This document shows positions 1 to 64,000 of a stretch of DNA of 64,000 nt, one piece after another (the first letter of the stretch is position 1; each line of letters opens with the position of its first letter). The position numbers were made by a program, and so were the translations under genes. Origin of the DNA: an uncultured Chloroflexia bacterium (GTDB lineage Bacteria; Chloroflexota; Anaerolineae; Anaerolineales; UBA4823); NCBI GenBank assembly GCA_963792075.1, contig CAWBUW010000007.1, positions 846,429-910,428 on the forward strand. The letters are read 5' to 3'. Below the pieces are notes generated by a model. The model saw only the letters and a list, made by a program, of their open reading frames with translations. It was not told where the DNA came from and ran no database searches.

Positions 1-47
1 GCTTGGCGCTAATCCAAGCGTGACCTATTTGAAGGGAGGCGCCAATT

Positions 48-1481
48 ATGGCTACCTCGCCTGAGGCGCTCGGACACGCCCACTACCACGCCGGTCAAGA
101 AGACCCCACCGAGCACCTGTTGCTTGACCCCAGGCCGCGCGGCGAAATGAATGCGATGGTAATGGAAGCCATGCAAACCACATCCAGGAAGTTTTGGGCG
201 ACAACGGTCTTCTTGGGCCTGGTCGTGCTGATCTGCCTGTTTGTCGTCTGGGGCTACTTGATTGCAGAAGGTCTTGGCGTCGCCGGGGTTAACCGCCCGA
301 CTTTCTGGGGCATTTTTTTGGTCAATACCGTTTTCTGGATCGGCATCAGCCATGCCGGCACCTTTGTTTCGGCTTTATTGCGCGTCTTCAAGGCCGAGTT
401 TCGGCGACCTTTCACTCGCGCTGCCGAGCTGATGACCACCTTCGGCCTGGTTCAAGCCGGTTTGAGCATCTTCATGCACATGGGGCGGGTATGGCTCTCA
501 TATTGGCTCATGCCCTATCCTAACGAGCGCGGATTGTGGCCTAATTTCCATTCGCCGCTGGCCTGGGACTTTCTGGCGATCAACACTTACTTGCTTGCCA
601 GCACAATGTATCTCTTTCTGCCACTCATCCCTGATCTGGCCATGGCGCGTGACCGTTCAACCGGCTGGCGCCGCCTGTTTTACCGCCTGCTGGCCCTGGG
701 TTTTCGCGGTACCGAAGGCGAATGGACTCATTTGCGCACAGCGATGAACATTTTTGCCTTTGCGATCCTGCCGGTTATGTTCTCGGTCCACACCATCGTC
801 TCCTGGGACTTTGCTGCCGCTACCCGGCCCGGCTGGTCTTCAACCATATTCGGGCCTTATTTTGTTATCGGCGCGCTGCAATCCGGCATTGCCGCCGTGG
901 CAATGGTGTTGGTGGTAGTGCGGGCGACGATGAAAAATATGAAGTACTTCATCCGCCCCGAACACTTCGACGCGCTGGGCAAGCTGATGTTGGTTGTCTC
1001 GATGACGTGGGCCTATTTCTTCTTCAACGACTTCCTGGTGCAGTGGTACAACGGGGATAAATTCACCCACATTTTGCTCGAATGGCACGAGACCGGGCCG
1101 CAGAGTTGGATCTGGTTCTTGATGTTGTTTTGCAACATTGTTGTCCCCTGGCTGCTACTGTGGAACAAGCGCATCCGCTCGAATCCAGGCCTGTTGTTCA
1201 CCATCGGCTTGCTAATCAATGTTGGCATGTGGTTCGAGCGCTACGTCATCATCCCGATGTCGCTGACGATCAATCGCATGCCCTATACCTGGAGGATATA
1301 CAAACCCGGCGTTGAGATCCCCCTCAGTATAGGTACTCTGGCCTTTTTCATCCTGCTCTACATGCTCGCCTCACGTCTGGTGCCTCTGGTTCCGGTCTGG
1401 GAAGTTCAAGAAGGCCAGATGGCCCATCGACTGCGCAAGGTTGGCAAGGCGCATGTGACCACGGTCAGCGAGCTGGAATAG
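48..1481 (+). CDS. actC: NrfD/PsrC-family polytopic membrane subunit, Alternative Complex III ActC-like
   Basis: 477-aa ORF behind a GAAGGGAGG RBS. It has many hydrophobic helices and NrfD-like motifs (WGIFLVNTVFWIGISHAG, WPNFHSPLAWD). ActD- and ActE-like genes follow. An upstream gene ends at nt 12 (TAA). Confidence 0.7.
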   Translation: MATSPEALGHAHYHAGQEDPTEHLLLDPRPRGEMNAMVMEAMQTTSRKFWATTVFLGLVVLICLFVVWGYLIAEGLGVAGVNRPTFWGIFLVNTVFWIGISHAGTFVSALLRVFKAEFRRPFTRAAELMTTFGLVQAGLSIFMHMGRVWLSYWLMPYPNERGLWPNFHSPLAWDFLAINTYLLASTMYLFLPLIPDLAMARDRSTGWRRLFYRLLALGFRGTEGEWTHLRTAMNIFAFAILPVMFSVHTIVSWDFAAATRPGWSSTIFGPYFVIGALQSGIAAVAMVLVVVRATMKNMKYFIRPEHFDALGKLMLVVSMTWAYFFFNDFLVQWYNGDKFTHILLEWHETGPQSWIWFLMLFCNIVVPWLLLWNKRIRSNPGLLFTIGLLINVGMWFERYVIIPMSLTINRMPYTWRIYKPGVEIPLSIGTLAFFILLYMLASRLVPLVPVWEVQEGQMAHRLRKVGKAHVTTVSELE

Positions 1482-1499
1482 CCCTAAAAGGAGGCGCAT

Positions 1500-2024
1500 A
1501 TGTCTGAAACTACTACCTTGCTTGCGCTCTTTGCCGACATCGACCCCGCCGCCGAGGCGTTGGATAAGCTGTGCGCCCTGGGCCTGGCCGATGACCAGAT
1601 GAATGTGATCTCGGGCATTCCGGTAACTGAGTCCATGTTAGGGCGTCCCCATCAGTGGTCGAATGTGCCGCGCCTGGCCCTGGGCGGAGCAGTGGCCGGC
1701 TTCATGGTCGGCTTGCTCTTTGCCTTCGGCACACCGCTTATGTATCCGATTCAGGTGGGCGGACAGCCGCTGGTCCACGGCGTGCCAGGCGCGGTGGTGA
1801 TATTCGAGATGACCATGCTGGGCTTGCTGGTCAGCACATTTGTAGGTGTTTTCCTCGATAGCCGCTTCCCGTCCTATACTCCTAAAGAATATGTGGCTGA
1901 GATCAGTGATGGCAAGATCGCTGTCCTGTTCAACTGTCCGCCCGAAGCCCAGGCCGAATTTATCGCTGCCATGGCCAGCCTGGGGGCTGAATCGGTCACG
2001 TTGGCAGAGGCGCAAAAACTATGA
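1500..2024 (+). CDS. actD: ActD-like (DUF3341) membrane subunit of Alternative Complex III
   Basis: 174-aa ORF with an AAAGGAGG RBS. The N-terminal soluble part is followed by two TM helices. Its position between the NrfD-like subunit and a monoheme cytochrome c fits ActD. Confidence 0.55.
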   Translation: MSETTTLLALFADIDPAAEALDKLCALGLADDQMNVISGIPVTESMLGRPHQWSNVPRLALGGAVAGFMVGLLFAFGTPLMYPIQVGGQPLVHGVPGAVVIFEMTMLGLLVSTFVGVFLDSRFPSYTPKEYVAEISDGKIAVLFNCPPEAQAEFIAAMASLGAESVTLAEAQKL

Positions 2025-2515
2025 TACGCCGTTTACTGCCCTTGCTTGGCCTGGCTGTTATTTTGGGCGGCACACTGCTCCTGTTCTCCTACGACGTGAT
2101 CAAGATTGACTGGATTGTCTTCATGGAGATCCAGCCATCGTTCAAGGCCATGGAAGAACCCCGGCCGGTCCCCGTCAACTCCATTCCAGTGGAGGGTGCT
2201 GCCTACGTGCCGGGCATGGGCGCGCCCCTCAACCCGATTGCCGTGGACGAAATATCGCTGGAGCGCGGCGCTCAATTATACAGCGTCAACTGTTCGCACT
2301 GCCACGGACGAACGGCCAAGGGAGATGGGCCAATCAGCAACTTCTTCAACTTCAAGCCGGCAGATCTCACCAGCCCGGCCGTACAAAACTTGAGCGATGG
2401 AGCGATTTTCATGGTGATGTCGAACGGTGTTCCCAACCGTATGCCCGCTCTGAATGAGAACCTGACCGTGCGCGATCGCTGGGACGTGGTGAATTATTTG
2501 CGTAGCTTGAAATGA
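2021..2515 (+). CDS. actE: monoheme c-type cytochrome (ActE-like)
   Basis: 164-aa ORF whose ATG overlaps the upstream stop (ATGA). It has an N-terminal TM anchor and a single CSHCH heme-binding motif. Confidence 0.7.
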   Translation: MIRRLLPLLGLAVILGGTLLLFSYDVIKIDWIVFMEIQPSFKAMEEPRPVPVNSIPVEGAAYVPGMGAPLNPIAVDEISLERGAQLYSVNCSHCHGRTAKGDGPISNFFNFKPADLTSPAVQNLSDGAIFMVMSNGVPNRMPALNENLTVRDRWDVVNYLRSLK

Positions 2516-2539
2516 CGCGCCCAAAAGTTGAGAGACCGT

Positions 2540-3187
2540 ATGAAAAATGACTTCAAAACCTACATGCTGCTCCTGGTCTTTGGCCTGCCAGTGCTTCTCC
2601 TCTTCTACATCGGGGCATTATATTTCGGAAACTGCGGCTTCAGCGGTGACTGCTCTCAGGCCAGCCTGGCCCCCATTATCCACACTCCCATCCCCACCCT
2701 TATTCCGGCCGCCATGCCTACCCTCAATCTGAGCGCCGGCCTCACCGAGCGAAATCAATGCACAGTGAGCGCCCTAACCCTTCTGGCTGCCTGGGTAACG
2801 AGTGGGTATTCTGATAATGTTCCTTTCGAATTCACCGATCTGAGCGGTACGCTCTGCACAGGGACATTTAACGACGTTCAGCGTTTGTTCACCGAAGCCA
2901 ACCTGTGGTACAACGGGGCGCTGCCCTGCGCTTCGTGCCATAATTCGGACCTGGCAAATGCAGCCATGCAAATGGACCTGAGCAGTTATGCCGGCATCCT
3001 GGCCGGCTCACGGCGGACCTCTCCCGAAACGAAGGGCCAGGATATCCTGGGCGGCGGAAATTGGGAGGCGTCTAAGCTCAATGACATGCTCTTTATCAGC
3101 CAGCTCATGCCACTGGGCCGTACTCCCGGTGCTGTCCCCCCCGAGGGTCCCACCTTGCTCGCCGGCAGTCCCAAACCCGCACCTTAG
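2540..3187 (+). CDS. membrane-anchored protein with one CxxCH motif (putative c-type cytochrome)
   Basis: ORF in the 2528..3187 frame. The ATG at 2540 gives MKNDFKTYMLLLVFGLPVLLLFY, a TM anchor. A CASCH motif lies mid-protein. No family was recognised. Confidence 0.4.
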   Translation: MKNDFKTYMLLLVFGLPVLLLFYIGALYFGNCGFSGDCSQASLAPIIHTPIPTLIPAAMPTLNLSAGLTERNQCTVSALTLLAAWVTSGYSDNVPFEFTDLSGTLCTGTFNDVQRLFTEANLWYNGALPCASCHNSDLANAAMQMDLSSYAGILAGSRRTSPETKGQDILGGGNWEASKLNDMLFISQLMPLGRTPGAVPPEGPTLLAGSPKPAP

Positions 3188-3203
3188 CTTTTCTAGAAAT
3201 AAG

Positions 3204-3240
3204 AAAACGCCTGCCGAACCTGAGGTTCGGCAGGCGTTTT
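3204..3240. terminator. bidirectional intrinsic terminator
   Basis: Perfect 17-bp inverted repeat aaaacgcctgccgaacc/ggttcggcaggcgtttt with a tga loop. It has an A-run on the 5' side and a T-run on the 3' side, and sits between convergent genes. Confidence 0.8.
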
Positions 3241-3253
3241 CTTATTTAAATCC

Positions 3254-4294
3254 CTATCTCACAGGCCAAAAACCGCTCAAGAACACACGCAACAGTGTAT
3301 CGGCCAGCAGCCCCAGGATGAAAAGGCCGCCGAACAGGCGGTTATGATGGAAGGTAAAGGCCGAAAACCAGGTTGGCCATGCCGGAAAGCCCTCCGGCGG
3401 GGCTGCAGGGCGCGGCTTACCAAGCGCTCCCAGAGCGAACAACAAACGCTTGCCTGCCAGGAGGACGATCAGCATGACAGGGGTGAAGTAACGCGGCACG
3501 AAGATCAGGTAGATAATGACAGCATACAGGCTCACGAGAACAGCCATATTGAGATAACGGGCTGCTTTCTCGCCCACTCTCACCGGGAGCGTGCCCACAC
3601 CTTTCTGCTTATCGGCATCGAGCTTGTCAATGTGTTTGCCAATGTTGATGCTGGCCACACTCAACCCGAAAGGTGCTCCGGCAAGGGCCACGTTCCAGAC
3701 ATTACCTGTCCAGCCTTTCGCCAGGACAATGTATACGCTCGCCACCATGATCGGCCCCCAGATCAAAAAGATCGCCAGCTCGCCCACCCCCAGATACTTG
3801 AGCGGGTAGGTGTAAAACAACAGCGCCAGCGCCCCGAAGATTATCAGGCCGATCACATACGGGGAGAAGCTCGTGTAGAACATAGCAAAAACACCTGCCA
3901 GCATCGCCAGGGCGCCGCTGGCCACGAACCAGCGCAGTTGCTGAGTATTCGTCCAAAAGCCCTGCACCAGTGGATGGACACCGTACTGGGTACGAAAATA
4001 ATTATCCTTATCCACCCCGCGGCTGAAATCGATATAATCGTTAAGCAGGTTGTTCGTGCCATGAGCAATGAACAAGCCAATAGTGACCACCAACCAGGGC
4101 AGCAAGGCAAAATAGCCATCGCGCCAGGCCAGAAGCCCGGCGATGATGCAGGTATAGATCGTCACCATGGTCACCCCCGAGCGCGTGGCGATGAACCATT
4201 TGGAGAATACGTCCAACTGGTTCCATTCCGCTTTGCTGTCCATCTTGACCAGGGTCCACAGAGCCCTTTTCCACATTGCAAAATTGATTGTCAT
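3254..4294 (-). CDS. menA: UbiA-family prenyltransferase, MenA-like (1,4-dihydroxy-2-naphthoate prenyltransferase-like)
   Basis: The 444-aa ORF was trimmed to the ATG at 4294 (MTINFAMWK), which follows an AGGAGG RBS. The protein is polytopic and carries NNLLNDYIDFSRGVD, an NDxxDxxxD-type prenyl-diphosphate motif typical of MenA/UbiA. Confidence 0.65.
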   Translation of the reverse strand: MTINFAMWKRALWTLVKMDSKAEWNQLDVFSKWFIATRSGVTMVTIYTCIIAGLLAWRDGYFALLPWLVVTIGLFIAHGTNNLLNDYIDFSRGVDKDNYFRTQYGVHPLVQGFWTNTQQLRWFVASGALAMLAGVFAMFYTSFSPYVIGLIIFGALALLFYTYPLKYLGVGELAIFLIWGPIMVASVYIVLAKGWTGNVWNVALAGAPFGLSVASINIGKHIDKLDADKQKGVGTLPVRVGEKAARYLNMAVLVSLYAVIIYLIFVPRYFTPVMLIVLLAGKRLLFALGALGKPRPAAPPEGFPAWPTWFSAFTFHHNRLFGGLFILGLLADTLLRVFLSGFWPVR

Positions 4295-4357
4295 GCTGCC
4301 TCCTAATGTGAGTATATTTACCATTATACTCCACTTAAAAGTCCTCTTGAAACAGAT

Positions 4358-4398
4358 GTGGGGGTGTTTTGCGGGCTTTGCCCGCAAAACACCCCCAC
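4358..4398. repeat. palindromic terminator-like element (family GTGGGGTRTTTTG...), copy 1
   Basis: An 18-bp perfect stem gtgggggtgttttgcggg/cccgcaaaacacccccac with loop ctttg, immediately downstream of the glmS stop. Related copies lie at 53552 and 63635. Confidence 0.7.
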
Positions 4399-4406
4399 AT
4401 AACCCC

Positions 4407-6248
4407 TTATTCGACCGTAACGCTTTTTGCCAGGTTCCTGGGTTGATCGACGTCCAGCCCGCGCAGCGCGGCGATGTGATACGCCAGCATTTGCAGCGGG
4501 ATGACCGTTGCCACCGGGCTGAGCAGCCAGGGGGTTTCAGGCACATACAAAACATGGTCCGCCAGCGAGGCGATTTTATCATCCCCATCGGTCGCCACAG
4601 CCACCACCGGACCGCCGCGCGAGCGCGCCTGCTCGACCTGACTGATCATTTTGTCATACCAGGGATCGCGCGGCGCTAAAACGACGACGGGCATATCTTT
4701 GTCGATCAGCGCGATCGGCCCGTGCTTCATCTCTCCCGCAGGATACCCTTCCGCGTGGATATACGAGATTTCCTTCAGCTTCAGAGCGCCTTCATAGGCG
4801 ATGGGCATGTTGATCCCTCTCCCCAGGTACAGGCAATGATTGGTTTGCAGCAATCCACGCGCTGCCGTCACCACTGCCGCCTCACGATCCAGGCAGCGCC
4901 CGACGATATCCGGAATGAGCGCCAGGTCAGCTACGTATCGCCGCCGGCCGGCTTCGCTGATCGTGCCGCGCAGGTCGCCCAACAGGACTGCCAGCATATA
5001 CAGATCAACCAGGGGCGCGGTGAAGGCTTTCGTCGAAGCTACGCCAATCTCCGGTCCGGTTTGCATGGAGATAAATCCATCCGCAATGCGCATCGCCTGT
5101 GAGCCGATCGCGTTGACAATCGACCACAAACTGGCTCCGCGGCTCCGGCCCTCCTCCATCGCAGCCAGCGTATCCGCCGTCTCGCCCGATTGGCTGATTG
5201 CCAGAACGACTGTGCCCTCGTCTACGATCGGATCCGCATAGCGGAATTCTGAAGCAATCTCCACGCTGACCGGGATACGGGCAATCCGCTCGATTTGAGT
5301 CCTGCCCACCAACCCGGCGTGGTACGCTGTTCCGCAGGCGGTGATGACGATTTTCCTGATCTGCTTCGCTTTCTCTGGCGTCAGTTTCAGCTCTGGCAGA
5401 CGGATGCGAGCAGCCTCAAAATCCACTCGTCCGGCAATCGTATCGGTCAGTGAACGCACCTGCTCATGGATTTCCTTGTGCATAAAATGGCGATATTCGC
5501 CCTTCTCGGCCGAGATCAAATCCCAGGCGACCGAGTGCACTTCATAGTGCAGCGCCTCGCCTTCCAGCGTTTGGATCTTCAAGCCTTCCCGAGTGATGAC
5601 TGCCATCTGGCGAGATTCCAGAAAAACGACTTTCCGGGTATGCTCCAGGATGGCGGGCATATCCGATGCGACGAACATTTCGCCCTCACCCAGCCCAATC
5701 ACAACCCCCCCCGCATTACCGATGCGGGCAGCCACCATCTTGTCCGGCTCACGCGCGGACATGATGACGATCCCATGAGCTCCGCGCAGCAGTTGGAATG
5801 CCCGCTGCGCTGCCTCTATTAGCCCCCCTTCTGAAGCGTAGAAACGTTCTACCAGGTGGACGATTACTTCTGTATCCGTGTCCGAGTTGAAGACCACTCC
5901 TTCCGCGCCCAGCTCGGCGCGCAGCTCCAGGTAATTTTCCACGATCCCATTGTGCACGACCACGAACTCACCGCTCATCCCGACGTGTGGATGCGCATTC
6001 CGTGCGCTGGGTTCGCCATGTGTCGCCCAACGGGTGTGCCCGATACCCAGGTTCCCCTGCACCGGCTGAGCATCCACCAGCGCCGCCAGCCTGGCTAATT
6101 TCCCCGCTTCACGCCGCACCTCGATATGGCCATTTTCCAGAACGGCCAGGCCGGCCGAATCATATCCACGGTATTCTAACCGGCGCAGTCCATTCAGAAT
6201 GATCGGCGTCGCATCCTGCGGCCCAATATATCCCACGATACCACACAT
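4407..6248 (-). CDS. glmS: glutamine--fructose-6-phosphate aminotransferase (isomerising)
   Basis: Canonical N-terminus MCGIVGYIG (ORF trimmed to that Met). It has a class-II glutamine amidotransferase domain plus two SIS domains and the C-terminal ...AKSVTVE. Confidence 0.95.
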   Translation of the reverse strand: MCGIVGYIGPQDATPIILNGLRRLEYRGYDSAGLAVLENGHIEVRREAGKLARLAALVDAQPVQGNLGIGHTRWATHGEPSARNAHPHVGMSGEFVVVHNGIVENYLELRAELGAEGVVFNSDTDTEVIVHLVERFYASEGGLIEAAQRAFQLLRGAHGIVIMSAREPDKMVAARIGNAGGVVIGLGEGEMFVASDMPAILEHTRKVVFLESRQMAVITREGLKIQTLEGEALHYEVHSVAWDLISAEKGEYRHFMHKEIHEQVRSLTDTIAGRVDFEAARIRLPELKLTPEKAKQIRKIVITACGTAYHAGLVGRTQIERIARIPVSVEIASEFRYADPIVDEGTVVLAISQSGETADTLAAMEEGRSRGASLWSIVNAIGSQAMRIADGFISMQTGPEIGVASTKAFTAPLVDLYMLAVLLGDLRGTISEAGRRRYVADLALIPDIVGRCLDREAAVVTAARGLLQTNHCLYLGRGINMPIAYEGALKLKEISYIHAEGYPAGEMKHGPIALIDKDMPVVVLAPRDPWYDKMISQVEQARSRGGPVVAVATDGDDKIASLADHVLYVPETPWLLSPVATVIPLQMLAYHIAALRGLDVDQPRNLAKSVTVE

Positions 6249-6329
6249 AGTTTTGCCTCCGCAACAAACACCCATGCCGCCAGGCAGCTTCTTACAGCCC
6301 GCAGCGTACAGGGGAAAGGAGGGCAGAGG

Positions 6330-6590
6330 TATTTCGTGCAGATTTTATCTGTACAAAATCCCACTCCCTTTTAAAATTAATATAGAAGTAACAATTCTGG
6401 AAAGATATCAGGCGCTTAGCGCCCGGAAGGCTTCCGCTGATCTTTCGATTTTCCCGGTGCACAGGCTGGCAGCCTGCTGTTTGCCGGTTAGTCTCACCCT
6501 GCGGTGAGAAACCCTCATCCTCGTCAATTACAGGGATCATCAGAAAGGAGCTAATTAATCAGCCTCCTCGATCCCCGAATCCATGCGCTG
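6330..6590 (-). ncRNA. glmS_rz: candidate glmS ribozyme/riboswitch in the glmS leader
   Basis: The minus-strand RNA contains AGCGCA..., UGACGAGGAUGAGGGUU and AAUCGAAAGAUCAGCGGAAGCCUUCCGGGCG. These resemble the glmS ribozyme core as I recall it (A|GCGCC, UGACGAGGAUGGAGGUU, AUCGAAUUUUCGGCGGAUGCCUCCCGGCUG). The orientation and position upstream of glmS are correct. A ~55-nt insertion between the two core blocks is atypical. Confidence 0.45.
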
Positions 6591-6716
6591 TCTTTCCTCG
6601 AAACACGTCCTTTGCCGTGCCACCTCCGTTTCCTGTCGCCGGTACACCCAGGCGCAAAGCCATTATACCAAAAAAAGTTCCGAGACTTTGCATTTCTGTT
6701 AGGTTATAATATATAT

Positions 6717-9152
6717 ATGGCAAAAAAGAATAACCCCCTACTCTCACTTGGCTTGGCAGCCGGCGCAGTCGCCGGACTGGCGGGTGCAGCCTACTACTGG
6801 CTGCTGCGACGTTCCCTGGCGCAAAAATCCGGCTCGATTCACCTATCCGGCTTGCACGCCCCGGTGGAAGTGGTCCGCGACCATTGGGGGGTCCCGCATA
6901 TCTATGCGCAGGACCTTACCGACCTGGTCTTCGCCCAGGGCTATGTGCATGCCCAGGACCGCCTGTGGCAGATGGATTTCAACCGTCATCTGGTCTCAGG
7001 GCGCGTTTCTGAGCTTTTCGGCCAGGTCTCCGTCTCCCTCGACCGTTGGATGCGTACGCTACGCATGCGTGCCACAGCGGAACAAGAAGTTTCCCTGCTT
7101 ACGGAGGAAGAACGTGGCATGCTCGAAGCCTATGCCCAAGGCGTCAATGCCCGCATTGCCCGCGGCCCCCTGCCTGTGGAGTACACGCTTTTGGGATACC
7201 ATCCTGAACCGTGGGCCGCTGCCGACAGTCTCTCCTGGACGAAAATGATGGCCTGGACTCTTTGCGTCAATTGGGAAACCGAGATTCTGCGTGCATTGCT
7301 CGTTTCCCGCCTGGGGCCTGAGCAAGCAGCCGAGCTGGAGCCACCCTACGCCCCTGGACTGCCTTATGTAATTCCTCCCGGCGTGGATTATTCTTGCCTT
7401 TCCGCCGAACCGCTCCGCCGCGCCAGCGCAGCTCAAAAATTTACAGGCCCCTCTGCCCGCGATGGCCTGGGCAGCAATAACTGGGCGATCCATGGCAGCC
7501 GTACCACTTCCGGGAAACCCCTTTTCGCCAATGATATGCACCTCGGGCTGACGATTCCCTCCGTTTGGTATGAAAACCACCTGGTCGCGGGAGATCTGCA
7601 GCTCTCTGGCATTTCCTTCCCAGGCATCCCCCTGATCATTTCCGGCCATAACGGGCACGTCGCCTGGGGGTTTACCAACGGCTTCCCAGACGTGCAGGAT
7701 TTGTACATGGAACATCTGCGCACAAACGAAAAGGGGAATGTGCAGTATGAGTTCAAAGGCGAATGGAAAGATGCCCAGGTCGTCCATGAGGCCATCCAGG
7801 TCAAAGGCGCAGATACAGTCTTCGAGGACGTGGTGATCACCCAGCACGGCCCGATTATCAACTCACTCAACCCGGACCTGGCCGGTGAGACTCCGTTGGC
7901 CATGCGCTGGACAGCCCTGGACCCGGCAAATATGATCACCGCGGTTTTGGGTATGGTCACAGCCAAGAATTGCCTGGAGTTCCGCCAGGCGCTGCGTCAC
8001 TGGGGTGTTCCGGTGCAAAACGTCGTCTCAGCAGATGTGGATGGAAACATTGCGTACTCTTATCCAGGTCGCATCCCATTGCGCGCTCCAGGTGAAGGTC
8101 GCCTGCCTGTGCCTGGCTGGTCGGGGGAGTATGAATGGCAAGGGTATATTCCCTTCGAAGAGCTGCCACATATGTACAACCCCGCCCCAGGGTATATCGC
8201 AACCGCCAACAACAGGGTTGTCGATGCGGGCTATCCCTATTTCCTCGGCAATGACTTTGTCGGCCCAGGCCGTATTGCGCGCATCCATGAATTGATCAAC
8301 TCGGTTGATAAAGTAGATATATCCTTTATCCAACGCATGCACTTAGACCAGGTATCGATCCCGGCTCGCACCGTAGCGGTCCACCTGACACAGGTCCAGA
8401 CTGACGATCCTGAGCTACAGATCATCCTGCGCCAACTCCAGGAATGGGATGGCAATCTCGCAGCTAACAGCTCTGCCGCCAGCCTCTATGAAGCGTTCAT
8501 GCAGTGCCTGGCGACTCGCCTGCTCGAACCCCGCTTGGGCGATCTAACCCAGTACTACATGGGCAAAGGGATTACACCAGTTCTCGATGAGACCAGCTTA
8601 CTCGGAGAGCGCTGCCGGGAATGGCTACTGCAGCTCCTCGACCAACCGGACTCGCATTGGTGGGATCTGGGCCAAGGCGAAAACCGTGAACAACAAATTC
8701 TCTTGGCGCTGCGTGCTGCCGTGGATTTACTTAAAAGCAAGCTGGGGCCGGGTTTTAATGATTGGAGCTGGGGAAAATTGCACAGTCTCACCCTGGCACA
8801 CACGCTGGGCGCGCAGAAGCCGCTGAATCTCCTGTTCAATCGCGGTCCCTTCCCCATGGGTGGCAATAGCGATACGATCTGGAACTCCCAAATCTCGCTC
8901 CATGCCCTGGATAAAGGCACCATGATAGGCCCGCCCTTCCGTTTTATTGCGGATTTGGCAGACCTCGGCCACAGCCTGGGCCAGCTTCTGCCCGGCCAAT
9001 CCGGTCAACCCAGCAGCTCGCATTATACAGATAATATCCCGGCCTGGCTCAAAGGTGAATACCATCCGATGCTCTATCATCACCAGGACATTCTCGAACA
9101 TGCCGAAGCAACGCTGCACTTACTGCCTGTGCAAAAAATTAGAGATGATTGA
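6717..9152 (+). CDS. penicillin acylase / acyl-homoserine-lactone acylase family Ntn-hydrolase
   Basis: ORF trimmed to the ATG at 6717 (MAKKNNPLLSLGLAAGAV, a signal/TM segment). The GLGSNNWAI motif has the autoprocessing Ser nucleophile context, and the ~810-aa length is typical of the family. Confidence 0.85.
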   Translation: MAKKNNPLLSLGLAAGAVAGLAGAAYYWLLRRSLAQKSGSIHLSGLHAPVEVVRDHWGVPHIYAQDLTDLVFAQGYVHAQDRLWQMDFNRHLVSGRVSELFGQVSVSLDRWMRTLRMRATAEQEVSLLTEEERGMLEAYAQGVNARIARGPLPVEYTLLGYHPEPWAAADSLSWTKMMAWTLCVNWETEILRALLVSRLGPEQAAELEPPYAPGLPYVIPPGVDYSCLSAEPLRRASAAQKFTGPSARDGLGSNNWAIHGSRTTSGKPLFANDMHLGLTIPSVWYENHLVAGDLQLSGISFPGIPLIISGHNGHVAWGFTNGFPDVQDLYMEHLRTNEKGNVQYEFKGEWKDAQVVHEAIQVKGADTVFEDVVITQHGPIINSLNPDLAGETPLAMRWTALDPANMITAVLGMVTAKNCLEFRQALRHWGVPVQNVVSADVDGNIAYSYPGRIPLRAPGEGRLPVPGWSGEYEWQGYIPFEELPHMYNPAPGYIATANNRVVDAGYPYFLGNDFVGPGRIARIHELINSVDKVDISFIQRMHLDQVSIPARTVAVHLTQVQTDDPELQIILRQLQEWDGNLAANSSAASLYEAFMQCLATRLLEPRLGDLTQYYMGKGITPVLDETSLLGERCREWLLQLLDQPDSHWWDLGQGENREQQILLALRAAVDLLKSKLGPGFNDWSWGKLHSLTLAHTLGAQKPLNLLFNRGPFPMGGNSDTIWNSQISLHALDKGTMIGPPFRFIADLADLGHSLGQLLPGQSGQPSSSHYTDNIPAWLKGEYHPMLYHHQDILEHAEATLHLLPVQKIRDD

Positions 9153-9177
9153 CTCGGATTCAATTTCTTGCTATATT
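9149..9177 (+). promoter_or_regulatory. sigma70-like promoter (TTGACT-17 nt-TATATT)
   Basis: ttgact at 9149-9154, a 17-nt spacer, and tatatt at 9172-9177. The -35 box overlaps the acylase stop codon. No convincing ORF lies downstream. Confidence 0.45.
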
Positions 9178-9183
9178 GTTTAT

Positions 9184-9733
9184 ACAAGTTCTTTAAAAAG
9201 CACTCCGAAAAGGCTAACTCATGCGAAAGCTGAGGGCGCAAAGCAGTGGATCTAAAACCTGCTAACAAATCTGGATCCATTCCAGAGCCTGGTCAGAGGT
9301 AAGTCCAGGCTGGTCGAAACAGGCGAAAAAACGGTTTATTAATTTAACCGCAAGAAGGTTCCGAATACATTTACCAGGCCTGACCCAAACAGGCTACGTA
9401 AAGAATAAGTAAGAACCATCACGTAAACCAAATTTCACCCAAAAACAGGTCAAGACAGCCTTGCTGCCGATAATAGCAAACTTTGTGAAAACAAAGGACG
9501 CAGAGTGATGGATCTACAGCCGGAAAGACAGCGCCGCCAAGACGGAAAGGTCATACGAAGGTCAGGATTGCCACACCAACCGTACAACGCAAAACTGGTG
9601 AAAACCAGTGACGCAAAGTCATGGGTCTAAACCTTAAGTCATAATATAAAAAGGTATGATTGCCAGACTGCCGAAGAGTGCTTTCCTTATCAATAAAAAA
9701 ACCAGGGCGTGCTTCACACGCCCTGGTTTTTTT
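9184..9733 (+). ncRNA. candidate ~550-nt structured non-coding RNA of unknown class
   Basis: The unit is bounded by the promoter above and a strong terminator at 9694-9733. There is no credible ORF. A 9-bp helix closes the 5' and 3' ends (aaagcactc 9197-9205 with gagtgcttt 9676-9684). There are three copies of a GAAA-tetraloop hairpin followed by GACGCAAAG..UGGAUCUAAACC, and three AAACAGG motifs. Confidence 0.4.
9694..9733. terminator. bidirectional intrinsic terminator
   Basis: aaaaaaa-accagggcgtg-cttca-cacgccctggt-ttttttt. The stem is 11 bp, flanked by an A-run and a T-run. Confidence 0.85.
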
Positions 9734-9740
9734 AGCAAGG

Positions 9741-10265
9741 CTAGGCTGCCCGTCCCGCCTTCAGGGAATCTTGTAATTTCTGCAATCCTTCCAGATCCCC
9801 ATTTGCAGCCAGCGCAGCCTGTTGCGGCCAGGTGCCCGGATCTGCGATGCGCGCCAGGCGCTCATCCACCGAGGACAGGAGCGTTTTGATCTCCTCTGGC
9901 TGCATCGCGGCCAATTGAGCGAAGGTGCTCACGCCTTTCTCCTTCAGCACACCCGAAATTCGCGGTCCGATGCCCTCGATCAGGATCAGGTCATCTGGCT
10001 TCACTTCGGCCTGCGGTTCAATTACATCGACGTTTGAAATCGTCGCATGGAGCAAGACTTCCTCAACACGCGCTGGTGCAGCTACAGCGGCCTCCTCATG
10101 GAAAGCATCGGCGTGTTCTTCATGATCACCGTGAACAACGTCATGCTCATCATGGTCGTGGCCAGCCGGGGCGTCTTTAGCGCTTTCTCCCGCGCTGCGC
10201 CGCAGTGCCCACCAAACAACGATGATGATAATAACCAGGGCTACCAAACTCAGAAACACGTCCAT
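9741..10265 (-). CDS. membrane-anchored His/Asp/Glu-rich protein with a C-terminal helix-hairpin-helix-like domain
   Basis: 174-aa ORF with an N-terminal TM helix, an acidic His-rich linker (HDHDEHDVVHGDHEEHADAFHEE), then LILIEGIGPRISGVLKEKGVSTFAQLA, an HhH-type motif. Confidence 0.55.
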   Translation of the reverse strand: MDVFLSLVALVIIIIVVWWALRRSAGESAKDAPAGHDHDEHDVVHGDHEEHADAFHEEAAVAAPARVEEVLLHATISNVDVIEPQAEVKPDDLILIEGIGPRISGVLKEKGVSTFAQLAAMQPEEIKTLLSSVDERLARIADPGTWPQQAALAANGDLEGLQKLQDSLKAGRAA

Positions 10266-10376
10266 CAGATCACTCTCCTTATCAAAGATGATTAGAAATT
10301 CATCTTAATTTTAAACCAAACCGATCAAATGTCAAACAAGCTGAACTCCCAGCTTCCTACTCAGACCTGGAGCATG

Positions 10377-12454
10377 TCAGATTGGCTCCCGATCTGACAT
10401 GCTCCCTTCAGGCCTCACTTCAATGATTACCTCCCCATCTCCGGGCAGGTCAAAGGAAAGCAGGTTTGGACCACACACAAACGAAAATGGCACGGGCTCC
10501 CCATTCACGCGTACATTTTCAACCGGCCGGTCTAACCATACCAGGAATACGCCCCTTCCTCGCACCTGAAGATGAAGAATATCCGGGGTCAACCAGCGCT
10601 TTGCCAGGATGGCCCCCGCGCTGTTAAAATAATCCACTAAGCCCAATGCTGCAGCACCCTCTCGGATCGGAACGATCGTAAACACCTCGTAGCCCAGCTC
10701 CGGAAGTTCTAGCGCCCAGGCTTCCCACCGTTTTAATGTACGCATCTCACGACGGCTATGTGCATATACTACATAACAATCTGCTTCCAATAAATCCACA
10801 TCCCCAGGCCGGATAGTACCCTGAAGCTTAAGCCTCTCTGTGTTGGCTTCAGCCTCTCCGCTATAACGGCAGTTGAAAACACCCACCACCCCGGCATCAG
10901 TATTCAAACTCCAAATCTTGTACAGGACATCCTCACGCGTTGGGTCCACAAACAAGCAGTCGCGCGTGGGGCGTCCCGGGCGCTGGGCACGTAAAGTGCG
11001 CCCATCTGGCAGCACCAGCTTCCGCAGCAGATCAAAATCATGTGCGCCAGGCTTGTCCGAGACAAATACTGGCGCGCCGCTCACCGCCCGTCCAGCGGCA
11101 TGGAATCCACCGGCCGGATGTCCCGATTGGAACATATCCCAATCGGGCCAGATGAACTCACCAAACCAGGCCCCTGCGAGCGCATTCACGTACAGGTGCC
11201 GGCCATGTGTTTCCGGCTTCCAGGGCCAAAAATCCGTCGAGGTGCGGGTCAGGTTAGAATTCAACGCCCCATACAACATCTCGTTCGCATTTGACATGCA
11301 GTTTATCAGGTTGCCCTGGAAATGTACCTGGGCTGACCCCTCCAGCGCCTCGCGCACCGCCCGCATATAGGCCACTCGCCCGCCATATCCTGCGGAGACG
11401 CCTTCGATCGAAGCCTGGTTATCGACCTTGACCCCATCCACCCCCTGCATGCGCAGGATACGATGGTAATCGTTGTAGAAACTCGACAGGTGCTCGGGAG
11501 GCACGGTCCCGACGATATGCCCCCACCAGGTAGCGTTATGATCAGGACAGTGGTACAAGATTCCCGGGCCAAACGAACGCCCAAGCGACCGGACACCGTA
11601 GCCGGGAAGCGCCCTCCCATCTACGCCGCCCCAGTAACCGAGCACCGCATGCCAGACAGTGAATGTCTGGATGCCATATTCTTCTTTGGCCATGTGCACC
11701 GTCTCCACCAGCCCGCCAGGGAATTTTTCGTTTGCTGCGAGGCCGGTCAGGCGGTATTCGCCGGTTGGCATCTTGTCGATTTGCTGCCAGCCATCGTCCA
11801 TGATCAGCCATTTCGGCTGCACGCCCCCTTGTTTAAACTCTCTAACCCCTGCTGTACCAGCGCGTGGGAGACCTGCATGTAGAATGCGTCCCAGGTACAC
11901 CATCCGAACTGGTCCATGAAACTCGGCACGCCTTTCTCCCGGCGCAGCCGGCCCGTTTTCAACCTGTCCATAACACTCATCGCTGCCCGTTCCAACAAGT
12001 CAAATGGCTGGTCACCGATCGCGATGAACAGACCTGTCACCTTTTCTGTGGCGACGGCCGGATCATTGGACTCGACAACAAGCGCCAACCCACGCTCGCC
12101 TTCACCTTGCAAAGCCGCGCGGAAATCTCCATCCACGAGGGGGACGAACAATGCTACCTGCCCATTTTCCAGTTCGGTCAGCAGGAATTGCGTCTCGGGC
12201 GGCACTTCCCCTACTTTCTCGCCGCAGCATGCCGTATTCCAATATGGCTCATAGCGGTGCAATGCCGCCCAACGCCGCACACCCACAAGTTCGCCCAATG
12301 GTATCTTGTGCCAGGCAGCGCGTTCATCAGCCACGACCTGGATCCACGCACCAAACTGCTGTTCAACTGATGCCAGGCTTACGCCGGGTGGTACGTTTTC
12401 AAGCAGGGGATTTCCCTGAACATGCAGGGAATGTTTCTCAAGAGAATCGCTCAA
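10377..12454 (-). pseudogene. raffinose-synthase/Sip1-family (GH36 clan) alpha-galactosidase-like gene interrupted by a -1 frameshift
   Basis: Two overlapping ORFs (11804..12454 and 10377..11903) carry consecutive family motifs. FGWCTWDAFY...GLESLN is in the first frame and QGGVQPKWLIMDDGWQ, GVDGVKVDNQ are in the second. The frames switch within TTTAAACAAGGGGG (mRNA sense) at 11824-11837. Confidence 0.8.
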
Positions 12455-12461
12455 GGTATAC

Positions 12462-15161
12462 CTACTGTGTGTTTTCTGATTTAGGATAATGTTCTTCTAC
12501 ACGCAGCAAAGCGCCATAATCCAGTGCCCACACCGCCCTGGCTCCGCCCAGCTCGTTCTTGGGCTGAAACACAAGACTGCGCTGCTTCATGCGGGTCTGC
12601 GCGGCATATCGTAGGCTGGATTGGTGTAAGATCGGCCGCTCGATGGCGTAAAGAAAGCCAATCTGCGCAAGACCGGCGTTGTTCCAGGCAATCACACTGC
12701 CAGGGGCCTTTTCTCCGCCTGGCTGGCGATAATCCAACCCGGCGCCCGTCAACACTTCTAAAAGGGCACGGAGCTGTACATGCTTCAACCCGGCCACGAA
12801 GTCAGCCAGATGGAAAGGATCCTCCGCCAGTTCAGACGCATTTTCCACCAGCGCCGATCGCATTTCTGTTCCTATCCGGAAGGTTTCAGCCATGCGCTTC
12901 ACCTGTACCGCCAGGTCATCTTCTACCGGGGCGACACCGCCTCCCAACAATTCCACCTGCAAATCATCTTCCGGTTCCAGCCGCAATCCCCCCAGGCGCA
13001 GCGTATGCGTCGCGCTCTGATATGCTGCCGAGAGGGTTACCTTTTCACCGTTGACCCATGCCAGCACCTGTTCCACGGGTTGTACCGCATGACAAACCAG
13101 AGTCCACAACCTCTGCGCCGGCAGCAGCCCGGCTTCCCCCTGGGCGGCATGGAGATGGATACGCCGCCCCGGAGGCAGGTGAGACTCTTTTCCATCCAGG
13201 CCCATCTCCCCTGTTTCGATCACGGTCAGTGCGTATTCACCCTGGGCATAGGCCTGGCTCTCGCCATCATCCTCATATAATTCGAAGCGGTTCGCCGCGC
13301 CAGGGAAAATGTGCACTTCCAGCTCGTCTGGGTTTTGAATCCCCCCCCAGCCAACTTCCGGGGCTAGTGGGATAATTGCACCTTCTCTGGCAAAAACCGG
13401 GATATCCACCAGCTTCCCGTAGATCGCATACCAGCAGCCCCCTTCATACGTGCGCCCATCGAAGAAGCCATACCACTTTTCCCTTTCGCCCGGCAGCCAG
13501 ACCACCTGGCGAGCCATACGTGTGTCAGGGTCAGCGGGGGAAGTGAACGGCGCAGCCAGTAACTCCGTACCAAACGTGTACACGTTTGGACTGGCATAGG
13601 CTTCTTCGCACTTAGGCTCCAGGTGATACAGAGGGCGTACCAATGGCAGCCCTTCGCGGTGATCCTTCCAGGCCATGCTGTATAAATACGGGATCATCCG
13701 GTGACGCAGCCGTAGGGCATCACCGGCGGCTTGCTCCACATTGGCGTCAAACCCCCAGGGCCGCCGGTCCTGATATACATTTTTCGTCGAGTGCAGACGT
13801 AGAATTGGGCTGAACACGCCGTACTGCACCCAGCGTGTATACAGCTCGCCATCTTCCATCCCACCCTGGTGCCCGCCGATATCATGACTCCACCAGGAAT
13901 ACCCCACGTTGGCTGCCGTCGCCGTCATATAGGGTTGGAATGCCAGGGAGTCCCAGGTCACCATTGTATCCCCCGAAAAACCAATCGGATAGCGGTGGTT
14001 GCCCAGGCCCCCCCAACGACTGAAAAGGAATGGTCGCTTGATGGGGTCTCGCCCAGCATCCAGGTAATGGAGGTGGTTGATCCACCATAACAAGTTCAGG
14101 CCTGCCAGGCGAGTGGAGTTGCCCTGCTGCCAGTCCATCCACCAGAAATCCACCCCTCCTGCCTCATACGGATGGTGCAGATGTTCAAAATACGCCTGGG
14201 CAAAAACCGGGTCCTCGATGTCGAAGCGGACCGGCTGCTGGCTGGCAGGATCGATCCCCATCGCACTTGCCATTTGTGGGTACATTTCTTCGTGCGGCCA
14301 GATCCCCTCTGATGGGTGCAGGTTTAAGCCCGTCTTCAAGCCCAGCTCATGCAAGGAACGGATGAAACCCGGTGGGTCTGGGAAGAGCTTCCGGTTCCAG
14401 GTGTACCCGGTCCAGCCGCTGCAGCCATTACCTGTTGTGGTAAGATGCCAGTCCATATCAATAATGCACACCCCCAAGGGCACACCATGCTGGCGGAACT
14501 CTTGCATCAAGTTCCCCAATTCTTCTGCCGAATACCCCCAAAAACGACTCCACCAGTTGCCCAGCGCCCAACGTGGCACCAGGCCAGGTTTGCCTGCCAC
14601 GCTGTAAAACTCGGTCATGCCCTGGCGATAATCTTTCCCGTAAACCATGAAATAGAGATCCAGCCCGCCTGGCTGGCGTTCCGTCAGCCAGCCATTTTCA
14701 TCAAATACCAGCGAGCGCGAATCATCGATCACCGTCCAGCCGCGCTTGCTCAACAGGCCTGGCTCGAGCGCAACCGCTCCATCTGCCATATCCAATGTAC
14801 GGGTGGTTCCTAACAGGTTTTCTTTCTGCTCCATCCCATAACGCCATCGCGCCGGCGTGCCCAGCATTTCGATGAAAAGTGATGCTTCGCTGAAAGCCTG
14901 TCCTTCCGCATAATGCAACTGCAGTGCGTCTGTCTGGATGACCAACTCCCCGGCCTCGTGCGCCACCCGGAATGTTGGCACGGGCTGCCGGCGCAGTAGA
15001 AACACCTGAGAAGGGCGATCCTCGAAGATCCCCTGCGCCTGGTATTCCATCCGGATCAGTCGCGCGCTCAACACCGTAAAACGCGCCTGGCCTGATTGCA
15101 CCACAGCTTCAGGTGCAGGTTTTGGTTGTGTATTGAACTGGTAATGTGTTGTCATTGCCAA
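12462..15161 (-). CDS. GH31-family alpha-glycosidase with a ~250-aa C-terminal extension
   Basis: 899-aa ORF with GH31-type motifs: GVDFWWMDWQQG (nucleophile region) and WSHDIGGH (acid/base region). Confidence 0.8.
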   Translation of the reverse strand: MAMTTHYQFNTQPKPAPEAVVQSGQARFTVLSARLIRMEYQAQGIFEDRPSQVFLLRRQPVPTFRVAHEAGELVIQTDALQLHYAEGQAFSEASLFIEMLGTPARWRYGMEQKENLLGTTRTLDMADGAVALEPGLLSKRGWTVIDDSRSLVFDENGWLTERQPGGLDLYFMVYGKDYRQGMTEFYSVAGKPGLVPRWALGNWWSRFWGYSAEELGNLMQEFRQHGVPLGVCIIDMDWHLTTTGNGCSGWTGYTWNRKLFPDPPGFIRSLHELGLKTGLNLHPSEGIWPHEEMYPQMASAMGIDPASQQPVRFDIEDPVFAQAYFEHLHHPYEAGGVDFWWMDWQQGNSTRLAGLNLLWWINHLHYLDAGRDPIKRPFLFSRWGGLGNHRYPIGFSGDTMVTWDSLAFQPYMTATAANVGYSWWSHDIGGHQGGMEDGELYTRWVQYGVFSPILRLHSTKNVYQDRRPWGFDANVEQAAGDALRLRHRMIPYLYSMAWKDHREGLPLVRPLYHLEPKCEEAYASPNVYTFGTELLAAPFTSPADPDTRMARQVVWLPGEREKWYGFFDGRTYEGGCWYAIYGKLVDIPVFAREGAIIPLAPEVGWGGIQNPDELEVHIFPGAANRFELYEDDGESQAYAQGEYALTVIETGEMGLDGKESHLPPGRRIHLHAAQGEAGLLPAQRLWTLVCHAVQPVEQVLAWVNGEKVTLSAAYQSATHTLRLGGLRLEPEDDLQVELLGGGVAPVEDDLAVQVKRMAETFRIGTEMRSALVENASELAEDPFHLADFVAGLKHVQLRALLEVLTGAGLDYRQPGGEKAPGSVIAWNNAGLAQIGFLYAIERPILHQSSLRYAAQTRMKQRSLVFQPKNELGGARAVWALDYGALLRVEEHYPKSENTQ

Positions 15162-15237
15162 CTCGTCGATGTAAGGATTACTGGAATCCCAGCTTCAAGT
15201 ATTTCTCGGCAGACACACCCCTTCCAGCCCAAAAATA

Positions 15238-15438
15238 CTACTCCAACTTCTCGAACACCTGTAGAAATTTCTCATTCTCCATGTGTTCGAATATCTCTTC
15301 AATGGCTGCATCCACGATCAAATCCACTGTATGTTCAACTTCTTGATCATTATTGGCGTCCCAATGGATTCCCATTTTGCTGGCGAGCATACGAAAATAG
15401 TGTACCAGGTAATCTTTGGCTTGTTCACGTTTTTTCAT
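15238..15438 (-). CDS. small acidic hypothetical protein
   Basis: ORF trimmed to MKKREQAKDY behind a GGAGG RBS; 66 aa. No family recognised. Confidence 0.35.
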   Translation of the reverse strand: MKKREQAKDYLVHYFRMLASKMGIHWDANNDQEVEHTVDLIVDAAIEEIFEHMENEKFLQVFEKLE

Positions 15439-15561
15439 AACACCGCCTCCAGGAAAAAACAAGCAGAAATAACCACTACGCTGCCCACTTTTAGAACAAT
15501 GTTCATCTCAGTATAGCATAATTTTGATCGTTACTCAGCCCAGCCGCCATAATTTTAAGGA

Positions 15562-15606
15562 AGGTGGTTCGGCAAGCTGCGTAAAGCGCAGCTTGCCGAA
15601 CCACCT
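15562..15606. terminator. long perfect hairpin downstream of the metallophosphoesterase gene
   Basis: A 20-bp perfect stem aggtggttcggcaagctgcg/cgcagcttgccgaaccacct with a 5-nt loop. Confidence 0.6.
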
Positions 15607-15610
15607 GATT

Positions 15611-16702
15611 TCAATCGAAATCAACCACGATCAACTCTGGCTGACAATACAGGCGCACAGGCGGCGAGGCTGCTCCCAATCCCGCCGAAACGAATAAGTG
15701 CGTTTTATGGATCAGAAAATGCCCTTGTACAAAACGCCGGCCGTAAACCGAAGGGACAATCACCGGTCCAAACCCCGGCAAACGAAATTGCCCTCCGTGG
15801 AAATGCCCGCCAAACACGGCTTGCGGCTGCGCCGGGCTTGCCGCCAGCCGGTAGATATTATCTGGCGTGTGCGTTAGCACGAACAGTGCCTCATCCGCTC
15901 TGGTATGCCATTCCTCCAAGGGCGCCGCGTCGCCCCAGGGAAGCTCATCTCCTGCAAGCGCCAACGCCGGGTGCCCCTCCACGCGTACAACCTTCCCGCC
16001 GATGAAAGTCACCCCCATCCGTTCCATTGTTGCGGTCACTTCCTCCGGTGCCTTTGAACCATCATGGTTGCCCAAGATTGCGAACACCCCCAACCGGGCT
16101 TGCAATCCGCCCAGGGCTGACGGCAGCAGGTTCACATCGGCTTTAGAGGTCATGAAATCGCCCGTAATCACCACCAGGTCAGGCATTTCTGCTGAAGTGC
16201 GCTTTACGACCTCTTGATAATAATCCAACGGCAGTTGGTCAGTGACATGAAAATCTGTCAGGTGGACCACCCGCAATCCCGGTCCTGCCCAACCCGGCAG
16301 CGTCACTCGATAGCGGCTGACGATCAAGTCGGTGGTTGTCACCGCGTGCAGGAATCCACTTTTTTTGCCCTCAACCAGGGCTGGGGTGCTTTGCAGCCGC
16401 TGCCGCAGAAGAACCTGGATCAGCTCACTCATCCCTGTGGCGACCAATACTCCCAGGGGTATGAGCCACCCCCGCCATCCAAACCACTCTTGAGCATAAA
16501 ACCCATAGACCCCGAAACCCACTACGCTCAAGGTGAATACTGTCAGGGTTAAAGCTTTGCGAAGACCCATCAGGCGCATCCGTACCAAAGGCTGGTTCAA
16601 AACCACCGCAAAGAAGGCCAATCCCGCCCACAAAGATACAACTACCAATCCTATGTGCACTGCCAGCCTGACCAGAGTGAAGTCGTAGGTAAATAATAAC
16701 AT
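15611..16702 (-). CDS. membrane-anchored calcineurin-like metallophosphoesterase
   Basis: Motifs VHLTDFH, ITGDF, ILGNHD and GGHFHGG follow N-terminal TM helices. The start was chosen at MLLFTYDF and is uncertain; ATGs at 16789 and 16777 are alternatives. Confidence 0.7.
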   Translation of the reverse strand: MLLFTYDFTLVRLAVHIGLVVVSLWAGLAFFAVVLNQPLVRMRLMGLRKALTLTVFTLSVVGFGVYGFYAQEWFGWRGWLIPLGVLVATGMSELIQVLLRQRLQSTPALVEGKKSGFLHAVTTTDLIVSRYRVTLPGWAGPGLRVVHLTDFHVTDQLPLDYYQEVVKRTSAEMPDLVVITGDFMTSKADVNLLPSALGGLQARLGVFAILGNHDGSKAPEEVTATMERMGVTFIGGKVVRVEGHPALALAGDELPWGDAAPLEEWHTRADEALFVLTHTPDNIYRLAASPAQPQAVFGGHFHGGQFRLPGFGPVIVPSVYGRRFVQGHFLIHKTHLFVSAGLGAASPPVRLYCQPELIVVDFD

Positions 16703-16775
16703 TCTCCTATTGTACCAAGTCTGGAATGTGCTAAACTTAATCAAATGAACCCTGATTCCATTTTCTGGAGCTCCC

Positions 16776-18920
16776 ATGCCACTTTCCACTGCTTACCTCA
16801 TCCGAGAGCCTGTTGAACAAAGAGTCCAAGACCTGTTAGGAAAAATGACCTTGCTGGAAAAAGTGGGTCAGCTCAACCAGGTCAGCAGTTTTGATGAGCC
16901 TTCACGAGCCCTGCTGAAGCAGGGCTTGATCGGTTCCATCCTCAACCTGCCTTCTGCCATCCCTTTGCCCAACCCTGGTCCGGCCGTTGTGATCGAAGCC
17001 TCCAATGCCATCCAACGTATGGCAGTTACCGAAACCCGCCTGGGCATTCCTCTGCTGTTTGGACGTGATGTAATCCATGGTTTCCGCACGATCTTTCCTA
17101 TCCCGCTGGCACAAGCCGCATCGTGGAACCCCGCGGCCGTAGAACGCGGCGCAGCCATCGCTGCTGACGAGGCCACATCTCAGGGTGTCAAGTGGACCTT
17201 CGCTCCCATGCTCGATATAGCCCGCGATCCACGCTGGGGGCGCGTGGCCGAAGGTGCCGGCGAAGACCCCTACCTGTGCTCTGCCATGGCCGGCGCGTAT
17301 GTACACGGCTTCCAGGGCGACGACCTCTCTGATCCCCAGCGTTTGCTGGCTTGTGCCAAGCATTTTGTCGGATACGGCGGCGCAGTGGGCGGAAGGGATT
17401 ACGAATCCGTAGACATGTCCACACGCACGCTGAGCGATGTGTACTTACCTCCCTTCCGCACTGCGGTAGACCAGGGCGTGGCTACCTTGATGGCCGCCTT
17501 CCACGACTTGAATGGCATCCCCATGTCCGCCAACCGCGACTTGCTCACCGACATGCTGCGCTCTGAGTGGGGTTTTAAGGGCTTCGTCGTCTCTGACTGG
17601 CGCTCGATTGGCGAGCTGGTCGAGCATGGCGTCGTCACGGACCTGGCAGGCGCAGCCGAAGCAGGCCTGTTCGCAGGGATAGATATGGATATGGTCGCAG
17701 CCGCTTACCGGCTGCACCTGCCCGAGCTGGTCGAAAAAGGGCATGTGCGAGAGGAACAAATCGATGAGGCCGTACGCCGTATTCTGCGCCTTAAATATTT
17801 GGCCGGCCTGTTCGACAATCCATACACGGATCCGGCACGCCACAAAACCACGCTGCTCAAGCCGGAATACCGCCAGGCTGCCCGTCAATTTGCCCAACAG
17901 ACGATTGTCTTACTTAAGAACGAGAAGCTGCTGCCGATTAACTCGCGTTTCAAAAAAATTGCATTCGTTGGCCCCTTCATTAATTCCCGCGCGGAGCTGC
18001 TTGGAGCCTGGAGCATGGATGGCCGTGCCGAGGATGTCACTCCCATTTCCCAGGCGGTTAGAGAAGTGGCGCCGAAAGGCTGCGAACTGTTTTTCGCGGA
18101 CCAGGTGGATGAAGCACTGCGCCTTGCTCAGCATGTAGACCTGGTGGTTGCCGTCATCGGTGAACACCCCTCCCGTTCAGGTGAAAATCATAATGTAGCT
18201 GACCTCAGCCTGCCATCTGGCCAGCGTCAATTCGTTGAGGCGCTGGCAGAATTGGGTGTGCCCCTGGCATTAGTCGTTCTCGCGGGCCGACCGCTGGCAA
18301 TCACCCGCGAGGCTCGCCTGGCGAATGCCTTGCTCTATGCCTGGCATCCTGGTTCCGAGGGCGGCTACGCCCTCGCTGACCTGCTCTTTGGCCTGGCTTC
18401 CCCCTCCGCCCGCCTGCCCATCACGCTGCCGCGACACACCGGCCAGGTACCCATCTACTATGCGCAAAAACCATCCGGCCGCCCTCTGGGTACCTCCCCC
18501 GAATTTCGCACGCGTTACAATGATCTGGACACCTCCCCGCTCTATCCCTTCGGGTATGGTCTGGGGTATACCACATTTGCCTACAGCAACCTGGCAATCT
18601 CCGAGCCACATATGATCGGCCAAAACGAGATCAGCGTTGATCTCACCAACCAGGGTCCACTTCCTGGCATCGAGACTGTGCAGTTATATTTGCGTGACGT
18701 ACATGCCTCGGTTACTCGCCCGGTGAAAGAGCTAAAAGGATTCCAACGCGTCGAGCTGAAGCCTGGAGAGACCCGTCGCATTACCTTCAACCTGCGCACC
18801 CCTGACCTGGTATTCACCGGTCACAACGACCTGACACGCGTGGAATCCGGTGAATTCCGCCTGTGGCTTGGCTCCAACTCGTCCGAAGGCGTCAGTGGCA
18901 GTTTTGTCTTGGATGTTTAG
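16776..18920 (+). CDS. bglX: GH3 beta-glucosidase
   Basis: 714-aa ORF with LLGKMTLLEKVGQLNQ, GFVVSDW (nucleophile Asp context) and a C-terminal fibronectin-like domain. Confidence 0.9.
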   Translation: MPLSTAYLIREPVEQRVQDLLGKMTLLEKVGQLNQVSSFDEPSRALLKQGLIGSILNLPSAIPLPNPGPAVVIEASNAIQRMAVTETRLGIPLLFGRDVIHGFRTIFPIPLAQAASWNPAAVERGAAIAADEATSQGVKWTFAPMLDIARDPRWGRVAEGAGEDPYLCSAMAGAYVHGFQGDDLSDPQRLLACAKHFVGYGGAVGGRDYESVDMSTRTLSDVYLPPFRTAVDQGVATLMAAFHDLNGIPMSANRDLLTDMLRSEWGFKGFVVSDWRSIGELVEHGVVTDLAGAAEAGLFAGIDMDMVAAAYRLHLPELVEKGHVREEQIDEAVRRILRLKYLAGLFDNPYTDPARHKTTLLKPEYRQAARQFAQQTIVLLKNEKLLPINSRFKKIAFVGPFINSRAELLGAWSMDGRAEDVTPISQAVREVAPKGCELFFADQVDEALRLAQHVDLVVAVIGEHPSRSGENHNVADLSLPSGQRQFVEALAELGVPLALVVLAGRPLAITREARLANALLYAWHPGSEGGYALADLLFGLASPSARLPITLPRHTGQVPIYYAQKPSGRPLGTSPEFRTRYNDLDTSPLYPFGYGLGYTTFAYSNLAISEPHMIGQNEISVDLTNQGPLPGIETVQLYLRDVHASVTRPVKELKGFQRVELKPGETRRITFNLRTPDLVFTGHNDLTRVESGEFRLWLGSNSSEGVSGSFVLDV

Positions 18921-18923
18921 GTC

Positions 18924-20576
18924 TCACACGCCCGCAGCCTTGAAGGCATCCGCCACAATCGCTTGCGCTTCCTCCTGGATCTGGTTCAGGTGATCTTTGC
19001 CCTTAAAGCTTTCGGCATAGATCTTATACACATTCTCGGTTCCGGAAGGCCGCGCCGCGAACCAACCGTTTTCGGTCACTACCTTCAAGCCGCCGATTGC
19101 TGCACCGTTGCACGGCGCGTGAGTCAGCCGTGATGTGATCTTCTCACCCGCCAGTGTCTGCGCCTGCACCATCTCGGGGGACAGGCTGCCCAGAACCTTC
19201 TTCTGAGCCGGGTTGGCGGGAGCATCCATGCGCTCGTAAGCCGAGGCACCGAACTCCGCTTCCAGGTCCTGGTAATGTTCGCCAGGGTCACGCCCCGTCA
19301 CAGCCAGGATTTCAGCAGCCAACAGGTTCAGCAGGATGCCGTCTTTATCCGTCGTCCAGACCGTGCCATCCTTGCGTAAGAACGAGGCTCCCGCGCTCTC
19401 TTCACCCCCAAAGCCCATGCTGCCGCTGACCAACCCGTCCACAAAGAACTTGAAGCCCACCGGCACTTCGCACAGTTTCCGGCCCAGTTTCGCAGCTACA
19501 CGGTCGATCATAGAGCTGGAGACCAGCGTCTTGCCCACCGCTACCTCCGCACCCCAACCTGGCCGGTGTGTGAACAGGTATTGGATAGCTGTGGCCAGGT
19601 AATGGTTCGGGTTCATCAATCCCACCGAGCGCGTCACGATCCCATGCCGGTCGCTGTCCGGGTCATTCCCAAACGCAATATCGAAACGGTCTTTCAATCC
19701 GATCAAGCTGGCCATGGCATACGGTGACGAGCAGTCCATACGGATCTTGCCATCATAGTCTACGGTCATAAAACTGAAGGTGGGGTCAACATATCGGTTC
19801 ACCACCTCAAGCTGCAGCCCGTAGCGCTCGGCAACCGGCGCCCAGTACGCCACCGCCGCGCCGCCCATTGGGTCCACGCCGATCTTCAGCCCGGCAGCCG
19901 CGATCTTTCCCATCTCGATCACATTGCCCAGGTCAGCCACATACGGTGTAATAAAATCATATTCGTGCACCAGCTCGCTCTTCATTGCTTTTTCATAAGG
20001 CTGGCGCTTCACCCCTTGCAATCCCTGCTCCAGAAGCTGGTTCGCCCGGTCCTGGATCGTCCTGGTCGTTCCAGCATCTGCGGGTCCCCCCGACGGTGGG
20101 TTGTACTTAAACCCGCCATCCTCTGGAGGGTTGTGCGATGGGGTGATCACCACCCCATCTGCCAGCCCGCTTTTTCGCCTGCGGTTATAGCTCAAGATGG
20201 CGTGCGAAATCACCGGCGTGGGGGTATAGCCCAATCCAGCCTGGATCATCACCGTCATCCCGTTCGCAGCCAGAACCTCCACCGCGGTGCGCAGTGCAGG
20301 TTCTGAAAGTGCATGCGTGTCCATCCCGATGTAAAGCGGCCCCGTATAACCTTGCCCCTGGCGGTATTCGCATAAAGCCTGGCTTATCGCCAGGATGTGC
20401 GCCTCGTTGAAACTGCCTTTCGTCGAAGAACCCCGGTGCCCGGAGGTGCCGAAAGCCACCCGCTGCTCGCTATTTGCCGGGTCTGGGCTTTGCGTGTAAT
20501 ATGCCGTCACGAGGCGAGGAACATTGACCAACATCTCTTTGGGGGCTATCTTCCCCGCGAATGGATGTGCACACAT
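18924..20576 (-). CDS. pgm: phosphoglucomutase (alpha-D-glucose phosphate-specific)
   Basis: 550-aa ORF with GTSGHRG and the phosphoserine loop [15 protein letters not shown]. It resembles E. coli Pgm along its full length, as recalled. Confidence 0.9.
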
Positions 20577-20778
20577 ATTGAATCCTCCACTTGTGAATTT
20601 TAATGCCTGTGACAGGATGGCTAATTTGAATTCAGTGACTCGTATTAATGATTTTACTATACTCTGGGAGCACTAAAAGGTAGGCTATAATTAGGTCTTG
20701 CCAGCCTCTATTCAGGCTGATCGAAACACTCCACTTCCCAAGTTATTGAGAAATTACTCTTGATCCTAGGAGAATGGT

Positions 20779-21168
20779 ATGCGACTTTATGTAGACAGTG
20801 CCAGGTGCTCTGGGTGCCGAGCGTGCCTGGTCGCTTGCTCGCTCAACCTGTTCGAAGAGACCAACCCTAAAAAAGCAGCCTTGCTGCTGCTGCCCAGGTT
20901 CCCCGCGCCGGGTGTGTATGAGATGAAAGTCTGTACCCAGTGCGGTGAATGTGCGGAAGCGTGCCCCACCGAAGCGATTGTCAAAAACGAGCGTGGTATT
21001 TATCACGTTGATGCGGAGCTGTGCAACCTGTGTGAGGCTTGCGTTTCCGCTTGCCCTGAAAGCGTGATGTTCGTCCGCCCGGAACTTGCGGATCACGCCT
21101 GGAAGTGCGATTTGTGTGCTGACTGCGTGAGTGTGTGCGGCACCAGCGCCTTGTGGATTGCGAATTAG
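20779..21168 (+). CDS. 2x[4Fe-4S] ferredoxin-domain protein
   Basis: 129-aa ORF with several CxxCxxCxxxCP-type clusters (CSGCRACLVAC, CTQCGECAEACP, CNLCEACVSACP, CDLCADCVSVC). Confidence 0.8.
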   Translation: MRLYVDSARCSGCRACLVACSLNLFEETNPKKAALLLLPRFPAPGVYEMKVCTQCGECAEACPTEAIVKNERGIYHVDAELCNLCEACVSACPESVMFVRPELADHAWKCDLCADCVSVCGTSALWIAN

Positions 21169-21178
21169 GAGGAGTGGT

Positions 21179-23005
21179 ATGTTAAACGGATATGGCGGTT
21201 CTATTTTACGAGTTAATCTGACTACGGGTAAGATCACCCAAGAACCTACTCCCCCCCAGGTGGCGCGTGATTTTTTGGGTGGGCGCGGCTTCGGCATTTA
21301 TTTCCTGACCAAAGAAGTCCCTGTGGGCGCAGATGCCCTTGGCCCCGAGAACAAACTCATTATCTCCACAGGTCCCTTTTCTGGGATGCTGATCCCAGGC
21401 GGTGGTAAGTGCGATTGGACCACCAAATCCCCGCTTACCGGCGGCTACGCCGATGCTTCGATGGGCGGTCATTTCACGGCTGAGATGAAATACGCCGGGC
21501 TGGACAGCATCATCCTGGAAGGGATCAGCCCAAAGCCAGTGTACCTGTTCATCGACGACCGCAAAGTCGAGCTGCGCGACGCGGCCCACTTGTGGGGTAA
21601 AGGCGCCATTGAAGTCGAGAACCAGTTCAAAGAGAAGCTGGGTGAAGAATTCCAGATTGCGGCCATAGGCCCCGGCGGCGAAAACCAGGTGCTTTTCGCC
21701 TGCATCAACCACGATTATGGGCGCCAGGCCGGGCGCGGCGGAGTAGGCGCGGTGATGGGCAGTAAAAAGCTCAAAGCCATTGTGCTGCACGGTACGCAGT
21801 CCGTGCCGGTGGCAGATACCGCTGCCTATCGCAAAGCCGGTGTGGCGATCTACAAGGCTTGCAAAGACGCAGAGGGCCTGAAAGAGTGGACGCGCTACGG
21901 CACGACCATTGTTACCAGTTGGTGTGATGAAGTAGGCGCTCTGCCTACGCGCAACTTCAGCGCCGGTTCCTTCGAGGGCGGCAAGACGCTCTACGGCCCG
22001 GTGATGCGCGAGCAAATTGTTACCGCCGACAAGGGCTGCTTTGGCTGCCCATGCCCGTGCGGGAAATACAGCACGCTGAAGCGCTATGGCACGTACGTAG
22101 AAGGCCCGGAGTACGAGAGCATTGGCCTGCTTGGTTCGAACCTGGGCATCTCGGATATACAGGATGTGGCGCAAGCTAATCTGCTGTGCGACGACCTGGG
22201 GATCGACTCGATTAGCGCCGGCAGCGTCATCGGCTGGGCCATGGAATGCTATCAAAAAGGCATCCTGACTCAAGAAGACACGGATGGGTTGGACCTGCAC
22301 TTCGGCAATGTCGAGGCGACATTCAGCGCCATCCACAAGATCGCTGCCCGGGAGGGCAAGCTGGGGGCGCTGCTCTCGGAAGGCGTCAAGAAGGCCGCCC
22401 AAAAAGTGGGCCAGGGCAGCGAAAAATTCGCCATTCACATCAAAGGCATGGAACAGTCCGCCTATGCCACGCATAACGCGACTGCCATGCTGCTGGCGTA
22501 CATGACTTGCGATGTGGGCGCTCATCACAACCGGTCATGGGCCATCACCTATGATTTGCAAGTGGGCCGCGAGCGTGTGGTGCCCGAAAAAGTACAGCGC
22601 ATCATCTGGCTGCAAAACTTCCGCCCCATGTTCGATGTCCTGGGCGGGTGCCGCCTGCAATGGGTGGAGCTGGGCATTGACCGCGACTTGTATGTACCCG
22701 CATTAGAGGCGATCACCGGTATTCACCGTTCCTGGGAAGACCTGGAGCAGGTAGGCAATCGCATCTGGAACTTGACCCGCCTGTATTGGATGCGTGAGAA
22801 TGAGGGGTTTGACCGGACATGGGATTTACCCTCGCCGCGTTTCTACCAAGAAGCCCCCACGACGGGCGCGACTACCGGGCAGATCACGAAATACGAAGAT
22901 GTCGAACGCCTGCTGGACATGTACTACGAACAGCGCGGCTGGTCTGCCCAAGGCTTGCCCACGCCAGAGACGCTGGAAAAGATTGGTTTGCAGGCATTCA
23001 TTTGA
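21179..23005 (+). CDS. aor: tungsten-type aldehyde:ferredoxin oxidoreductase (AOR family)
   Basis: ORF trimmed to MLNGYGGSILRVNLTTGKI behind an AGGAGGAG RBS. The AOR N-terminal and catalytic domains are recognisable by eye. Confidence 0.85.
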   Translation: MLNGYGGSILRVNLTTGKITQEPTPPQVARDFLGGRGFGIYFLTKEVPVGADALGPENKLIISTGPFSGMLIPGGGKCDWTTKSPLTGGYADASMGGHFTAEMKYAGLDSIILEGISPKPVYLFIDDRKVELRDAAHLWGKGAIEVENQFKEKLGEEFQIAAIGPGGENQVLFACINHDYGRQAGRGGVGAVMGSKKLKAIVLHGTQSVPVADTAAYRKAGVAIYKACKDAEGLKEWTRYGTTIVTSWCDEVGALPTRNFSAGSFEGGKTLYGPVMREQIVTADKGCFGCPCPCGKYSTLKRYGTYVEGPEYESIGLLGSNLGISDIQDVAQANLLCDDLGIDSISAGSVIGWAMECYQKGILTQEDTDGLDLHFGNVEATFSAIHKIAAREGKLGALLSEGVKKAAQKVGQGSEKFAIHIKGMEQSAYATHNATAMLLAYMTCDVGAHHNRSWAITYDLQVGRERVVPEKVQRIIWLQNFRPMFDVLGGCRLQWVELGIDRDLYVPALEAITGIHRSWEDLEQVGNRIWNLTRLYWMRENEGFDRTWDLPSPRFYQEAPTTGATTGQITKYEDVERLLDMYYEQRGWSAQGLPTPETLEKIGLQAFI

Positions 23006-23226
23006 CCGCGATCATCAAACCCTACGGCATATTGAAATCTTACGTCGCTGGGCAAGCTGAAGTCACCGTCGAGGCCGGGCAGACGATTCGCGAGACGCTG
23101 GTAGCGCTTAAGATCATCCCCGAATTAGCTGCGTTGGTTTTGGTCAATGATGAAAATCAATCCAAGGACTACGTAGTGAAAGACGGGGATGTGATTAAGC
23201 TGATGGCTGTGATGGGGGGCGGGTAG
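23002..23226 (+). CDS. MoaD/ThiS-like ubiquitin-fold protein ending in Gly-Gly
   Basis: The TTG start overlaps the AOR stop (TTGA). The 74-aa product ends ...VIKLMAVMGGG, a beta-grasp sulfur-carrier-like C-terminus. Confidence 0.55.
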   Translation: MTAIIKPYGILKSYVAGQAEVTVEAGQTIRETLVALKIIPELAALVLVNDENQSKDYVVKDGDVIKLMAVMGGG

Positions 23227-23329
23227 CGATACAGGGTTCGTGGAAGCTTAGGGATCTCAATCACGAATTTATTCGTTTGTTCGTTGGATTGGCTACGATC
23301 CCTGCCAGCATGGCGGGGTTTCGCAATCT

Positions 23330-23647
23330 CTATCTTACCAACGTTTCTTCCATCGGCGAGACTTCCGCTTCCAGGCGGTCCCCCAGTTCTTCCCTGGCCA
23401 TCTCCAGCTCATAAAGAGACTGAAGATTAAGCCAGAATTCCGGTGTGGTGTTCGTGGCGCGCGCCAGCCTGAGCGCCGTGTCGCCGCTGATCCCACGCCG
23501 GCCGCGCACGACGTCATTCAGCCGCGTAGTAGTGATATTCATCGACTTCGCGAGCTTGTTCTGTGACACTCCCCACGGCTTCAGGAATTCTTCAAGGAGC
23601 ACTTCTCCAGGATGTACAGGCGGAATCTTGTCCATTTGTAACCTCAT
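23330..23647 (-). CDS. higA: HigA-family antitoxin (XRE HTH)
   Basis: PPVHPGEVLLEEFLKP...SQNKLAKSMNITTTRLNDVVRGRRGISGDTALRLA. The start ATG overlaps the higB stop (ATGA); an alternative start lies at 23635. Confidence 0.85.
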   Translation of the reverse strand: MRLQMDKIPPVHPGEVLLEEFLKPWGVSQNKLAKSMNITTTRLNDVVRGRRGISGDTALRLARATNTTPEFWLNLQSLYELEMAREELGDRLEAEVSPMEETLVR

Positions 23648-23928
23648 TTGTGATAATCCACGATTTCAACATTGTGGGCATCTTTGCCCAACCATTCAAA
23701 GCAGATCCTCCACCGATTATTTACCCGGATTGAGTATTGGTCGCTCCTCTCGCCCTGCAGCTTCTCGAGCCGGTTGCCGGGCGGGGATTTCAGGTCTAAT
23801 AGGGCAGTAGCAGAATGGATCATTGCCAGCTTGCGGTAAGCAGCCGCCTGAATATCCCTCGGAAGTTTTGTGGACCATTCCCGGGTAAATACCTTTCTGG
23901 TTGCTTCATCTTTGAAAGAGAGAATCAT
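23644..23928 (-). CDS. higB: HigB-family toxin (RelE/ParE superfamily)
   Basis: 94-aa ORF containing ...LDLKSPPGNRLEKLQGERSDQYSIRVNNRWRICFEW, which is characteristic of HigB killer proteins. Confidence 0.85.
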   Translation of the reverse strand: MILSFKDEATRKVFTREWSTKLPRDIQAAAYRKLAMIHSATALLDLKSPPGNRLEKLQGERSDQYSIRVNNRWRICFEWLGKDAHNVEIVDYHK

Positions 23929-24155
23929 ATCTTTATTATATCCTGCTTTTCGATATAAAGTATAAATATTTTCTAATCCATGACTTGGTGAATAGATTTC
24001 GAATCTGTTTGCCTAAAGCTTATTTTGCTGCCACAGGCTGAAAGGCAAAATTGCAAAAATCCCACAAAAGTGGGGCTTTTGCAGGATTTTTCGAGCTAAT
24101 TTGGATCTATGTTCGATTTTTTGGGCCGTTTTTAAGGCCAAAGTGGGAGAAAATG

Positions 24156-24226
24156 AAAAACCAGGCTGGGGATGAAGGAGTTGAACCTCCGCATACAGAT
24201 CCAGAGTTTGCTGTCCTACCACTAGA
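24156..24226 (-). tRNA. tRNA-Gln (anticodon CTG)
   Basis: Manual cloverleaf. Acceptor stem TGGGGAT/ATCCCCA with a U1:A72 pair, D-arm GTCT-AGTGGTA-GGAC, and anticodon arm GCAAA-CTCTGGA-TCTGT (one A.C mismatch and one G.U pair). T-arm GGAGG-TTCAACT-CCTTC, discriminator G. CCA is not fully encoded. Confidence 0.8.
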
Positions 24227-24274
24227 CGAATCCCCAATTAGTAAAGTGGGGATTATTTTACCACAATTTGCTTT

Positions 24275-25762
24275 TTACATCCCTTCCAGCAGCGCTACCG
24301 CCCTCCGCAGGCGAGCCAGTACTTTCTCCCGGCCAATGATCTCCATGCTTTCGAACAGAGGCGGGCTGACCGTCTGGCCAGTCACCGCGGCGCGCAAAAT
24401 TCCAAACAACTGCCCGGCGCTTAAACCCAATTCTTCTCCCAGCTCCCGCAGCGGGGCTTCCATCGTTGTGTGTGTCAGCTCGGGTAAGCCTTCGATCAAT
24501 GTCAGCGCTATGCGGACGGCATTCGCCGACGCCGCGGGGGTCAGGTTTTTACCCACCAGGTCTTCCCGGTTTGGCTCCACGTTTTCTTTAAAGAAGAACC
24601 CTGCCATAGCTGGCGCTTCATCCAGCCCGCCCAGGCGTTCCTGGACAATTGGCGCAATCTTGCGCAGCCGCGCATCATCTGCATCGATACCCGCCTGGGT
24701 AAAGAATGGTTTGATTCTCCCAGCCAGGTCATCCAGCGCCAGGCTGCGGATGTGTAAACCGTTAAAATGATCGAACTTGGTAAAGTTAATCGCCGCAGGT
24801 GCCGGGTTGAGCTTGTCCAGGCTGAACTTTTCAATCAAGTCCTGCATGGTAAAGAATTCAGTATGATCGTCATAGCTCCAGCCCATCAGGGCGATCCAGT
24901 TAACCACGGCCTCCGGCAGATAGCCCAATCCTTCCAGGTCGGTCAGGAAGATCGAATAACCGTCTTTCATAAATTCCGAAGATTCGCGCTTGCTCATCTT
25001 GCCCTTACCACTCGGCTTCAAGAATAACGATAGGTGCAAGAATTCCGGCATGGGCCAGCCTAAAGCCCGGATCACGTGCGCGTGCAGCGGCAAGCTCGGC
25101 AGCCACTCCGAACCACGCACCACGTGCGTGATCTTCATATCGAAGTCGTCTGCCATCGCGGCCAGGTGATACACCGGCAGCCCATCGGATCTCACCAGGA
25201 TGGCATCATCCAGGTTGCTGTTTTCTACAGTAATCTCCCCACGCAAGCGGTCCGTGACCGTAATCGTGCCTTCGTGCGGCATCTTGAAGCGCACCACATG
25301 TTTCTCCCCATTAGCGACCCGCCGGGCAGCCTCGTCTGGGTCCAGGCGGCGGCACAACCCATCGTAATGGGGGGACAGTTTTTGCTTCTGTTGTTCCTGG
25401 CGTACCTTCTCCAGCCGGTCGGGCGTACAAAAGCAGTAATAAGCGTGTCCGCGCTCGATCAACTGGCGCTCATACATCTGGTATTGGTCGCGGCGCTGCG
25501 ATTGGCGGTAGGGTCCGTAGGGCCCGCCCACATCAAAGCCTTCATCCCATTCCAACCCCAGCCAATGCAGCCCATGCGCAATCTCTTCCTCTGCTCCTGG
25601 GACGTAGCGCCTGGTGTCTGTATCTTCCAGGCGTAAAATGAATTGACCACCCGTCTGCCGCGCCATCAAAAAATTATATAAGGCTGTCCGCCCTCCGCCG
25701 ACGTGTAAACGCCCCGTGGGGGAAGGTGCAAAACGTACCCGTACTGGGGATTGTGTTGTCAT
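24275..25762 (-). CDS. gltX: glutamate--tRNA ligase
   Basis: ORF trimmed to MTTQSPVRVRFAPSPTG behind AAGGAG. It carries the HIGH-type motif (RLHVGGGRTAL) and KMSKR. Confidence 0.9.
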   Translation of the reverse strand: MTTQSPVRVRFAPSPTGRLHVGGGRTALYNFLMARQTGGQFILRLEDTDTRRYVPGAEEEIAHGLHWLGLEWDEGFDVGGPYGPYRQSQRRDQYQMYERQLIERGHAYYCFCTPDRLEKVRQEQQKQKLSPHYDGLCRRLDPDEAARRVANGEKHVVRFKMPHEGTITVTDRLRGEITVENSNLDDAILVRSDGLPVYHLAAMADDFDMKITHVVRGSEWLPSLPLHAHVIRALGWPMPEFLHLSLFLKPSGKGKMSKRESSEFMKDGYSIFLTDLEGLGYLPEAVVNWIALMGWSYDDHTEFFTMQDLIEKFSLDKLNPAPAAINFTKFDHFNGLHIRSLALDDLAGRIKPFFTQAGIDADDARLRKIAPIVQERLGGLDEAPAMAGFFFKENVEPNREDLVGKNLTPAASANAVRIALTLIEGLPELTHTTMEAPLRELGEELGLSAGQLFGILRAAVTGQTVSPPLFESMEIIGREKVLARLRRAVALLEGM

Positions 25763-25788
25763 CCCATGCTCCTTAAACAATTATTTTA

Positions 25789-25829
25789 CGTGTTGATTGC
25801 GCACAATAAAATTGTGCGCAATCAACACG
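25789..25829. terminator. perfect 19-bp hairpin between rodA and gltX
   Basis: cgtgttgattgcgcacaat-aaa-attgtgcgcaatcaacacg. There is no clear U-tract, so this may be a terminator or a protein-binding palindrome. Confidence 0.5.
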
Positions 25830-25844
25830 TAGGCCCATTTTACT

Positions 25845-26939
25845 TCAAAATTCCAGCGCCCGGTGACGCAACACGACGCTTTCCACCAATCCAACCCCCA
25901 TCAATAGCGAAAGCAGTGACGATCCCCCATACGATATGAACGGCAAAGTCAGGCCTGTAGCCGGCAAAAGCTGCAAATTCACCCCCATATTCACCATTGC
26001 CTGGAAGGCAAACAGAGTAGCCACACCATAACAGATCAGCCCGCCGAACGTGTCCCGGGATATACGCGCCGCTCGCAGTACACGGAAAATCACGAACATC
26101 ATCACCAGCATCATGATCACGATGCCGATGAAACCGAACTCCTCCGCGGTCACAGAAAAAATGAAGTCGGACCAGCGCACTTTTAGAAAGCGTCCCTGCA
26201 CCTGCGTCCCCTGTCCATACCCTTGCCCAAACCACCCTCCGGAGCCAATGGCGATCAGCGCCTGCTGCAGGTTGTACTGCTCGCCATAGCTCGCTGCCGG
26301 GTCGGGGAAAATAAAATTCAAGATGCGCCGTTGCTGGTATTCCTCCAGGAATGGGAAAGCGACAAAGGGGAGCACCGTCCCCCCCACAAAGAACAGCAGC
26401 AAATGCTGCCAGCGCAGCCCGCCTGCCCAAAGCAGGGCAAACCAGACCGCCAGGATCACCAGAGAAGTAGACAGGTTCGGTTGGAGCAAAATAGGCAGCA
26501 TGACCCCCGCAGTATACAACAGGCTGCGCGCCACCCCGATCAGGCTGCCTATCCTTTCCCGGTTGCGCGCAAAAAAGTCTGCCAGAGTCAGGATCACCAC
26601 GATCTTGGCGATCTCGGAGGGCTGGATCAAGATCACACCCGTGTCAAACCAGCGCGCCGAACCGTACAACGCCTGGCCGGCGATTGTCAATGCTGCCAGG
26701 AACACCACGGTGATCACATACATTGGCCGGCTGATGGAAGCCCAAAGGTGGTAGTCGATACTGGCGACGATGAATACAACCACAAATCCGGCTGCCGCGA
26801 AGATAATCTGCCTCTGGACCAGGTTGGCTTGTTCCAACTCGATGTTGCCTGCCACCGCAGAGCGGATCATTGTTACGCCAAAAATGGTCAGCAGCGCCAC
26901 CGCCCCCAACAGCCAGAAATCGAAATGCCTCCAGTTCAC
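25845..26939 (-). CDS. rodA: SEDS-family peptidoglycan glycosyltransferase (RodA/FtsW family)
   Basis: 364-aa polytopic protein with FtsW/RodA/SpoVE-type sequence. It shares a cluster with mreBCD-mrdA. Confidence 0.8.
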   Translation of the reverse strand: MNWRHFDFWLLGAVALLTIFGVTMIRSAVAGNIELEQANLVQRQIIFAAAGFVVVFIVASIDYHLWASISRPMYVITVVFLAALTIAGQALYGSARWFDTGVILIQPSEIAKIVVILTLADFFARNRERIGSLIGVARSLLYTAGVMLPILLQPNLSTSLVILAVWFALLWAGGLRWQHLLLFFVGGTVLPFVAFPFLEEYQQRRILNFIFPDPAASYGEQYNLQQALIAIGSGGWFGQGYGQGTQVQGRFLKVRWSDFIFSVTAEEFGFIGIVIMMLVMMFVIFRVLRAARISRDTFGGLICYGVATLFAFQAMVNMGVNLQLLPATGLTLPFISYGGSSLLSLLMGVGLVESVVLRHRALEF

Positions 26940-27199
26940 TTACCCCGCCGCATTGGTCGCAGCGGAATATCCGCTATCAACCGCTGCTCACGGCCCTCCT
27001 GCTGCATCGCGATCCTTACTGTACGCGGGTCGATCTCCACATAGCGCGAGATCACCTCGATCAACTCATCCTTCATCGAATTTAATTTCGTCGGCGTCAG
27101 GTCCGTACGATCATGGATCAAGACCAATTGCAAACGTTCCTTAGCCTGGTTGGCGCTCTTCCTGTCACGGCCGAAGAGCGATTCAAAGAAGCTGCTCAT
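26936..27199 (-). CDS. minE: cell division topological specificity factor MinE
   Basis: ORF trimmed to MSSFFESLFGRDRKSANQAKERLQLVLIHDR, a typical MinE N-terminus. It lies directly after minD. Confidence 0.85.
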   Translation of the reverse strand: MSSFFESLFGRDRKSANQAKERLQLVLIHDRTDLTPTKLNSMKDELIEVISRYVEIDPRTVRIAMQQEGREQRLIADIPLRPMRRGK

Positions 27200-27200
27200 C

Positions 27201-27998
27201 TTAGCCTCCTCGGAAAAGTCGTCCCAACTTATTAAAGAAACCGTTGTGGTTATCCAGGTTGATGAAAGGTACATCATACCCTTGCAGCCGGCGGGCGATA
27301 TTGCGGAAGGCCTGCCCGGCCATGCTGCGGTTGTCCATCGCCACCGGTGCGCCGCGGTTGCCGCCCATCAGCACGGCCTCGTCTTCAGGCACGATCCCCA
27401 ATAGATCCACCGCCAGCAGCTCCAATACATCCTCAGTCGCCAGCATATCCCCGCGCTTCACCATTTCCGGTTTAAGCCGGTTGATGATCAAACGCGCCGG
27501 TCCTTTTTCTTCGGCCTCGATCAAGCCAATGATCCGGTCAGCGTCGCGTACCGCCGAGACTTCCGGATTGGTGACCACGATCACCATATCTGCCGGAGCA
27601 ACAGCGTTGCGGAAACCGCGTTCAATCCCGGCGGGCGAGTCGACTATGATCCAATCGCATTCCGAGCGCAGTTCATCACACAGCCGGATCATATCACTCG
27701 GCGAGACGGCTGTTTTGTCCCGAGTTTGCGCCGCAGGGATCAAATACAGCTCTGGCATACGTTTATCGCGGATCATCGCCTGGCGCAGCCGGCAGCGGCC
27801 TTCAATCACATCGACAATATCGTAAACGATCCGGTTTTCCAGCCCCAGGATCACATCCAGGTTGCGCAGCCCGATATCCGCGTCGATGCACACTACTTTG
27901 GCGCCATCCGTAGCCAACGCCACAGCCAGGTTCGCGGCTGTAGTGGTCTTACCCACGCCCCCCTTGCCCGAAGTCACAGTTACTACTTTAGCCACCAT
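27201..27998 (-). CDS. minD: septum site-determining ATPase MinD
   Basis: Deviant Walker A GKGGVGKTT; MinD-like along its full length; C-terminal amphipathic tail. Confidence 0.95.
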   Translation of the reverse strand: MVAKVVTVTSGKGGVGKTTTAANLAVALATDGAKVVCIDADIGLRNLDVILGLENRIVYDIVDVIEGRCRLRQAMIRDKRMPELYLIPAAQTRDKTAVSPSDMIRLCDELRSECDWIIVDSPAGIERGFRNAVAPADMVIVVTNPEVSAVRDADRIIGLIEAEEKGPARLIINRLKPEMVKRGDMLATEDVLELLAVDLLGIVPEDEAVLMGGNRGAPVAMDNRSMAGQAFRNIARRLQGYDVPFINLDNHNGFFNKLGRLFRGG

Positions 27999-28004
27999 AA
28001 ATGA

Positions 28005-28688
28005 TTACCTTACTTTCCATTCTTCCGATATAACTTTCCCATCTTTCAGGCAGGCTTGCTCTGGCAGCGCTTTTCCCCTCCGCTGGGGTGAAAGCGCGAT
28101 TTGCTCGCCAATGCGGAGCTGTGTAGGGCTTAAATCCAATGCACACACCACCGCCTCGCCATCTCCTTCGGCGCCAGCATGCACCACGCCGCGTAAATGC
28201 CCCCAAACGACCACGCTCCCCCCGGCAATAATTTCCGCTCCTGGGTTGACATCCCCAATCACGATCACGCTGCCTGGAAATTTCAAAGAGTAACCTGACC
28301 GCAGCGTTCGCCGGATGACCATTGCGCTTTCGCCGCCTTGCACCTCGGTATCCGCCGCAGCCTGGCTGCGAAAATAAGTGTTCGCGGAGGGTCGTGAGAG
28401 CCGAGTTGCCAGTCCAAGCGACTGAGCCGTCTGCTCGGTGGTCGGTGAATTGCTCAACACACCCCATAATGACAAGGAACGCTCCGAAATTTCGTCGCGC
28501 AAGCTGCCCAATTCGGCTGCATGCAAAACCTGGTTCCCCACGTCCAGGTACAGCTTCCCACCGCGCAAAAAATCCTGCTGCTGAGTCATCAGCTCCAACA
28601 GCGCAGCGCGCAGCTCAGGCCATTCCCCCTCTCCCATCGAGACGAGCAGCCCCTCACGAATCCCTTTGATCTGTACCTTAGGTGGCAT
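28005..28688 (-). CDS. minC: septum site-determining protein MinC
   Basis: ORF trimmed to MPPKVQIKGIREGLLV. The C-terminal beta-helix region (GDVNPGAEIIAGGSVVVWGHLRGVVHAG) is typical of MinC. Confidence 0.8.
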   Translation of the reverse strand: MPPKVQIKGIREGLLVSMGEGEWPELRAALLELMTQQQDFLRGGKLYLDVGNQVLHAAELGSLRDEISERSLSLWGVLSNSPTTEQTAQSLGLATRLSRPSANTYFRSQAAADTEVQGGESAMVIRRTLRSGYSLKFPGSVIVIGDVNPGAEIIAGGSVVVWGHLRGVVHAGAEGDGEAVVCALDLSPTQLRIGEQIALSPQRRGKALPEQACLKDGKVISEEWKVR

Positions 28689-28751
28689 ACGTAAGATTAT
28701 ACATGAAAATATCGCACAGTGTGTAGGGGCTGTCCACACTGTGAAGTTCAC

Positions 28752-30857
28752 TTACCCACCACTGTCCAACCGTTTCAGTTCGAAATAGGCCTGGATGATA
28801 CGCCGCACGATCGGGCCCGCCACGGTGGAGCCTTCTTGTCCATTGTATACAAAAGCCACCACCGCAATTTCCGGGTTTTCATAGGGTGCATAAGCCACAG
28901 TCCAGGCATGGGAAGGCCAGGAACCCGGAACGCACAGCTTTTTCTCATTGGCATACTTGTCGCAGTATTCTGCTGTTCCCGTTTTCCCTGCCACTGCAAT
29001 ACCCAGGCTTTGAAAAGCCTCGTCCCCAAAGATCGATTTCAAAGTGCCCTCGGTCACTGCCATGCGCATACCCTTTTGGATTTCTTCAAATACCCACGGC
29101 TGCACTGTCTTCTTTTCACCCGTCGCCCGGCAGCCGCGGATCGTATTATCTTCGTAAACATCAATCTCTGCATCCTTGGTCAAATCCCAACGCATCACCG
29201 GCAAGGTAGGGGTAATCACATTCCCTTCCCCGTCCAGCACCTCCTTCAAAACAGTTGGCTCCATCAACTTGCCATCGTTGGCAATCGTCGCGGCAGACAT
29301 CAGCACCTGTAACGGCGTTGCCAGCGCATACCCCTGGCCCACGCTCATAATATACGTATCGCCGGTCGTCCAGGATTTGCCCTGGTTGATACGCTTCCAA
29401 TCCGGGTCGGGGATGAGGCCGTCGGCAGTGTCGGGTAGTTGGATGCCCGGATACGCACCGTACCCCAATGCCCGCGCATAAGTGCCCAACCGGCAGATGC
29501 CCAGGCCGGGGTTCACTTCATCCTCATAACCACCGCCGACTTTGTAGAAATACACATTGCTCGAATTGGCCACTGCGCCGGTAAAATCGAGCTGGCCGAA
29601 ACCATCCGGGTTGCTCTTATAAATCCAATCCACAAACTCACGCGCCCGACCGGGGTCATTGACATAGAATCGCTCTGCCACCACGATCTTGCCGGGGGTT
29701 TTGATGATCTGGTCAGGGGTAACCACGCCTTCATTCAGAGCTCCGGTCGCAGTCACTAACTTGAATACCGATCCCGCGGGAAGCTCGGCATATACGGCGT
29801 GGTTTCTTAATGGCTCGGTGCTATCTTCAGATAACTGCTTAAAATAATAGGCTGGAATGAAGCGCGCCATGCGGTTGTTCTCATAGGTGGGATAACTCAC
29901 CATCGCCAGGATTTCACCAGTGGTTGGGTTTATCACAATCGCCACCCCGCTGGTCATCTTGGTCTCTCCCAGCCAGGAATTCCAACCATCGATCTCCGAG
30001 GTCAGGATATTGGTCACTGCTTCCTGCAATCGAGTATCGATGGTCAGCTCAAGGTTCATTCCGGGAACCACTGCCAATGGTGGTTTGATGTCGGGCAGGT
30101 ACTGCCCCGCTACGTCGCGCGCCACCACCCTCAGCCCGTTCCGCCCGGCAAGCAGGTCCTGGAAATACAGCTCGACGCCTGCATAACCCACCTTATCTCG
30201 GTTGGGCACGAATCCAAGGGCAATCAAAGCTGGCTCGTCCTTGGCCGGGATCGGTCCCAGGAATCCGATGATATCTGAGGTCAACGAACCGGTCGGATAA
30301 TCTCTGACCGGGACCACTTCTACGTCAATGCCCGTCCACACACTGGATTTTTCTTTCACCAGCATGGCGACATCCTGTTTTACATCGCAGGCGATTCGGA
30401 CTGGCTGGAAAGGTTTCGAATTTTCTCCATAGGAAAAGATTTGTTTTATCCCATGGTCAGAGGTACATTCCACAAAAAGGTTCTCCGGCGTGATTTCATT
30501 CCAACTTACCGGGATGCCTGTCAGCTTTGAGAGCTCGCGCATGATCTCGTCCACCGCTCCGGGATCACTCGGCAGCAGCGCCTGCGTCACGGTGAGATTG
30601 TACGAAGGCACGTTTCTCGCCAGTACGATTCCGTTGCGGTCGTAGATAATCCCACGCTGAGTGGGAATGTTGATCTCGGTTGTCCGGTTCTCTTCCGCTT
30701 GCTGGAAATAAGTGCCGTACTGCACCACCTGCACGTAAAACAGGCGTGCCACATAGATCGAGAATACCAACAGAGACACCCCGGCAAAAGCCAGGATACG
30801 CCATGTTTCCAGGTTATTATTCAAAGTAGTACCGCTATTATTCACGCGACCGGTCAT
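28752..30857 (-). CDS. mrdA: penicillin-binding protein 2 (elongation transpeptidase)
   Basis: SxxK (AGSVFKL), SxN (NSSN) and KTG (GKTGTAE) motifs. The ATG at 30857 overlaps the mreD stop (ATGA). Confidence 0.85.
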   Translation of the reverse strand: MTGRVNNSGTTLNNNLETWRILAFAGVSLLVFSIYVARLFYVQVVQYGTYFQQAEENRTTEINIPTQRGIIYDRNGIVLARNVPSYNLTVTQALLPSDPGAVDEIMRELSKLTGIPVSWNEITPENLFVECTSDHGIKQIFSYGENSKPFQPVRIACDVKQDVAMLVKEKSSVWTGIDVEVVPVRDYPTGSLTSDIIGFLGPIPAKDEPALIALGFVPNRDKVGYAGVELYFQDLLAGRNGLRVVARDVAGQYLPDIKPPLAVVPGMNLELTIDTRLQEAVTNILTSEIDGWNSWLGETKMTSGVAIVINPTTGEILAMVSYPTYENNRMARFIPAYYFKQLSEDSTEPLRNHAVYAELPAGSVFKLVTATGALNEGVVTPDQIIKTPGKIVVAERFYVNDPGRAREFVDWIYKSNPDGFGQLDFTGAVANSSNVYFYKVGGGYEDEVNPGLGICRLGTYARALGYGAYPGIQLPDTADGLIPDPDWKRINQGKSWTTGDTYIMSVGQGYALATPLQVLMSAATIANDGKLMEPTVLKEVLDGEGNVITPTLPVMRWDLTKDAEIDVYEDNTIRGCRATGEKKTVQPWVFEEIQKGMRMAVTEGTLKSIFGDEAFQSLGIAVAGKTGTAEYCDKYANEKKLCVPGSWPSHAWTVAYAPYENPEIAVVAFVYNGQEGSTVAGPIVRRIIQAYFELKRLDSGG

Positions 30858-31357
30858 TCTATAAACTCTTCTGGGTAAGCCCAATTTGCAAGGTCATGGA
30901 TTATGACATACACTGGCGCTGCCAGCATCACATTTAACACCAGGCTGGGCAGCGTGATTAAGTTTAACACATCCATCAACGGCAGCAGTGTACCACCAAA
31001 GGATATTGCCAGCAGCGATGCCAGGTGCACGACCGAGGTACCTACAAAAACCGCAGCAAACATCGCCAGGATCGGCGCTCGCCACACTCGCCGCCGGATG
31101 AGCAGCGCCAGGCCTACTGAGCTCAGGTAAGCCACCGGAAACACCCAAAACGGGAGCGCGGAAACAAAGCCCGCGAGCACTCCACCCACCAACCCCCACC
31201 ACCAGGCCGTACGTACCCGCTCGTGCAGCGCCCAGGCAATCAAAGCCAGCAGCACCAGGTCGGCCGTTCCGTTCAAGAGAGGCATGCGACTCACCACGGC
31301 TGATTGTAAAATGACCAACCCGGCCAACACCGGGAAAGCCAACACGAGCCCCCACAT
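30854..31357 (-). CDS. mreD: rod shape-determining protein MreD
   Basis: 167-aa polytopic membrane protein between mreC and mrdA. Confidence 0.7.
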   Translation of the reverse strand: MWGLVLAFPVLAGLVILQSAVVSRMPLLNGTADLVLLALIAWALHERVRTAWWWGLVGGVLAGFVSALPFWVFPVAYLSSVGLALLIRRRVWRAPILAMFAAVFVGTSVVHLASLLAISFGGTLLPLMDVLNLITLPSLVLNVMLAAPVYVIIHDLANWAYPEEFIE

Positions 31358-31359
31358 GC

Positions 31360-32199
31360 TTACGGTGTTCCGGACGGGATCAACGGCGAAACATCCACCG
31401 GCTTGAAGTTGATAATCACCAGCACAATCTCCAATCTGGCAAAATCAACCGCGGGCTGCACTGCGGCTGACTGAAACAGGTCAAAATCACGCTTACGCAC
31501 ACTCGTCACCTGTCCTACCACCAGGTTCGGCGGGTAATTCCCTCCCAGGCCCGAAGTCACGATGAGCTCGCCGGGTTCCACATTCGCACTTTGCGGGACC
31601 ATTTCCAAAGTCACTTCGCTCGTGATCTGTCCCTGCAGCACCGCTTCAGCATCAGCCTGCTGCAGGTGAACGTTGATGGATGAAGATGGGTCTGTAATCA
31701 ACTGTACCCGCGCCGCGCTGGATGTCACCGCGGCGATATGACCAACCAGCCCCTGGTTGGTCACGATTGGCATGCCACGCCGTAAGCCGTCATCTGAGCC
31801 TCGATTGATGATGACATAGCGCAGGAACGGGCTGGTATCATACCCGATCACCGCTGCGGCAATATAGCGGTTGTCTGCGCGCGAGCGGGCATAATCCACC
31901 AGCGTCGAAAGCACAGCCGCCACTTGCACTTGCTGCTGCAGTTCGATCACCTGGATTTGCAGGCGTGAATTCTCCGCTTCCAGCTCTGAAATCTGAGCGC
32001 GCAGGACGGCAAGGTCGCTTGGCGCAGTGGTGAACTCCTGGATCGCCTGAAAACGTTCGGACAGCCAGGTCTGTGCATTGACCAGCGGTCCCAGCACCAG
32101 GCGCGTCACTGGCGTCAGGTAGCCGCTCAAAGCCAGGATCACCAACCCTACGGCCACCAGCGCAAAAAATCCAAGCTGCCAGCGGTTCGATATTTTCAT
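31360..32199 (-). CDS. mreC: rod shape-determining protein MreC
   Basis: N-terminal TM helix, a coiled-coil (LRAQISELEAENSRLQIQVIELQQQ) and a beta-barrel domain. Confidence 0.85.
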   Translation of the reverse strand: MKISNRWQLGFFALVAVGLVILALSGYLTPVTRLVLGPLVNAQTWLSERFQAIQEFTTAPSDLAVLRAQISELEAENSRLQIQVIELQQQVQVAAVLSTLVDYARSRADNRYIAAAVIGYDTSPFLRYVIINRGSDDGLRRGMPIVTNQGLVGHIAAVTSSAARVQLITDPSSSINVHLQQADAEAVLQGQITSEVTLEMVPQSANVEPGELIVTSGLGGNYPPNLVVGQVTSVRKRDFDLFQSAAVQPAVDFARLEIVLVIINFKPVDVSPLIPSGTP

Positions 32200-32238
32200 T
32201 CGTTCAAGCTGCCTGGGGCCTTTTGCCCGGGCGGTTGT

Positions 32239-33312
32239 TTACAGGCCCTTCCTCGAAGATGGCGTGCGCTCTAAGCCCACCAACAGGTGGCTCAGGTGAT
32301 CGTAATCTTCCAGGATCATTCCCGCGCCGCGTGCCACGCAGCTCAAGGGGTCTTCTGCTACCCATACCCGGATGTGCAGCTCATCCTGCAGCCTCCGGTC
32401 CAAGCCCAGCAGCAGCGCTCCGCCGCCTGCCAGGCACAGGCCAGTATCCATTAGATCAGCCACGATCTCAGGGGGCGTTTCATCCAAGGCATCCTTGATC
32501 GTTTCCACAATCGTGTCTACTGAATTGGAGATCGCTTCACGTATTTCCACTGAAGAGACCTCAACGCTCTCAGGCAGGCCAGAGACCAGGTTGCGCCCGC
32601 GCAGCACCACCGTTTTTTCCTCGGGCAGGTGGTAAGCAGAACCTACCTGCATCTTCGCCTGTTCAGCGATCCGCTCGCCGATCAGCAGGTTGTATTTGTT
32701 GCGCATGTACATGACGATATCCTGATCCATTTCATCGCCGGCCACACGCAGCGAGCGGGAGACCACGATCCCACCCATTGAAATGACGGCTACTTCCGAA
32801 GTGCCACCGCCGATATCGACGATCATCGAGCCGCGGATTTCAGAGACCGGCAAACCCGCACCCAGTGCAGCGGCTTTCGGTTCTTCGATCAAACCGACTT
32901 CGCGCGCCCCGGCAGACATGGCTGCATCGTACACTGCACGCTTTTCAACTTCGGTCGCGCCCGAGGGAATACCCACGACCACTCGTGGTCGCGGCACAGG
33001 CACAATCGTTTGCCGGTGCGCTTTTTCGATGAAATATTCCAACATCGCCTGGGTGATCTCAAATTCCGAAATCACGCCATCACGCAATGGGCGAATCGCG
33101 ACAACATTGGCCGGCGTGCGACCGACCATCTCTTTAGCTTCTGCGCCAATTGCCAGCGGCACTCGCGTGCGCTTGTCAATCGCCACCCAGGAAGGCTCGT
33201 TGAGCACGATACCTTTCCCCCGCACATTCACCAACGTATTCGCCGTACCCAGGTCAATCCCAATATCCAGGGAAAAGAACCCAAGCAGCCAGTTGAGTGG
33301 ATTGAAGGCCAA
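32239..33312 (-). CDS. mreB: actin-like rod shape-determining protein MreB
   Basis: IGIDLGTANTLV... MreB sequence along its full length. Confidence 0.95.
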   Translation of the reverse strand: MAFNPLNWLLGFFSLDIGIDLGTANTLVNVRGKGIVLNEPSWVAIDKRTRVPLAIGAEAKEMVGRTPANVVAIRPLRDGVISEFEITQAMLEYFIEKAHRQTIVPVPRPRVVVGIPSGATEVEKRAVYDAAMSAGAREVGLIEEPKAAALGAGLPVSEIRGSMIVDIGGGTSEVAVISMGGIVVSRSLRVAGDEMDQDIVMYMRNKYNLLIGERIAEQAKMQVGSAYHLPEEKTVVLRGRNLVSGLPESVEVSSVEIREAISNSVDTIVETIKDALDETPPEIVADLMDTGLCLAGGGALLLGLDRRLQDELHIRVWVAEDPLSCVARGAGMILEDYDHLSHLLVGLERTPSSRKGL

Positions 33313-33484
33313 ATTGTTCTCCCACGATCTTTGCGAGTTGCGGTGTGCACGTGATTACGGCGCGAGATACCACCCCAGCACATACACTCCAATTCACAAA
33401 GTTTATTATACCAGAGGAATAATTGAGATGTTGCCAAGGTGCACAGCCCACACTCGCGGGGGTTATGCACCTTATAACCCTAAC

Positions 33485-34570
33485 CTACCCTTCGCCGCGG
33501 ATGTACGCTTCGGTCATCTCGCGGGCAATGTCATCTTTGAACTGCTTGGGAGGGGTTTTCATAAAGTACGAAGCTGGCGCATACAGCGGGCCGGATAAGC
33601 CGCGGTCCAAAGCCAGTTTGATGCAGCGCACTGCATCGATGATCACGCCTGCCGAATTGGGTGAATCCCAAACTTCCAGCTTGCCTTCGAAGTTCAACGG
33701 CACATCGCCGAAAGTCGTCCCCTCCATGCGGATGTAGCACCACTTACGGTCCGTCAGCCAGGGCACGTAATCGCTTGGGCCGACGTGGATATCCCCTTCG
33801 GGCAGTGTGTAAGGCAGCATGCTCGTCACAGCGCCCGTCTTCGAAATCTTCTTCGATTCCAGCCGCTCCCGTTCCAGCATGTTCATAAAATCCGTGTTCC
33901 CGCCGAAGTTGAGCTGGTAAGTGCGATCCAGGCGCACGCCGCGGTCCACAAACAGGCTGGTCAGCACGCGATGCAGGATCGTCGCACCCACCTGGCTCTT
34001 GATATCGTCGCCAATGATCGGCAGGCCGCGGTCCTTGAAGCGCTTGCCCCAGTATTCCGAGCTGGCGATGAACACCGGGATGGCATTCACCAATCCACAA
34101 CCTGCTTCAAGCACCTGTTCCACATACCATTTTGTCGCCATTTCAGAGCCGACAGGCAGGTAGGAGACGACCACATCCGTCTTGGTCTCTTTCAAAATCC
34201 CGACAATATCGGCGGTCGGGCCGGGCGCTTTCTTCAAGATCTGGGAGAGATATTTGCCCAGGCCATCGTGGGTCATACCGCGCGATACTTTCACGCCCAG
34301 GTGCGGCACCTGAGTAAATTTATAAGTGTTGTTCGGGTAAGCGTAAATTGCTTCAGACAGATCCAACCCAACCTTGGTATCCACAACGTCAAAAGCAGCC
34401 GTAAACTCAATATCGCTCACGTGATAGCCACCCAGGTTGACGTGCATCAAGCCGGGAACACGGTCTTCTTCCTTCGCATCCCGGTAATAATGGACTCCCT
34501 GGATAAAAGAGGAGGCGCAGTTCCCTACGCCCACAATGGCTACACGTACTTTCTTCTTCTTTTCAACCAT
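33485..34570 (-). CDS. ino1: myo-inositol-1-phosphate (inositol-3-phosphate) synthase
   Basis: ORF trimmed to [25 protein letters not shown] behind GGAGG. It has the NAD-binding N-terminus and the typical bacterial/archaeal MIPS length. Confidence 0.85.
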
Positions 34571-34656
34571 AACAATTTCCTCCACGAATAATTTTTTCCT
34601 GAGGGTGGCAGCCCCACCCAACCGCGCTAATTTTACCACTATGCTATAATCTGCCT

Positions 34657-35937
34657 ATGCCCCCAGTAGACTCCAACGTCAAGCTCCGCCGCCTGGAGCA
34701 CCTCGGTGAGCTCAGTCGCTCTCTGGCCCGGTTTCCCGATATGGAAACCCTGCTCACCTCGGTCATCGAGATTGCTTGCGACCAGTGTGAATGCGAGTTT
34801 GCTGCCATCCTGCTCTTTGAACAAGAAACTGAAACGCTAAAATATGTAGCCGGGCCACTCGCTTACCGAGAGGGCATCAAACGCCTGCGCGTCCCCATCG
34901 AAGCCAGCGTGGATGGCATCGTCTACAAGACTTCCAAGCCTCTCGTCATCCCTAACGCCATCTCCGACCCTCGCCTGTACCGGGAGGCCGAGCAAGAACT
35001 CAAGCTCACCGTTTATAACCTGGCCATCGTGCCCCTGGTATTCAAAAGCCAGACGATTGGCGTGTTCGAAGCCGCCAACAAGCTCGCCATGCTGGACTTC
35101 ACGCCCGACGACTTACAGGTTTTGGAAACCCTCGCCGCCCAGGTAGCCCTGGTGACTCTGTCCAACCTGCTGCTGGAGGAAGTCCAGCACGCCTATGATG
35201 AGGTTCAGACCCTGGACCAGCTCAAATCGAACTTCATCGCCATAGCCTCGCACGAGCTGCGCACTCCGCTGGGGCTGGTAATTGGCCACGCCTCAATGCT
35301 CCAGGAAATCATCACCGATGAATTCCAGCTTAGCCAGCTTGAGGTGATCATCCGCGCAGCCAACCGCCTTAAATCGATCATGGAAGACCTGGCCAATGTG
35401 AACAACTTCCAGGCCGGTACCACCAGCCTGCGGCACAATTTCATCTCCATCAACGAGCTGGTGCAAAAAACCCTGGCAAGTTATGGCCCATCTGCCCAGC
35501 GCAAAGGGATCAGCCTGACCAGCCGCATGCTTGAGCATGAGCTGGTGGTCGATGCCGATGAAGAAAAGATCGCCATCGCCCTGAACAATATCGTGGCCAA
35601 TGCGCTGACCTTCACAGACGGAGGAGGCCATGTAGTCATCTCAGCTGAAAGGCTGCCAGGGTACATCCAGGTTTCGATTGCAGATGATGGCATTGGCATT
35701 CCTGTCAAAGACCTGCCGCACGTCTTCGACCGCTTTTTCCAGGTGCAGTCGCACCTTACCCGCCAGCATGGCGGCATGGGGTTGGGCTTGACCGTCGCAA
35801 AAGCCATGGTAGAGCTGCACAAAGGCCAGATTTGGGCCGAATCCCTTGAAGGGCGCGGCAGTAAATTCACTTTTCTCCTCCCCACCCAGCCCATCGGCCA
35901 GCCTTCCAAGCACGTCCCCGCCTTCGATTTCAGTTAA
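34657..35937 (+). CDS. GAF-domain sensor histidine kinase
   Basis: N-terminal GAF-like region, H-box SHELRTPL, N-box IALNNIVANALTF and G-boxes DDGIGI / GGMGLGL. Confidence 0.85.
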   Translation: MPPVDSNVKLRRLEHLGELSRSLARFPDMETLLTSVIEIACDQCECEFAAILLFEQETETLKYVAGPLAYREGIKRLRVPIEASVDGIVYKTSKPLVIPNAISDPRLYREAEQELKLTVYNLAIVPLVFKSQTIGVFEAANKLAMLDFTPDDLQVLETLAAQVALVTLSNLLLEEVQHAYDEVQTLDQLKSNFIAIASHELRTPLGLVIGHASMLQEIITDEFQLSQLEVIIRAANRLKSIMEDLANVNNFQAGTTSLRHNFISINELVQKTLASYGPSAQRKGISLTSRMLEHELVVDADEEKIAIALNNIVANALTFTDGGGHVVISAERLPGYIQVSIADDGIGIPVKDLPHVFDRFFQVQSHLTRQHGGMGLGLTVAKAMVELHKGQIWAESLEGRGSKFTFLLPTQPIGQPSKHVPAFDFS

Positions 35938-35996
35938 TCTCGCATCGGCATCATTCTTGCAACCCCTGAGGAACTTCAAATCCCAGGAGAATTTGC

Positions 35997-36674
35997 ATGC
36001 CCTTTCAGCCCCAGGGTTACCCATCTCACAACCCGTCAAACCCGCCAGCCTTTCCCGAAAACCTTCTGGCGATGCCAGACTCAACCCGCGAGATGGTGTC
36101 AGCGCTGTTGGATTTAATCTCACGATATGACCTGGAAACCCTGGAGCACTGTCAACGCTCTGCCCTGCTTGCGATCCAGGTTGCCCATCTCATTGCCATC
36201 CCTGAAGGAGAGTTCCCGGCGTTATATGCTGGTGCACTGCTCCACGATATTGGCAAATTGGGAATTCCTGAACAGATCATCATGAAACCCGGACCGCTCA
36301 CCGGACCCGAGCGCACGATCGTAGAAATGCACCCGGTCTTTGCTTACCATCTGCTCAATTCCATTCCTGAGCTACACTCGGTGGTGGATATTCCCCATCT
36401 GCACCATGAAAAATGGGATGGTTCCGGCTACCCCTGCCGCTTGCGCGGCCCTGCCATCCCCGTCTCCGCCCGTCTGTTCGCCATCATCGATGTTTGGGAT
36501 GCGCTCACCAGCCCGCGTCCCTATCGCCCCGCCTGGCCCGCCCGAGAAGCGCACCTGCACCTGGTCCAAAACGCCGGCAGTCACTTTGATCCTGAGCTCG
36601 TCCCGGTCTTTCTCGACCTCAGTCCTGCTCCTGCTTCTGATCCTTTCACCTCTCAAATCCTACCGTGGAACTGA
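35997..36674 (+). CDS. HD-GYP domain protein (putative c-di-GMP phosphodiesterase)
   Basis: HDIGK and HHEKWDGSGYP motifs. Confidence 0.85.
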   Translation: MPFQPQGYPSHNPSNPPAFPENLLAMPDSTREMVSALLDLISRYDLETLEHCQRSALLAIQVAHLIAIPEGEFPALYAGALLHDIGKLGIPEQIIMKPGPLTGPERTIVEMHPVFAYHLLNSIPELHSVVDIPHLHHEKWDGSGYPCRLRGPAIPVSARLFAIIDVWDALTSPRPYRPAWPAREAHLHLVQNAGSHFDPELVPVFLDLSPAPASDPFTSQILPWN

Positions 36675-36689
36675 CCCTGTTAAACGGGT

Positions 36690-36891
36690 ATTGTGGCATG
36701 CGAAGACGCATGCCACAATCATGGCTATTTCAAGAAAGCTTGACATTTGAGGGGTCTGGGGTTGTAGCAGTGGCAATGCCACTGCTACAACCCCAGTTTT
36801 CGTGAGAAGCCCCTCCCTGGCGCACGCAGTGCGCCAGGGAGGGGTTGGGGTAGGGCTTTGGCGATGGCTTTTTCATTCTTGAAAAAGCCAT
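36690..36891. repeat. four consecutive perfect hairpins
   Basis: 36690-36719 (13-bp stem), 36758-36794 (17-bp stem followed by TTTT, likely the HD-GYP terminator), 36810-36844 (15-bp stem) and 36864-36891 (12-bp stem). Confidence 0.75.
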
Positions 36892-36910
36892 TATGCCACA
36901 ATACCCGCCC

Positions 36911-36939
36911 TTGTCAAACACCCCCCGGTGTTGTATAAT
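36911..36939 (+). promoter_or_regulatory. sigma70-like promoter for tRNA-Pro (TTGTCA-17 nt-TATAAT)
   Basis: ttgtca at 36911-36916, a 17-nt spacer and tataat at 36934-36939, ~45 nt upstream of the tRNA. Confidence 0.55.
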
Positions 36940-36985
36940 CCCTCCGCCCTGACAAAGGCGCATCGCGCAACCCGACAGTCAGCGG

Positions 36986-37060
36986 TTTTACAATTCGGGG
37001 TGTGGCTCAGCCCGGCTAGAGCGCACGGTTCGGGTCCGTGAGGTCGGAGGTTCAAATCCT
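36986..37060 (+). tRNA. tRNA-Pro (anticodon CGG)
   Basis: Manual cloverleaf. Acceptor stem CGGGGTG/CACCCCG, D-arm GCTC-AGCCCGGCTA-GAGC and anticodon arm CACGG-TTCGGGT-CCGTG. Variable loop AGGTC, T-arm GGAGG-TTCAAAT-CCTCT, discriminator A. Confidence 0.9.
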
Positions 37061-37070
37061 CTCACCCCGA

Positions 37071-37134
37071 CAACCCCCAAGCCGCCCGCCTTCTTAGGCG
37101 GGCGGCGTCACACACGCAGCCCCCAGCCTTCTTA
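37071..37134 (+). repeat. two GC hairpins with identical TTCTTA loops just 3' of tRNA-Pro
   Basis: gccgcccgcc-ttctta-ggcgggcggc (37071-37096) and gcccccagcc-ttctta-ggctgggggc (37109-37134). Confidence 0.7.
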
Positions 37135-37419
37135 GGCTGGGGGCGGAGTGGTGTGGGGGTGGCGGGTGGAGTGCGGCTTTTGCCTGAGCGTTCACGAATG
37201 AGCGCCAAGCGAATGAGTGCGAAGGCAAAAAAGGGGGAGGCTGAGGCTAGGGGGTGAGAGAGAAATTATCTTACCTGGCTCTCTGACGTCTGACACCACA
37301 GCCTGACCAGGTGCATGGCTTCGAAGGGTTGAACCTACCCTGCAACAAAAATTGTCGTTACCCCCTCTCCAGATACAAAATCCATTGCATTTCACCGGCT
37401 TAGCCGGCGCGCTGATTAC

Positions 37420-37442
37420 CGGCAAGCCAGGTCAACCGCAGG
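37420..37442 (+). repeat. REP-like hairpin element, degenerate copy
   Basis: GGTCAAC-CGCAG-GTTGCCC-CTCC. It has one stem mismatch, and CTCC replaces CTAC. Confidence 0.4.
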
Positions 37443-37764
37443 TTGCCCCTCCTGGATGAACCACAAGACACGAACAGCCCACCGGGGCTGTGGAACGTGC
37501 GAACCAACCGAACGAGAATAAGAACCGGCGTGATGTATTGAAAATGCGTGGGCCTGGTTTCTGCTGACCAGGTGCAACAAGAGCGAAGAAGGCGGGCAGC
37601 GCGAAGCGCCGCTGTAACGATGGCGCGCTGTGATTGGGGGGGTTGGCTGGTGCGACGGCTGAAAACGGATAAACCAGATTGAGAAGCCGGGGAGGCTTCC
37701 GAGCCCGGCGAACAAGCGACGGAGCAAACCGAGAAGAAGAACCGGCGCAGGTCAACCACAGGTT

Positions 37765-37787
37765 GGGCAACCGCAAGTTGCCCCTAC
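37765..37787 (+). repeat. REP-like hairpin element (hairpin + CTAC; GTAG + hairpin on the minus strand)
   Basis: GGGCAAC-CGCAA-GTTGCCC-CTAC. Confidence 0.6.
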
Positions 37788-37866
37788 AAGCCGGGAATGT
37801 GATTACCGGCTAAGAAAAAACGGAGTTAGTTTTAGCCTGGGGCATCCTGGCGGGGGTGGCTGTGGA

Positions 37867-38271
37867 TTATGAGAAATCCGGATCCGCGGGATCGGGGGGA
37901 TCCTCGGCTTCGAAGCCTGCGTTGGTGAGATCATCCAACAGGGTGACGGCCTGGCGGATGGCGTTTAGAAGGTCGGATTGGTTGCCGGTCAAGCGGTGTT
38001 CTGTTTCTATAAGCCTGGCAAGGGTGGCGCTGGCTTTGCTGAGCACGGTAAGGGTATTTGCAAGATCGGGGGCGGATTGGCGTTTGATCTTGGAAAGCAA
38101 GCGGGCAATGATGACCCGGAGCATGACGATCTCATTCACCAGGGTATGGGCGGGGTCTTTGATGTCGGTGTCTGTGAAATACTGCTGGTAAAGGCCGTGT
38201 TTCAGGGCGTTGGTGTTGCCTGGCTGTGCTCCACGTCGCTTAGGTGATTTGCTCAAAGTTTTCTTTTTCAT
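37867..38271 (-). CDS. phage-associated basic protein with a GNTNALKHG motif
   Basis: ORF trimmed to MKKKTLSKSPKRRGAQPGNTNALKHGLY. I recall this motif from small phage DNA-binding or packaging proteins, but that is unverified. The C-terminal tail is acidic. Confidence 0.4.
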   Translation of the reverse strand: MKKKTLSKSPKRRGAQPGNTNALKHGLYQQYFTDTDIKDPAHTLVNEIVMLRVIIARLLSKIKRQSAPDLANTLTVLSKASATLARLIETEHRLTGNQSDLLNAIRQAVTLLDDLTNAGFEAEDPPDPADPDFS

Positions 38272-38569
38272 AGGCAAGGCAGGAAGAACAAACCAGGTAA
38301 CGAATGGGGGTAAGGTAATTCTGCTCTGGGTCAAGGATAACGGTAATGATGGCAGCGACGGCGGGAGCGCCACAAACGCAAAGGGGCAAGGGAAAACGCC
38401 GCAGCTTTGCTGTGCCCATACAGGCTTGCCAAGGCTTGCCGGTCTTTGATCGACCGGCAAGAGCTTGACACCTGGGACAGATCATTGAAGCGATATCGGC
38501 GCGCTCTGTGGCTTCGAAGGGCAGCCCGCAAAGCTGGCAGGGCGGGGCTATGATGAATTTGGCGGGCAT
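38240..38569 (-). CDS. Cys-rich zinc-ribbon-like protein
   Basis: The ATG at 38569 shares one nt with the upstream stop (TGATG). It has CQLCG...CPRCQ and CVCG...CSSC pairs. Confidence 0.35.
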   Translation of the reverse strand: MPAKFIIAPPCQLCGLPFEATERADIASMICPRCQALAGRSKTGKPWQACMGTAKLRRFPLPLCVCGAPAVAAIITVILDPEQNYLTPIRYLVCSSCLAYEKENFEQIT

Positions 38570-38892
38570 CAGGCACGGATGCGGCGAAGCCAACGGTACA
38601 TGGTAGACGCGGCAACATTGAAATGCTCGGCCAGGTGGCGGACCGTGGGGGTTTGACCATATGCTTTTTCGTAGCGGCGCAGATAGGCGGTAAGATCGGC
38701 ACTGACGAGGGGGAGCTTGGAGGGATGCATCATGTTGGAAGCGTCTTCTAACAAGATGTTAATAAGCTCATTCAGCCTGGCGGTTGTGGTGATGACAGGA
38801 TCAGAACCGGGGGGTTCTGGGAAAGGTTGACTGCCGGTCAACCCTACAGGGTCAATGCCGTTGACCCTTACGTTTGTTGGGTTGGTGGCCAT
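38569..38892 (-). CDS. HTH DNA-binding protein (excisionase / small-terminase-like HTH)
   Basis: 107 aa; the C-terminal TVRHLAEHFNVAASTMYRWLRR is a helix-turn-helix. Confidence 0.5.
   Translation of the reverse strand: MATNPTNVRVNGIDPVGLTGSQPFPEPPGSDPVITTTARLNELINILLEDASNMMHPSKLPLVSADLTAYLRRYEKAYGQTPTVRHLAEHFNVAASTMYRWLRRIRA
38825..38847 (+). repeat. REP-like hairpin element
   Basis: GGTTGAC-TGCCG-GTCAACC-CTAC, inside the HTH ORF on the antisense strand. Confidence 0.6.
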
Positions 38893-38897
38893 GGGGT

Positions 38898-39371
38898 TTA
38901 TAACTGGTGGTTGTGCTTGATGCCGCTGGAGATGGCGTTCAGCCGGTCGGAGATGGCTGCTTCGTCATCGATCAAGCGGCCATCTGAGTAGTATCTACCG
39001 ATACCATTCAGGCCGTGCACGGAGGCACAATCAGGGCCAATGCCAGGTTGACCGCCGGTCAACCCTACGGCGGCGGCGGTTTCAAGATCAGTGATGATTT
39101 GATCGGTCTCGTCGAGATCACCGAGATCGGACGCGTCGGAAAGGTTGTAATTGTACTCAAGCATTTTCCGGCGGGCGGTGTGCTTGCCCAGGATCAAGCG
39201 GGTGTAATATTTTTTGGTTCCTAGAATTTCATCGAGATTTCGACCGATATCAAACATGACGTTTTCAACCGATGCGATGAAAACGGGGTCATTGGTTGAG
39301 CGGACATCGGCCATGATTTTCTTGGTCACAAAATTGAGGGCATAAGCAAGAGTAAACGGCATGCGCTTCAT
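38898..39371 (-). CDS. hypothetical island protein
   Basis: 157-aa ORF with an AAGGAAAG RBS. No family recognised. Confidence 0.4.
   Translation of the reverse strand: MKRMPFTLAYALNFVTKKIMADVRSTNDPVFIASVENVMFDIGRNLDEILGTKKYYTRLILGKHTARRKMLEYNYNLSDASDLGDLDETDQIITDLETAAAVGLTGGQPGIGPDCASVHGLNGIGRYYSDGRLIDDEAAISDRLNAISSGIKHNHQL
39046..39068 (+). repeat. REP-like hairpin element
   Basis: GGTTGAC-CGCCG-GTCAACC-CTAC. Confidence 0.6.
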
Positions 39372-39513
39372 TTGATCTTTCCTTCCTGGTTCAGGTGTGG
39401 GTTATGGTCGGGTGATGTGGGCAGTTGGTTGAAAAGGTTGGGCAGGGTAAGCTGCTGCTTGGATGAGCGGCGTTTGGTTTTGGGGCGTGATTGCGTTGGT
39501 TGGGTGGGTGTGC

Positions 39514-39882
39514 TCATTGGGGGGGTTCCTTGGTTGACTGCCAGTCAACCCTACCGCCGGTCAACGGTTGACCGGCGACGGTGGCAAGGGATAGGGTTTT
39601 GAACAGATCGTGTAAGGTGCCTGCTCCCCGGCTTAGGATGATGCCGGTAAGGATGGTCCCGACCGCAGGAAGCCTGGAAAGCGGAAGACCGAAGGCGGTG
39701 AACAAGTCCAGGCCAGCAAGGTAGTTGACGAGGGTGGACAATGCCAGGCCAACCAGCAGGGAGAGATAAAACTCTTTGGTGCGTTTGGACGGTTCCCAAA
39801 TGGGCTTGAGGGTTTGTACGCAGGCTTCGAGCAGAAGGGCAAGAACGATCAATTGGGTGAATGTGGGGGTGGATGGTTCCAT
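39514..39882 (-). CDS. small three-TM membrane protein, holin-like
   Basis: 122 aa with three hydrophobic segments and an AAGGA RBS. The phage context makes the holin assignment an inference. Confidence 0.4.
   Translation of the reverse strand: MEPSTPTFTQLIVLALLLEACVQTLKPIWEPSKRTKEFYLSLLVGLALSTLVNYLAGLDLFTAFGLPLSRLPAVGTILTGIILSRGAGTLHDLFKTLSLATVAGQPLTGGRVDWQSTKEPPQ
39532..39554 (+). repeat. REP-like hairpin element
   Basis: GGTTGAC-TGCCA-GTCAACC-CTAC, followed by a second palindrome GGTCAAC-G-GTTGACC. Confidence 0.6.
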
Positions 39883-39915
39883 AAGTTTTTTCCTTTCTGG
39901 GTTGAATGGGTTGAT

Positions 39916-40001
39916 TGACCGGCGGCCAGGTTGATTCCCGGTAAGGCTGGCCGCCGGTCAGGTCAACCAGCCGGTTGACCTGACTACAATTATTCTATAA
40001 T
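39916..40001 (+). promoter_or_regulatory. divergent control region: nested palindromes overlapping a TATAAT promoter facing the terminase gene
   Basis: A 14-bp inverted repeat tgaccggcggccag (39916-39929) / ctggccgccggtca (39947-39960). A palindrome GGTCAACC-AGCC-GGTTGACC (39961-39980) has a 3' half that supplies TTGACC as a -35 box. TATAAT lies at 39996-40001, but the spacer is only 15 nt. Confidence 0.45.
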
Positions 40002-40095
40002 GAGATTGGGTGAAATGCAACAGATTTTGCGCCAGGTTGCCGGCAGTTGACAAATTTTGTTGCAATAAAGGGTCTGTCAGGGTTGAGAGGAACGA

Positions 40096-41601
40096 ATGAG
40101 GAACAAAAAGGTGGGTGCGGGCGCGGTGGCGGGCGACATTCTGCGAATTGGGGGGTGCCTGGAGTTTTGGGCTTTGGCGGGTGGGGTGAAGCTGCGAGAT
40201 TATCAGGTTGAAATCGGAGAAACGCTTGTCCGGGCGGTGTTGGCTCGAGCTGGGGGGAGCTTTGCGGTGATGCTGCCCAGGCAGAGCGGGAAGAATGAGC
40301 TGCAAGCCTGGATCGAGTCTTATCTGCTCTTTCGGCTTCAGATGGCGGGTGGAAGCATGGTGGTGGTTTCACCGACCTGGAAACCGCAAACGATCAACGC
40401 ACAAGACCGGCTTGAGAAGGTTTTGAAGGCTAACCCGGTAAGCGAGCGGAATTGGGGGAAGCGTTCGGGGTTTGTGTACCTGGTGGGGTCTGCGCGCTGT
40501 GCGTTCTTCTCTGGGCAAGAGGGCGCCAACATTGTGGGAGCGACGGCGGGAAGCCTGCTGATGGTGGATGAGGCGCAAGATGTAAGCATTGAAAAGTTCG
40601 ACAAGGACATCTTACCGATGGCTGCAAGCACGAACGCGGTAAGGGTCTTTTGGGGGACGGCCTGGACGGACCGGACTCTACTGGCGAGGGAGATAAGGGC
40701 GGGGAAGGCCTGGGTTTTGACAGGTGAAGATATTGCCAGGTCTGTACCGGCGTATGGGGTTTTCCTGGCTGAGCAGGTAAAGCTGCGAGGGCGGGACAAT
40801 CCGTATGTGAAAACTCAGTTCTTCTGTGAAGAAATAAGTCAGAATTGGGGGATGTTCACAGGGGCGCGGTTAGCCTTGATGGTGGGGGGGCATGAATGGC
40901 TTGATGCGCCCATCGAAGGGGAAGCGTACATTATGACGGTGGACGTGGGCGGGGGGGATGAAAGTAAGGGCGATGGATTAGAGCTTGCTGGGGGGCGGAG
41001 AGATGCGACGGCGGTAACCATTGCCAGGGTGAATTATGGGGGATCCGGAGGGGTAAATCATGGGGGAGTGGATGGGCCGACTTTTGAGGTCGTAAACCGG
41101 GGGGCCTGGTTTGGGTATGGCCAGGCAGAAAACTATGCGAAGATTTCAGCCTTGATTGATTTATGGCATCCGGTAAAGGTGGTGGTGGATGCAACCGGGA
41201 TAGGGGCGGGGCTTTCTGATTTCCTGGTGAAACGGTTCGGAAGGGTGATATCTCCTTTTATCTTTACCAGGGCAAGTAAGAGCGCGTTGGGTTGGGGGTT
41301 CATTGGCCTGGTGGAAACGGGGGGGTTCAAAGAGTACCGGGCGGGGTGCGGAGTGGAGGCGGATGGGATGAGAGAAGAATTTTGGAAGCAAGCCAGGGCG
41401 GTGGAAGCTTACATGATCCCGGGGCCTGGGCGGTTGATGCGATGGCAGGGCATAGCCGGCAATGAAGCGGGCGGGGTAGCGCATGATGATCTGATCGTTT
41501 CTGCTGTGATGGTGGCGGCGGTGAAGGATGATTTCCGGGGGCGGGCGGAAAGTGCGATCATCAGCCCGGAAAGATCAAATTACAAATGGGGGACTTATTA
41601 G
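40096..41601 (+). CDS. terL: phage terminase large subunit
   Basis: 501 aa with Walker A-like PRQSGKN, Walker B LLMVDEAQD, and nuclease-domain acidic motifs (MTVDVGGG, VVVDATGIG, HDDLIVSAV). Confidence 0.75.
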   Translation: MRNKKVGAGAVAGDILRIGGCLEFWALAGGVKLRDYQVEIGETLVRAVLARAGGSFAVMLPRQSGKNELQAWIESYLLFRLQMAGGSMVVVSPTWKPQTINAQDRLEKVLKANPVSERNWGKRSGFVYLVGSARCAFFSGQEGANIVGATAGSLLMVDEAQDVSIEKFDKDILPMAASTNAVRVFWGTAWTDRTLLAREIRAGKAWVLTGEDIARSVPAYGVFLAEQVKLRGRDNPYVKTQFFCEEISQNWGMFTGARLALMVGGHEWLDAPIEGEAYIMTVDVGGGDESKGDGLELAGGRRDATAVTIARVNYGGSGGVNHGGVDGPTFEVVNRGAWFGYGQAENYAKISALIDLWHPVKVVVDATGIGAGLSDFLVKRFGRVISPFIFTRASKSALGWGFIGLVETGGFKEYRAGCGVEADGMREEFWKQARAVEAYMIPGPGRLMRWQGIAGNEAGGVAHDDLIVSAVMVAAVKDDFRGRAESAIISPERSNYKWGTY

Positions 41602-41616
41602 CTGAGCAATAAAGCG

Positions 41617-41653
41617 CCGTCCGGCTGGATGTCCCCCTCATCCAGCCGGACGG
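41617..41653 (+). terminator. hairpin terminator after terL
   Basis: A 14-bp stem ccgtccggctggat/atccagccggacgg with a T-rich tail. Confidence 0.6.
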
Positions 41654-41944
41654 ACAACTTGATTTTAGCACAAATTCGTGAGTTAGACAATTTTTGTTGT
41701 ACGATCGGGGCTTAGATTGCAATTTCTATTGACAGGGCGCCTTCTCGCTGTTTGCTCTTTCCGGGGGGTGGTTGGGCGGGGGTTCAAGAATGCCGGAGAT
41801 CGGGAGGCGCTTTGCGCCGACCGAACGTAGGCAAAGGCGGGATGGGTGCTCTTGGGCGCCAACCGCCGGGAGCGTAGCGACCGGGGGAGGCGGAACAGCA
41901 TAACCCAGGGCGATGAGTGGCGGAAGGGGGAAGCAGGGAGAGCT

Positions 41945-41967
41945 GGGCAGCTGCAAGCTGCCCCTAC
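41945..41967 (+). repeat. REP-like hairpin element
   Basis: GGGCAGC-TGCAA-GCTGCCC-CTAC. Confidence 0.6.
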
Positions 41968-42726
41968 CTGGGCTGGGGAAGCGGGGGGTTTGGGGGCTTC
42001 CCCCATGAAAACTCTTGCCTGCCGGGAAGCGGCCCGCAGGCGTAGCCGGAGGGGAAAGCGTCGGCAGGTGCGAAGGGGGATTGTGGGCTGGTGTTCGGCG
42101 GGGGTAAGTCCGCTGGCGTTCTTTGCCAACGCCCCCGCCGATTTCTTGCACCAGCCCACCCCACAAGCATTACAATGCTTTCTTTGGTTTGCGGCTGGCA
42201 GGCTGGGGAACACTGCGAGCAGGCGGGCGAACAATCAACGAGACGGCTGGGGGAAAGGACCATGGCGCCGGGGCGGGCGAACAATCAACGAGACGGCAGG
42301 GGGAAAGAGACCGGCGCCGGAGCCGGGGCTGCCTGGCTTCCTGCAGCGCTCTGGCCTGGCGTGGCTGCCTGGCTTGCGCGGATCCGCGTGGGTCAAAGGC
42401 TGCTCAACCTGGTGGGCTGCCTGGCTGCTGTGCGCTGACCTGGTGCGCCTGGCTGCTGAGCTGGCCTGCTGCGCGCTGGCCTGGCTGCTGATCACCGGCC
42501 TGGTGGCTGCCTTCAGCTCGTGGCTGCCTTCAGCTCGTGGCTGCCTGGCTGCTCAATGGCTGCTCAACCTGGTGCGCGCTGGCCTGGCCTGGCTGCGGAT
42601 CACCGGCGAGGTTCAGCGCGCTGCAGCACGTGGGGCTGGCTGCTCAACCTGGTGCCTGGCCTGGTGGCTGCCTGGCTGCGATCCCTGGGCTGGTGGCTGC
42701 CTTCAGCTCGTGGCTGCCTGGCTCTG

Positions 42727-42749
42727 GGTAAACCGCCGGTTTACCCTAC
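42727..42749 (+). repeat. REP-like hairpin element
   Basis: GGTAAAC-CGCCG-GTTTACC-CTAC. Confidence 0.6.
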
Positions 42750-43222
42750 AATGGCTGCTCAACCTGGTGCGCGCTGGCCTGGCCTGGCTGCTGATCACCG
42801 GCCTGGTGGCTGTCGGGAATTGAATCACCGGCAAGGTTCAGCGCGCGGAGATCTGCGTATCTTTGGCGCCCAGCGCTGCACGCTGCGGTTCTTTCCTGGG
42901 GGTGGGTGGGCGGGTCCTGGGGGTGTGGGGGAAGCGAAGCGACCGGAAGCGGAGCGACCGGGGCGCGGAGCTTTCACCACTGGAAAACCACCTCCCGGCC
43001 TGGCTGCCCTCCCTGGACTGGCTGGCCTGGCTGCTGATCACCTGGTTTCTGTTGGCCTGGCTGCTGCTGGCGCTGCCGGCGCGCTGGCCATCGGCCTGGC
43101 TGCCCTCCCTGGCCTGGCTGGTTCTCTTGGCCTGGCTGGTTTTATTGGCCTGGCTGGGCTTCCCGGCCTGGCTGCTGCTGGCCTGGACCCGGGCGCTGTT
43201 TCCATCGACGTGCAAGATTTTT

Positions 43223-43274
43223 TGTGAAGGTCAGCGCATTGGCCACGATATTGTTCAGGGCGATGGCGATCTTT
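43223..43274 (-). repeat. 52-bp perfect inverted copy of the histidine-kinase N-box coding segment (35565-35616)
   Basis: tgtgaaggtcagcgcattggccacgatattgttcagggcgatggcgatcttt is the exact reverse complement of 35565-35616. The ORF track shows the same peptide (CEGQRIGHDIVQGDGDL) in both places. Confidence 0.95.
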
Positions 43275-43283
43275 AGGTAAAAA

Positions 43284-43313
43284 TCCGTGAGGTCGGAGGT
43301 TCAAATCCTCTCA
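43284..43313 (+). repeat. partial tRNA-Pro copy (30 bp; att-like)
   Basis: tccgtgaggtcggaggttcaaatcctctca is identical to 37025-37054. Confidence 0.9.
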
Positions 43314-43581
43314 AAACCGGCCACCCCCGCATTTTTTTTTGTGCGCCGACGCCTGCGGCGGCGCACCAGCCGCCCACACGTGGGCGGCGTTCTGGGCGGG
43401 CACATGTGCCCGCAATCTTGCGCCTGGCTGAACTTTGACAAAGACCCGACTCCGGCGGCTTCCGCCTTCGGCGGGCGGTTCTTCCACCCTTCTTTTTCTA
43501 AGAAAAAGAAAGACTGCCAACAGTGTGGCTTTGACAACCGATAATGGTAACGGCTCGCCTGGGCTGCACCACTCCCCCCAA

Positions 43582-43607
43582 GAGGTTCAAATCCTCTCAC
43601 CCCGACA
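43582..43607 (+). repeat. partial tRNA-Pro 3' end copy (26 bp; distal att, probable ancestral tRNA end)
   Basis: gaggttcaaatcctctcaccccgaca is identical to 37037-37062. Confidence 0.9.
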
Positions 43608-43608
43608 C

Positions 43609-43650
43609 AACTGCCTCTGGGAAAAACCCAGGGGCAGTTTGTTTATTTTT
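43609..43650 (+). terminator. intrinsic terminator following the displaced tRNA-Pro 3' end
   Basis: aactgcctctggg-aaaaa-cccaggggcagtt, then tgtttattttt. It also abuts the stop of the convergent ATPase gene. Confidence 0.7.
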
Positions 43651-46276
43651 GGTGATAAGTAATGAATTTGCGCACCTCTAACCAGAATGTGCCGGTAAAG
43701 GTGGCGATGAGGATCATGCCCCACTGCGCCACCGTCAGCGTTGTGATTTTCATCAGGCTTTGGGCGCTCGGGATGAGCGAAATCAGGATAAGGAACACGG
43801 CCACCGCCCCACCCCAAATCAGCATCATCCGGTTGCTGCCCAGGCCGAGCTGGAAAATCGGCTGGCGTTCGGAGCGCATGTTGAATGCCAGGAGCACGTG
43901 GCCTACCAACCAGGCAAAGAAAGCCACCGTCTGCGAGACCATTCGGTCATGCGTGCCATACCAGGTGGACAGGTAGACCACCGAGACAGCCGCAAACAGA
44001 CCGGATGCAGAGAGGCCAATGCTGCCAACCATCGCTTTATCCATGAACCTGGACTTTGGGTTGCGCGGCTTCTGGTCGAGCAGGTCGGCTTCGGCGCCCT
44101 CTGCGACAAAGGAGGCTGCTGCCATCAAATCCATGAAAAGTTCCATCAAAATGATCTGCACCGGGGCAAAAGGCACCGGGATGAGCAGGATCGTAGGCAG
44201 GAAGGTGATCAGGACCAGCGCCAGCTTGCAAGTCAGGTAATAGCGCACCCCTTTCTTCAGGTTTTCATAGATCAAGCGGCCTTCTTCTACTGCATGGACA
44301 ATAGTCGTGAAGTTGTCGTCCGTTAACACCATCGCGCTTGCTTCACGCGCCACATCCGTGCCGGTCTCGCCCATCGCCACGCCGATATCCGCTGCCGATA
44401 GCGCCGGCGCGTCGTTGACGCCGTCTCCCGTGACGGCTACACGCTCCCCCAACCCCTGCAGCGCCTGGACGATGCGCAGCTTGTGTTCAGGCGTGGTGCG
44501 CGCAAAGATCGAGGTGCGCTGGACGACATCTTTCAGCTCGTCATCGGAAAGTTGGTCCAGCTCCGGCCCGGTGACGACGTCTTGGCTGCCGTCGAGACCA
44601 ACCTGCTGGCCGATCGCCCTGGCTGTGAGCGGGTGGTCGCCGGTGATCATGATCGTGCGCACTCCGGCGCGCTGGCAGGTGGCAATGGCTGCGCGGGCTT
44701 CCGGGCGCGGGGGATCTTGCAGCCCGACCAGGCCCACGAAAGTCAGTTCGCTTTCAACCTTTTCCTGGTCGAAATTTTTATTGGGTAAGGCGCGTTCCGC
44801 CAAAGCCAGTACCCGCAGTCCATTGGCTGCCAGTTGGGTCACTTGCTCCAGGACTGCCTGTCGCAACGCGCCGGTCAGCGCTTCGATCTTTTCACCCTTC
44901 ATCATTATTTGAGTGCATTGCGCGAGGACCGATTCGGGAGCGCCTTTCACCGCAGCCCACACCTGTCCATCTCTCAGGGAAACTGTCGACATACGCTTGC
45001 GCGTATTGTCAAACGTAAACTCATTCAAGATCGGCTGAGCAAGGCGCTCGGCTCTGACGTCCAGCCCGGCCTGCTGGGCTGCGCGCAGCAGCGCCGCGTC
45101 CACCGGGTCGCCGGCGAAATCCATGTCGTTCTGGACTGCGTCGTTGCAAAACATGCCGATCTCCAGCAGGCGGTTTTTCGATCCTTCCGGTTCGAAGCGG
45201 GCAGCCTCCATGCGGTTTTCGGTCAGCGTGCCGGTCTTATCCGTGGCAATCACCGTTACCGAGCCCAAAGTCTCAACTGCATTCAAGCGTCTGGCAATGG
45301 CGTGTTTCTTTGAAAGCCGGAACGCGCCCAGCGCCAGAACCATGGTAATGATGATCGGCATCTCTTCAGGTATGGTAGCGAAAGCCAGGGATAAACCGGT
45401 GAGCAGCATTTGTTTAACCGGCTGGTGTGCGAAGAAAATCCCCACCAACGGAACCAGCACACTGAAACCCAGGGCAAACCAGACCAGGGCTTTGCTCAGC
45501 TCATCCATCAATAACTGGAGCGGCGTACGCGGTTCCTTGACCTGGCGCGCCATCCCGGCAATGCGTCCAATTTCCGTGTCCATTCCGGTCGCCACCACCA
45601 GCACCGTGCCTTTGCCACGGGTGACCAGTGTAGAGGCATATACCATATTCTGGCGTTCGGCCAGTGGAGTAACCGGGTTCACACTGGCAACCGCCGCTTT
45701 TTCAACCGGCAGTGATTCGCCGGTCAGCGAAGATTCGTCCACCGACAGCCCAAACCCTTCCACCAGGCGCGCATCCGCCGGCACGCGGTGTCCGTCCTGG
45801 AGCAGGACCAGGTCGCCGGGGACGACCTGCTCTACCGGAATCTCTTCAAAACGCCCACCCCGCCGTACGGAGGTCGTCGGTTCTGCCAATTTCCGCAAGC
45901 CGGCGATGGCTTTTTTCGAACGCTGTTCGTTGACGACTTCAACGGTGTTCAAGGTCAGGATGATCACAAAGATGGTAATCGCGTCAGCGCGCTCACCCCA
46001 AACAGCATACAATACACCGGTCACCAGCAGCATGAGCACCATCGGCTCGCGCAATTCCTCGAAAAATTCCTCCCAAAACGGCTCTTTTTCCTCTTCCAGC
46101 AGCCGGTTTGGGCCATAATCTTTCAGCCGCCTGGAGGCTTCGCCGGAAGCCAACCCGTCCGTCAAATCGGCGCGAAGAGATTCTGCCGCTTTTTCGGCTG
46201 TAAGAGTGTGCCAGGCATCTCCATCAGGTTGCGGAGAAGTAGGGGCTGGTGAGACAAGGGCCTTATTCGAGGTCAC
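43643..46276 (-). CDS. P-type cation-transporting ATPase (P2-type, Ca2+/Mg2+-like)
   Basis: 877 aa with DKTGTLT, TGDGVNDAPAL and ten-TM architecture. It has a GTG start. Confidence 0.9.
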   Translation of the reverse strand: MTSNKALVSPAPTSPQPDGDAWHTLTAEKAAESLRADLTDGLASGEASRRLKDYGPNRLLEEEKEPFWEEFFEELREPMVLMLLVTGVLYAVWGERADAITIFVIILTLNTVEVVNEQRSKKAIAGLRKLAEPTTSVRRGGRFEEIPVEQVVPGDLVLLQDGHRVPADARLVEGFGLSVDESSLTGESLPVEKAAVASVNPVTPLAERQNMVYASTLVTRGKGTVLVVATGMDTEIGRIAGMARQVKEPRTPLQLLMDELSKALVWFALGFSVLVPLVGIFFAHQPVKQMLLTGLSLAFATIPEEMPIIITMVLALGAFRLSKKHAIARRLNAVETLGSVTVIATDKTGTLTENRMEAARFEPEGSKNRLLEIGMFCNDAVQNDMDFAGDPVDAALLRAAQQAGLDVRAERLAQPILNEFTFDNTRKRMSTVSLRDGQVWAAVKGAPESVLAQCTQIMMKGEKIEALTGALRQAVLEQVTQLAANGLRVLALAERALPNKNFDQEKVESELTFVGLVGLQDPPRPEARAAIATCQRAGVRTIMITGDHPLTARAIGQQVGLDGSQDVVTGPELDQLSDDELKDVVQRTSIFARTTPEHKLRIVQALQGLGERVAVTGDGVNDAPALSAADIGVAMGETGTDVAREASAMVLTDDNFTTIVHAVEEGRLIYENLKKGVRYYLTCKLALVLITFLPTILLIPVPFAPVQIILMELFMDLMAAASFVAEGAEADLLDQKPRNPKSRFMDKAMVGSIGLSASGLFAAVSVVYLSTWYGTHDRMVSQTVAFFAWLVGHVLLAFNMRSERQPIFQLGLGSNRMMLIWGGAVAVFLILISLIPSAQSLMKITTLTVAQWGMILIATFTGTFWLEVRKFITYHQK

Positions 46277-46552
46277 GGCAATCTTGAAATGCAGCGGCAG
46301 CCTCCCGGGATTGCACAGTTTTGAAGAAATCGCGCTTTTGGATGTTCGTAATCCACTTTCTCAGGCGCTGAAAGCTTTGTTCGTTTTCTTCCAGCTCGGC
46401 GAAGGTGAATTTATGTGCTCTTGTTTCCTTATAACATATGTTGTATTTATTTGCAACAACTGTTACATCTATAAATTGGGGGCAATGAGTGTGGCTTCGC
46501 TCCTACCGATCCATGCGAAGTGACGTATAATCTTTTCAAATAAGGAGACAAA

Positions 46553-47740
46553 ATGACCATCAAGAAGCAAGAATACGTCGAACGAATGAAGCGGTTGCAG
46601 GCCAGCGTGTCCGGCAGCGGGCTGGATGCGTTTTTGGTCACCGCCCAAGACAGCATTTATTACCTGACCGGGGTTACCTATTCGCCCATGGAACGCCCTT
46701 TCTTTATCCTCGTGCCTCCCGCCGCAGCTCCAATTCTGTTAGCCCCTACGCTGGACCGCGACCATCTCGCCTCCGCGCCCAACGTGGGCGAAGTGCGCGC
46801 GTATTGGGATTACCCCTCTCCGCCCGGTGCGGGCTGGGGTGAGGGGCTGCTGGAATTGGTCCACGGGGTCAGCCGCCTGGGCGTCGAACCGACCCTGCCC
46901 CAGGAGATCGCCGGGGTGATCTCCGCCCTTCAGCCGCAAGTCCTGCCCCTGGTGGAGCGCCTGCGCCTGGTCAAATCGGCAGACGAAGTGGTCATGCTGC
47001 GCCAGGCCGCCCATTATGCCGACGTGAGCATGCAGAAAATCATCGCCGCAGCCTATCCCGGCGTTTCGGAGATCGAGATCTTTTCTCAGGGGCGCGCGGT
47101 CCAAATGCAGATCATCCAGGAGACTGAGTTCGACGCCCTGACCACCAACGTCTTGACCGCCGCCTGGCCGGCTCGCCTGGGCATGCAGCCTCACGGTGTG
47201 CCTGTCATCAGCGACCGTTTGCGCGAGGGACCCCATATCGGCCTGAGCCTGCTGCGAGTCAATGGTTATGCCGCTGAAAATGAACGCACCTTCTTTGTCA
47301 CTCCTCCCACACCCCGCATGGAAGAGATGTTTGCCCTCATGCTCGAGGCGCGCCGGCGCGCCTTTGCCCTGGTCCGTCCCGGAGTGCCCTGCGCCGAAAT
47401 AGACCTTTGCGCCAATGGCTTTTTGCGCCAGGAGGGGTTTGGGGAGAACCTCTTGCACCGCACCGGGCATGGCTTTGGCCTGGGCAATCACGAAAGCCCC
47501 TGGGTCGCCGAGGGCAGCCAGGAGGTCCTGGCAGAAAACATGCTCATCAGCATCGAGCCGGGGGTTTATGTGCCCGGCCTGGGCGGTTTCCGCCATTCGG
47601 ATACGGTCTTAGTCACTTCTGATGGCTACGAATGCCTGACGCATTACCCCACCAGCCTGGAGGCGCTCACGCTCAAAGGGAATAACCTGTTTACCAAGCT
47701 GCGCGGAGCGCTGGTGCGCAGAGCGGTGGGCGTAAAGTAA
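46553..47740 (+). CDS. M24-family Xaa-Pro aminopeptidase/dipeptidase
   Basis: AAGGAG RBS, a creatinase-like N-domain and the metal-ligand motif HRTGHGFGLGNHE. Confidence 0.85.
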   Translation: MTIKKQEYVERMKRLQASVSGSGLDAFLVTAQDSIYYLTGVTYSPMERPFFILVPPAAAPILLAPTLDRDHLASAPNVGEVRAYWDYPSPPGAGWGEGLLELVHGVSRLGVEPTLPQEIAGVISALQPQVLPLVERLRLVKSADEVVMLRQAAHYADVSMQKIIAAAYPGVSEIEIFSQGRAVQMQIIQETEFDALTTNVLTAAWPARLGMQPHGVPVISDRLREGPHIGLSLLRVNGYAAENERTFFVTPPTPRMEEMFALMLEARRRAFALVRPGVPCAEIDLCANGFLRQEGFGENLLHRTGHGFGLGNHESPWVAEGSQEVLAENMLISIEPGVYVPGLGGFRHSDTVLVTSDGYECLTHYPTSLEALTLKGNNLFTKLRGALVRRAVGVK

Positions 47741-47800
47741 TCAACTCAAGCGGCTGCCCAGGGTTCACGATTTCTTCCCTGGCGCAGCCTCATTCTAGCC

Positions 47801-48193
47801 TCATTCTCCCTCAGTGACAGCTTCGACTGCCTTCTGGACTTCGGCCATCAGACGGGCCGGGTCGAGAAAAAGGTCGGCGCGCTCGTTCAGTTGGTGCATC
47901 CAAAAATCCGGAAGGGGCATCCCTTCACCTTTCCACTTTGCTCCAGGTGAATAGAGCAGATAAATATCCCAGGCGACCGGAGCAGCCAGCTTCAGGTTTT
48001 GCGAGACCAGGCTCCCCAAAACCCGCTCGCCATCCCAATATTGGGAGACCCTTTCGTCTTGAAACAGCGCTTCTTGCTCGAGCGCTGCTTTCAGGTTATC
48101 GTCCGCCATCATCGGGATCCAGGCCAGGTGTCCTCGCAGTCGAGGAGTTTCCAACTTTTGGAAGATATCTTGCACGACACGCGCGCCATACAC
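47801..48193 (-). CDS. hypothetical protein
   Basis: 130-aa ORF. No family recognised and the start is uncertain. Confidence 0.35.
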   Translation of the reverse strand: MYGARVVQDIFQKLETPRLRGHLAWIPMMADDNLKAALEQEALFQDERVSQYWDGERVLGSLVSQNLKLAAPVAWDIYLLYSPGAKWKGEGMPLPDFWMHQLNERADLFLDPARLMAEVQKAVEAVTEGE

Positions 48194-48357
48194 GCAGAAC
48201 GCTCAGGTAGGTGATAACAGTGCCACCAGTTGGACCGCCTGCCGGTTTGCCGAGAAATTTGTTTCGAAATCAGAGAGGTTTAGCTCTTGCATGGCTTTAT
48301 TCCGGATTGATTCTATACCTTCCGGCTGCAGGAATGTCAAGAGTGAACGCATTTTTC

Positions 48358-48386
48358 TTGACAGGCATCCTCGATTGGGATACGAT
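48358..48386 (+). promoter_or_regulatory. sigma70-like promoter (TTGACA-17 nt-TACGAT)
   Basis: ttgaca at 48358-48363, a 17-nt spacer and tacgat at 48381-48386, ~45 nt upstream of the decarboxylase start. Confidence 0.4.
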
Positions 48387-48433
48387 GGGATACTTCTTAT
48401 CCAATTTGACCTTTGCAGGTGGAGAGTTATCCC

Positions 48434-49900
48434 ATGTCAGAATCGCAATTCCCCATTGAAGAAACCCTGGACCCTCAAGATTGGACGGCATTCCGCCAAC
48501 TGGCGCACCGCATGCTGGACGATATGCTCGATTACCAGCAAAATGTCCGCCAGCGCCCGGTGTGGCAGCCGGTGCCGGCCAAGGTGAAGGCCTTTTTGAA
48601 ACAGCCGCTGCCGCAGGACCCGCAGTCACACGAAGGGGTCTACCAGGATTTTGTGCAGAATGTGCTGCCCTATCCCATGGGTAATATCCATCCCCGTTTT
48701 TGGGGTTGGGTGATGGGCAACGGCACGCCCTTTGCGGCCATGGCTGAATTGTTGGCCGCGACGATGAACCCGAACATGGGCGGCGGCGAGCATGCCCCCA
48801 ATTACGTCGAGGCGCAGGTAATCGATTGGCTTAAGGAGATGTTCGGCTACCCGGCGGCTGCCAGCGGACTGCTGGTAAGCGGGGCCTCCATGGCCAACCT
48901 GGTCGGGCTGACCGTGGCGCGCAATACCCTGGCCGGGTATGATATCCGCGCCCAGGGGCTGCGCGCCGGTCCTCGCCAGATGGTGCTGTATGCTTCGTCT
49001 GAGGTACACTCCTGCGTGCACAAGGCGGTGGAGCTGCTCGGGCTGGGGCGAGATGCCCTGCGCCTGATCCCGGTCAACGAAGCCTACGAGATGGATTTGT
49101 CGGCCCTGGAGCAGGCCATCGCCGCAGACCGGGCTGCCGGCTTGCAGCCTTTCTGCGTGGTAGGTACCTCTGGGACGGTCAATACCGGCGCTATCGACGA
49201 TCTGCAAGGCATCGCCGATATCTGCCAGCGGGAAGGGCTGTGGTTCCACGTAGATGGAGCGATTGGCGCCGTGGCGATCCTCTCGCCCGAGGTGCGGACC
49301 AGTGTCGCCGGGCTGCAGCGCAGCGATTCACTCGCCCTGGACCTGCACAAATGGATGTATATGCCCTTCGAGGCGGGCTGTGCGCTGGTGCGCAGCGAGC
49401 CCGACCATCGCCGCGCCTTCTCGCTGACGCCTGAATACCTGGCGCATGCTGAGCGCGGCCTGGCTGCCGGCTCGCTGTGGTTCACCGACTACGGCGTCCA
49501 GCTTTCGCGGGGTTTCCGGGCATTGAAAGTGTGGATGTCGCTTAAAGAACACGGCATCCAAAAGTTCCGCCGCATGGTGCAGCAAAACATTGCCCAGGCG
49601 CGATACCTGGCGCAGCTTGTGGACGCGCATCCGCTGCTGGAGCGCCTGGCCCCGGTTGAGCTCAATATCGTCTGCTTCCGCTACAACCCTGGCGGGTTGG
49701 ACGAAGAAGCGCTGAACCTCTTGAACCAGGAGCTGCTGATCCGCCTGCATGAAAGCGGCATCGCCGCCCCCACTTACACAACGCTGAAGGGCGCATACTG
49801 TCTGCGCGCCGCGATTACCAACCACCGCAGCCGGCGGGAAGATTTCGACATCCTGGTTGAGGCTGTCGCACGTTTTGGCGCTGAGGTGGGAGTGAAGTAA
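48434..49900 (+). CDS. group II pyridoxal-phosphate-dependent amino-acid decarboxylase
   Basis: ORF trimmed to MSESQFPIEE. PLP-lysine motif LDLHKWMYMP. The length and sequence are typical of aromatic-amino-acid or glutamate-type decarboxylases. Confidence 0.8.
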   Translation: MSESQFPIEETLDPQDWTAFRQLAHRMLDDMLDYQQNVRQRPVWQPVPAKVKAFLKQPLPQDPQSHEGVYQDFVQNVLPYPMGNIHPRFWGWVMGNGTPFAAMAELLAATMNPNMGGGEHAPNYVEAQVIDWLKEMFGYPAAASGLLVSGASMANLVGLTVARNTLAGYDIRAQGLRAGPRQMVLYASSEVHSCVHKAVELLGLGRDALRLIPVNEAYEMDLSALEQAIAADRAAGLQPFCVVGTSGTVNTGAIDDLQGIADICQREGLWFHVDGAIGAVAILSPEVRTSVAGLQRSDSLALDLHKWMYMPFEAGCALVRSEPDHRRAFSLTPEYLAHAERGLAAGSLWFTDYGVQLSRGFRALKVWMSLKEHGIQKFRRMVQQNIAQARYLAQLVDAHPLLERLAPVELNIVCFRYNPGGLDEEALNLLNQELLIRLHESGIAAPTYTTLKGAYCLRAAITNHRSRREDFDILVEAVARFGAEVGVK

Positions 49901-49913
49901 TAAGTAGGTCAAA

Positions 49914-52900
49914 ATGGCATTGCAGGTCAAACCCCCTGTTAAATCGATATCCCAAGGCCAGGACCGGAAACGCACCATTGCCCTGTTGACCACCGGGGCA
50001 ATTGACCCTAACAATCGTGCAATTTGGGCCGGGGTGGATGAAGCCTCCAAGGATTTTGGGGTTAATCTCATTTGTTATCCGGGGCGGTTGGTGCAGTCGC
50101 CAGTCGGGTTCGAGGCTCAACGCAACATTATCTACCGCATGGTGGATGTGCAGACGGTGGATGGGCTGGTGGTGATGGGCGGCCTGAATGCCTGGATGGA
50201 CCTCGATAAAACCTACGCCTTCCTCCAGAAATTCCGCCCCAGGCCGATCGTGACGACCGGCATTGTGCTGGAAGGCATCCCCGGCGTGACGGTGGACAAT
50301 TACCACGGCATGTACGATGTGGTGACCCACCTGGTGAAAGTCCACCAGCGCCGCAAGGTAGCCTTTATTCGCGGGCAGGCCGGGCACCAGGAAGCCGATG
50401 ACCGCTACAAGGCCTACCGGGACGTCCTGGCGGAAAATAACATTCCTCTTGACCCGCAGTTGGTCTACCAGGGCGACTTCAAAGAAAGCGGCGGCATCCA
50501 GGGGGCGAAAACGCTGTTAGAGGAGCGCAAAGTACATTTCGATGCCCTGGTGGCAGCCAGCGACAATATGGCGATCGGCGCGCTGAAAACGCTCCAGGCG
50601 CTCGGGCTGCGCGTCCCGGCGGATGTGGCAATTGCCGGGGTGAATGGCGAGGAAGACGGGCTGGTGATTAGCCCGCCTTTGACCACCGCCCCGCTTCATT
50701 TTTACGAACAGGCTTACCAGGCCACCCTGATGGTGCTTTCGATGCTGGATGGCCAGGAAGTGCCGCCAAAAGTGGTTTTGCCCACCAGCATGGTGGTGCG
50801 GCAGTCCTGCGGCTGCCCCGACCCGCTTGTTTCGCATGCCCGGGCCATGCCCCACACCGAAAGACTGGATTCTTTCACTGAAGAAATCCGCCTGCTCGAC
50901 AGCCTGGTTTTTGGCGGCGCCGATTCTCAATTGCAGCTCCAGCCCGACGACCCGATGCAGCGCGGTTTCCCTCCGCTGCTCAAAGCTTTCTTGGATGAAA
51001 GCCGCGGTAAGTTGAATGGCGAATTCCTGCGGTTGTTTACCGAAACCATTCAGAAAACCGCCCGCACCAATGATGATTTCCCGCGTTGGCACGAAATCAT
51101 CTCCACTTTACGGCAATTCGCCGTTTCACAACTGACCGATACCACTTCCCGCCTACGGATTGAGAACCTGGTACAGCAGGCGCGCGTGGTGATCGGTGAA
51201 TCGTCCCGGCGGCATTATGCCTACCAGGTGCTCAAAGCGGACGAGAAACTGCACAACCTGGGGGAAATCAGCCAGAGCCTGAGCGTTGTCACCAGCCTGG
51301 CTGAACTGACCGACGTGTTGGAACGTTCGCTGGCACTGTTGGACATCCCCCGCTGTTACCTGTTCTTATATGAAAACCCGCTCGACCCCGAAGGGCTGGC
51401 GCGTTTTGTTTTCGCGTACGAAAACCATCGCCGCGTCCTTTTTGATCCGCATGGACAGGTTTTCCCGGCCCGCCAACTGCTGCCAGATAATTTACTCATC
51501 CCACTCCGCCAGCACAGCCTGGTAGTAGAACCGCTCTTCTTCCGTGAGGACCAACTGGGGTACGCCATCTTTGAGTCGGACCCACAAGAGGAGGCCATTT
51601 ACGAAATCCTGGGCGGGCAAATCAGCGCTTCGCTCAAACGCACCCTGCTGACCGAACGCAACATCCGCTTGTTCGATGAAGCGGTGGAAGCGCGTAAAGT
51701 TGCCGAACAGTCCAATTTGCTCAAAAGCCGCTTTCTTTCCATGGTCAGCCACGAGTTGCGCACCCCGCTGGCGCTGATCGTTGGCACCATCGAAATGATG
51801 CTCCAGGAGGAAAAAACCGGCAGTCATCCGCCGCTGCCAGGCTCCTACCGCAAGGACATGAACAGCATCCACACCAGCGCCCGGCACCTGTTTCGCCTGA
51901 TTGGTGATGTGCTTGATCTGGCCAGCAACCAGGCCGGGGAATTGAAGCTGGTCGCCGAGCCTTTGGACATGACCGCCCTGTTTGCCGAAGTGGCCGCGTT
52001 GGGCCAGGCGATGACCCGTGAAAAAGGGCTGGAATGGCGTGAGCGGATTCCGCCCAGCCTTCCGCCGGTGCTGGGCGACCGCACCCGCCTGCGCCAGGTG
52101 GTCCTCAACTTGCTCAATAATGCAGTCAAATTCACCGAACAAGGCTATGTCTCGCTAACCGTCCGCGCCGATGAAAAAATGGTGGAGGTGGAAGTTAGTG
52201 ACACGGGGATGGGCATCCCGGTCGAGGAGCAGGAGGTCATTTTCGACGAATTTCGCCGTTCCGAGCGCAGCGTGGCGCGCGGTTATGGCGGCATGGGACT
52301 GGGGTTGGCCATCACGCGGCGGTTGATCGAGCTGCACGGCGGACGAATTGGCGTCTGCTCCACCGGGCAGGAAGAAACCGGTTCGACCTTTTATTTTAAC
52401 CTGCCGGTCCTGGTCAACCCCACGCAGGATGTCGAAGTAAGTCACAGCCACCGAAATGCAGTTCTGCTCCTGAGCGAGGGGCAGGCAGAACAGTTGCAGC
52501 AGCATCTCCTGCGCAAAGGTTTCGAGGTGGAAGTGCTGGACTTTACGCAGCAGACCGACTGGATGAGACACGTCATCGCCCGGCCGCCCGGCGCGGTCGT
52601 ACTCGATTTCCAGCCCGCCACCGAGCGCGGTTGGGAGCTGGTGCAGTTGCTGAAACAAAACCCGGAAACCCGCGATGTGCCCGTGGTTTTCTACAACCTG
52701 TCCGCCGAGCTGGAGCAGGGCTCCATGCTCGAGCTGGACTACCTGTCCAAGCCAATTGCCAGCACAGACCTGTTCCTGGCTCTGGAAAGGTTGGGCCTGC
52801 AATGTGAAAATGACCGCAGGGCCATCCTGGTGGTAGATGACGATCCCAACGTGCTGGAAATGCACGTGCGGATGCTGGAAAGCCAGGTCAGTTGCCGCAT

Positions 52901-53537
52901 TCTCAAAGCGCGCCACGGGCGGCAAGCGCTGGAAATCATGCAGGCAGAAAACCCCGACCTGGTGTTGTTGGATTTGATGATGCCCGAAATGGATGGCTTC
53001 GAGGTGCTGCGGGTGATGCGCACGATGGAAGGCACCCGCAACATCCCTGTGATTGTGCTGACGGCGCAAATCCTGACCACGCACGACATGCTGAGATTGC
53101 AAGAGGGGGTGGCGGCGGTGCTGGGAAAAGGCCTGTTCAGCGTGGAAGAAGTGCTGGTACAAGTGGAAACTGCGCTGAGTCACAGCAAACGCCTGGGCAA
53201 CCTGGCGACGCGTACCGCCCGGCAGGCCATGGCTTATGTTCATGAGCATTACGATGAGCCGTTGTCCCGCGCAGACCTGGCGCGCCACGCTGCCATCACC
53301 GAACGCTACCTGACGCGCTGTTTCCGCGAGGAAATGGGCATCACGCCGATAACTTACCTGAACCGCTACCGGATTCAACGCGCCAAAACCTTGCTCAAGC
53401 AGGGTAAATTGAGCATCACCGAAATTGCCCTGGCAGTAGGTTTCTCAGATGCCAGTTACTTCAACCGTGTGTTCCGGCAGGAGGTCGGCCTGGCCCCCGG
53501 CGCATACCAGCGGGGTGAACAGCAGGATCGCGCCTAA
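49914..53537 (+). CDS. cytoplasmic hybrid one-polypeptide signalling protein: LacI-type periplasmic-binding-fold sugar sensor + histidine kinase + two receiver domains + AraC HTH
   Basis: 1207 aa. The N-terminal PBP1/LacI-like fold (VAFIRGQAGHQEADDRYKAY..., DNMAIGALKTL) has no TM helix. It is followed by H-box SHELRTPL, N and G boxes, an atypical REC, a canonical REC (LVVDDDPNVL...DLVLLDLMMPEMDG) and a C-terminal AraC-type HTH. Confidence 0.8.
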   Translation: MALQVKPPVKSISQGQDRKRTIALLTTGAIDPNNRAIWAGVDEASKDFGVNLICYPGRLVQSPVGFEAQRNIIYRMVDVQTVDGLVVMGGLNAWMDLDKTYAFLQKFRPRPIVTTGIVLEGIPGVTVDNYHGMYDVVTHLVKVHQRRKVAFIRGQAGHQEADDRYKAYRDVLAENNIPLDPQLVYQGDFKESGGIQGAKTLLEERKVHFDALVAASDNMAIGALKTLQALGLRVPADVAIAGVNGEEDGLVISPPLTTAPLHFYEQAYQATLMVLSMLDGQEVPPKVVLPTSMVVRQSCGCPDPLVSHARAMPHTERLDSFTEEIRLLDSLVFGGADSQLQLQPDDPMQRGFPPLLKAFLDESRGKLNGEFLRLFTETIQKTARTNDDFPRWHEIISTLRQFAVSQLTDTTSRLRIENLVQQARVVIGESSRRHYAYQVLKADEKLHNLGEISQSLSVVTSLAELTDVLERSLALLDIPRCYLFLYENPLDPEGLARFVFAYENHRRVLFDPHGQVFPARQLLPDNLLIPLRQHSLVVEPLFFREDQLGYAIFESDPQEEAIYEILGGQISASLKRTLLTERNIRLFDEAVEARKVAEQSNLLKSRFLSMVSHELRTPLALIVGTIEMMLQEEKTGSHPPLPGSYRKDMNSIHTSARHLFRLIGDVLDLASNQAGELKLVAEPLDMTALFAEVAALGQAMTREKGLEWRERIPPSLPPVLGDRTRLRQVVLNLLNNAVKFTEQGYVSLTVRADEKMVEVEVSDTGMGIPVEEQEVIFDEFRRSERSVARGYGGMGLGLAITRRLIELHGGRIGVCSTGQEETGSTFYFNLPVLVNPTQDVEVSHSHRNAVLLLSEGQAEQLQQHLLRKGFEVEVLDFTQQTDWMRHVIARPPGAVVLDFQPATERGWELVQLLKQNPETRDVPVVFYNLSAELEQGSMLELDYLSKPIASTDLFLALERLGLQCENDRRAILVVDDDPNVLEMHVRMLESQVSCRILKARHGRQALEIMQAENPDLVLLDLMMPEMDGFEVLRVMRTMEGTRNIPVIVLTAQILTTHDMLRLQEGVAAVLGKGLFSVEEVLVQVETALSHSKRLGNLATRTARQAMAYVHEHYDEPLSRADLARHAAITERYLTRCFREEMGITPITYLNRYRIQRAKTLLKQGKLSITEIALAVGFSDASYFNRVFRQEVGLAPGAYQRGEQQDRA

Positions 53538-53551
53538 CTTCTCAATAATTT

Positions 53552-53600
53552 GGTGTGGGGTGTTTTGTGCGTGCTTCGCACGCACAAAACACCCCACACC
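53552..53600. repeat. palindromic terminator-like element (family GTGGGGTRTTTTG...), copy 2
   Basis: ggtgtggggtgttttgtgcgtgc-ttc-gcacgcacaaaacaccccacacc. Confidence 0.7.
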
Positions 53601-53615
53601 CCTATTTCCACACTC

Positions 53616-53679
53616 TGTCCAATAATCCAAAAGCAAGTTCCAATTTTGCAAGACTTCTGCAGCGGTTTGTGACAAACTA
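53616..53679 (+). promoter_or_regulatory. conserved 64-nt upstream element, copy 1 (putative AraC-type operator/promoter)
   Basis: tgtccaataatccaaaagcaagttccaattttgcaagacttctgcagcggtttgtgacaaacta. It is near-identical to 55506-55569 and contains direct half-sites (G)TCCAAT(A/T)(A/T)T about 20 nt apart. Confidence 0.5.
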
Positions 53680-53735
53680 GGGATGCTTGGTCGCGCGCCG
53701 CGTGCGGGCTATTACTTATTCATTGCACACACATC

Positions 53736-54125
53736 ATGCCTGATCCTCACCCAACCCAACCCCGCTTGTGCGTCATCGGCGAATCCGACCCCTTCCTGGC
53801 CCGCCTGCTGCAGCGTTTTGCCGAAAAAAGCGGACTGAAGGTGACTTCCGCCCGCACCGGGGAGGACGTGCTGGCGCTGGCGCAGCATCACCGTCCAGCC
53901 CTGATTATCCTGGAGCCGGAATTGCCCGGAAAACTGCGCGGCTGGGATGTGATCCGGCAGTTGCGGGAGGACAGCCAGGAGATCCCGGTTATCGTTTGCG
54001 CCTGGCGAAAGAAAGACGAGACGTTGGCGCTGACCGGCCCGGTCGCTGCTTACCTGCAAAAGCCCGATTTGCATTACGAAGATTTTGTCACCGCGCTGGC
54101 GGCCGCTAACGTGACTTCGTGGTGA
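53736..54125 (+). CDS. stand-alone receiver-domain protein with Glu at the phospho-acceptor position
   Basis: 129 aa with a CheY-like fold. The acidic pocket is GESDP, ALIILEPELPG stands where DxxxLDxxMP is expected, and the conserved Lys is in YLQKP. Confidence 0.7.
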   Translation: MPDPHPTQPRLCVIGESDPFLARLLQRFAEKSGLKVTSARTGEDVLALAQHHRPALIILEPELPGKLRGWDVIRQLREDSQEIPVIVCAWRKKDETLALTGPVAAYLQKPDLHYEDFVTALAAANVTSW

Positions 54126-54180
54126 AAATTCAATATCGTCAATCGTCGTAGTATCTGAAAGATTATTTCGGAGGTAGAGA

Positions 54181-55446
54181 ATGAATTCAAGAGAACGAGT
54201 GCAACTCGCGCTGAATCACAAAGAAGCCGACCGTGTCCCGCTCGATCTGGGCGGCTGCGGCCAGACCGGCATGCACGTTTCCACCGTCTACGCCCTGCGC
54301 CAGGCGCTCAAACTCGATCCCCCCGGCGTCCCGGTCAAAGTGGATGAACCGTTTCAGATGCTGGGCGAAATCAAGCCTGATTTGCAGGATGCACTGGGAG
54401 TGGATGTGGTCGGTATGGGCGGGGAGACCAATTTCTTCGGCTATAAGAACGAAGGCTGGAAGCCCTGGACGACTTTCGATGGCACTCCCGTGCTCGTCCC
54501 GGAGCTGTTCAACACCAAATTGGAGGAGAATGGCGAAATCCTGATGTACCCACAGGGCGATAAATCGGTGCCGCCCTGCGCCAAAATGCCGAACGGTGGC
54601 TTTTATTTCGACAACATCGTCCGCCAGCCTCCCTTCGACGATGCCAGCTTAAATGTGGAGGACAACCTGGAGGAGTTTGGGCCGGTTTCTGCAGCGGACC
54701 TGGCCCATCTTAAGCGGGAAGCTGAGACCCTGCACACCCACACCGATAAAGCGATTGTGATGGTCCTGGGCGGCATGGCTTATGGCGACATCGCCCTGGT
54801 GCCGGGGCCGATGCTGAAAAAACCCCGCGGCATCCGCGATATGACCGAATGGTATATGAGCACGGTAACACGCCAGGATTACGTCCGCCAGGTCTTCGAG
54901 CGCCAATGTGAGATTGCGCTGGAGAACCTGCCCAAAATCTATGCCGCCGTGGGTGACCGCATTACGGTGGCCTGGATCAGCGGCACCGATTTTGGAGCGC
55001 AAAATAACTGCTTTATTTCTCCCAAGACTTTCCGTTCGCTGTACAAGCCTTTTTACACGCGCGTCAACGATTGGATCCACCAGAATACAAACTGGAAAAC
55101 CTTCATTCACTCTTGCGGGTCGATTTTGCCTATCATCCCCGACATTATCGAGGCTGGATTCGACATCCTCAACCCGGTGCAGACATCCGCAGCCAACATG
55201 GATCCGGCCGTGCTGAAGACCCGTTTCGGTGAGCAGGTCACGTTCTGGGGTGGCGGCGTAGACACCCAGCACACCCTGCCCTTCGGCACGCCGGAGGAGG
55301 TCCGCACGCAGGTGCGTGAACGGCTTGAGATTTTTGGCAAGGGTGGCGGGTTTGTCTTTAACCCTATCCACAATGTTCAAGCCCAGGTCCCCGTAGAAAA
55401 CCTGCTGGCAATGTACCAGACTGTCGCTGAATATGGGAAATATTGA
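54181..55446 (+). CDS. URO-D/MtaA-family methyltransferase-like protein (paralogue 1, HxC type)
   Basis: 421 aa with uroporphyrinogen-decarboxylase-fold family sequence. It contains IHSCG, an HxC zinc-ligand-type motif as in MtaA-like enzymes. Confidence 0.75.
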   Translation: MNSRERVQLALNHKEADRVPLDLGGCGQTGMHVSTVYALRQALKLDPPGVPVKVDEPFQMLGEIKPDLQDALGVDVVGMGGETNFFGYKNEGWKPWTTFDGTPVLVPELFNTKLEENGEILMYPQGDKSVPPCAKMPNGGFYFDNIVRQPPFDDASLNVEDNLEEFGPVSAADLAHLKREAETLHTHTDKAIVMVLGGMAYGDIALVPGPMLKKPRGIRDMTEWYMSTVTRQDYVRQVFERQCEIALENLPKIYAAVGDRITVAWISGTDFGAQNNCFISPKTFRSLYKPFYTRVNDWIHQNTNWKTFIHSCGSILPIIPDIIEAGFDILNPVQTSAANMDPAVLKTRFGEQVTFWGGGVDTQHTLPFGTPEEVRTQVRERLEIFGKGGGFVFNPIHNVQAQVPVENLLAMYQTVAEYGKY

Positions 55447-55505
55447 TCACACCTCAAAAACTTGGGGTAACCCCCTTTTTATTGAGAGGATACAAATATT
55501 GAGAT

Positions 55506-55569
55506 TGTCCAATAATCCAAAAACAAGTTCCAATTCTGCAAGACTTTGCAGGCCGTTTGTGACAAACTA
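55506..55569 (+). promoter_or_regulatory. conserved 64-nt upstream element, copy 2
   Basis: tgtccaataatccaaaaacaagttccaattctgcaagactttgcaggccgtttgtgacaaacta, ~95 nt upstream of the binding-protein start. Confidence 0.5.
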
Positions 55570-55663
55570 AAACCAGCGGGAAATGCTTGAATTGTGCTTT
55601 TCCCCCTTTGTTCATCGCCTGTCGCTGACAGGCAACAATTTCACCCGAGAGGAGAAAGAATTG

Positions 55664-57676
55664 ATGAAACGTTCCATGTATTTCCTTTTCACTGCTGTGG
55701 TGCTGGCGTCCATGTTATTGGCCTCCTGCGCCCCGGCCGCCACTCCTGAGGTGGCCGCGACGAAGGCGCCCGCGACCGAAGCGCCCGCGGCCCCCGCAGC
55801 AAGTAGCAAACCGCTCTTTGTGGTTATTAACAAGAGCGCCGATCAGCAATACTTCATTGACCTGCAAAACTCGTTCATGGACACTGCCACTACCCTGGGC
55901 GCGGATTCCAAGAAATTCGATGCCAAGCTCGACCCGAACCTGGGCGTGAGCCTGGTGAACGACGCCATTTCGGCGGGCGCCAAGGGCATCGCCATCACCG
56001 TCCCCGACCAGACGATCGGCCCGGCCATTGCCAAGGCCGCCAAGGATGCCGGTGTGGTGTTGATCGCCACCGATGACGGCATCAAGGACGAGGCTGGCAA
56101 CCCGGTCCCCTTCGTCGGCTTCGACGGCAAGGACATGGGCAAGAAAGTCGGCGAAGCGGCTGCCAAGCTGCTGACCGACAGCGGCTGGCTGACAGATTCT
56201 GCCAAGAAGGTCGGCGTGCTGTCTGTGGAAGTCCAGACCCTTTCGGTCTGCAATGACCGCACCGACAACGAAAAAGCCGCCGTGATTGCTGCTGGCGTAC
56301 CCGAAGCGCAGGTTTTCCCGGTTCCGTATACCGGTGAAGCCCTCTCCGCGCAGGATGCGGCCGGCCCGATCATCACCGCTCACCCTGAAGTCACCAACTG
56401 GGTCGTCTTTGGCTGCAATGACGAAGGCGCGCTGGGTACCCTGAATGCGCTCGCCACCGCCGGCGCCAAGCCCGATGACGTCATCGGCGTTGGCCTGGGC
56501 GCTTACGAAGCCTGCAAATTCTGGGCTGCCGATCAGCCCTCCGGCTTCAAAGCTGGCCTGTTCATCTCCGGCCTGGACGTTGGCAAGACCGCTGCAACCG
56601 TGCTCTTCGATGCGGTTGTGAACGGCAAAGCTCCGGCTCCCGCCTCTTACGCCCCCACCTCCATCGTCGATGCGTCTAACTTCAAGACCGTGATGGATCC
56701 GGTTTCTCTCGCAAACTGTGGCACTGCACCCGCTGCGGCTCCTGCCGCTGCCGAAAAGCCGCTCTTTGTGGTCATCAACAAGAGCGCCGATCAGCAGTAC
56801 TTCATTGACCTGCAAACCTCCTTCATGGACACTGCCACTACCCTGGGCGCGGATTCCAAGAAATTCGACGCCAAGCTCGACCCGAACCTGGGCGTGAGCC
56901 TGGTGAACGACGCCATTTCGGCGGGCGCCAAGGGCATCGCTATCACCGTCCCCGACCAGACGATCGGCCCGGCCATTGCCAAGGCCGCCAAGGATGCCGG
57001 TGTGGTGTTGATCGCCACCGATGACGGCATCAAGGACGAGGCTGGCAACCCGGTCCCCTTCGTCGGCTTCGACGGCAAGGACATGGGCAAGAAAGTCGGC
57101 GAAGCGGCTGCCAAGCTGCTGACCGACAGCGGCTGGCTGGCAGATTCTGCCAAGAAGGTCGGCGTGCTGTCTGTGGAAGTCCAGACCCTTTCGGTCTGCA
57201 ATGACCGCACCGACAACGAAAAAGCCGCCGTGATTGCTGCTGGCGTACCCGAAGCGCAGGTTTTCCCGGTTCCGTACACCGGTGAAGCCCTCTCCGCGCA
57301 GGATGCGGCCGGCCCGATCATCACCGCTCACCCTGAAATCACCAACTGGATTGTCTTTGGCTGCAATGACGAAGGCGCGCTGGGTACCCTGAATGCGCTC
57401 GCCACCGCCGGCGCCAAGCCCGATGACATCATCGGTGTTGGCCTGGGCGCTTACGAAGCCTGCAAGGCGTGGGCTGCCGATCAGCCCTCCGGCTTCAAAG
57501 CTGGCCTGTTCATCTCCGGCCTGGACGTTGGCAAAACCGCTGCAACTGTGCTCTTCGATGCGGTTGTGAACGGCAAAGCCCCGGCTCCCGCCTCTTACGC
57601 CCCCACCTCCATCGTCGATGCGTCTAACTTCAAGACCGTGATGGATCCAATATCACTCGCAAACTGCTCTAAGTAA
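55664..57676 (+). CDS. lipoprotein ABC substrate-binding protein made of two tandem near-identical type-I (ribose/xylose-like) binding domains
   Basis: ORF trimmed to MKRSMYFLFTAVVLASMLLASC, a lipobox signal peptide. Two ~316-aa modules differ at only a handful of residues. Confidence 0.85.
   Translation: MKRSMYFLFTAVVLASMLLASCAPAATPEVAATKAPATEAPAAPAASSKPLFVVINKSADQQYFIDLQNSFMDTATTLGADSKKFDAKLDPNLGVSLVNDAISAGAKGIAITVPDQTIGPAIAKAAKDAGVVLIATDDGIKDEAGNPVPFVGFDGKDMGKKVGEAAAKLLTDSGWLTDSAKKVGVLSVEVQTLSVCNDRTDNEKAAVIAAGVPEAQVFPVPYTGEALSAQDAAGPIITAHPEVTNWVVFGCNDEGALGTLNALATAGAKPDDVIGVGLGAYEACKFWAADQPSGFKAGLFISGLDVGKTAATVLFDAVVNGKAPAPASYAPTSIVDASNFKTVMDPVSLANCGTAPAAAPAAAEKPLFVVINKSADQQYFIDLQTSFMDTATTLGADSKKFDAKLDPNLGVSLVNDAISAGAKGIAITVPDQTIGPAIAKAAKDAGVVLIATDDGIKDEAGNPVPFVGFDGKDMGKKVGEAAAKLLTDSGWLADSAKKVGVLSVEVQTLSVCNDRTDNEKAAVIAAGVPEAQVFPVPYTGEALSAQDAAGPIITAHPEITNWIVFGCNDEGALGTLNALATAGAKPDDIIGVGLGAYEACKAWAADQPSGFKAGLFISGLDVGKTAATVLFDAVVNGKAPAPASYAPTSIVDASNFKTVMDPISLANCSK
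55811..57671 (+). repeat. 948-bp-period tandem duplication inside the binding-protein gene
   Basis: ccgctctttgtgg... starts at 55811 and again at 56759. About 913 bp are repeated with only scattered substitutions. The ORF track's mirrored antisense ORFs (55843..56376 and 56791..57324) are near-identical. Confidence 0.9.
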
Positions 57677-57694
57677 TCCATCGAACCATTTACA

Positions 57695-57777
57695 CCCCTC
57701 ACCCCATAGCCCCTCTCCCGTTGGGAGAGGGGTGCAGAAGCTCCCCTCCCCCACGGGGGGAGGGGCAGGGGTGAGGG
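57695..57777 (+). promoter_or_regulatory. GC-rich nested hairpin cluster between the binding-protein and ATPase genes
   Basis: The outer stem cccctcacccc/ggggtgaggg encloses cccctctccc-gtt-gggagagggg and cccctccccc-ac-gggggagggg. Confidence 0.55.
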
Positions 57778-57855
57778 AATTTTAAGTGCCCCGGTCTAAC
57801 ACCGGAGAATGTAAAGCCCTTGTCTGCGGGCGCCGCAGGGGATACAATCTAATCC

Positions 57856-59451
57856 ATGACCATGACTGATACCCCTTCTCCTTCGACCGTTGTCCCTGAA
57901 TCGGATGCCCCTCCCGGAACGCTCCAAATTCGTGACATCAGCAAAGCTTTTCCCAACGTCCTGGCCCTGACCGAGGTCTCGCTCGACATTCGCCCCGGCG
58001 AGATCCTGGCTTTTATGGGTGAAAACGGCGCCGGGAAATCGACGCTGCTCAAAATCATCAACGGCGATTACCAGCCTGATTCTGGCACCTTGATGATGGA
58101 CGGCCAGCGCCTGGTGTTTTCCAGCCCGTTTGCCGCGCACCGCGCCGGGATTCGCGTCATCTACCAGGAACCGGAAATCATCCCTGGTGTAGATGTGGCA
58201 GAAAATATCTGGGTGGGTGAGCTGCCCAAGCGCCTGGGCTTCATCGAGCGCCGCCGCCTGAACGAACAGGTGCAACGCAGCCTGGAAGAATACGGCTTCG
58301 CCAATGTTTTGCCGACCAACCTGCTCGGGGACCAGCTTTCGCCCGCCCAGCGGCAGTTGGTGGAAATTATGCGCGCCCTTAAATCAGGCGTGCGTGTCCT
58401 GGCGCTGGACGAACCGACCTCGTCATTGTCGGACGAGGAAGTTGAACGCCTGTTTACCCTCGTACGTCGCCTGCGAGACGAGGGGGTAGCCATTATTTAT
58501 GTTTCTCATCGCATCAAAGAAATCCTACGGCTCTGCGACAAGGTCGCCATCTTGCGCGATGGCCGCCTGGTTGCCGTCCGCCCCGCGGCTGAGCTGACCG
58601 ATGGTGAAATCGTCCGCTTGATGGTGGGCCGTGAGCTCTCGGACGTTCTCCAGCGCAGCCACGCGGATACCGGCCGCGAAGTGCTGCGCGTTGAAAACCT
58701 GCGCAGCAACTACCATACCGACGTCAACTTCCACATCAACGCCGGCGAGGTGGTAGGGTTTGCCGGGCTGGTAGGCGCGGGCCGCTCGGAATTAGCCAAA
58801 GTGATTTTTGGCGAATTCCCCAAAAGCGGCGGAAAAATCTTTCTGGAAGGCCGGGAAGTCACCATTCGCCGCCCCGATGACGCCATCGCTAAGGGGATTG
58901 GTTTTGCACCCGAGGACCGCAAACGCGAAGGCCTGGTATTGGTGCGCAGCGTTCTCGAAAATGCCTCCATCGCCATCCTGCGGCGCTTAAGTCGTTTCCA
59001 TTTTGTTCGCAGCGGGATGGAGAGAGCGGTGGTGTCCGGGTTTGTGGAAAAACTTCAGGTACGCACGCCTTCGCTGGAACAGGAAGTGGGCAAACTTTCG
59101 GGCGGCAACCAGCAGAAGGTGGTCATCGCCCGCTGGCTGGCGGCCAAGCCCAAGGTTCTGATCCTCGATGAACCGACGCGCGGCATCGACGTGGGCGCAA
59201 AAGCAGAAATTTACCGCCTGGTGGACGAGCTTGCCAACCAGGGTTTAGGCATCATGTTTATCAGTTCCGAGCTGCCCGAGATCCTTGGGCTTTCAGACCG
59301 TATTTATGTCATGCAAAACGGCCGTATCACCGGAGAACTTTCCGGGGCGAATGCCAGCGAGGAAGCCGTCCTCGGGCTGGCCATGGTCGACCACTTATCG
59401 GCGGCTCCGGCTGAGACCGCGGCGCCTTCCGAGGAGAATACCCCCCTATGA
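57856..59451 (+). CDS. sugar ABC transporter ATP-binding protein (two fused ABC domains, RbsA/MglA-like)
   Basis: Walker A GENGAGKST, signature LSPAQRQ / LSGGNQQK, two Walker B motifs; 531 aa. Confidence 0.9.
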   Translation: MTMTDTPSPSTVVPESDAPPGTLQIRDISKAFPNVLALTEVSLDIRPGEILAFMGENGAGKSTLLKIINGDYQPDSGTLMMDGQRLVFSSPFAAHRAGIRVIYQEPEIIPGVDVAENIWVGELPKRLGFIERRRLNEQVQRSLEEYGFANVLPTNLLGDQLSPAQRQLVEIMRALKSGVRVLALDEPTSSLSDEEVERLFTLVRRLRDEGVAIIYVSHRIKEILRLCDKVAILRDGRLVAVRPAAELTDGEIVRLMVGRELSDVLQRSHADTGREVLRVENLRSNYHTDVNFHINAGEVVGFAGLVGAGRSELAKVIFGEFPKSGGKIFLEGREVTIRRPDDAIAKGIGFAPEDRKREGLVLVRSVLENASIAILRRLSRFHFVRSGMERAVVSGFVEKLQVRTPSLEQEVGKLSGGNQQKVVIARWLAAKPKVLILDEPTRGIDVGAKAEIYRLVDELANQGLGIMFISSELPEILGLSDRIYVMQNGRITGELSGANASEEAVLGLAMVDHLSAAPAETAAPSEENTPL

Positions 59452-60593
59452 GCAACAACGAACAAGCAGCCCAGGTAACACCCCAGGTAAAAACCAAGCC
59501 CAGGCGCGACATCTTGCGTGAAACGCTTGGATTTATCGGCGCTGATAACCTTTCGCTCATTTTTGCGCTGGTCGCACTCGTGTTCCTGATTACCGTGGCG
59601 AGTGGTTGGGTAGGGATGCCCGGCGGCTCAAAATTTTTCACCTGGCAAAACCTGATGAACAGCCTGGCGCAGGCAATTGTGATTGTTGGCCTGATTTCCA
59701 TCGGTGAAACAGTCGTCATTATCGCCGGGGCGCTCGACATTTCTGTCGGCTCCATTGCTTCCATCGGGTCGGTGGTTGCGGCCTCGGTGCTGGTTGGCAC
59801 CGGTACGGTCGGATCATTGGGCATCCTGCCCACCGGCATCACGGTCGTAGCCGTCCTCGCCGGCATCGCCGCCGGGATGATTGCCGGTGCGATCAACGGT
59901 TCCATCGTCACCGCCCTGCGCGTCAACCCGACCATCGCCACGCTCGGCACGCTGGCGGCCTTCGCCGGGTTTGCCTTCCTGCTGGCTCCGGAAGGTAAAC
60001 CGATTGGCGTTCTGACCCAGCCCGATTTCACCTGGATGGCCCAGGGCCGCTTCCTGACCGAGAGCGCTATCCCGCCATTGGGCGGCTCGAACTGGACCGG
60101 CATCCCGGTGCTGACGGTGATCCTCGTCATCGTCGCCATCCTCATCCATATCCTGATGCGCTACACCGATTTTGGCCGCGCCATTTACGCCATCGGCGGG
60201 AATCCCACCGCCGCCCGCCTGGCCGGGATTAACATCTCGCAGGTGCGGATTGTGATGTATATGATTTCCGGTGGCATTGCCGGGTTAGCCGGCGTTTTGC
60301 TGACCGCGCGCACCACCTCGGGTAACCCCATCAACGGCACCGGGCTGGAACTGCAGGCTATTACCGCCGTCTTCCTGGGTGGAGCGGCCACTTCTGGCGG
60401 CAAAGGCACCATCATGGGCACCTTCCTGGCCGTCATCCTGGTGGGCGTACTCAACAATGGCATGAACCTGCTCGGCTTCAACACCTTTACCCAGCGCGTG
60501 GCGCTTGGTTTGCTGCTGATCGCCGCTGTGGCGATTTCACAGTGGCGGCAGGCGCAGGCTGAAAGTGCCCGCACCCGCGCCGAAAAGCATTAA
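59448..60593 (+). CDS. sugar ABC transporter permease (RbsC/AraH family)
   Basis: 381-aa polytopic protein. The ATG overlaps the upstream stop (ATGA). Confidence 0.85.
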   Translation: MSNNEQAAQVTPQVKTKPRRDILRETLGFIGADNLSLIFALVALVFLITVASGWVGMPGGSKFFTWQNLMNSLAQAIVIVGLISIGETVVIIAGALDISVGSIASIGSVVAASVLVGTGTVGSLGILPTGITVVAVLAGIAAGMIAGAINGSIVTALRVNPTIATLGTLAAFAGFAFLLAPEGKPIGVLTQPDFTWMAQGRFLTESAIPPLGGSNWTGIPVLTVILVIVAILIHILMRYTDFGRAIYAIGGNPTAARLAGINISQVRIVMYMISGGIAGLAGVLLTARTTSGNPINGTGLELQAITAVFLGGAATSGGKGTIMGTFLAVILVGVLNNGMNLLGFNTFTQRVALGLLLIAAVAISQWRQAQAESARTRAEKH

Positions 60594-60610
60594 TCTTCGG
60601 GAAAAATAAC

Positions 60611-61780
60611 TTGAACAACCGTGAACGCTTTACCCAAGCCATTCACTGGGAACCGGTCGACCGCCTCCTGACCTACGATTACCTCGACAATACCGGCATT
60701 CTAAGGAAGTACGGCGGTTACGACAACTCCCGGAAGTATACCTTCGAGGAACTGGTCGAAGTCAACGCCCGCGCCTGGAAGAATATCGGCGTGGACGTGA
60801 CCCGCTCCATCCACGACCCCGTCAATCACTGGATGGGCGGTAAGATCACCAACTGGATCCGCTTCTTCGGGGTCAACCCGGATGATTGGGCGGTTTCCCA
60901 GGCGGGTGAGACGGCCTGGATCTCCAAACGGCCTTTCAAGACGCTGGCGGAGCTCGAAAAGCACATGCCCCACAAGCCGGTCTATGAAGAGGTGCGTGAT
61001 TGGTACCAGCCTTTCATCCGCTACGTCCAGCAGGTGCATGACCATTACGACGTGGCCTTTATCGGCGCGATCGAAGGCCCGATTACCGATGCCTATTCCT
61101 TCATGGATATGGAGTTGTTCGCCCAGGCCATCTACGACGCCCCGGAGCTGGTCTCTCACATCATGGATTGCACCGGGTTGTTCTCGGCCTACGTCGCCAG
61201 GGCTTTTGCGGAAGTTTCCAGCGTACCGCTCTTGTTCATGGGCGAGGATATTTCCGGTACCACCGGGCCGATTTTCAACCCCAAATTTGTCCGCCAGGAA
61301 GGTTTGCCGCGCTGGAAGTGGATTACCGCGCCCATCAAAGACAAGGGGATGAAATTCTTATTCCACACCGATGGCCGCTACGGGAAATTCCTGCCCCTGA
61401 TTTTCGACGAGCTGGAAGCCGACGGCCTGAACCCCATCGAGCGCAATAACTGCAATGACATTTTCGCCATCCGCAAGGAATACCCGCACAAACTGCTCTT
61501 TGGGAATGTCTGCTGTATCCATACCCTGCCGCATGGCTCTCTGGAAGATGTGCAGGATGAGACTTTGGAATTGATCGAAAAGATTGGGCCGCAGGGCGGG
61601 ATCTTTATCGGTTCGTCGAGCGAAGTCCACGACGCCATCCCCGTGGAAAATGCCGCTATGATGTACCGGACCGTCCACGAATACGGCGATTATCCGATTG
61701 ACGTAGAACGCATCCGCGCCCTCCGGGCCGGCCTGCGCCAAAATGGCAGTTTGAAACTGCGCGCCAATGAGCCGCTCTAA
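60611..61780 (+). CDS. URO-D/MtaA-family methyltransferase-like protein (paralogue 2, HxD type)
   Basis: 389 aa with a TTG start per the ORF track. URO-D-fold family; it has FHTDG where paralogue 1 has HSCG. Confidence 0.7.
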   Translation: MNNRERFTQAIHWEPVDRLLTYDYLDNTGILRKYGGYDNSRKYTFEELVEVNARAWKNIGVDVTRSIHDPVNHWMGGKITNWIRFFGVNPDDWAVSQAGETAWISKRPFKTLAELEKHMPHKPVYEEVRDWYQPFIRYVQQVHDHYDVAFIGAIEGPITDAYSFMDMELFAQAIYDAPELVSHIMDCTGLFSAYVARAFAEVSSVPLLFMGEDISGTTGPIFNPKFVRQEGLPRWKWITAPIKDKGMKFLFHTDGRYGKFLPLIFDELEADGLNPIERNNCNDIFAIRKEYPHKLLFGNVCCIHTLPHGSLEDVQDETLELIEKIGPQGGIFIGSSSEVHDAIPVENAAMMYRTVHEYGDYPIDVERIRALRAGLRQNGSLKLRANEPL

Positions 61781-61796
61781 AGTTGTTGGCTTTGAT

Positions 61797-61838
61797 GGTG
61801 GTGTGTGCGGGCGGCGTAGGCCGCCTGCACACACCACC
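61797..61838. terminator. 19-bp hairpin between paralogue 2 and the corrinoid protein gene
   Basis: ggtggtgtgtgcgggcggc-gtag-gccgcctgcacacaccacc, with one G.T pair. Confidence 0.5.
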
Positions 61839-61873
61839 AATAATACATCATTACCCAATGAAAGAGGCTATTT

Positions 61874-62515
61874 ATGGAATCGTTGATTAAAGAAATCCAC
61901 ACCGCTGTGATGGAAGGCCAGAGTGACGTTGTCCAGGAAAAAGTACAGGCTGCGCTGACCGCAGGACTGCCCGCCGCAGCCATCCTGAATGAGGGCATGA
62001 TTTCGGCCATGTCCGAGGTCGGGAAGTTATTCGAAGAAGGCGAATACTTTGTCCCTGAAATGCTCATCTCCGCCCGCGCCATGCAGGCCGGGCTGGTCCT
62101 GCTCAAGCCCATGCTTAAGGAAGCAAACGTCAAATCGGCTGGCACGGTCGTTATCGGCACGGTCAAAGGCGATCTGCACGACATCGGCAAGAACCTGGTG
62201 GCCATGATGCTCGAAGGCGCCGGGTTCGAGATCATCGACCTGGGATCCGACGTTGCCCCGGAAAAATTTGCCGCCGCCGTACGCGAAAAAAGTCCCCAGA
62301 TCGTGGCCCTGTCGGCCCTGCTGACTACCACCATGCCCTCCATGACCGCTACGATCAACGCGCTCAAACAGGCCGGGGTGCGCGAGCAGGTCAAAGTGAT
62401 GATCGGCGGCGCGCCTGTTACCGCCGCATATGCCACCCAGGTCGGCGCGGATGGCTTCGCGGCCGACGCCAGCCGGGCTGTTGCCCTGGCCAAATCCCTG
62501 GTCGAGTCTGCCTGA
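61874..62515 (+). CDS. cobalamin-binding corrinoid protein (MtaC/MtbC-like)
   Basis: 213 aa with an N-terminal helical cap and a Rossmann B12-binding domain. It carries DxHxxG (GDLHDIGKN), SxL (SALLTTT) and GG (MIGGAP). Confidence 0.85.
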   Translation: MESLIKEIHTAVMEGQSDVVQEKVQAALTAGLPAAAILNEGMISAMSEVGKLFEEGEYFVPEMLISARAMQAGLVLLKPMLKEANVKSAGTVVIGTVKGDLHDIGKNLVAMMLEGAGFEIIDLGSDVAPEKFAAAVREKSPQIVALSALLTTTMPSMTATINALKQAGVREQVKVMIGGAPVTAAYATQVGADGFAADASRAVALAKSLVESA

Positions 62516-62525
62516 AAACCTCCCC

Positions 62526-63614
62526 ATGAAACCCCGCGACCGCGTCCTGATGGCGCTCCATCACGAAGCGCCTGACCGCTGCCCGATGCAGGTCTCGTTT
62601 ACGCCTGAGTTCGCCGCCCGCCTGCGCCAGGAAATGAACCTGCGCAGCGACAAAATCCACAACCCGCACGGCGGCGGGAATACCTACGAGCTGGAACGCG
62701 CCCTGGGCGAGGATATGCTGCTGACCTCCGTCGGCTGGGCCAATTCCTATTATCAGGAGGCTCAATCCTACCAGGATGAATGGGGCATCGGCTGGAAAAC
62801 GGCGGAATATAACACGCCCTTTGGGGCCGGCACCTACACCGAGATCGTCGGCCACCCCCTGGCCGAAGACAGCGCCCTGGCTGCCTATACTCCGCCCGAC
62901 CCCACTCGCCCCGAGCTCTACGCCGAAGCCGGTTGGGTGCTGCGCACCTTCCAGGACGAATACTTTATCGTTGGGGTGACGGTCACGACCATTTTCGAAA
63001 CGGCCTGGGCCTTGCGCGGCTACGAGCGCATGTTATCCGATTTTGCGCTCAAACCCGACCTGGCCGAGCAGATCCTCGACATCCCTTACCGCTATCACCT
63101 GGCTGCCGCCAAAAAACTGACCCAGATGGGCGTGGACATGGTTTGGCTGGGTGATGACGTTGGCGCGCAGCACGCCATGCTGATTTCGCCCAAAATGTGG
63201 CGGCGCTTTTTCAAGCCGCGTATGGCGAATTTCATTGCCGAGCTCAAGGCCATCAACCCGCAGGTAAAAGTGGCCTACCATTCAGACGGCAACATCTACC
63301 CCATCATCCCGGACCTGATTGAAATCGGGTTGGATGTGCTCAACCCCATCCAACCCGCCTGCATGGACCCATCCAGGCTCAAGCAGGATTATGGCGATAA
63401 ACTCTGCTTCTGGGGTTCGATGGACGAACAGCATACCCTGCCCTTTGGTTCCGCCGCCGATGTGCGCGCCGAAGTGCTGGCGCGCCTGAAAACTCTCGGC
63501 AAAAACGGCGGCTTGATCCTCGGCCCCACCCACCACGTCCAACTGGATACGCCCATGGAAAACTTCTGGGCGCTGGTGAATACCATTGCGCAGACCGCCT
63601 ATCGTGATTTATAG
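62526..63614 (+). CDS. URO-D/MtaA-family methyltransferase-like protein (paralogue 3, HxD type)
   Basis: ORF trimmed to MKPRDRVLMALHHEAPDRCP; 362 aa. It has YHSDG at the HxC-equivalent position. Confidence 0.75.
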   Translation: MKPRDRVLMALHHEAPDRCPMQVSFTPEFAARLRQEMNLRSDKIHNPHGGGNTYELERALGEDMLLTSVGWANSYYQEAQSYQDEWGIGWKTAEYNTPFGAGTYTEIVGHPLAEDSALAAYTPPDPTRPELYAEAGWVLRTFQDEYFIVGVTVTTIFETAWALRGYERMLSDFALKPDLAEQILDIPYRYHLAAAKKLTQMGVDMVWLGDDVGAQHAMLISPKMWRRFFKPRMANFIAELKAINPQVKVAYHSDGNIYPIIPDLIEIGLDVLNPIQPACMDPSRLKQDYGDKLCFWGSMDEQHTLPFGSAADVRAEVLARLKTLGKNGGLILGPTHHVQLDTPMENFWALVNTIAQTAYRDL

Positions 63615-63634
63615 GTAACATCTCAAAAAGGGGG

Positions 63635-63677
63635 GTGGGGTATTTTGGGCGGGCTTTGCCCGCCCAAAATACCCCAC
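63635..63677. repeat. palindromic terminator-like element (family GTGGGGTRTTTTG...), copy 3
   Basis: gtggggtattttgggcggg-ctttg-cccgcccaaaataccccac. It has the same loop as copy 1, with stem differences compensated on both arms. Confidence 0.7.
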
Positions 63678-63687
63678 TTAGTAAAGG

Positions 63688-64000
63688 ATGGCCCAAATTT
63701 TGAATACGACCTGGCACGATTTCCCCGCCCTCGCCCTTGAAGACGAACGCATGCGCCTCGTCGTCGTCCCCCACCTGGGTGCGAAAATCGTCTCGCTGTT
63801 GGATAAAAAGCACTCGCGCGAATGGTTGGCGCCGCCCATGCGCCCGCTGAAACAAACCGCCTACGGCGCCGATTTTGTCGGCCAGGACATGAGCGGCTGG
63901 GACGAAATGCTGCCCACCATCGTCGCTTGCGATTGGGAAGGCGCGCACCTGCCCGACCATGGGGAAGTCTGGAGCATCCCCTGGCAGGTGGACGACGCCC
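63688..64000 (+). CDS. partial CDS (5' end), possibly a galactose-mutarotase-like / aldose-epimerase-fold protein
   Basis: My own translation from the ATG at 63688: MAQILNTTWHDFPALALEDERMRLVVVPHLGAKIVSLLDKKHSREW...PDHGEVWSIPWQVDDA. The frame is open to the window edge. The family call is tentative. Confidence 0.4.
   Translation, partial: MAQILNTTWHDFPALALEDERMRLVVVPHLGAKIVSLLDKKHSREWLAPPMRPLKQTAYGADFVGQDMSGWDEMLPTIVACDWEGAHLPDHGEVWSIPWQVDDA

Follow-up and report, generated by a model that had tools for sequence, protein, structure and literature searches.

A structured RNA of about 550 nt is predicted on the plus strand at positions 9185-9733 of the window, by which we mean the whole stretch of 64,000 nucleotides analysed here. 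Comparative evidence identifies it as conserved and without a conserved ORF, and its three repeated modules as the cores of three c-di-GMP-I (GEMM-I, RF01051) riboswitch aptamers. The cores are arranged head to tail with zero linker, and a single end-to-end helix is predicted around the whole array. The order of elements is common to all copies: a promoter, a 5' GCACUC, three aptamer cores, a 3' GAGUGC and a terminator (Table 1). Our preferred reading, plausible but put forward with reserve, is that of a stand-alone RNA that binds cyclic dinucleotides and may serve as a sink or buffer, similar to the role proposed for merRNA, and that is probably no ordinary gene switch.

An earlier note on this DNA had proposed that the region encodes a discrete, structured RNA some 550 nt in length, non-coding and bounded by a promoter and a terminator of its own; the homologues and the fold bear this out. 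The sequence features that it listed are all present, displaced by at most 1 nt, and modules 1 (9218-9259), 2 (9481-9521) and 3 (9595-9633) agree with it letter for letter. These are true paralogous repeats, in which the stems covary and the GAAA loop and the 3' segment are fixed. Of 100 shuffles, none folded as well as the native sequence, whose minimum-free-energy z-score is -7.7. The AT-richness is also real, with a GC content of 0.43-0.45 over 9100-9699 versus 0.53-0.61 in the flanks, and the A-over-T skew is +0.36 to +0.38 across the same interval. The longest ORF on the sense strand has 41 aa, in agreement with the suggestion that there is no credible ORF, and a comparison of the two subfamilies described below for a conserved small ORF recovered none common to both.

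Table 1. Predicted features of the RNA and its flanks (positions in the window)
Feature	Position	Strand	Details
Penicillin-amidase-family acylase (upstream neighbour)	6612..9152	+	Pfam PF01804, E = 1.4e-231
Promoter, sigma-70 type	9149..9177	+	10/12 consensus matches; -35 TTGACT 9149-9154; 17-nt spacer; TG before -10, extended -10 TGcTATATT with hexamer TATATT 9172-9177
P1, 5' strand	9197..9207	+	core GCACUC 9200-9205; AAA extension 9197-9199; CG step 9206-9207 (S0)
Aptamer 1 (GEMM-I)	9206..9470	+	Rfam 33.4 bits for 9202-9269; family template fit
Aptamer 1, base			junction AAAAG, position-20 = G9212; pairs G9213-C9239, C9214-G9238
Aptamer 1, P1a	9218-9234		GAAA loop 9225-9228; A47-equivalent A9240
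Aptamer 1, P1b	9242-9261 / 9446-9465		5' strand / 3' strand; tail G-C9467(C92)-CG-A
Branched insert, distal end of aptamer-1 P1b	9262..9445	+	hairpins e.g. 9271-9285, 9286-9311, 9332-9350, 9354-9420
Aptamer 2 (GEMM-I variant)	9467..9583	+	Rfam 37.6 bits (gathering 35); shared CCG 9467-9469
Aptamer 2, junction and P1a	9481-9496 (P1a)		junction AUAAUA, position-20 = A9475; GCAGAG junction with A47-equivalent A9502, A48 changed to G
Aptamer 2, P1b	9505-9521 / 9560-9576		5' strand / 3' strand; 38-nt distal insert 9522-9559; tail CAA-C9580(C92)-CG-U
Aptamer 3 (canonical GEMM-I)	9580..9675	+	Rfam 75.8 bits, E = 4.2e-13, full model 1-87; shared CCG 9580-9582
Aptamer 3, parts	9594-9609 (P1a), 9617-9669 (P1b)		junction UACAAC, position-20 = C9588; A47-equivalent A9615; tail G-C9671(C92)-CG-AA
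P1, 3' strand	9676..9684	+	GAGUGCUUU; conserved core GAGUGC
Intrinsic terminator	9694..9734	+	18-bp hairpin 9694-9711 / 9717-9734; GC-rich stem 9702-9711 / 9717-9726 (10 bp); U7 at 9727-9733
174-aa protein with HHH_5/DUF4332-type domain (convergent neighbour)	9741..10265	-	

Nine further copies, eight full-length and one partial, were found on metagenome and run-assembly contigs (nhmmer E-values of 1e-21 to 1e-92), and these fall into two subfamilies, the window copy belonging to subfamily 1. The acylase is syntenic with the RNA in L059, L060 and L078, and the HHH gene in L059, L060, L061, L078 and L084; beyond the HHH gene, raffinose-synthase-like and GH31 genes follow on the minus strand. 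In subfamily 1, the convergent HHH gene ends 8 nt past the terminator, and the window has no plus-strand gene over more than 5 kb downstream of the RNA. The identity of the downstream gene differs between the subfamilies: its place is taken in subfamily 2 by a co-directional methylmalonyl-CoA mutase gene, located 95-260 nt downstream of the RNA in all four loci. The RNA is far better conserved than the neighbouring proteins: loci whose HHH proteins are only 51-61% identical have a stretch of about 37 nt in aptamer 2 without a single difference.

Likewise, the signals that delimit the transcript recur in both subfamilies. The near-consensus promoter reported by the earlier note is present, the stop codon of the acylase (TGA, 9150-9152) overlaps its -35 hexamer, and transcription is predicted to start at about 9184-9186. 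The elements TTGAC[T/A] and TATAxT or GATAAT are found at a constant distance to GCACUC in all homologues that cover the region, and in subfamily 2 the RNA must have a promoter of its own because the upstream gene is divergent. The 18-bp hairpin and U7 confirm that the terminator is strong, and an A7 run upstream suggests that it is bidirectional. Its tail folds on its own at -33.2 kcal/mol, and the terminators across the copies fold at -21 to -33 kcal/mol.

The modules, for which the earlier note found no match to RNase P, tmRNA, 6S, SRP or OLE-type RNAs, do belong to a known family: an Rfam scan assigned them to c-di-GMP-I/GEMM-I, with matches to all three modules of the window and to all homologues. 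The gathering score of RF01051 is 35 bits, and the scan of the window returned E-values of 4.2e-13 (aptamer 3) and 9e-4. Aptamer 1 in the window, at 33.4 bits, stays below the gathering score because the model cannot span its 197-nt insert and the alignment is cut short; in subfamily 2, aptamer 1 reaches 37.4-52.4 bits as a local match to RF01051, and with the insert spliced out the core matches the template at 8-10 of 10 P1b pairs. Homologous aptamers 2 score 34.3-52.2 bits on c-di-GMP-I, the aptamer 2 of L060 being best matched by the GGC-variant model at 40.2 bits, short of the 59 bits at which that model's gathering score is set, and orthologous aptamers 3 score 68.7-76.2 bits. A single template fits all 26 aptamers that were decomposed from nine copies.

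Covariation provides strong support for the core, a pair of hairpins (P1a and P1b) on a 2-bp GC base. Among the aligned cores, 94% of cells pair, both sides have changed in 12 of 18 pairs, and the covariation score of 0.449 compares with 0.193 for shuffles, none of 500 of which reached it, and with at most 0.167 for slid partners. In the alignment of 23 aptamers, no variation was seen in the GAAA loop, in the bulged G (AG/UG) or in the C44-equivalent, which is the C of the GAC junction. In Vc2, the GNRA tetraloop on P1a, the C44-equivalent and the bulged G of P1b form tertiary contacts. A47 and C92, which together with G20 are the ligand-contact nucleotides (PMC6140456), are invariant in the same alignment. 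Each module comprises the GAAA-capped P1a hairpin, the GACGCAAAG junction and the P1b 5' strand. The 3' tails, which had been described as single-stranded, are thus strands of a helix: they pair with strands located 19 to 197 nt downstream, 92-94% of cells being paired, the pairings covary, and they form the tetraloop-receptor helix. Being paired, the tails cannot serve as single-stranded bait for a protein or small RNA, and if the RNA is a sponge, the target that it soaks up is most likely a cyclic dinucleotide.

In aptamer 1, P1b spans a long distance and is nevertheless 92.9% paired, with compensatory changes in 4 of 10 pairs and a covariation score that is reached by one of 500 shuffles. 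The insert at its distal end is 169-197 nt long in every full-length copy tabulated, as counted from the UAAA after the P1b 5' strand to the 3' GAN strand. The consensus of the insert folds into several stems in both subfamilies, the covariation being weak and drawn from 5 and 3 sequences, and no convincing alignment of the insert was obtained between the two. The motif AAACAGG, which the earlier note had pointed out, does occur three times (9317, 9387 and 9443, 0-1 nt from the earlier positions), the third copy being the CAGG strand of an aptamer-1 helix, but no homologue keeps the triple motif. In aptamer 2, the distal helix also covaries (GCC/GGU, GCU/AGC, GCC/GGC).

The ends of the array are joined by a 9-bp helix, as had been suggested, in which AAAGCACUC (9197-9205) perfectly complements GAGUGCUUU (9676-9684). 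This helix ties aptamer 1, at its 5' side, to aptamer 3, at its 3' side, and thereby encloses the array. It is retained in 9 of 9 full-length copies and was found in the minimum-free-energy fold of all eight transcripts folded, with pair probabilities of 0.82-1.00. The 5' strand, GCACUCCGA, is invariant in 9 of 9 full-length copies and the 3' strand, CCGAAGAGUGC, in 10 of 10 copies; because the strands never vary, support for the helix comes from conservation and thermodynamics, not from covariation. It follows the canonical GEMM-I P1 design of a CG/CG step, an AA bulge and then a helix, which the single aptamer of L070 also shows. Within the array, the 3' tail (xCCGA) of one core doubles as the 5' flank of the next, such that the bases that contribute the ligand-pairing C92 and a P1 strand to one aptamer are also the 5' P1 strand of the following aptamer.

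The cores thus share with c-di-GMP-I riboswitches such as Vc2 of Vibrio cholerae the 2-bp GC base, the P1a GAAA tetraloop, the GACGCAAAG junction, the P1b with its receptor and bulged G, the A47 and C92 residues and the design of P1. They depart from this standard in that three cores share one P1 and junction strands, in the insert of about 185 nt in the P1b of aptamer 1, in the lack of an aptamer-coupled expression platform, with no downstream mRNA in subfamily 1, and in that position 20 is not always G. In aptamers 1, 2 and 3, this position is G, A and C in subfamily 1, including the window, and in subfamily 2 it reads A, A and G, so that the canonical G is present in only one of the three aptamers of each RNA. 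The G20 position reads the first ligand base, and the GEMM-Ib riboswitches of Geobacter, which respond to 3'3'-cGAMP, have A instead (PMC6140456, PMC9481103), as do aptamer 2 in all copies and aptamer 1 in subfamily 2. Unlike GEMM-Ib, aptamer 2 carries an additional conserved change, to GCAGAG or GCAGCG. Many A20 aptamers bind both ligands, and specificity can therefore not be read from this single nucleotide.

Tandem arrangements of c-di-GMP-I riboswitches have been catalogued, including 347 doublets and 12 triplets, and are classed under multiple expression platforms (PMC9481103). In the Bc3-5 triplet of Bacillus thuringiensis, three complete riboswitches, each with its own terminator, are located in the 5' UTR of an operon (PMC4759541). 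The RNA described here resembles Bc3-5 in having three GEMM-I aptamers in a row on a single transcript, but it has zero linker, a shared CCG step, one enclosing P1 and a single 3' terminator rather than a terminator or platform after each aptamer, and no consistent downstream gene. An ordinary doublet, found in L070-L072, has by contrast a linker of about 57 nt. Like the tandem glycine riboswitch, it couples aptamers of the same class in one folding unit, which makes cooperativity plausible (PMC9481103), although the glycine riboswitch has two aptamers of another class with separate P1 helices and controls a downstream gene. In its predicted features, it also resembles merRNA of Bdellovibrio bacteriovorus, a stand-alone non-coding RNA of 445 nt with a c-di-GMP riboswitch and no conserved downstream ORF, which has been proposed to store or soak up c-di-GMP (PMC3627812). 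Here too, a promoter and terminator of its own are predicted for an RNA of several hundred nucleotides with c-di-GMP riboswitch domains, and no downstream ORF is conserved. Only one riboswitch has been described in merRNA, which is restricted to Bdellovibrio (PMC3627812), whereas three fused aptamers and a terminal helix are present here, in a different lineage (probably Chloroflexota).

We hypothesize that the RNA may accumulate in free form, since its promoter looks strong and constitutive and nothing competes with its terminator. Each molecule could then bind up to three cyclic dinucleotides, namely c-di-GMP and, at the sites with A20, possibly 3'3'-cGAMP. It would thereby sequester or buffer the second messenger with high affinity, and the ligand would be released upon degradation of the RNA. 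Binding at the three sites is probably interdependent, as the junction strands are shared. Some observations sit less easily with such a sink. The canonical G20 in one aptamer per RNA makes ligands and affinities uncertain, a co-directional gene follows the terminator in 4 of 4 loci of subfamily 2, where regulation in cis is conceivable, and the large aptamer-1 insert of conserved size has no role in a pure sponge model. Furthermore, the RNA is dispensable in some relatives, as L086-L088, from a related lineage, have the same synteny with a Usp gene at its site.

It is conceivable, though rather improbable, that the array represents an undescribed architecture of the riboswitch class, a three-core hub with partly domain-swapped pockets and obligatorily cooperative binding that would act as a free sensor or buffer and not as a gene switch. 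There are four invariant CCG steps (S0 to S3), and canonical P1 helices cannot form simultaneously for all aptamers. The pairing of S0 with S3, which extends into the terminal helix, is strongly favoured and would bring the strand that holds position 20 of aptamer 1 face to face with the one that carries C92 in aptamer 3; a pairing of S1 with S2 would do likewise for aptamers 3 and 1. It is from these two pairings that the swapped pockets and the obligatory cooperativity would follow. If so, the G, A and C at position 20 could enable one RNA to integrate c-di-GMP and 3'3'-cGAMP or, alternatively, to cover a wide concentration range.

We also considered a cis-acting riboswitch, in which three cooperative aptamers would serve one platform, with the ligand closing P1 and setting read-through of the terminator. 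In subfamily 1, read-through would yield an RNA antisense to the HHH, raffinose-synthase-like and GH31 genes, and the methylmalonyl-CoA mutase gene of subfamily 2 would be driven by it. In every copy, only 10-25 nt separate the last aptamer from the terminator, as is usual for riboswitches, and the downstream gene of subfamily 2 is co-directional throughout. Genome surveys have led to the proposal of c-di-GMP-I riboswitches that act by antisense (PMC9943018), and the glycine riboswitch is a precedent for several aptamers on one platform (PMC9481103). However, neither overlap nor alternative pairing of P1 or aptamer 3 with the terminator was found in any homologue, and no consistent alternative partner for its 5' arm was found in the window or the homologues. 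With its 3' arm blocked, the fold in the window would lose 27.9 kcal/mol and the folds of the homologues 14.8-26.3 kcal/mol, such that the terminator wins by 15-28 kcal/mol; the window terminator, with 10 GC-rich base pairs and U7, is very strong and bidirectional. Moreover, the supposed targets differ between the subfamilies in identity and orientation, the 5' strand of P1 precedes its partner by 450-480 nt, a distance ill suited to a co-transcriptional decision, and three of the four loci of subfamily 2 have a promoter-like TGTTGTATAAT after the terminator and ahead of the mutase gene. A strict riboswitch, with a controlled gene on the same strand and a competing platform, is thus not what is seen in subfamily 1, and the status of subfamily 2 is ambiguous, the mutase gene being co-directional yet the terminator having no competitor. 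We consider this explanation unlikely.

More doubtful still is a ligand-gated RNA that acts in trans, in which binding would rigidify the hub and alter the presentation of the 170-190-nt P1b extension of aptamer 1, an effector domain for a protein or another RNA. Small RNAs that are controlled by a riboswitch and sequester regulators are an established concept (EutX/Rli55). The insert is a predicted multi-stem domain without a ligand-binding role, so that some other selection must maintain it. Yet the inserts of the two subfamilies do not align convincingly, their covariation is weak and based on few sequences, and no gene for a partner protein is linked to the RNA in both subfamilies.

The model of the earlier note, in which the tails act as repeated sponge sites for a protein or small RNA, is very improbable: its repeated 25-nt segments do exist and show high conservation, but each consists of the GACGCAAAG junction and a P1b 5' strand that pairs with a covarying 3' strand, which contradicts a single-stranded state, and contacts to the ligand and within the tertiary structure (A47, C44 and the tetraloop receptor) account for their conservation. 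There is equally little to recommend a decaying tandem riboswitch that has lost its downstream gene and any present function, as might be suspected from the missing downstream gene in subfamily 1, the syntenic relative without the RNA and the scores of aptamers 1 and 2 near or below the Rfam gathering threshold. The RNA surpasses its flanking proteins in conservation in two subfamilies, every helix is maintained by compensatory changes, and 10 copies have kept the promoter, the terminal helix and, with the exception of the variable position 20, all ligand-contact residues intact.

By their sequences, the three hairpin modules, for which the earlier note had found no matching RNA family, are aptamers of the c-di-GMP-I riboswitch (GEMM-I, RF01051), and Rfam assigns them to this class with the scores listed in the table. 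Each module as originally drawn comprises a P1a hairpin with a GAAA tetraloop, the conserved GACGCAAAG junction and the 5' strand of P1b, which includes the UCUAAA receptor segment; to this extent the modules had been read correctly. The compact aptamer 1 of 68-99 nt placed by Rfam represents local alignments and was rejected. Rfam truncates this aptamer because its P1b closes across a large branched insert, which puts the true 3' strand 169-197 nt farther downstream, depending on the copy. Aptamers whose helices hold large inserts are undercounted by covariance-model scans, and aptamer 1 falls under the Rfam threshold for that reason.

Features of the three-aptamer RNA in window coordinates, with the base at position 20 (numbering of the Vc2 c-di-GMP-I riboswitch) in the two subfamilies
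Feature	Window position	Strand	Basis	Position 20, subfamily 1	Position 20, subfamily 2
Promoter-like site TTGACT-17-TATATT with TG extension	9149-9177	+	sequence reading
End helix, 5' strand AAAGCACUC	9197-9205		perfect complementarity to 3' strand
Aptamer 1	9202-9269		33.4 bits (Rfam; slightly under gathering score 35)	G (9212)	A
Aptamer 2	9465-9541		37.6 bits (Rfam; gathering score 35)	A (9475)	A
Aptamer 3	9578-9675		75.8 bits, E = 4.2e-13 (Rfam; gathering score 35)	C (9588)	G
End helix, 3' strand GAGUGCUUU	9676-9684		perfect complementarity to 5' strand
Terminator, 18-bp hairpin followed by U7	9694-9734	+	folding

The homologues that the earlier note proposed to search for exist, and nhmmer finds copies in two subfamilies. 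Relatives of the convergent 174-aa HHH/DUF4332 protein (51-61% identity) led to five contigs (L059, L060, L061, L078 and L084), each with a copy of the RNA downstream of HHH (nhmmer E from 8e-49 to 2e-92); together with the copy in the window these form subfamily 1. The three contigs that are long enough (L059, L060 and L078) also retain an intergenic gap of ~620 nt and a convergent acylase gene. One metagenome scan with a degenerate pattern derived from aptamer 2 recovered three more divergent copies (L063, L067 and L075; nhmmer E ~1e-21 to 1e-23), and a search with the upstream membrane protein of this second subfamily added a single further locus, L089. The other 13 pattern matches were discarded, eight as chance matches and five as ordinary GEMM-I riboswitches (single or doublet) upstream of genes. 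Synteny with the acylase was abandoned as a route to homologues. Its closest relatives in species-representative genomes are from Chloroflexota, Anaerolineaceae and Thermoflexales MAGs (at most 59% identity), and of 57 genome loci that encode a relative of the acylase (32-59% identity), the 10 scanned with Rfam have no GEMM-I, nor did nhmmer detect the RNA in any of them. Named relatives of the acylase and of GlmS point to a bacterium of the Anaerolineae type in Chloroflexota as the probable source of the window. In a relative with an 81% identical GlmS (contig L086; also L087 and L088) the glmS-acylase-HHH(DUF4332) order is kept and a gene for a 293-aa Usp-domain protein (PF00582; L086 1587-2468) occupies the slot between acylase and HHH; nhmmer detected no trace of the RNA in this slot in the three contigs.

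All 26 aptamers decomposed from nine copies share one template, which the copy in L089, read by eye, also fits. Its 5' part consists of CCG, a 4-7-nt junction, GC, AAA, P1a (6 bp), GAAA, P1a', GAC, GC, A47 and N; the 3' part continues with the P1b 5' strand (4 + bulge + 3 + 3), UAAA, the distal part, the P1b 3' strand (3 + 2-nt bulge + 3 + 4), 1-2 nt and CCGA. Three features exceed a plain tandem array. First, there are no linkers: the xCCGA tail of one aptamer, with its C92 and its 3' P1-top strand, doubles as the CCG 5' flank of the next. Second, one P1 encloses the three P1a-P1b cores, with GCACUC-CG, the 5' flank of aptamer 1, paired to CG-AA-GAGUGC, the 3' tail of aptamer 3, in the canonical GEMM-I layout (CG/CG step, AA bulge, then helix), as in an ordinary single aptamer on contig L070. 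Third, aptamer 1 contains the large insert, which in the window measures 184 nt (9262-9445) between the distal CCUG and CAGG strands; in subfamily 1, aptamer 2 has a smaller distal insert, of 38 nt in the window. The junction of aptamer 1 in subfamily 1 (window 9235-9237) reads GGC, AGC or CUC instead of the usual GAC; only the C is kept, and this aptamer thus tolerates change at two positions that are conserved elsewhere.

The 551-nt stretch has a predicted folding energy of -174.7 kcal/mol (z = -7.7), which none of 100 shuffled sequences attains. Covariation, suggested earlier as a check, was assessed in an alignment of 23 distinct spliced aptamers, in which NNNN takes the place of the distal P1b and a single bulged U is deleted from P1a of subfamily-1 aptamer 1, and the module helices do covary. 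In the 18-pair core, pairing holds in 94.0% of cells, both partners change in 12 pairs, and the score of 0.449 (0.193 ± 0.017 when shuffled) is reached by 0 of 500 shuffles, with slid partners scoring at most 0.167. The long-range P1b of aptamer 1 taken alone (seven distinct sequences) is paired in 92.9% of cells, with compensatory changes in four of ten pairs (for example AGCA/UGCU, AGCC/GGCU, AGUC/GACU; UGG/CCA, AGG/CCU, AGC/GCU) and a score of 0.243 versus 0.103 for shuffled alignments (1/500) and at most 0.048 for slid partners. The distal helix of aptamer 2 covaries as well (GCC/GGU, GCU/AGC, GCC/GGC). Since the sequence of the terminal helix is invariant, covariation cannot test it. This helix is instead backed by conservation, both strands being strictly kept while the neighbouring leader and tail diverge, by its canonical P1 geometry and by predicted folds, being present in the minimum-free-energy structure of eight of eight transcripts tested (pair probabilities 0.82-1.00). 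The raw minimum-free-energy fold that pairs module 1 (GUGGAUCUA) with module 2 (UGGAUCUAC) was rejected because in the homologues each module pairs with its own downstream strand. Near-palindromic GGAUCU segments of modules 1 and 2 (window 9246-9254 and 9509-9517) pair with each other in that fold; although unsupported by the homologues, this contact might act as a misfolding trap or represent another conformation in this species.

The promoter, terminator, end helix, low GC content and lack of a credible open reading frame described earlier are all present in the sequence. GC is 0.43-0.45 in the RNA unit versus 0.53-0.61 in the flanks, A strongly exceeds T on the plus strand, and the longest sense-strand ORF has 41 aa; a small ORF was dismissed, its frame and extent varying among copies. 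AAACAGG does occur three times (9317, 9387 and 9443), but the homologues do not keep these occurrences and it was rejected as a motif. In the copies with upstream sequence, a promoter (TTGAC(T/A), ~17 nt, TATAxT or GATAAT) lies at a fixed distance from GCACUC, and in subfamily 2 its position puts the predicted transcription start within a few nucleotides of the P1 strand. The upstream gene in subfamily 2 is divergent, and the RNA thus needs its own promoter. In the window, the -35 hexamer TTGACT (9149-9154) shares bases with the stop codon of the acylase gene (TGA, 9150-9152) and no terminator separates that gene from the RNA, so in this genome the RNA could also arise by read-through from the acylase. 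In L060, ~40 nt separate the stop codon from the -35 downstream of it.

The structural and genomic findings are firmly based, and at the sequence level they show a conserved RNA with three fused aptamers, a closing terminal helix and its own predicted promoter and terminator. Our hypothesis is that this RNA accumulates as a free molecule and binds up to three cyclic dinucleotides, which would buffer or store the messenger, by analogy with the proposal for merRNA, the stand-alone RNA of Bdellovibrio (PMC3627812). We also considered a cis-acting attenuator, in which three aptamers feed one platform that would regulate by antisense in subfamily 1 and control the mutase in subfamily 2, and judge it possible though unlikely. 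The methylmalonyl-CoA mutase gene of subfamily 2 starts 95-260 nt past the terminator, preceded in three of four loci by a promoter-like TGTTGTATAAT. In subfamily 1 a convergent gene comes next, its end lying 8 nt past the terminator, and the strand of the RNA has no gene for more than 5 kb downstream. The terminator tail alone folds at -33.2 kcal/mol in the window and the terminators of the copies at -21 to -33 kcal/mol, and blocking their 3' arm costs 15-28 kcal/mol. These thermodynamic tests gave the freed 5' arm no consistent partner in P1 or aptamer 3, and we therefore see no expression platform. A candidate antiterminator, window AAGCAC paired with terminator GUGCUU, was rejected because L059, L060 and subfamily 2 do not keep it. 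A ligand-gated trans-acting RNA with the insert as its effector seems rather doubtful; several stems are predicted in the aptamer 1 insert in both subfamilies, covariation there is weak among the few sequences, and the inserts of the two subfamilies cannot be aligned with each other. A sponge of single-stranded tails, as proposed in the earlier note, is highly improbable, the 3' segments of the modules being junction and P1b 5' strands whose pairing covaries, and a decaying relic is scarcely plausible.

In Vc2, one guanine of c-di-GMP is read by G20 and the other pairs with C92, and G20A leads to cGAMP or dual specificity (PMC6140456; PMC9481103). No variation occurs across the 23 aligned aptamers in the GAAA loop, the junction C, A47, the bulged G or C92, whereas position 20 varies between aptamers (table). 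Besides its A at position 20, aptamer 2 carries GCAGAG or GCAGCG (window 9502-9505 and all homologues) where GEMM-I has GCAAAG, that is, A48 changed to G and sometimes A49 to C. The Rfam model for the GGC variant matches aptamer 2 in part (32.9-40.2 bits; gathering score 59). Aptamer 2 may be a distinct specificity variant, and we infer that the three sites differ in affinity or specificity. No c-di-GMP genes were identified nearby; Pfam searches of 15 large window ORFs returned only housekeeping, carbohydrate-metabolism and similar functions, and the 64 kb as a whole carries no mobile-element signature.

The four CCG steps (S0-S3; 9206-7, 9468-9, 9581-2 and 9672-3) cannot all form canonical P1 tops simultaneously. 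The hub might adopt S0:S3, running on into the terminal helix, with S1:S2, or alternatively S0:S1 with S2:S3; nearest-neighbour energies of all pairing models lie within 5 kcal/mol and are uninformative on the register. In either model the three pockets would meet at one hub, which suggests that binding is interdependent.

Riboswitch aptamers are nearly always described as cis-acting mRNA leaders. Tandem arrays of c-di-GMP-I occur frequently; 347 doublets and 12 triplets have been catalogued, and such arrays are treated as independent switches that have multiple expression platforms (PMC9481103). In the one triplet studied, Bc3-5, a 5' UTR contains three complete switches (PMC4759541), an arrangement unlike that of the linker-free, stand-alone RNA with a single enclosing P1 described here. 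In the literature searched we found no paper that mentions both GEMM-I riboswitches and Chloroflexota, and some of these loci may already be counted, without analysis, among the 12 triplets of the catalogue. The aptamer class is known; what is new for it is the zero-linker, single-P1, stand-alone layout with shared junction strands, the large P1b insert and the mixed position 20. The free-ligand-sink idea rests essentially on one unvalidated case, merRNA, and a second, independent family from a different phylum offers a concrete test system, with three predicted high-affinity sites per molecule, its own predicted promoter and terminator and no consistent target gene. The design also lends itself as a natural model of how ligand sites in an RNA cooperate, possibly lets one RNA sense two cyclic dinucleotides and, at ~170 kDa, is big enough for cryo-EM.

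Other elements were seen in the material examined. An ordinary doublet upstream of an ORF (L070 8479-8696, identical in L071 and L072) combines a c-di-GMP-I-GGC variant aptamer (63.5 bits) with a c-di-GMP-I aptamer that has A at position 20 (59.9 bits), and its linker of ~57 nt has a terminator-like hairpin of its own. Three direct repeats of ~38 nt each lie between the RNA terminator and the mutase start in L075 (~565-690), similarly in L089, and resemble REP elements in that each has a GC-rich hairpin (GGGCGGGTyCAGrACCCGCC). A contig with a single GEMM-I riboswitch, L065, also matches 6S RNA (1-142; 52.5 bits, 5' end cut off), and the window contains two tRNA genes, at 24166-24236 (-) and 36996-37070 (+), with Rfam scores of 54.1 and 60.8 bits.

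Follow-up and report, generated by a model that had tools for sequence, protein, structure and literature searches.

The window, i.e., the whole 64-kb stretch of DNA analysed, contains a family of eight GTAG-tagged hairpin units and one degenerate copy, all of which are carried by a 6.5-kb island (37047-43607) that is the decayed remnant of a prophage inserted at tRNA-Pro. We see about an even chance that the units form a private sub-family of REP-type elements with a GTAG tag which, to judge from REPs that have been characterised, were multiplied by a REP-associated transposase (RAYT, or TnpA-REP) and are now passengers in the prophage. The GTAG REP is a known kind of element; what is unusual here is its occurrence in phage DNA only and in a single orientation. 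The observation made in a preliminary description of this DNA was confirmed, while its interpretation was partly supported.

The 3' end of tRNA-Pro is repeated exactly, over 26 nt and in direct orientation, at the two borders of the island (37047-37072 and 43582-43607). On the island's minus strand are TerS-like (small-terminase-like), Zn-ribbon, HTH and membrane-protein genes and a 157-aa ORF. The plus strand carries a TerL-like (large-terminase-like) gene, beyond which the DNA is non-coding or pseudogenic and rich in repeats; neither an integrase nor replication genes were found in the island. A strong excess of G on the plus strand (skew +0.23 to +0.42) extends over transcription units that diverge, and tandem and slipped repeats are plentiful in the region. 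A promoter-like site on the minus strand, P2 (40053-40024), would give a transcript that covers units 2-6, and a plus-strand transcript predicted from P1 would cover unit 1; units 7 and 8 are downstream of the plus-strand TerL-like gene.

The pattern GGNNNNCNNNNNGNNNNCCCTAC, in which the four inner stem pairs were free to mismatch, had six exact matches in the window, all on the plus strand (37765, 38825, 39046, 39532, 41945 and 42727), compared with a mean of 0.12 and a maximum of 1 in 100 dinucleotide shuffles. These are the six full copies of the preliminary description, and its degenerate copy was also recovered (37430-37452, 20.6 bits, E 0.02). The inner stem pairs were complementary in all six matches, for which the chance expectation is ~1/256 per copy, giving the plus-strand consensus GGNNNNC-N5-GNNNNCC-CTAC for the six units between 37765 and 42749. 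Among perfect 7-bp-stem/5-nt-loop hairpins in the window, CTAC was the most frequent 4-nt tail (n = 6, plus strand, island only). A seventh full unit (38849) and a long-stem unit (39958-39987) bring the family to eight. The 23-nt unit is real, but the 7-bp stem and 5-nt loop first assigned to it were refined: the outer loop bases pair in most units, so that an 8-bp stem with a 3-nt loop is the better description. Read on the minus strand, seven of the eight units are 23-nt modules of GTAG, a perfect 8-bp stem and a 3-nt loop (KGC). A covariance model trained on seven units and run with filters off over all 64 kb found no units in the ~57 kb outside 37430-42749 (best outside match 11 bits, E about 3), in agreement with the proposed confinement to a phage-like island.

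All eight units share one orientation, as had been noted, with GTAG on the minus strand, and are given here in that reading. Unit 1 (37765-37787, 34.4 bits), GTAG-GGGCAAC-TTGCG-GTTGCCC, which reads GGGCAAC-CGCAA-GTTGCCC-CTAC on the plus strand, lies in non-coding DNA between the promoter-like module P1 and the TerS-like gene. Unit 2 (38825-38847, GTAG-GGTTGAC-CGGCA-GTCAACC, 36.7 bits) and unit 3 (38849-38871, GTAA-GGGTCAA-CGGCA-TTGACCC, 32.1 bits) form a head-to-tail tandem, one base apart; the tag of unit 3 is a variant (plus strand GGGTCAA-TGCCG-TTGACCC-TTAC). Units 4 (39046-39068, GTAG-GGTTGACC-GGC-GGTCAACC, 36.1 bits) and 5 (39532-39554, GTAG-GGTTGACT-GGC-AGTCAACC, 36.5 bits) are followed by the long-stem variant, unit 6 (39958-39987, GTAG-TCAGGTCAACC-GGCT-GGTTGACCTGA, 17.8 bits; plus strand TCAGGTCAACC-AGCC-GGTTGACCTGA-CTAC), which lies in the leader downstream of P2, ahead of a second hairpin (39919-39957). 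Unit 7 (41945-41967, GTAG-GGGCAGCT-TGC-AGCTGCCC, 33.3 bits) is in non-coding DNA downstream of the TerL-like gene, and unit 8 (42727-42749, GTAG-GGTAAACC-GGC-GGTTTACC, 34.1 bits) is also inside a plus-strand ORF (42520-43227) that is probably a pseudogene. Two repeats in this tandem-repeat region, 42476-42620 and 42666-42815, have near-identical sequences on both flanks and differ by a block that holds the whole 42727 hairpin, and thus behave as an empty and a filled site. On the GTAG strand, no CT cleavage dinucleotide was evident beside unit 8.

The covariation of the stems, noted earlier, held up in a statistical test. Across seven units, 49 of 49 stem cells were paired (pairing at slid-control positions was <=51%), five of the seven stem pairs showed compensatory changes, and the observed score was reached in none of 500 shuffles. 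Because the stem changes are compensatory and the conserved tail is asymmetric, the fold of a single strand is favoured over a symmetric duplex operator. It is accordingly very improbable that the units are palindromic operators for a dimeric island protein such as the 107-aa HTH protein. The island does encode that protein, GGTTGAC-N5-GTCAACC is present three times and a related dyad lies directly downstream of P2; four half-sites with compensatory changes would, however, need four specificities, the loop is conserved as asymmetrically as the tail, most sites are intragenic or distant from promoter-like modules, and unrelated contigs that do not encode the HTH protein have units of this architecture.

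The earlier argument for selection on a folded strand stands less firmly against a second process, since template-switch or gene-conversion correction of palindromes can also keep stems perfect. Palindromes might have arisen and been kept perfect locally, with no transposase, if phage replication was accompanied by template switching, slippage and gene conversion, the quasi-palindromes with a GGTCAACC/GGTTGACC core giving apparent covariation without selection for folding. Several features are in keeping with this. Within 600 bp, the GTCAAC/GTTGAC core is arranged in several ways, its arms being in swapped order (39555-39577, 39958-39983, 37430, 37750); the first of these is a perfect palindrome with no tag, CGCCGGTCAAC-G-GTTGACCGGCG, which lies directly against unit 5 and has the core of that unit. 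Three units within 710 bp are identical at 21-22 of 23 positions, tandem and slipped repeats abound, and the degenerate copy, on the same strand as the units (plus-strand reading GGTCAACCGCAGGTTGCCCCTCC, tail CTCC), differs from unit 1, compared over 37748-37787, by the loss of 15 nt between GTTG direct repeats. We nevertheless consider local correction unlikely, for it leaves unaccounted for the invariant asymmetric CTAC tail and shared loops on four different stems over 5 kb, the fact that unrelated viral contigs have the identical tag, loops and closing pairs, and the agreement with a RAYT substrate defined by experiment.

Three copies had been placed inside minus-strand ORFs. Their coordinates are correct, but two of the three are at ORF ends and may be effectively extragenic. 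Unit 2 encodes V16-GLTGSQP (residues 16-23) of the 107-aa HTH ORF (38569-38892), and would be extragenic if the true start were Met54, an alternative start downstream of it. Unit 5 falls in the 13 terminal codons of the ORF for the 122-aa membrane protein (39514-39882), past its PHROG-matching part. Unit 4 encodes V102-GLTGGQP (residues 102-109) of the 157-aa ORF (38898-39371), an orphan that is weakly TPR-like. Here the unit aligns without gaps to the 'AL.G.EK.LG' portion of TPR-like repeats, so that a simple net 24-nt insertion at 39046 is awkward; the unchanged alignment length is a further point for local correction. As described earlier, unit 5 is in a different frame from units 2 and 4 (GRVDWQST versus VGLTG(S/G)QP). 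The alternative of a conserved coding motif, VGLTG(G/S)QP, finds no support, in that both host ORFs are orphans and a single 23-mer is found in two reading frames, a leader and non-coding DNA, which makes this a nucleotide-level family.

The location of the units also bears on whether they are cis-acting RNA elements of island transcripts, e.g., barriers to 3'-5' exonucleases, processing sites, attenuators or protein-binding hairpins. RNA roles of such kinds have been proposed for many REPs. Five units lie in the predicted P2 transcript, with unit 6 in its leader; the GTAG strand, which is favoured by the wobble bias of the wider superfamily described below, is the sense strand of the minus operon; and most GTAG REPs lie 3' of genes, their transcription being presumed (PMC3733652). 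This reading, too, is improbable. Orientation is fixed on the DNA and not by transcription, as unit 1 and units 7-8 go with plus-strand transcription, the copies have no U-run tails (a terminator-like flag was raised only at 38848-38868), the hairpin units had no match in Rfam, and related elements that should need the same regulation are without such hairpins, except for one similar hairpin in locus L077.

A polarity set at the DNA level is what would be expected of single-stranded initiation or polarity signals of the former phage, in which a hairpin on the displaced G-rich strand and a CTA or TTA start would be read by primase. In all eight units the hairpin-CTAC form is on the G-rich strand, and the tails of seven begin with CTA and that of the eighth with TTA. 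CTA and TTA are the trinucleotides preferred by Firmicute-type DnaG primases. The complementary-strand origin of phage G4 (G4-type ssi), which acts strictly strand-specifically as folded ssDNA, has the same GG-stem-loop-stem-CC and CTAC layout on its template strand: its oric stem-loop I is GGACGGCG-AAAGC-CGCCGTCC-CTAC-TG, and the annotated primer starts 1 nt after CTAC. The G4 likeness is a single example, however. The G4 genome has a single origin with three hairpins, at which E. coli primase reads CTG, whereas the island units are many and have no CTG after the tail. Eight signals in 5 kb, some of them intragenic, are unlike known ssi sites (1-3 per replicon), and the island is without replication genes. 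In the wider superfamily, moreover, orientation is unrelated to GC skew and half of the units form inverted doublets. Overall we find a priming role improbable.

The GTAG-plus-palindrome arrangement was previously likened to REPs, and it does match published GTAG REPs, especially those of Stenotrophomonas group 3 (PMC3733652, PMC8266576). Twenty-four GTAG families have been described, Chloroflexi included, with 6-13 bp stems, short loops, sub-families set apart by complementary changes in the stem, and occasional copies within genes; head-to-tail pairs are rare in them (PMC3733652). The S. maltophilia group-3 REPs (REPSm/SMAG; GTAG families 6-9) share the 23-nt layout of the island units, i.e., GTAG, a perfect 8-bp stem and a 3-nt loop, and their TnpA-REP binds and cleaves the folded GTAG strand as ssDNA (PMC8266576); as in the island, complementary stem changes define their sub-families (PMC3733652). 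They differ in loop (GCT versus KGC) and in occurring as hundreds of copies genome-wide, mostly extragenic, with dimers and a cognate RAYT flanked by REPs, whereas we found 8-9 copies in one island and one orientation, several in ORFs and with no RAYT. The GTAG-23 repeats of Thermomicrobium roseum, compared by description, come from what is probably the source phylum of this DNA (the TerL relatives are named Chloroflexi/Anaerolineae), and are clustered in blocks at few loci near other GC-rich palindromes, as here, but as dimers and groups instead of co-oriented singletons, and with no phage context reported (PMC3733652). The subterminal hairpins of IS200/IS605 likewise have a 5' tetranucleotide and a Y1 HUH enzyme recognises just one strand of them, insertion being tied to the ssDNA of replication forks (PMC8266576); unlike these imperfect hairpins, the island units are perfect, do not pair as ends around a gene and are without tnpA or tnpB. 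Points against the GTAG REP reading are the complete lack of units in the ~57 kb of flanking chromosome, the single orientation, the lack of inverted doublets among the eight units and the head-to-tail arrangement of units 2 and 3. The island-only distribution is atypical, as mobile elements in Pseudomonas show the opposite pattern and are REP deserts (PMC3390384).

Under the RAYT reading, each 23-nt module would serve to fold as single-stranded DNA, and a Y1/HUH transposase would have bound the folded GTAG strand and cut and joined nearby. The enzyme may have been supplied in trans, from elsewhere in the genome or from the phage's former host. In accord with the preliminary description, no Y1/HUH (tyrosine-nuclease) gene was found in the window, and no RAYT or IS200-like gene in the window or ~0.7 Mb of other loci (tblastn, phmmer), which counts against this reading. 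The queries were a sequence which we take to be IS200 TnpA, and E. coli TnpA-REP (identical to PDB 4ER8); divergent Y1 enzymes could escape them. We infer that the units are now inactive passengers, and that copies landing within or next to a gene may have survived only when in frame or terminal. Should the G-rich plus strand serve as template for lagging-strand synthesis, GTAG would lie on the strand opposite to the one that the simplest IS608-type model predicts.

Relatives of the TerL-like protein (39-50% identity; three IMG/VR contigs and Chloroflexi/Anaerolineae MAG loci) had no comparable hairpin family in ~88 kb, the similar hairpin in L077 being the only one. Since these relatives carry essentially none, the hairpins appear to be acquired passengers and not a conserved phage signal. 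A wider superfamily of GTAG hairpins does exist beyond the island. A scan of viral contigs in which complementarity was not required yielded dozens of perfect hairpins, including GGGCGACC-GCC-GGTCGCCC-CTAC, abundant in uncultured viral contigs (GTAG-GGGCGACC-GGC-GGTCGCCC on the GTAG strand), and ~40 other covarying stems. Like the island units, these IMG/VR hairpins (e.g., in the Mu-like contig IMGVR_UViG_3300013125_000682) reside in phage DNA and have the same tag, GG/CC closing pairs, 8-bp stems and GCC or GCA loops on the CTAC strand, and the loop is the sole difference between unit 1 and the L024 unit. Unlike the island units, they have GGGCG-rich stems and are mostly inverted GTAG...CTAC doublets of ~55 nt, like REPINs/BIMEs, with equal orientations (59 versus 52) that bear no relation to local GC skew (mean 0.000, 26 of 50 values positive). 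The GGTTGAC and GGTAAAC stems were not found outside the window in the sequences searched. Finally, single-mismatch copies in the viral contigs had nine A.C/C.A against two G.T/T.G mismatches on the CTAC strand, and wobble pairs thus fall on the GTAG strand, the one that RAYTs bind.

Six hairpins of the form GGNNNNC-N5-GNNNNCC-CTAC had been reported in a preliminary description of this DNA. A pattern scan of the window recovered these six, at 37765, 38825, 39046, 39532, 41945 and 42727 and on the + strand only, against a mean of 0.12 in dinucleotide shuffles of the window. The two arms were perfectly complementary in all six copies, as claimed, even though the pattern left four inner stem positions free. 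Among all perfect hairpins of the window with a 7-bp stem and a 5-nt loop, CTAC was the most frequent tail, occurring six times, always on the + strand and always within the prophage-like island. A covariance model trained on seven 23-nt units was run unfiltered across the entire window, in which the seven units scored 32-37 bits. The degenerate copy reported previously was recovered as well (37430-37452; 20.6 bits), but the earlier copy list proved to be two tagged units short. These are a TTAC-tailed unit at 38849-38871, which was found by hairpin scan and starts one base past the 38825 unit, and a long-stem unit, TCAGGTCAACC-AGCC-GGTTGACCTGA-CTAC, at 39958-39987 (17.8 bits with the covariance model). 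No match above 11 bits was obtained outside 37430-42749 in the unfiltered search of the 64 kb, and the ~57 kb of the window outside the island held no copy, in agreement with the proposed confinement of the family to the island.

The seven aligned 23-nt units carry five distinct stems; pairing was seen in 49 of 49 stem cells, with both-sided i.e., compensatory changes in five of the seven stem pairs. This covariation was reached by none of 500 shuffles, and slid controls paired in no more than 51%. Folded as ssDNA, the units formed perfect stems of 7-9 bp with loops of 3-5 nt, at -8 to -10 kcal/mol each. We regard it as very improbable indeed that they are duplex operators. The most economical description of the unit is GTAG followed by an 8-bp stem with a 3-nt loop (GGC or TGC), 23 nt in length, on the - strand. 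The tag on this strand was GTAG in seven of the eight units and GTAA in the other. No unit lay on the opposite strand, and the single orientation described earlier was found to hold for all eight tagged units (two-sided binomial, ~0.008), which include one head-to-tail tandem and no inverted doublet. Using the Rfam 15 covariance models, the units matched no family at gathering or permissive thresholds; tRNA-Pro was the sole match in the island, with weak matches (E >= 0.5) falling elsewhere. A reading as intrinsic terminators was rejected because the units have no U-tails; their CTAC tails are followed by mixed sequence, and the scan flagged 38848-38868 only. That the hairpins are cis elements acting at the RNA level we consider distinctly unlikely.

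GTAG-tagged palindromic repeats (REPs) have been described in 24 families, with stems of 5-13 bp and mostly short loops (Di Nocera et al., PMC3733652). Their sub-families show complementary stem changes and occasional intragenic copies, and the families include Chloroflexi, that of T. roseum being clustered at few loci (PMC3733652). The group-3 REP of Stenotrophomonas is 23 nt long i.e., GTAG and an 8-bp perfect palindrome with a 3-nt loop (Corneloup et al., PMC8266576), an architecture exactly like that of the window units. The GTAG, the perfect stem and one loop base are each important for the group-3 REP, and the Stenotrophomonas TnpA-REP is active only on the single-stranded GTAG form, which it cuts at CT (PMC8266576). 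The window units share with REPs a GTAG directly 5' of the palindrome, the size of stem and loop, and sub-families with complementary changes. REPs mostly form inverted dimers (REPINs or BIMEs), whereas all eight units here are co-oriented. REPs are dispersed over the chromosome in tens to thousands of copies; in the window, none lies in the ~57 kb beyond the island. The arrangement also differs from that in Pseudomonas, in which the mobile elements are REP deserts (PMC3390384); here it is the ~57 kb of flanking chromosome that is empty.

As had been claimed, no gene for a RAYT (TnpA-REP), the Y1/HUH transposase of REPs, was found in the window with TnpA-REP and IS200 TnpA queries. The cognate RAYT gene is usually flanked by its REPs, and the enzyme binds the GTAG strand in single-stranded form and cuts it at CT/CA. 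Neither the 64-kb window nor ~0.7 Mb of fetched loci yielded a Y1/HUH (PF01797) gene with an E. coli TnpA-REP query, identical to PDB 4ER8, and an approximate IS200 TnpA query. An IS200/IS605 element or PATE was rejected, given that these queries detected no tnpA-like ORF and that the hairpins are perfect and unpaired rather than imperfect left and right subterminal hairpins around tnpA and/or tnpB. The reading that we favor, with about even confidence, is that the hairpins are a private GTAG-tagged sub-family of REP-type ssDNA elements, which reside in a decayed prophage and owe their multiplication to an unseen RAYT-type enzyme acting in trans. Elements of this kind are already known; what is new is this member, with its restriction to phage DNA and the single orientation of its copies.

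The 6.5-kb island, which holds all of the units, lies between exact 26-nt direct repeats of the tRNA-Pro(CGG) 3' end (37047-37072 and 43582-43607). A third att-type copy at 43296-43321, 286 nt ahead of attR, is 73% similar and differs in its acceptor end, suggesting integration in tandem or in succession. The - strand genes of the island encode TerS-like (small-terminase-like), Zn-ribbon and HTH proteins, a 157-aa orphan and a small membrane protein, and the + strand carries a TerL-like (large-terminase-like) gene followed by repeat-rich DNA. Since no integrase gene is left in the island, we read it as a decayed prophage. A promoter-like module, TGCAACAAAAATTGTC...GCAAAAT...TTGCATTTCACC, occurs in it three times, at 37341-37396 (P1, + strand), 40009-40064 (P2, - strand) and 41662-41708 (P3, - strand). 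On the - strand, P2 and P3 agree with a sigma-70-like -35/-10. P1 is inverted, so that the - strand gene block has P1 and P2 as inverted repeats on either side; CAGGTCAACC..GGTTG comes after both.

REPs lie for the most part outside genes. Four units overlap predicted ORFs, of which two lie at ORF termini and one in a likely pseudogene, leaving the 39046 unit alone deep inside. Units 38825 and 38849 fall within codons 1-25 of their ORF, ahead of an alternative Met54, and the 39532 unit falls in the last 13 codons of its ORF, past the PHROG-matching part of the protein. ORF coordinates bore out the earlier statement that the copy at 39532 is translated in a different frame from those at 38825 and 39046. 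The 157-aa and 107-aa proteins that carry VGLTG(G/S)QP had no homologues in 5.8 billion proteins, so that conservation of this peptide, which the preliminary description had named as counter-evidence, cannot come into play. An exhaustive HMMER search gave only two weak TPR-like matches. Exact-protein look-ups yielded no more than a 2,090-bp Logan contig, identical to 37043-39132. The 157-aa orphan (38898-39371, - strand) showed weak, library-significant similarity to TPR_12-type repeats in two proteins of ~1000 aa (E 2e-6 and 2.5e-4), and the VGLTGGQP encoded by the 39046 hairpin aligned gap-free with an 'AL.G.EK' segment, a regular position of TPR-type repeats. One would expect such an alignment to be upset by a net insertion of 24 nt, so this copy fits a simple REP insertion poorly. 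A coding motif as the primary explanation was rejected because the same 23-mer is found in non-coding DNA as well as in two frames; the TPR alignment without gaps stays unexplained.

At 42476-42620 and 42666-42815 lie paralogous repeats, near-identical over ~54 nt of left flank and ~55 nt of right flank. What separates the flanks is a 17-nt tandem unit with GGCTGCT in one repeat, and GGCTCTG with the complete 42727 hairpin in the other, with two or three substitutions blurring the junction. As evidence for insertion, one repeat contains a block of ~22-23 nt, equivalent to the unit, that the other lacks. Generation and homogenization of the palindromes locally, within the island itself, we hold to be rather unlikely. 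The surrounding DNA (42200-43230) consists of dense tandem repeats, including a 50-nt unit x2 (42222-42320) and a 17-nt unit x2.6 (42503-42546), and an E. coli Chi octamer, GCTGGTGG, lies near 42690. On the + strand, its 9/18-nt GGCCTGGCT repeats translate into collagen-like G-L-A/G-L-P triplets within ORF 42520-43227, probably what is left of a tail-fibre gene. Untagged GC-rich palindromes, CCGGCGGCCAG...CTGGCCGCCGG and CGCCGGTCAAC-G-GTTGACCGGCG (first and second, respectively, of the pair 39919-39957 / 39555-39577), abut tagged units, recalling T. roseum, in which GTAG-23 units are reported inside CCGSSCC...GGSSCGG palindromes.

Relatives of the TerL at 45-50% identity were numerous, those with names being Chloroflexi, Anaerolineaceae or Anaerolineales MAGs, which makes a host from this phylum probable; the family comprised 1982 proteins at E <= 1e-20. 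No comparable hairpin family was present in ~88 kb of TerL-relative loci, i.e., viral contigs L076-L078 and MAG chromosomes L085-L088, the sole similar unit being one in L077, and the hairpins were therefore rejected as a conserved phage signal. In L085, L086 and L087 (~10001-20000 each), TerL heads compact clusters of ~10 kb in Chloroflexi-type chromosomes; these have capsid, portal-like and adaptor genes and are without integrase or replication genes, bringing to mind clusters of head genes that are GTA-like or domesticated. The GGTTGAC type was not found in viral contigs, 185,579 species genomes or JGI metagenomes, save for isolated chance-like matches with other loops (the genome scan gave three unrelated single matches, the metagenome scan six). 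Cultured phages held nothing resembling the island or the inverted doublets of IMG/VR contigs described below.

Viral contigs were also scanned with the pattern GGNNNACNGCNNGTNNNCCCTAC, in which three pairs were left free, yielding 72 loci, the majority with perfectly complementary hairpins. The most frequent unit of this superfamily was GGGCGACC-GCC-GGTCGCCC-CTAC, and about forty further stems occurred between identical GGG...CCC-CTAC ends, likewise with GCC or GCA loops. The 37765 unit of the window differs from a unit of one such locus (L024) in the loop only. Inverted doublets, GTAG-GGGCGCA-TGGCR-TGCGCCC-(6-7 nt)-GGGCGAC-CRCCG-GTCGCCC-CTAC, were frequent, and have the head-to-head dimer layout of REPINs and BIMEs; they were seen only in the IMG/VR units, not in those of the window. 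IMGVR_UViG_3300013125_000682 (L034, L017, L062), a Mu-like transposable phage contig with MuA- and MuB-type PHROG matches, carries about twenty GTAG hairpins in 32 kb, mostly as inverted doublets right after stop codons. Two of its loci, L017:284 and L034:13044, have common flanks and stems of GGGCGAC/GTCGCCC versus GGGCGGC/GCCGCCC, a compensatory change. Presence/absence polymorphism was sought in related IMG/VR contigs, the overlaps of which were 100% identical and hence uninformative. Single-mismatch copies had nine A.C/C.A and two G.T/T.G mismatches on the CTAC strand, small and partly non-independent numbers that correspond to wobble pairs on the GTAG strand.

GC skew is extreme on the + strand of the island (+0.23 to +0.42 in 37500-42000), over - strand genes and the + strand terL alike, against 0 to 0.2 for nearby chromosomal genes and terL relatives; it greatly exceeds that of the terL relatives (0 to 0.18). 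Measured on the coding strand, terL had a skew of +0.39 and the - strand genes one of -0.13 to -0.28. The flanking chromosome, at ~-0.1, is of opposite sign to the island. With AT skew near zero, simple C-to-T deamination does not explain this pattern. The hairpin-CTAC form is always on the G-rich strand, and across the divergent transcription units hairpin polarity and GC skew track the DNA, not transcription. We therefore considered whether the hairpins are ssDNA priming or polarity signals. The complementary-strand origin of phage G4, GGACGGCG-AAAGC-CGCCGTCC-CTAC-TG, has its annotated primer start just past CTAC, and its oric stem-loop I (NC_001420 3970-3998) has a GG-stem-loop-stem-CC-CTAC layout, which is that of GTAG REPs on the complementary strand. 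G4 primer RNA starts AGUAGGG..., i.e., stem-loop I is itself a GUAG-tagged hairpin. However, unit orientation in the IMG/VR superfamily was unlinked to local GC skew (mean 0.000; 26 of 50 positive) and half of its units are inverted doublets, so that polarity is no general property of the family. Moreover, G4-type single-strand initiation (ssi) signals comprise one to a few sites, located in the leading region or origin of a replicon, whereas eight to nine sites are spread here over 5.3 kb of an island without replication genes. A priming or polarity role is accordingly quite improbable.

Usual descriptions of GTAG REPs and of the RAYTs that partner them are of chromosomal, vertically inherited elements, missing from recently acquired DNA. 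A REP oasis within a decayed prophage, with the rest of the 64 kb REP-free, is the inverse of the Pseudomonas pattern, and the uncultured Mu-like phage contigs are likewise saturated with related doublets. It is possible, though unlikely, that a REP-like GTAG hairpin lineage lives in phage genomes, with phages and their remnants as vehicle and habitat, and that strict co-orientation, together with the extreme strand skew, reflects insertion into, or use by, a single-stranded phage replication intermediate; in the latter case the hairpins might serve on the displaced strand as priming signals of G4 type. A phage-resident lineage, if true, would contradict the view of REP/REPIN populations as vertically inherited chromosomal residents. 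Were the phage-only pattern to hold genome-wide, phages could be carriers of REP-type hairpins and might spread them from host to host, and the co-oriented copies on a skewed island would be a natural test of single-strand-specific insertion versus replication polarity. If instead a RAYT and numerous copies are present in the genome, the hairpins would simply be a REP family that is new, from a bacterium of Chloroflexi type.

Elsewhere in the window, upstream of the tRNA-Pro promoter, a strong hairpin resembling a bidirectional terminator lies at 36756-36796: a perfect palindrome with 20-bp arms, CTGGGGTTGTAGCAGTGGCA-A-TGCCACTGCTACAACCCCAG, followed by TTTT. It contains GTAG...CTAC by symmetry and falls outside the hairpin family. 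Two tandem c-di-GMP-I riboswitch aptamers are present on the + strand at 9465-9541 and 9578-9675 (37.6 and 75.8 bits, respectively).

Follow-up and report, generated by a model that had tools for sequence, protein, structure and literature searches.

Among described systems that bear on the locus reported here, MtaA methylates coenzyme M, and the MocDEF proteins were reportedly proposed by Bahar et al. in 1998 to form a demethylating ferredoxin-oxygenase. In the UroD superfamily, a Cys-to-Asp change at the zinc-ligand position has been reported for O- versus S-methyltransferases, the S-methyltransferases being described as His-Cys-Cys (PMC10418091), and mocDEF is needed for the catabolism of rhizopine (3-O-methyl-scyllo-inosamine) (PMC10107442). 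Our literature search found no published description of a cluster of the kind analyzed here, and no published enzyme for the O2-independent removal of a methyl group from an imported methylated sugar.

We analyzed a 64-kb stretch of Anaerolineae DNA (hereafter, the window) that ends in a set of genes for sugar import, corrinoid binding and URO-D-fold proteins. The original prediction was that this set demethylates an imported methylated carbohydrate by corrinoid/URO-D chemistry, and comparative genomics supports it through the linkage of one URO-D paralogue (UroD2) to transporter and mutarotase genes, the presence in related clusters of GalK and GalT, of a methyltransferase for the acceptor side (MT II) and of an oxygenase, and the association of another paralogue (UroD1) with corrinoid proteins and RACo.

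A co-oriented gene set for sugar sensing, import and corrinoid binding

The locus comprises ten co-oriented genes, all on the plus strand and each upheld by Pfam and NCBIfam profile searches; the whole set first described is present, with three corrections to its description. The identities and domain content of these genes are established, as are their conserved synteny and co-occurrence, and the arrangement is more than chance: in our neighbourhood survey, dozens of metagenome contigs and independent genomes carry the same set.

At its head lies a hybrid regulator (49914–53537), a single polypeptide in which an N-terminal LacI/PBP-type sugar sensor (Pfam Peripla_BP_1/3/4) is followed by a HisKA/HATPase_c kinase, two receivers (two Response_reg stretches) and a C-terminal AraC-type HTH. 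Pfam domains bear out both this regulator and the orphan receiver predicted beside it (53736–54125; 129 aa; Response_reg, E 4.6e-13). The regulator is probably a cytoplasmic sensor, since hydropathy analysis found no membrane or hydrophobic segment in it. Orthologues with 50–80% identity head the clusters at L004, L005, L007, L010, L088 and L117, and the stand-alone receiver is kept 3' of the kinase gene at L004, L005, L007, L010, L011 and L117, whereas some other related clusters have a LacI repressor in place of the hybrid sensor kinase.

The binding protein (55583/55664–57676) has a lipoprotein signal starting from the ATG at 55664, with a lipobox (LLASC) and a ribosome-binding site. It is the lipoprotein that had been predicted, but not a single module: it is a tandem fusion of two near-identical AraF-like PBP modules (copy 1, 55808–56755; copy 2, 56756–57676; two Pfam Peripla_BP_4 stretches) that share 96.3% of their DNA and 97.7% of their protein sequence, a double-module form found at nine loci. 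The CUT2-type ATPase (57856–59451; two nucleotide-binding domains, Pfam ABC_tran twice) has NCBIfam AraG as its best match (588 bits, cut-off 689), and the CUT2-type permease (59448–60593; Pfam BPD_transp_2), whose gene overlaps that of the ATPase by 4 nt, has AraH as its top NCBIfam match. The best PDB match of the binding protein is the E. coli L-arabinose-binding protein (1abe, E 1e-28), compared to 1e-7 for ribose-binding proteins. A CUT2 sugar importer is present as predicted, but these matches place it closest to the AraFGH (arabinose/galactose) type and not to the ribose/xylose type assigned to it.

Three URO-D paralogues are interspersed with these genes: UroD1 (54181–55446; 421 aa; Pfam URO-D, 58.9 bits), UroD2 (60611–61780; 389 aa, TTG start; 66.5 bits) and UroD3 (62523–63614; 363 aa; 99.9 bits). 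Between the last two, separated by intergenic gaps of 7–93 nt, is the gene for a corrinoid (cobalamin-binding) methyl-carrier protein (61874–62515; 213 aa; Pfam B12-binding_2 and B12-binding) that scores 197 bits against the NCBIfam methyltransferase cognate corrinoid protein; the cobalamin-binding motifs attributed to it are found in the translation as DLHDIG (DxHxxG), SAL (SxL) and GG. The final gene (63688–64000) belongs to the aldose-1-epimerase family (mutarotase/DUF4432-like), and only its 5' portion precedes the window end. Its 104-aa product has no Pfam match but is 76% identical over 100 aa to an orthologue in L088 that, at full length, matches Aldose_epim (32.2 bits, above cut-off) and DUF4432, as expected of the possible mutarotase-fold protein first noted; the L083 orthologue also matches Aldose_epim (E 5e-10). 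Sequence inspection of the UroD3/mutarotase intergenic region shows a perfect hairpin with a 20-bp stem (63635–63677, not assigned to a strand) that has a T-run on the minus-strand side only.

Linkage of UroD2 to sugar transport and the candidate substrate

Of the three URO-D paralogues, UroD2 has the closest tie to sugar transport. Across 22 informative UroD2 loci from metagenomes and genomes, its neighbours include an AraFGH-like permease at 21, an ATPase at 20 and a mutarotase at 18, and minimal clusters consist of permease, corrinoid protein, mutarotase and UroD2 (L094, L101, L105, L130 and L131). Distant UroD2/UroD3 pairs stand behind an SSF sodium:solute symporter (L141, L146 and L158) or, at L147, behind a second CUT2 system with an adjoining GatZ/KbaZ-like gene. 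GalK, GalT and GatZ are the sole catabolic genes that recur in the clusters, and GalK together with GalT points to galactose as the product, although GalK and/or GalT lie in-cluster at just six UroD2-anchored loci (L083, L102, L108, L118, L120 and L137).

That the Leloir genes occur in a minority of loci leaves room for the same corrinoid O-demethylation acting on another substrate. Candidates would be methylated cyclitols related to pinitol or rhizopine, methyl glycosides such as methyl-beta-galactoside, and pentoses or deoxy-sugars of pectin RG-II side chains that carry a methyl group. The binding protein does match a rhizopine-catabolism binding protein weakly (NCBIfam, E 1.6e-9), some UroD1 orthologues have GFO/IDH/MocA dehydrogenases nearby, and GH95, GH127 and apiosidase-like genes neighbouring the L084 cluster suggest another sugar there. 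Relatives also encode, inside the cluster at ten loci and on one additional contig, a fusion of 759–761 aa that combines FA_desaturase, a MocE-family Rieske domain (118 bits against TIGR02377) and an FNR-type reductase. It links the clusters to methyl-ether chemistry in general, and its likeness to the rhizopine MocDEF proteins, for which O-demethylation of a cyclitol has been proposed, recalls that substrate class. We nevertheless consider a substrate of this kind unlikely: the mutarotase-family gene that accompanies UroD2 fits an aldose and not a cyclitol, the only recurring catabolic genes are those named above, and AraF-type binding proteins, as known from E. coli ABP, accept L-arabinose, D-galactose and D-fucose.

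URO-D paralogues, proposed methyl transfer and the candidate methyl acceptor

All three paralogues score 44–70 bits against NCBIfam profiles of proven methyltransferases, with cut-offs of 235–244, and the top matches of UroD1 are MtaA/CmuA-type profiles at 44–51 bits, far under cut-off. The MtaA/CmuA-type profiles (E 1e-12 to 1e-19) outscore HemE for every paralogue, HemE being matched by UroD3 only, at 2e-4. True MtaA or HemE identity was thus rejected for all three, which fall far under the MtaA/CmuA cut-offs and do not group with HemE, a grouping that the original prediction had named as evidence against itself. AF2 models of UroD1 and UroD2, both of moderate confidence (pLDDT 73), have MtaA as top fold match (4ay8, E 1.3e-11, for UroD1; 4ay7, E 1.5e-10, TM 0.65–0.73, for UroD2), and HemE structures rank close behind with both. 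At the sequence level, UroD2 has no significant match in PDB, while UroD3 matches MtaA 4ay7 (E 5e-11) and is 44% identical to UroD1 over its C-terminal 160 aa.

The predicted differences at the MtaA zinc-ligand position are present in the translations, with HSCG in UroD1, HTDG in UroD2 and HSDG in UroD3. Invariant residues are H310-x-C312 and H397 in UroD1, where they correspond to the zinc ligands of MtaA, H252-x-D254 and E338/H340 in UroD2 and, across 33 orthologues, H253-x-D255 and H337/H338 in UroD3, and the putative metal ligands among the three are His-Cys-His, His-Asp-His and His-Asp-Glu/His. The Asp of UroD2 and UroD3 follows the pattern reported for O- versus S-methyltransferases (PMC10418091), whereas UroD1 keeps the His-x-Cys of MtaA but has His, not Cys, as third zinc ligand. 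We infer a function as corrinoid methyltransferases for the URO-D proteins; UroD1 is probably corrinoid-dependent, and UroD2 is the best candidate among the paralogues for a methyl-sugar:corrinoid methyltransferase (MT I).

A different division of labour would have the URO-D paralogues catalyze another step, such as decarboxylation or another TIM-barrel reaction, with an O2-dependent MocDEF-like oxygenase removing the methyl group and the corrinoid protein an accessory or passenger. Present in this gene set as predicted, the corrinoid protein is elsewhere in-cluster, between URO-D genes, at only 10 of the 22 informative loci, and about half of the clusters lack it (e.g., L001, L007, L010, L084 and L086); no RACo-type activase was found among 84 UroD2-anchored loci. 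These absences, the remote similarity to proven methyltransferases, the HemE structures just behind MtaA in fold searches and the ten loci with the oxygenase fusion would suit such a scheme. Yet the fusion is absent from most loci and from the visible part of the cluster in the window, while the URO-D genes are constant, and the close packing of the corrinoid gene between URO-D genes and the ranking of MtaA/CmuA over HemE profiles also argue against it. To our knowledge RACo serves corrinoid proteins only, and it flanks the UroD1 family at 14 loci. Furthermore, a Pterin_bind protein lies inside the sugar cluster at L087–L089 and partially at L108, and the L088 copy scores 313.7 bits (cut-off 259) against NCBIfam PRK07535, a methyl-THF:corrinoid methyltransferase; at L087–L089 this enzyme accompanies the corrinoid protein, and it needs a methyl-corrinoid as donor or acceptor in order to function. 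We therefore hold the oxygenase scheme to be quite improbable.

In the window itself, tblastn found neither RACo nor a pterin-binding methyltransferase (MT II) anywhere in the 64 kb, in agreement with the first reading. UroD1 orthologues are 64–88% identical across phyla. At 71 UroD1 loci outside the clusters, a corrinoid protein is nearby at 17 and RACo at 14; neighbours in Acidobacteriota and other phyla include corrinoid proteins, RACo, DUF1638 and homocysteine-methyltransferase modules, and L028 combines UroD1, a corrinoid protein and a pterin-binding protein with a different ABC transporter. UroD1 orthologues also occur in many unrelated contexts, for example a dcw cell-division cluster.

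The original prediction suggested split roles for the paralogues, substrate:corrinoid versus corrinoid:acceptor methyl transfer; that the HSCG paralogue is the enzyme of the acceptor side is not supported. In such an arrangement, His-Asp UroD2 and UroD3 would take the methyl group from the sugar and His-Cys UroD1 would pass it to a thiol (homocysteine, sulfide or another small thiol), and no folate enzyme would therefore be needed in this genome. The retained His-x-Cys motif, the unusual conservation of UroD1 across phyla (64–68%), which would be expected if its co-substrate were universal, its occurrence in clusters without any pterin-binding gene, the window included, and a weak NCBIfam match (E 0.01) to a profile of MetE-like methionine synthases are in keeping with this. 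However, its third ligand departs from the His-Cys-Cys of S-methyltransferases (PMC10418091), minimal sugar clusters have the corrinoid protein and UroD2 without UroD1, and pterin- or homocysteine-binding modules beside UroD1 (L028, L049, other Acidobacteriota loci and L088) already provide MT II functions; we hold this split to be improbable. All URO-D paralogues may instead be substrate-side enzymes, since the MT II that is visible is a pterin-binding or homocysteine-binding protein.

A proposed route for methylated galactose

On balance we favour, with some reserve, a locus for the regulated uptake and O2-independent demethylation of an O-methylated galacto-configured sugar, most likely an O-methyl-D-galactose; the sugar, the methyl acceptor and the roles of the paralogues we infer from sequence and gene context. 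The lipoprotein with two AraF-like modules and the AraGH-like ABC translocator would import the sugar, and the cytoplasmic PBP-sensor kinase with its AraC-type output would induce the genes. The corrinoid protein, in its Co(I) state, would then receive the O-methyl group through URO-D-fold methyltransferases. UroD2 would be the core enzyme, and UroD3 and UroD1 would probably act on related sugars or on methyl groups at other positions. A pterin-binding MeTr-type enzyme, in-cluster in close relatives and presumably encoded elsewhere in this genome, would pass the methyl group to tetrahydrofolate, and the freed sugar, after mutarotation by the aldose-1-epimerase-like protein, would enter the Leloir pathway.

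Gene content, transport and regulation of the cluster

Pfam and NCBIfam searches recovered all ten co-oriented genes of the original prediction on the + strand at 49914–64000. They encode a 1207-aa hybrid regulator starting at 49914 (PBP/LacI-type sensor, HisKA, HATPase_c, two receivers and an AraC HTH), a stand-alone receiver of 129 aa, the URO-D paralogue UroD1 (54181–55446, 421 aa), a PBP-type binding protein, a double-domain ABC ATPase, a BPD_transp_2 permease, the paralogue UroD2 (60611–61780, 389 aa), a corrinoid protein (61874–62515, 213 aa, B12-binding_2 plus B12-binding), the paralogue UroD3 (62523–63614, 363 aa), and the first 104 codons of a mutarotase-like protein (63688–64000) whose full-length orthologues are aldose-1-epimerase/DUF4432-like. 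The window stops within this last gene, and any cluster genes farther downstream lie outside it. All predicted motifs are found in the translations, with DLHDIG, SAL and GG for the corrinoid protein and HSCG, HTDG and HSDG for UroD1, UroD2 and UroD3, respectively. Intergenic gaps, in gene order, are 198, 55, 217, 179, −4, 17, 93, 7 and 73 nt, sizes compatible with one or two transcription units. The genes upstream of 49914 (P-type ATPase, M24 peptidase, PLP decarboxylase) are unrelated to the cluster. Between UroD3 and the mutarotase-like gene, 63635–63677 forms a perfect hairpin with a 20-bp stem (13 G-C pairs) and a 3-nt loop; because its T-run is on the minus-strand side only, it does not qualify as a canonical terminator on the cluster strand.

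An Rfam search of the window returned no cobalamin riboswitch. It did return two tandem c-di-GMP-I riboswitch aptamers (RF01051) at 9465–9541 and 9578–9675 (+), with 37.6 and 75.8 bits. The segment 38000–43200 has an unusually strong positive GC skew (0.24–0.36); it holds two ORFs with no Pfam match (40096–41601 and 41846–42823) and several short tandem repeats at 42222–43175.

The transporter had been predicted to be of ribose/xylose type, an identity that we reject because AraFGH is clearly nearest in NCBIfam and PDB matches. The best NCBIfam matches are AraG for the ATPase (588 bits) and AraH for the permease (186 bits), and the binding protein is nearest to the E. coli L-arabinose-binding protein 1abe (E 1e-28, residues 43–297), with much weaker matches to ribose-binding proteins (E about 1e-7). 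The AraFGH equivalog cut-offs (NF008442/NF008441) are not reached, with 588 versus 689 bits for AraG and 186 versus 378 for AraH, and the transporter belongs to the same subfamily, likely with a different specificity. Unlike the binding protein of the E. coli CUT2 system AraFGH, that of the window is a lipoprotein (ribosome-binding site before the ATG at 55664, lipobox LLASC) made of two fused, near-identical PBP modules (55808–57676), which share 96.3% identity in DNA and 97.7% in protein. This 948-bp duplication was seen by direct comparison and was missed by Tandem Repeats Finder, which has a period limit of 500. An assembly artefact is rejected as its source, as nine independent assemblies, one of them a 4.4-Mb contig, carry fused modules: the window and the related loci L004, L006, L007, L011, L083, L086, L113 and L128 (L numbers denote related loci from genomes or metagenome contigs). 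Within these nine loci the modules are 94.7–99.7% identical, between loci only 77–92%, and copy 1 of one locus is as near to another locus's copy 2 as to its copy 1, a pattern that fits concerted evolution through gene conversion, or else duplication that happened repeatedly and independently. A further 14 loci carry one binding module only.

The regulator lacks any hydrophobic segment, with neither signal peptide nor membrane helix, and should therefore sense a cytoplasmic ligand. It shares the all-in-one domain logic of Bacteroides-type hybrid two-component systems, including a PBP-fold sugar sensor, and presumably resembles the fructose sensor BT1754, but it differs from that group in lacking a signal peptide and membrane helix, in having two receivers and in being followed by an extra stand-alone receiver gene. 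A ligand-binding module common to the kinase sensor and the transport binding protein was considered and rejected, as the two have no detectable similarity.

The URO-D paralogues and their putative corrinoid partner

The original prediction placed the three paralogues with the methyltransferases of the URO-D superfamily, and no grouping with HemE was seen: MtaA stands above HemE in both profile and fold searches. All three exceed the gathering threshold of PF01208 (58.9, 66.5 and 99.9 bits versus 23.9), in keeping with URO-D-type methyltransferases on the substrate side (substrate:corrinoid, MT I), and match MtaA/CmuA-type NCBIfam profiles with E 1e-12 to 1e-19. HemE (TIGR01464) is matched only by UroD3, at 20.5 bits (E 2e-4, cut-off 303), and HemE identity is rejected because these scores lie below the cut-off and below those of MtaA-type profiles for all three. 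The paralogues are not MtaA proper either. Although the MtaA/MtbA/MtsA/CmuA group (TIGR01463; 4ay7) gives the best profile and fold match and likewise carries His-x-Cys/Asp at the zinc motif position, the scores of UroD1 (44–51 bits), UroD2 (45–46) and UroD3 (68–70) fall far below the 235–244-bit cut-off of TIGR01463/PRK06252, and the zinc site is not His-Cys-Cys. Coenzyme M metabolism is not expected in Chloroflexota. In a PDB sequence search, MtaA 4ay7 was the best match for UroD1 (7e-5) and UroD3 (5e-11), and UroD2 had no meaningful match. AlphaFold2 models of UroD2 and UroD1 (moderate pLDDT of 73; pTM 0.76 and 0.79) retrieved MtaA first (E 1.5e-10 and 1.3e-11, respectively) and HemE structures next. 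UroD1 and UroD3 are 44% identical across the C-terminal 160 residues, and UroD2 is more distant. The source annotation of these proteins reads only 'uroporphyrinogen decarboxylase family protein'.

Alignment to 4ay7 and inspection of orthologue columns showed that each family keeps an invariant set of residues where MtaA has its zinc ligands: H310/C312/H397 in UroD1, H253/D255/H337 in UroD3, and H252/D254 in UroD2, with E338/H340 nearby. None of the paralogues has a His-Cys-Cys site; the sets are instead His-Cys-His, His-Asp-His and His-Asp-Glu/His. S-methyltransferases of the UroD superfamily have His-Cys-Cys, whereas in its O-methyltransferases carboxylates or non-ligands take the place of one Cys or of both (Kountz & Balskus, PMC10418091), and the MT I enzyme CdmB is free of metal in its crystal structure (PMC13222342). 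Because their ligand sets depart from His-Cys-Cys in this way, the paralogues look like O-type substrate-side enzymes.

The corrinoid protein carries both PF02607 and PF02310, that is, cap and B12-binding domains, with the DxHxxG His-on motif of a dedicated corrinoid protein, and scores 197 bits against TIGR02370, just below the cut-off of 215. About half of the clusters have a corrinoid protein between their URO-D genes. As the original prediction had noted, neither a RACo gene nor a pterin-binding methyltransferase (the acceptor-side enzyme, MT II) is found in the 64-kb window, which ends inside the cluster; a similarity search of the window also found no DUF1638 or homocysteine-methyltransferase gene, and tblastn found no RACo/RamA-type activase in the window or in 84 UroD2-anchored loci. 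The nearest relative cluster, L088 (UroD2 89% and UroD1 86% identical), has two extra genes between UroD3 and the mutarotase gene. The first encodes a 292-aa Pterin_bind protein that scores 313.7 bits (cut-off 259) against PRK07535, named 'methyltetrahydrofolate:corrinoid/iron-sulfur protein methyltransferase' in NCBIfam, and by this match it is the putative MT II noted as missing from the window. The gene recurs in L087, L089, L108 (partial) and L028, a locus with UroD1 and a corrinoid protein, and a 36%-identical copy occurs in L049.

The second extra gene (L088 13060–15339) encodes a 759-aa fusion of an FA_desaturase-family membrane di-iron oxygenase, a MocE-family Rieske domain and an FNR-type reductase. 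Such fusions of 759–761 aa (PF00487, PF00355 and PF00175; Rieske part 118 bits against TIGR02377, cut-off 136) occur in ten loci (L004, at 15292–16098, L087–L090, L095, L099, L115, L116 and L126). On one further contig the fusion accompanies a PhyH dioxygenase, a DUF5107/TPR protein and another URO-D gene. The window contains none of the rhizopine Moc set (MocD, MocE, MocF). Bahar et al. reportedly described in 1998 that mocDEF form a ferredoxin-oxygenase proposed to take off the O-methyl group. These genes are needed for the catabolism of rhizopine, 3-O-methyl-scyllo-inosamine (PMC10107442). By its make-up the fusion resembles a self-sufficient oxygenase of MocDEF type, and it may provide an alternative, O2-dependent demethylation; that such a candidate shares the locus speaks for a methyl ether on the common substrate. 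Three independent observations, namely corrinoid proteins in the clusters, the in-cluster candidate MT II and the MocDEF-type fusion in relatives, thus point to a methyl ether as the modification and to corrinoid-dependent chemistry.

Conservation of the cluster and the wider UroD1 family

We surveyed gene neighbourhoods from two anchors, UroD1 and UroD2. UroD1 has more than 8000 database relatives, with orthologues 64–88% identical across phyla; a profile built from close orthologues was less sensitive than the single UroD1 sequence. A UroD1-anchored scan of species-representative genomes yielded 80 loci, among which the complete cluster (kinase, receiver, UroD1, binding protein, ATPase, permease, UroD3, UroD2 and mutarotase) occurred in Anaerolineae only, in relatives of Brevefilum, Flexilinea and Bellilinea (L001, L004–L011). 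UroD2 is a much narrower family, essentially of Chloroflexota: a word-indexed search gave 607 matches, and after clustering at 50% a single full-length representative had a very high score (529 bits), the next full-length proteins reaching at most 374 bits. A UroD2-anchored metagenome scan added 80 further loci.

Linkage to UroD2 was counted in the 22 loci with UroD2 of at least 70% identity and at least 3.5 kb of upstream sequence. An AraH-like permease was nearby in 21 of the 22, an ATPase in 20 and a mutarotase-like gene in 18; UroD3 and UroD1 were each present in 11/22 and a corrinoid protein in 10/22. Minimal clusters took two forms, permease, corrinoid protein, mutarotase-like gene and UroD2 (L094, L101, L105, L130, L131) or UroD1 with the transporter, mutarotase-like gene and UroD2 (L086, L112). 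UroD2 is ranked as the core candidate MT I because the transporter is its constant partner and some clusters contain only UroD2 and a corrinoid protein. Distant UroD2 orthologues (61–69% identity) keep the carbohydrate context with different transporters: an SSF sodium:solute symporter lies immediately 5' of UroD3–UroD2 in L141, L146 and L158, and a second CUT2 system occurs in L147 (where a GatZ/KbaZ-like gene adjoins), L149, L151 and L160. L166 has a DUF4432 protein and two UroD3-like genes. That the transporter class swaps while the enzyme pair persists is good evidence that the UroD enzymes would act on the transported sugar.

Some clusters hold a fourth URO-D paralogue, and one contig a fifth (L005 8725–9903; L007 8651–9877; L128; L083 11218–12333); one extra type, of 392–408 aa, lies just upstream of UroD1, and a very divergent one of 371 aa follows UroD2. 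A protein of ~1090 aa with DUF5107 (mutarotase-like) and TPR repeats neighbours UroD2 in 11 of 57 close loci (found in L083 at 1–819, L086 at 1–1367, L101, L105, L109, L113, L121, L123, L125 and L127–L129).

Around UroD1 in 71 loci that are not sugar clusters, we found a corrinoid protein in 17, RACo in 14, DUF1638 in 13 and a homocysteine-methyltransferase-like module in seven, and B12-binding and RACo topped the Pfam ranking of 148 immediate UroD1 neighbours. The strongest evidence that the UroD1 clade would work with a corrinoid protein is the gene order in Acidobacteriota, which includes both RACo and a corrinoid protein: homocysteine-methyltransferase-like, DUF1638, MtaA-like, RACo, corrinoid protein and UroD1 (often in two copies). 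This arrangement resembles a split methionine synthase fed by some methyl donor. The original prediction had proposed split roles for the paralogues, substrate:corrinoid versus corrinoid:acceptor methyl transfer; UroD1 would then be the acceptor-side enzyme, perhaps a thiol-methylating MT II. This is possible but less likely than a substrate-side role for UroD1, since UroD1 co-occurs with pterin-binding or homocysteine-binding modules that would already fill the acceptor role, and its third ligand is His, not Cys. About a quarter of the 71 loci have a sugar-type transporter or dehydrogenase nearby, including CUT2 systems (L028, L062, L064), CUT1 permeases, MFS and SSF transporters and GFO/IDH/MocA proteins.

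In the acidobacterial Terriglobia loci L025, L029, L049, L052, L071 and others, UroD1 is accompanied by RACo, corrinoid protein, DUF1638, MtaA-like and homocysteine-methyltransferase-like genes, in L049 together with a pterin-binding module. UroD1 also occurs in contexts unrelated to these. In the Anaerolineae locus L023 (6282–13459), it sits in a cell-division and cell-wall cluster (MurC, MurB, Ddl, UroD1, FtsQ, FtsA), and similar neighbours are suggested in L015, L053, L054 and L059.

Candidate substrate, proposed route and relation to known systems

On the 4.4-Mb contig L083 the genes run as follows: DUF5107/TPR, LacI, double binding protein, ATPase, permease, corrinoid protein, UroD3, aldose epimerase, UroD2, a fourth weak URO-D, GalK, GalT and UroD1. 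GalK and/or GalT also lie 3' of UroD2 in L102, L108, L118, L120 and L137, and Leloir genes are found in a minority of loci overall. The mutarotase-like fragment in the window (104 aa) has no Pfam match; its orthologues score 39.6 (L083), 32.2 (L088) and 26.3 bits (L004) against aldose 1-epimerase (PF01263, gathering 27 bits) and also match DUF4432 and DUF5107 weakly. Mutarotase, GalK and GalT form the Leloir entry for galactose, and AraF-type proteins such as E. coli ABP bind L-arabinose and D-galactose, so the most economical reading is that the cluster would yield D-galactose from a modified galactose. Other methylated sugars are possible substrates because L084 has GH95, GH127 and apiosidase-like neighbours, and this context also led us to consider a sugar derived from RG-II.

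Starting from the observed gene identities, linkage and co-occurrence, we infer a route to free sugar, most economically D-galactose, in which each catalytic step is proposed. The double AraF-like lipoprotein would bind the methylated sugar, import would follow, and the cytoplasmic PBP-sensor kinase would induce the genes via its AraC output. UroD2 would then methylate the corrinoid protein at Co(I), with UroD3 and UroD1 probably acting likewise on other positions or related sugars, and a MeTr-type enzyme would use this methyl group to methylate tetrahydrofolate. The free sugar would go to the mutarotase-like enzyme and the products of the Leloir genes. The weak points of this scheme are the activase-free sugar clusters, the corrinoid protein missing from half of the clusters, the window without an MT II, the remote homology to proven enzymes, the restriction of Leloir genes to a minority of loci and the end of the window within the mutarotase gene.

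Known anaerobic, corrinoid-dependent O-demethylase and methyltransferase systems, such as Odm/Vdm of Acetobacterium dehalogenans, MtoABCD of Methermicoccus and Archaeoglobus, and CdmBCA, consist of MT I, corrinoid protein, MT II and activase. In common with them, the cluster has a URO-D substrate-side enzyme, a small B12-binding carrier with cap and DxHxxG, several MT I paralogues per locus and, in close relatives, a pterin-binding MT II; CdmB further illustrates that such an MT I can lack metal (PMC13222342). It differs in its setting among sugar importer, mutarotase and Leloir genes rather than aromatic or haloalkane metabolism, in URO-D proteins that form separate clades (CdmB is matched only at E 0.03–0.12 over the C-terminus), in sugar clusters without an activating enzyme, in a window without MT II, and in hosts that are fermentative Chloroflexota, not acetogens or methanogens. 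Type 1 mlp clusters (PMC10418091), which come nearest to this gene set among described loci lacking a folate enzyme, also combine several MtaA-like paralogues and a corrinoid protein without a folate methyltransferase in non-methanogens, but have His-Cys-Cys sites, a Ram/RACE activase and sulfur/selenium neighbours and come mostly from Firmicutes. We reject membership in that type, since the window cluster has O-type sites, no activase and sugar neighbours, a separation made on ligand residues, gene content and neighbourhood.

Oxidative carbohydrate or cyclitol O-demethylases share the proposed net outcome, in which a sugar-like molecule loses an O-methyl group and can then enter ordinary catabolism: the P450 CYP236A demethylates 6-O-methyl-D-galactose (PMC6292453), and a MocD/E/F-type fusion sits in relatives of the window cluster. 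CYP236A and MocDEF require O2 and release formaldehyde, whereas the proposed route would be O2-independent and keep the methyl group on the corrinoid and then on folate. In a full-text literature search, no paper connected corrinoid methyltransferases with methylated sugars, and the only carbohydrate demethylation described was the oxidative P450 reaction on 6-O-methyl-galactose. Because of this, and because mlp clusters differ, we regard the locus as a putative extension of the corrinoid O-demethylase logic known so far, both in the class of substrate and in its new clades of URO-D proteins.

Polysaccharides of plants, algae and microbes contain sugar methyl ethers such as 6-O-, 3-O- and 4-O-methyl-galactose, 2-O-methyl-fucose, 2-O-methyl-xylose and 4-O-methyl-glucuronate, whose methyl groups block ordinary glycolytic processing; methylated sugars resist degradation in the gut and build up in sea water (PMC6292453). 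We propose tentatively, and with slightly more doubt than confidence, that new URO-D-fold clades (UroD1, UroD2, UroD3 and additional paralogues) would strip imported sugars of their methyl ethers, passing the methyl group to a cobalamin protein and then to folate, as the first O2-independent carbohydrate O-demethylase. On the same reading, which we hold at a little short of an even chance, fermentative Chloroflexota could use methylated sugars regarded as recalcitrant, and it is about equally conceivable that, via the UroD1 family, Acidobacteriota, Planctomycetota and Bathyarchaeia could do so too. Genomes with the O2-dependent MocDEF-type fusion in the locus might, no more firmly, pair an oxic and an anoxic route for one substrate. 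For such a system the locus offers a binding protein, a sensor and a carrier together with three or four MT I candidates. If the proposal is true, carbohydrates would join aromatic ethers, amines, thiols and halides as substrates of corrinoid methyltransferases. An anaerobic route that conserves the methyl group would then explain the turnover of these sugars in digesters, sediments, peat and guts, and would tie polysaccharide breakdown to C1/folate metabolism in non-acetogens.
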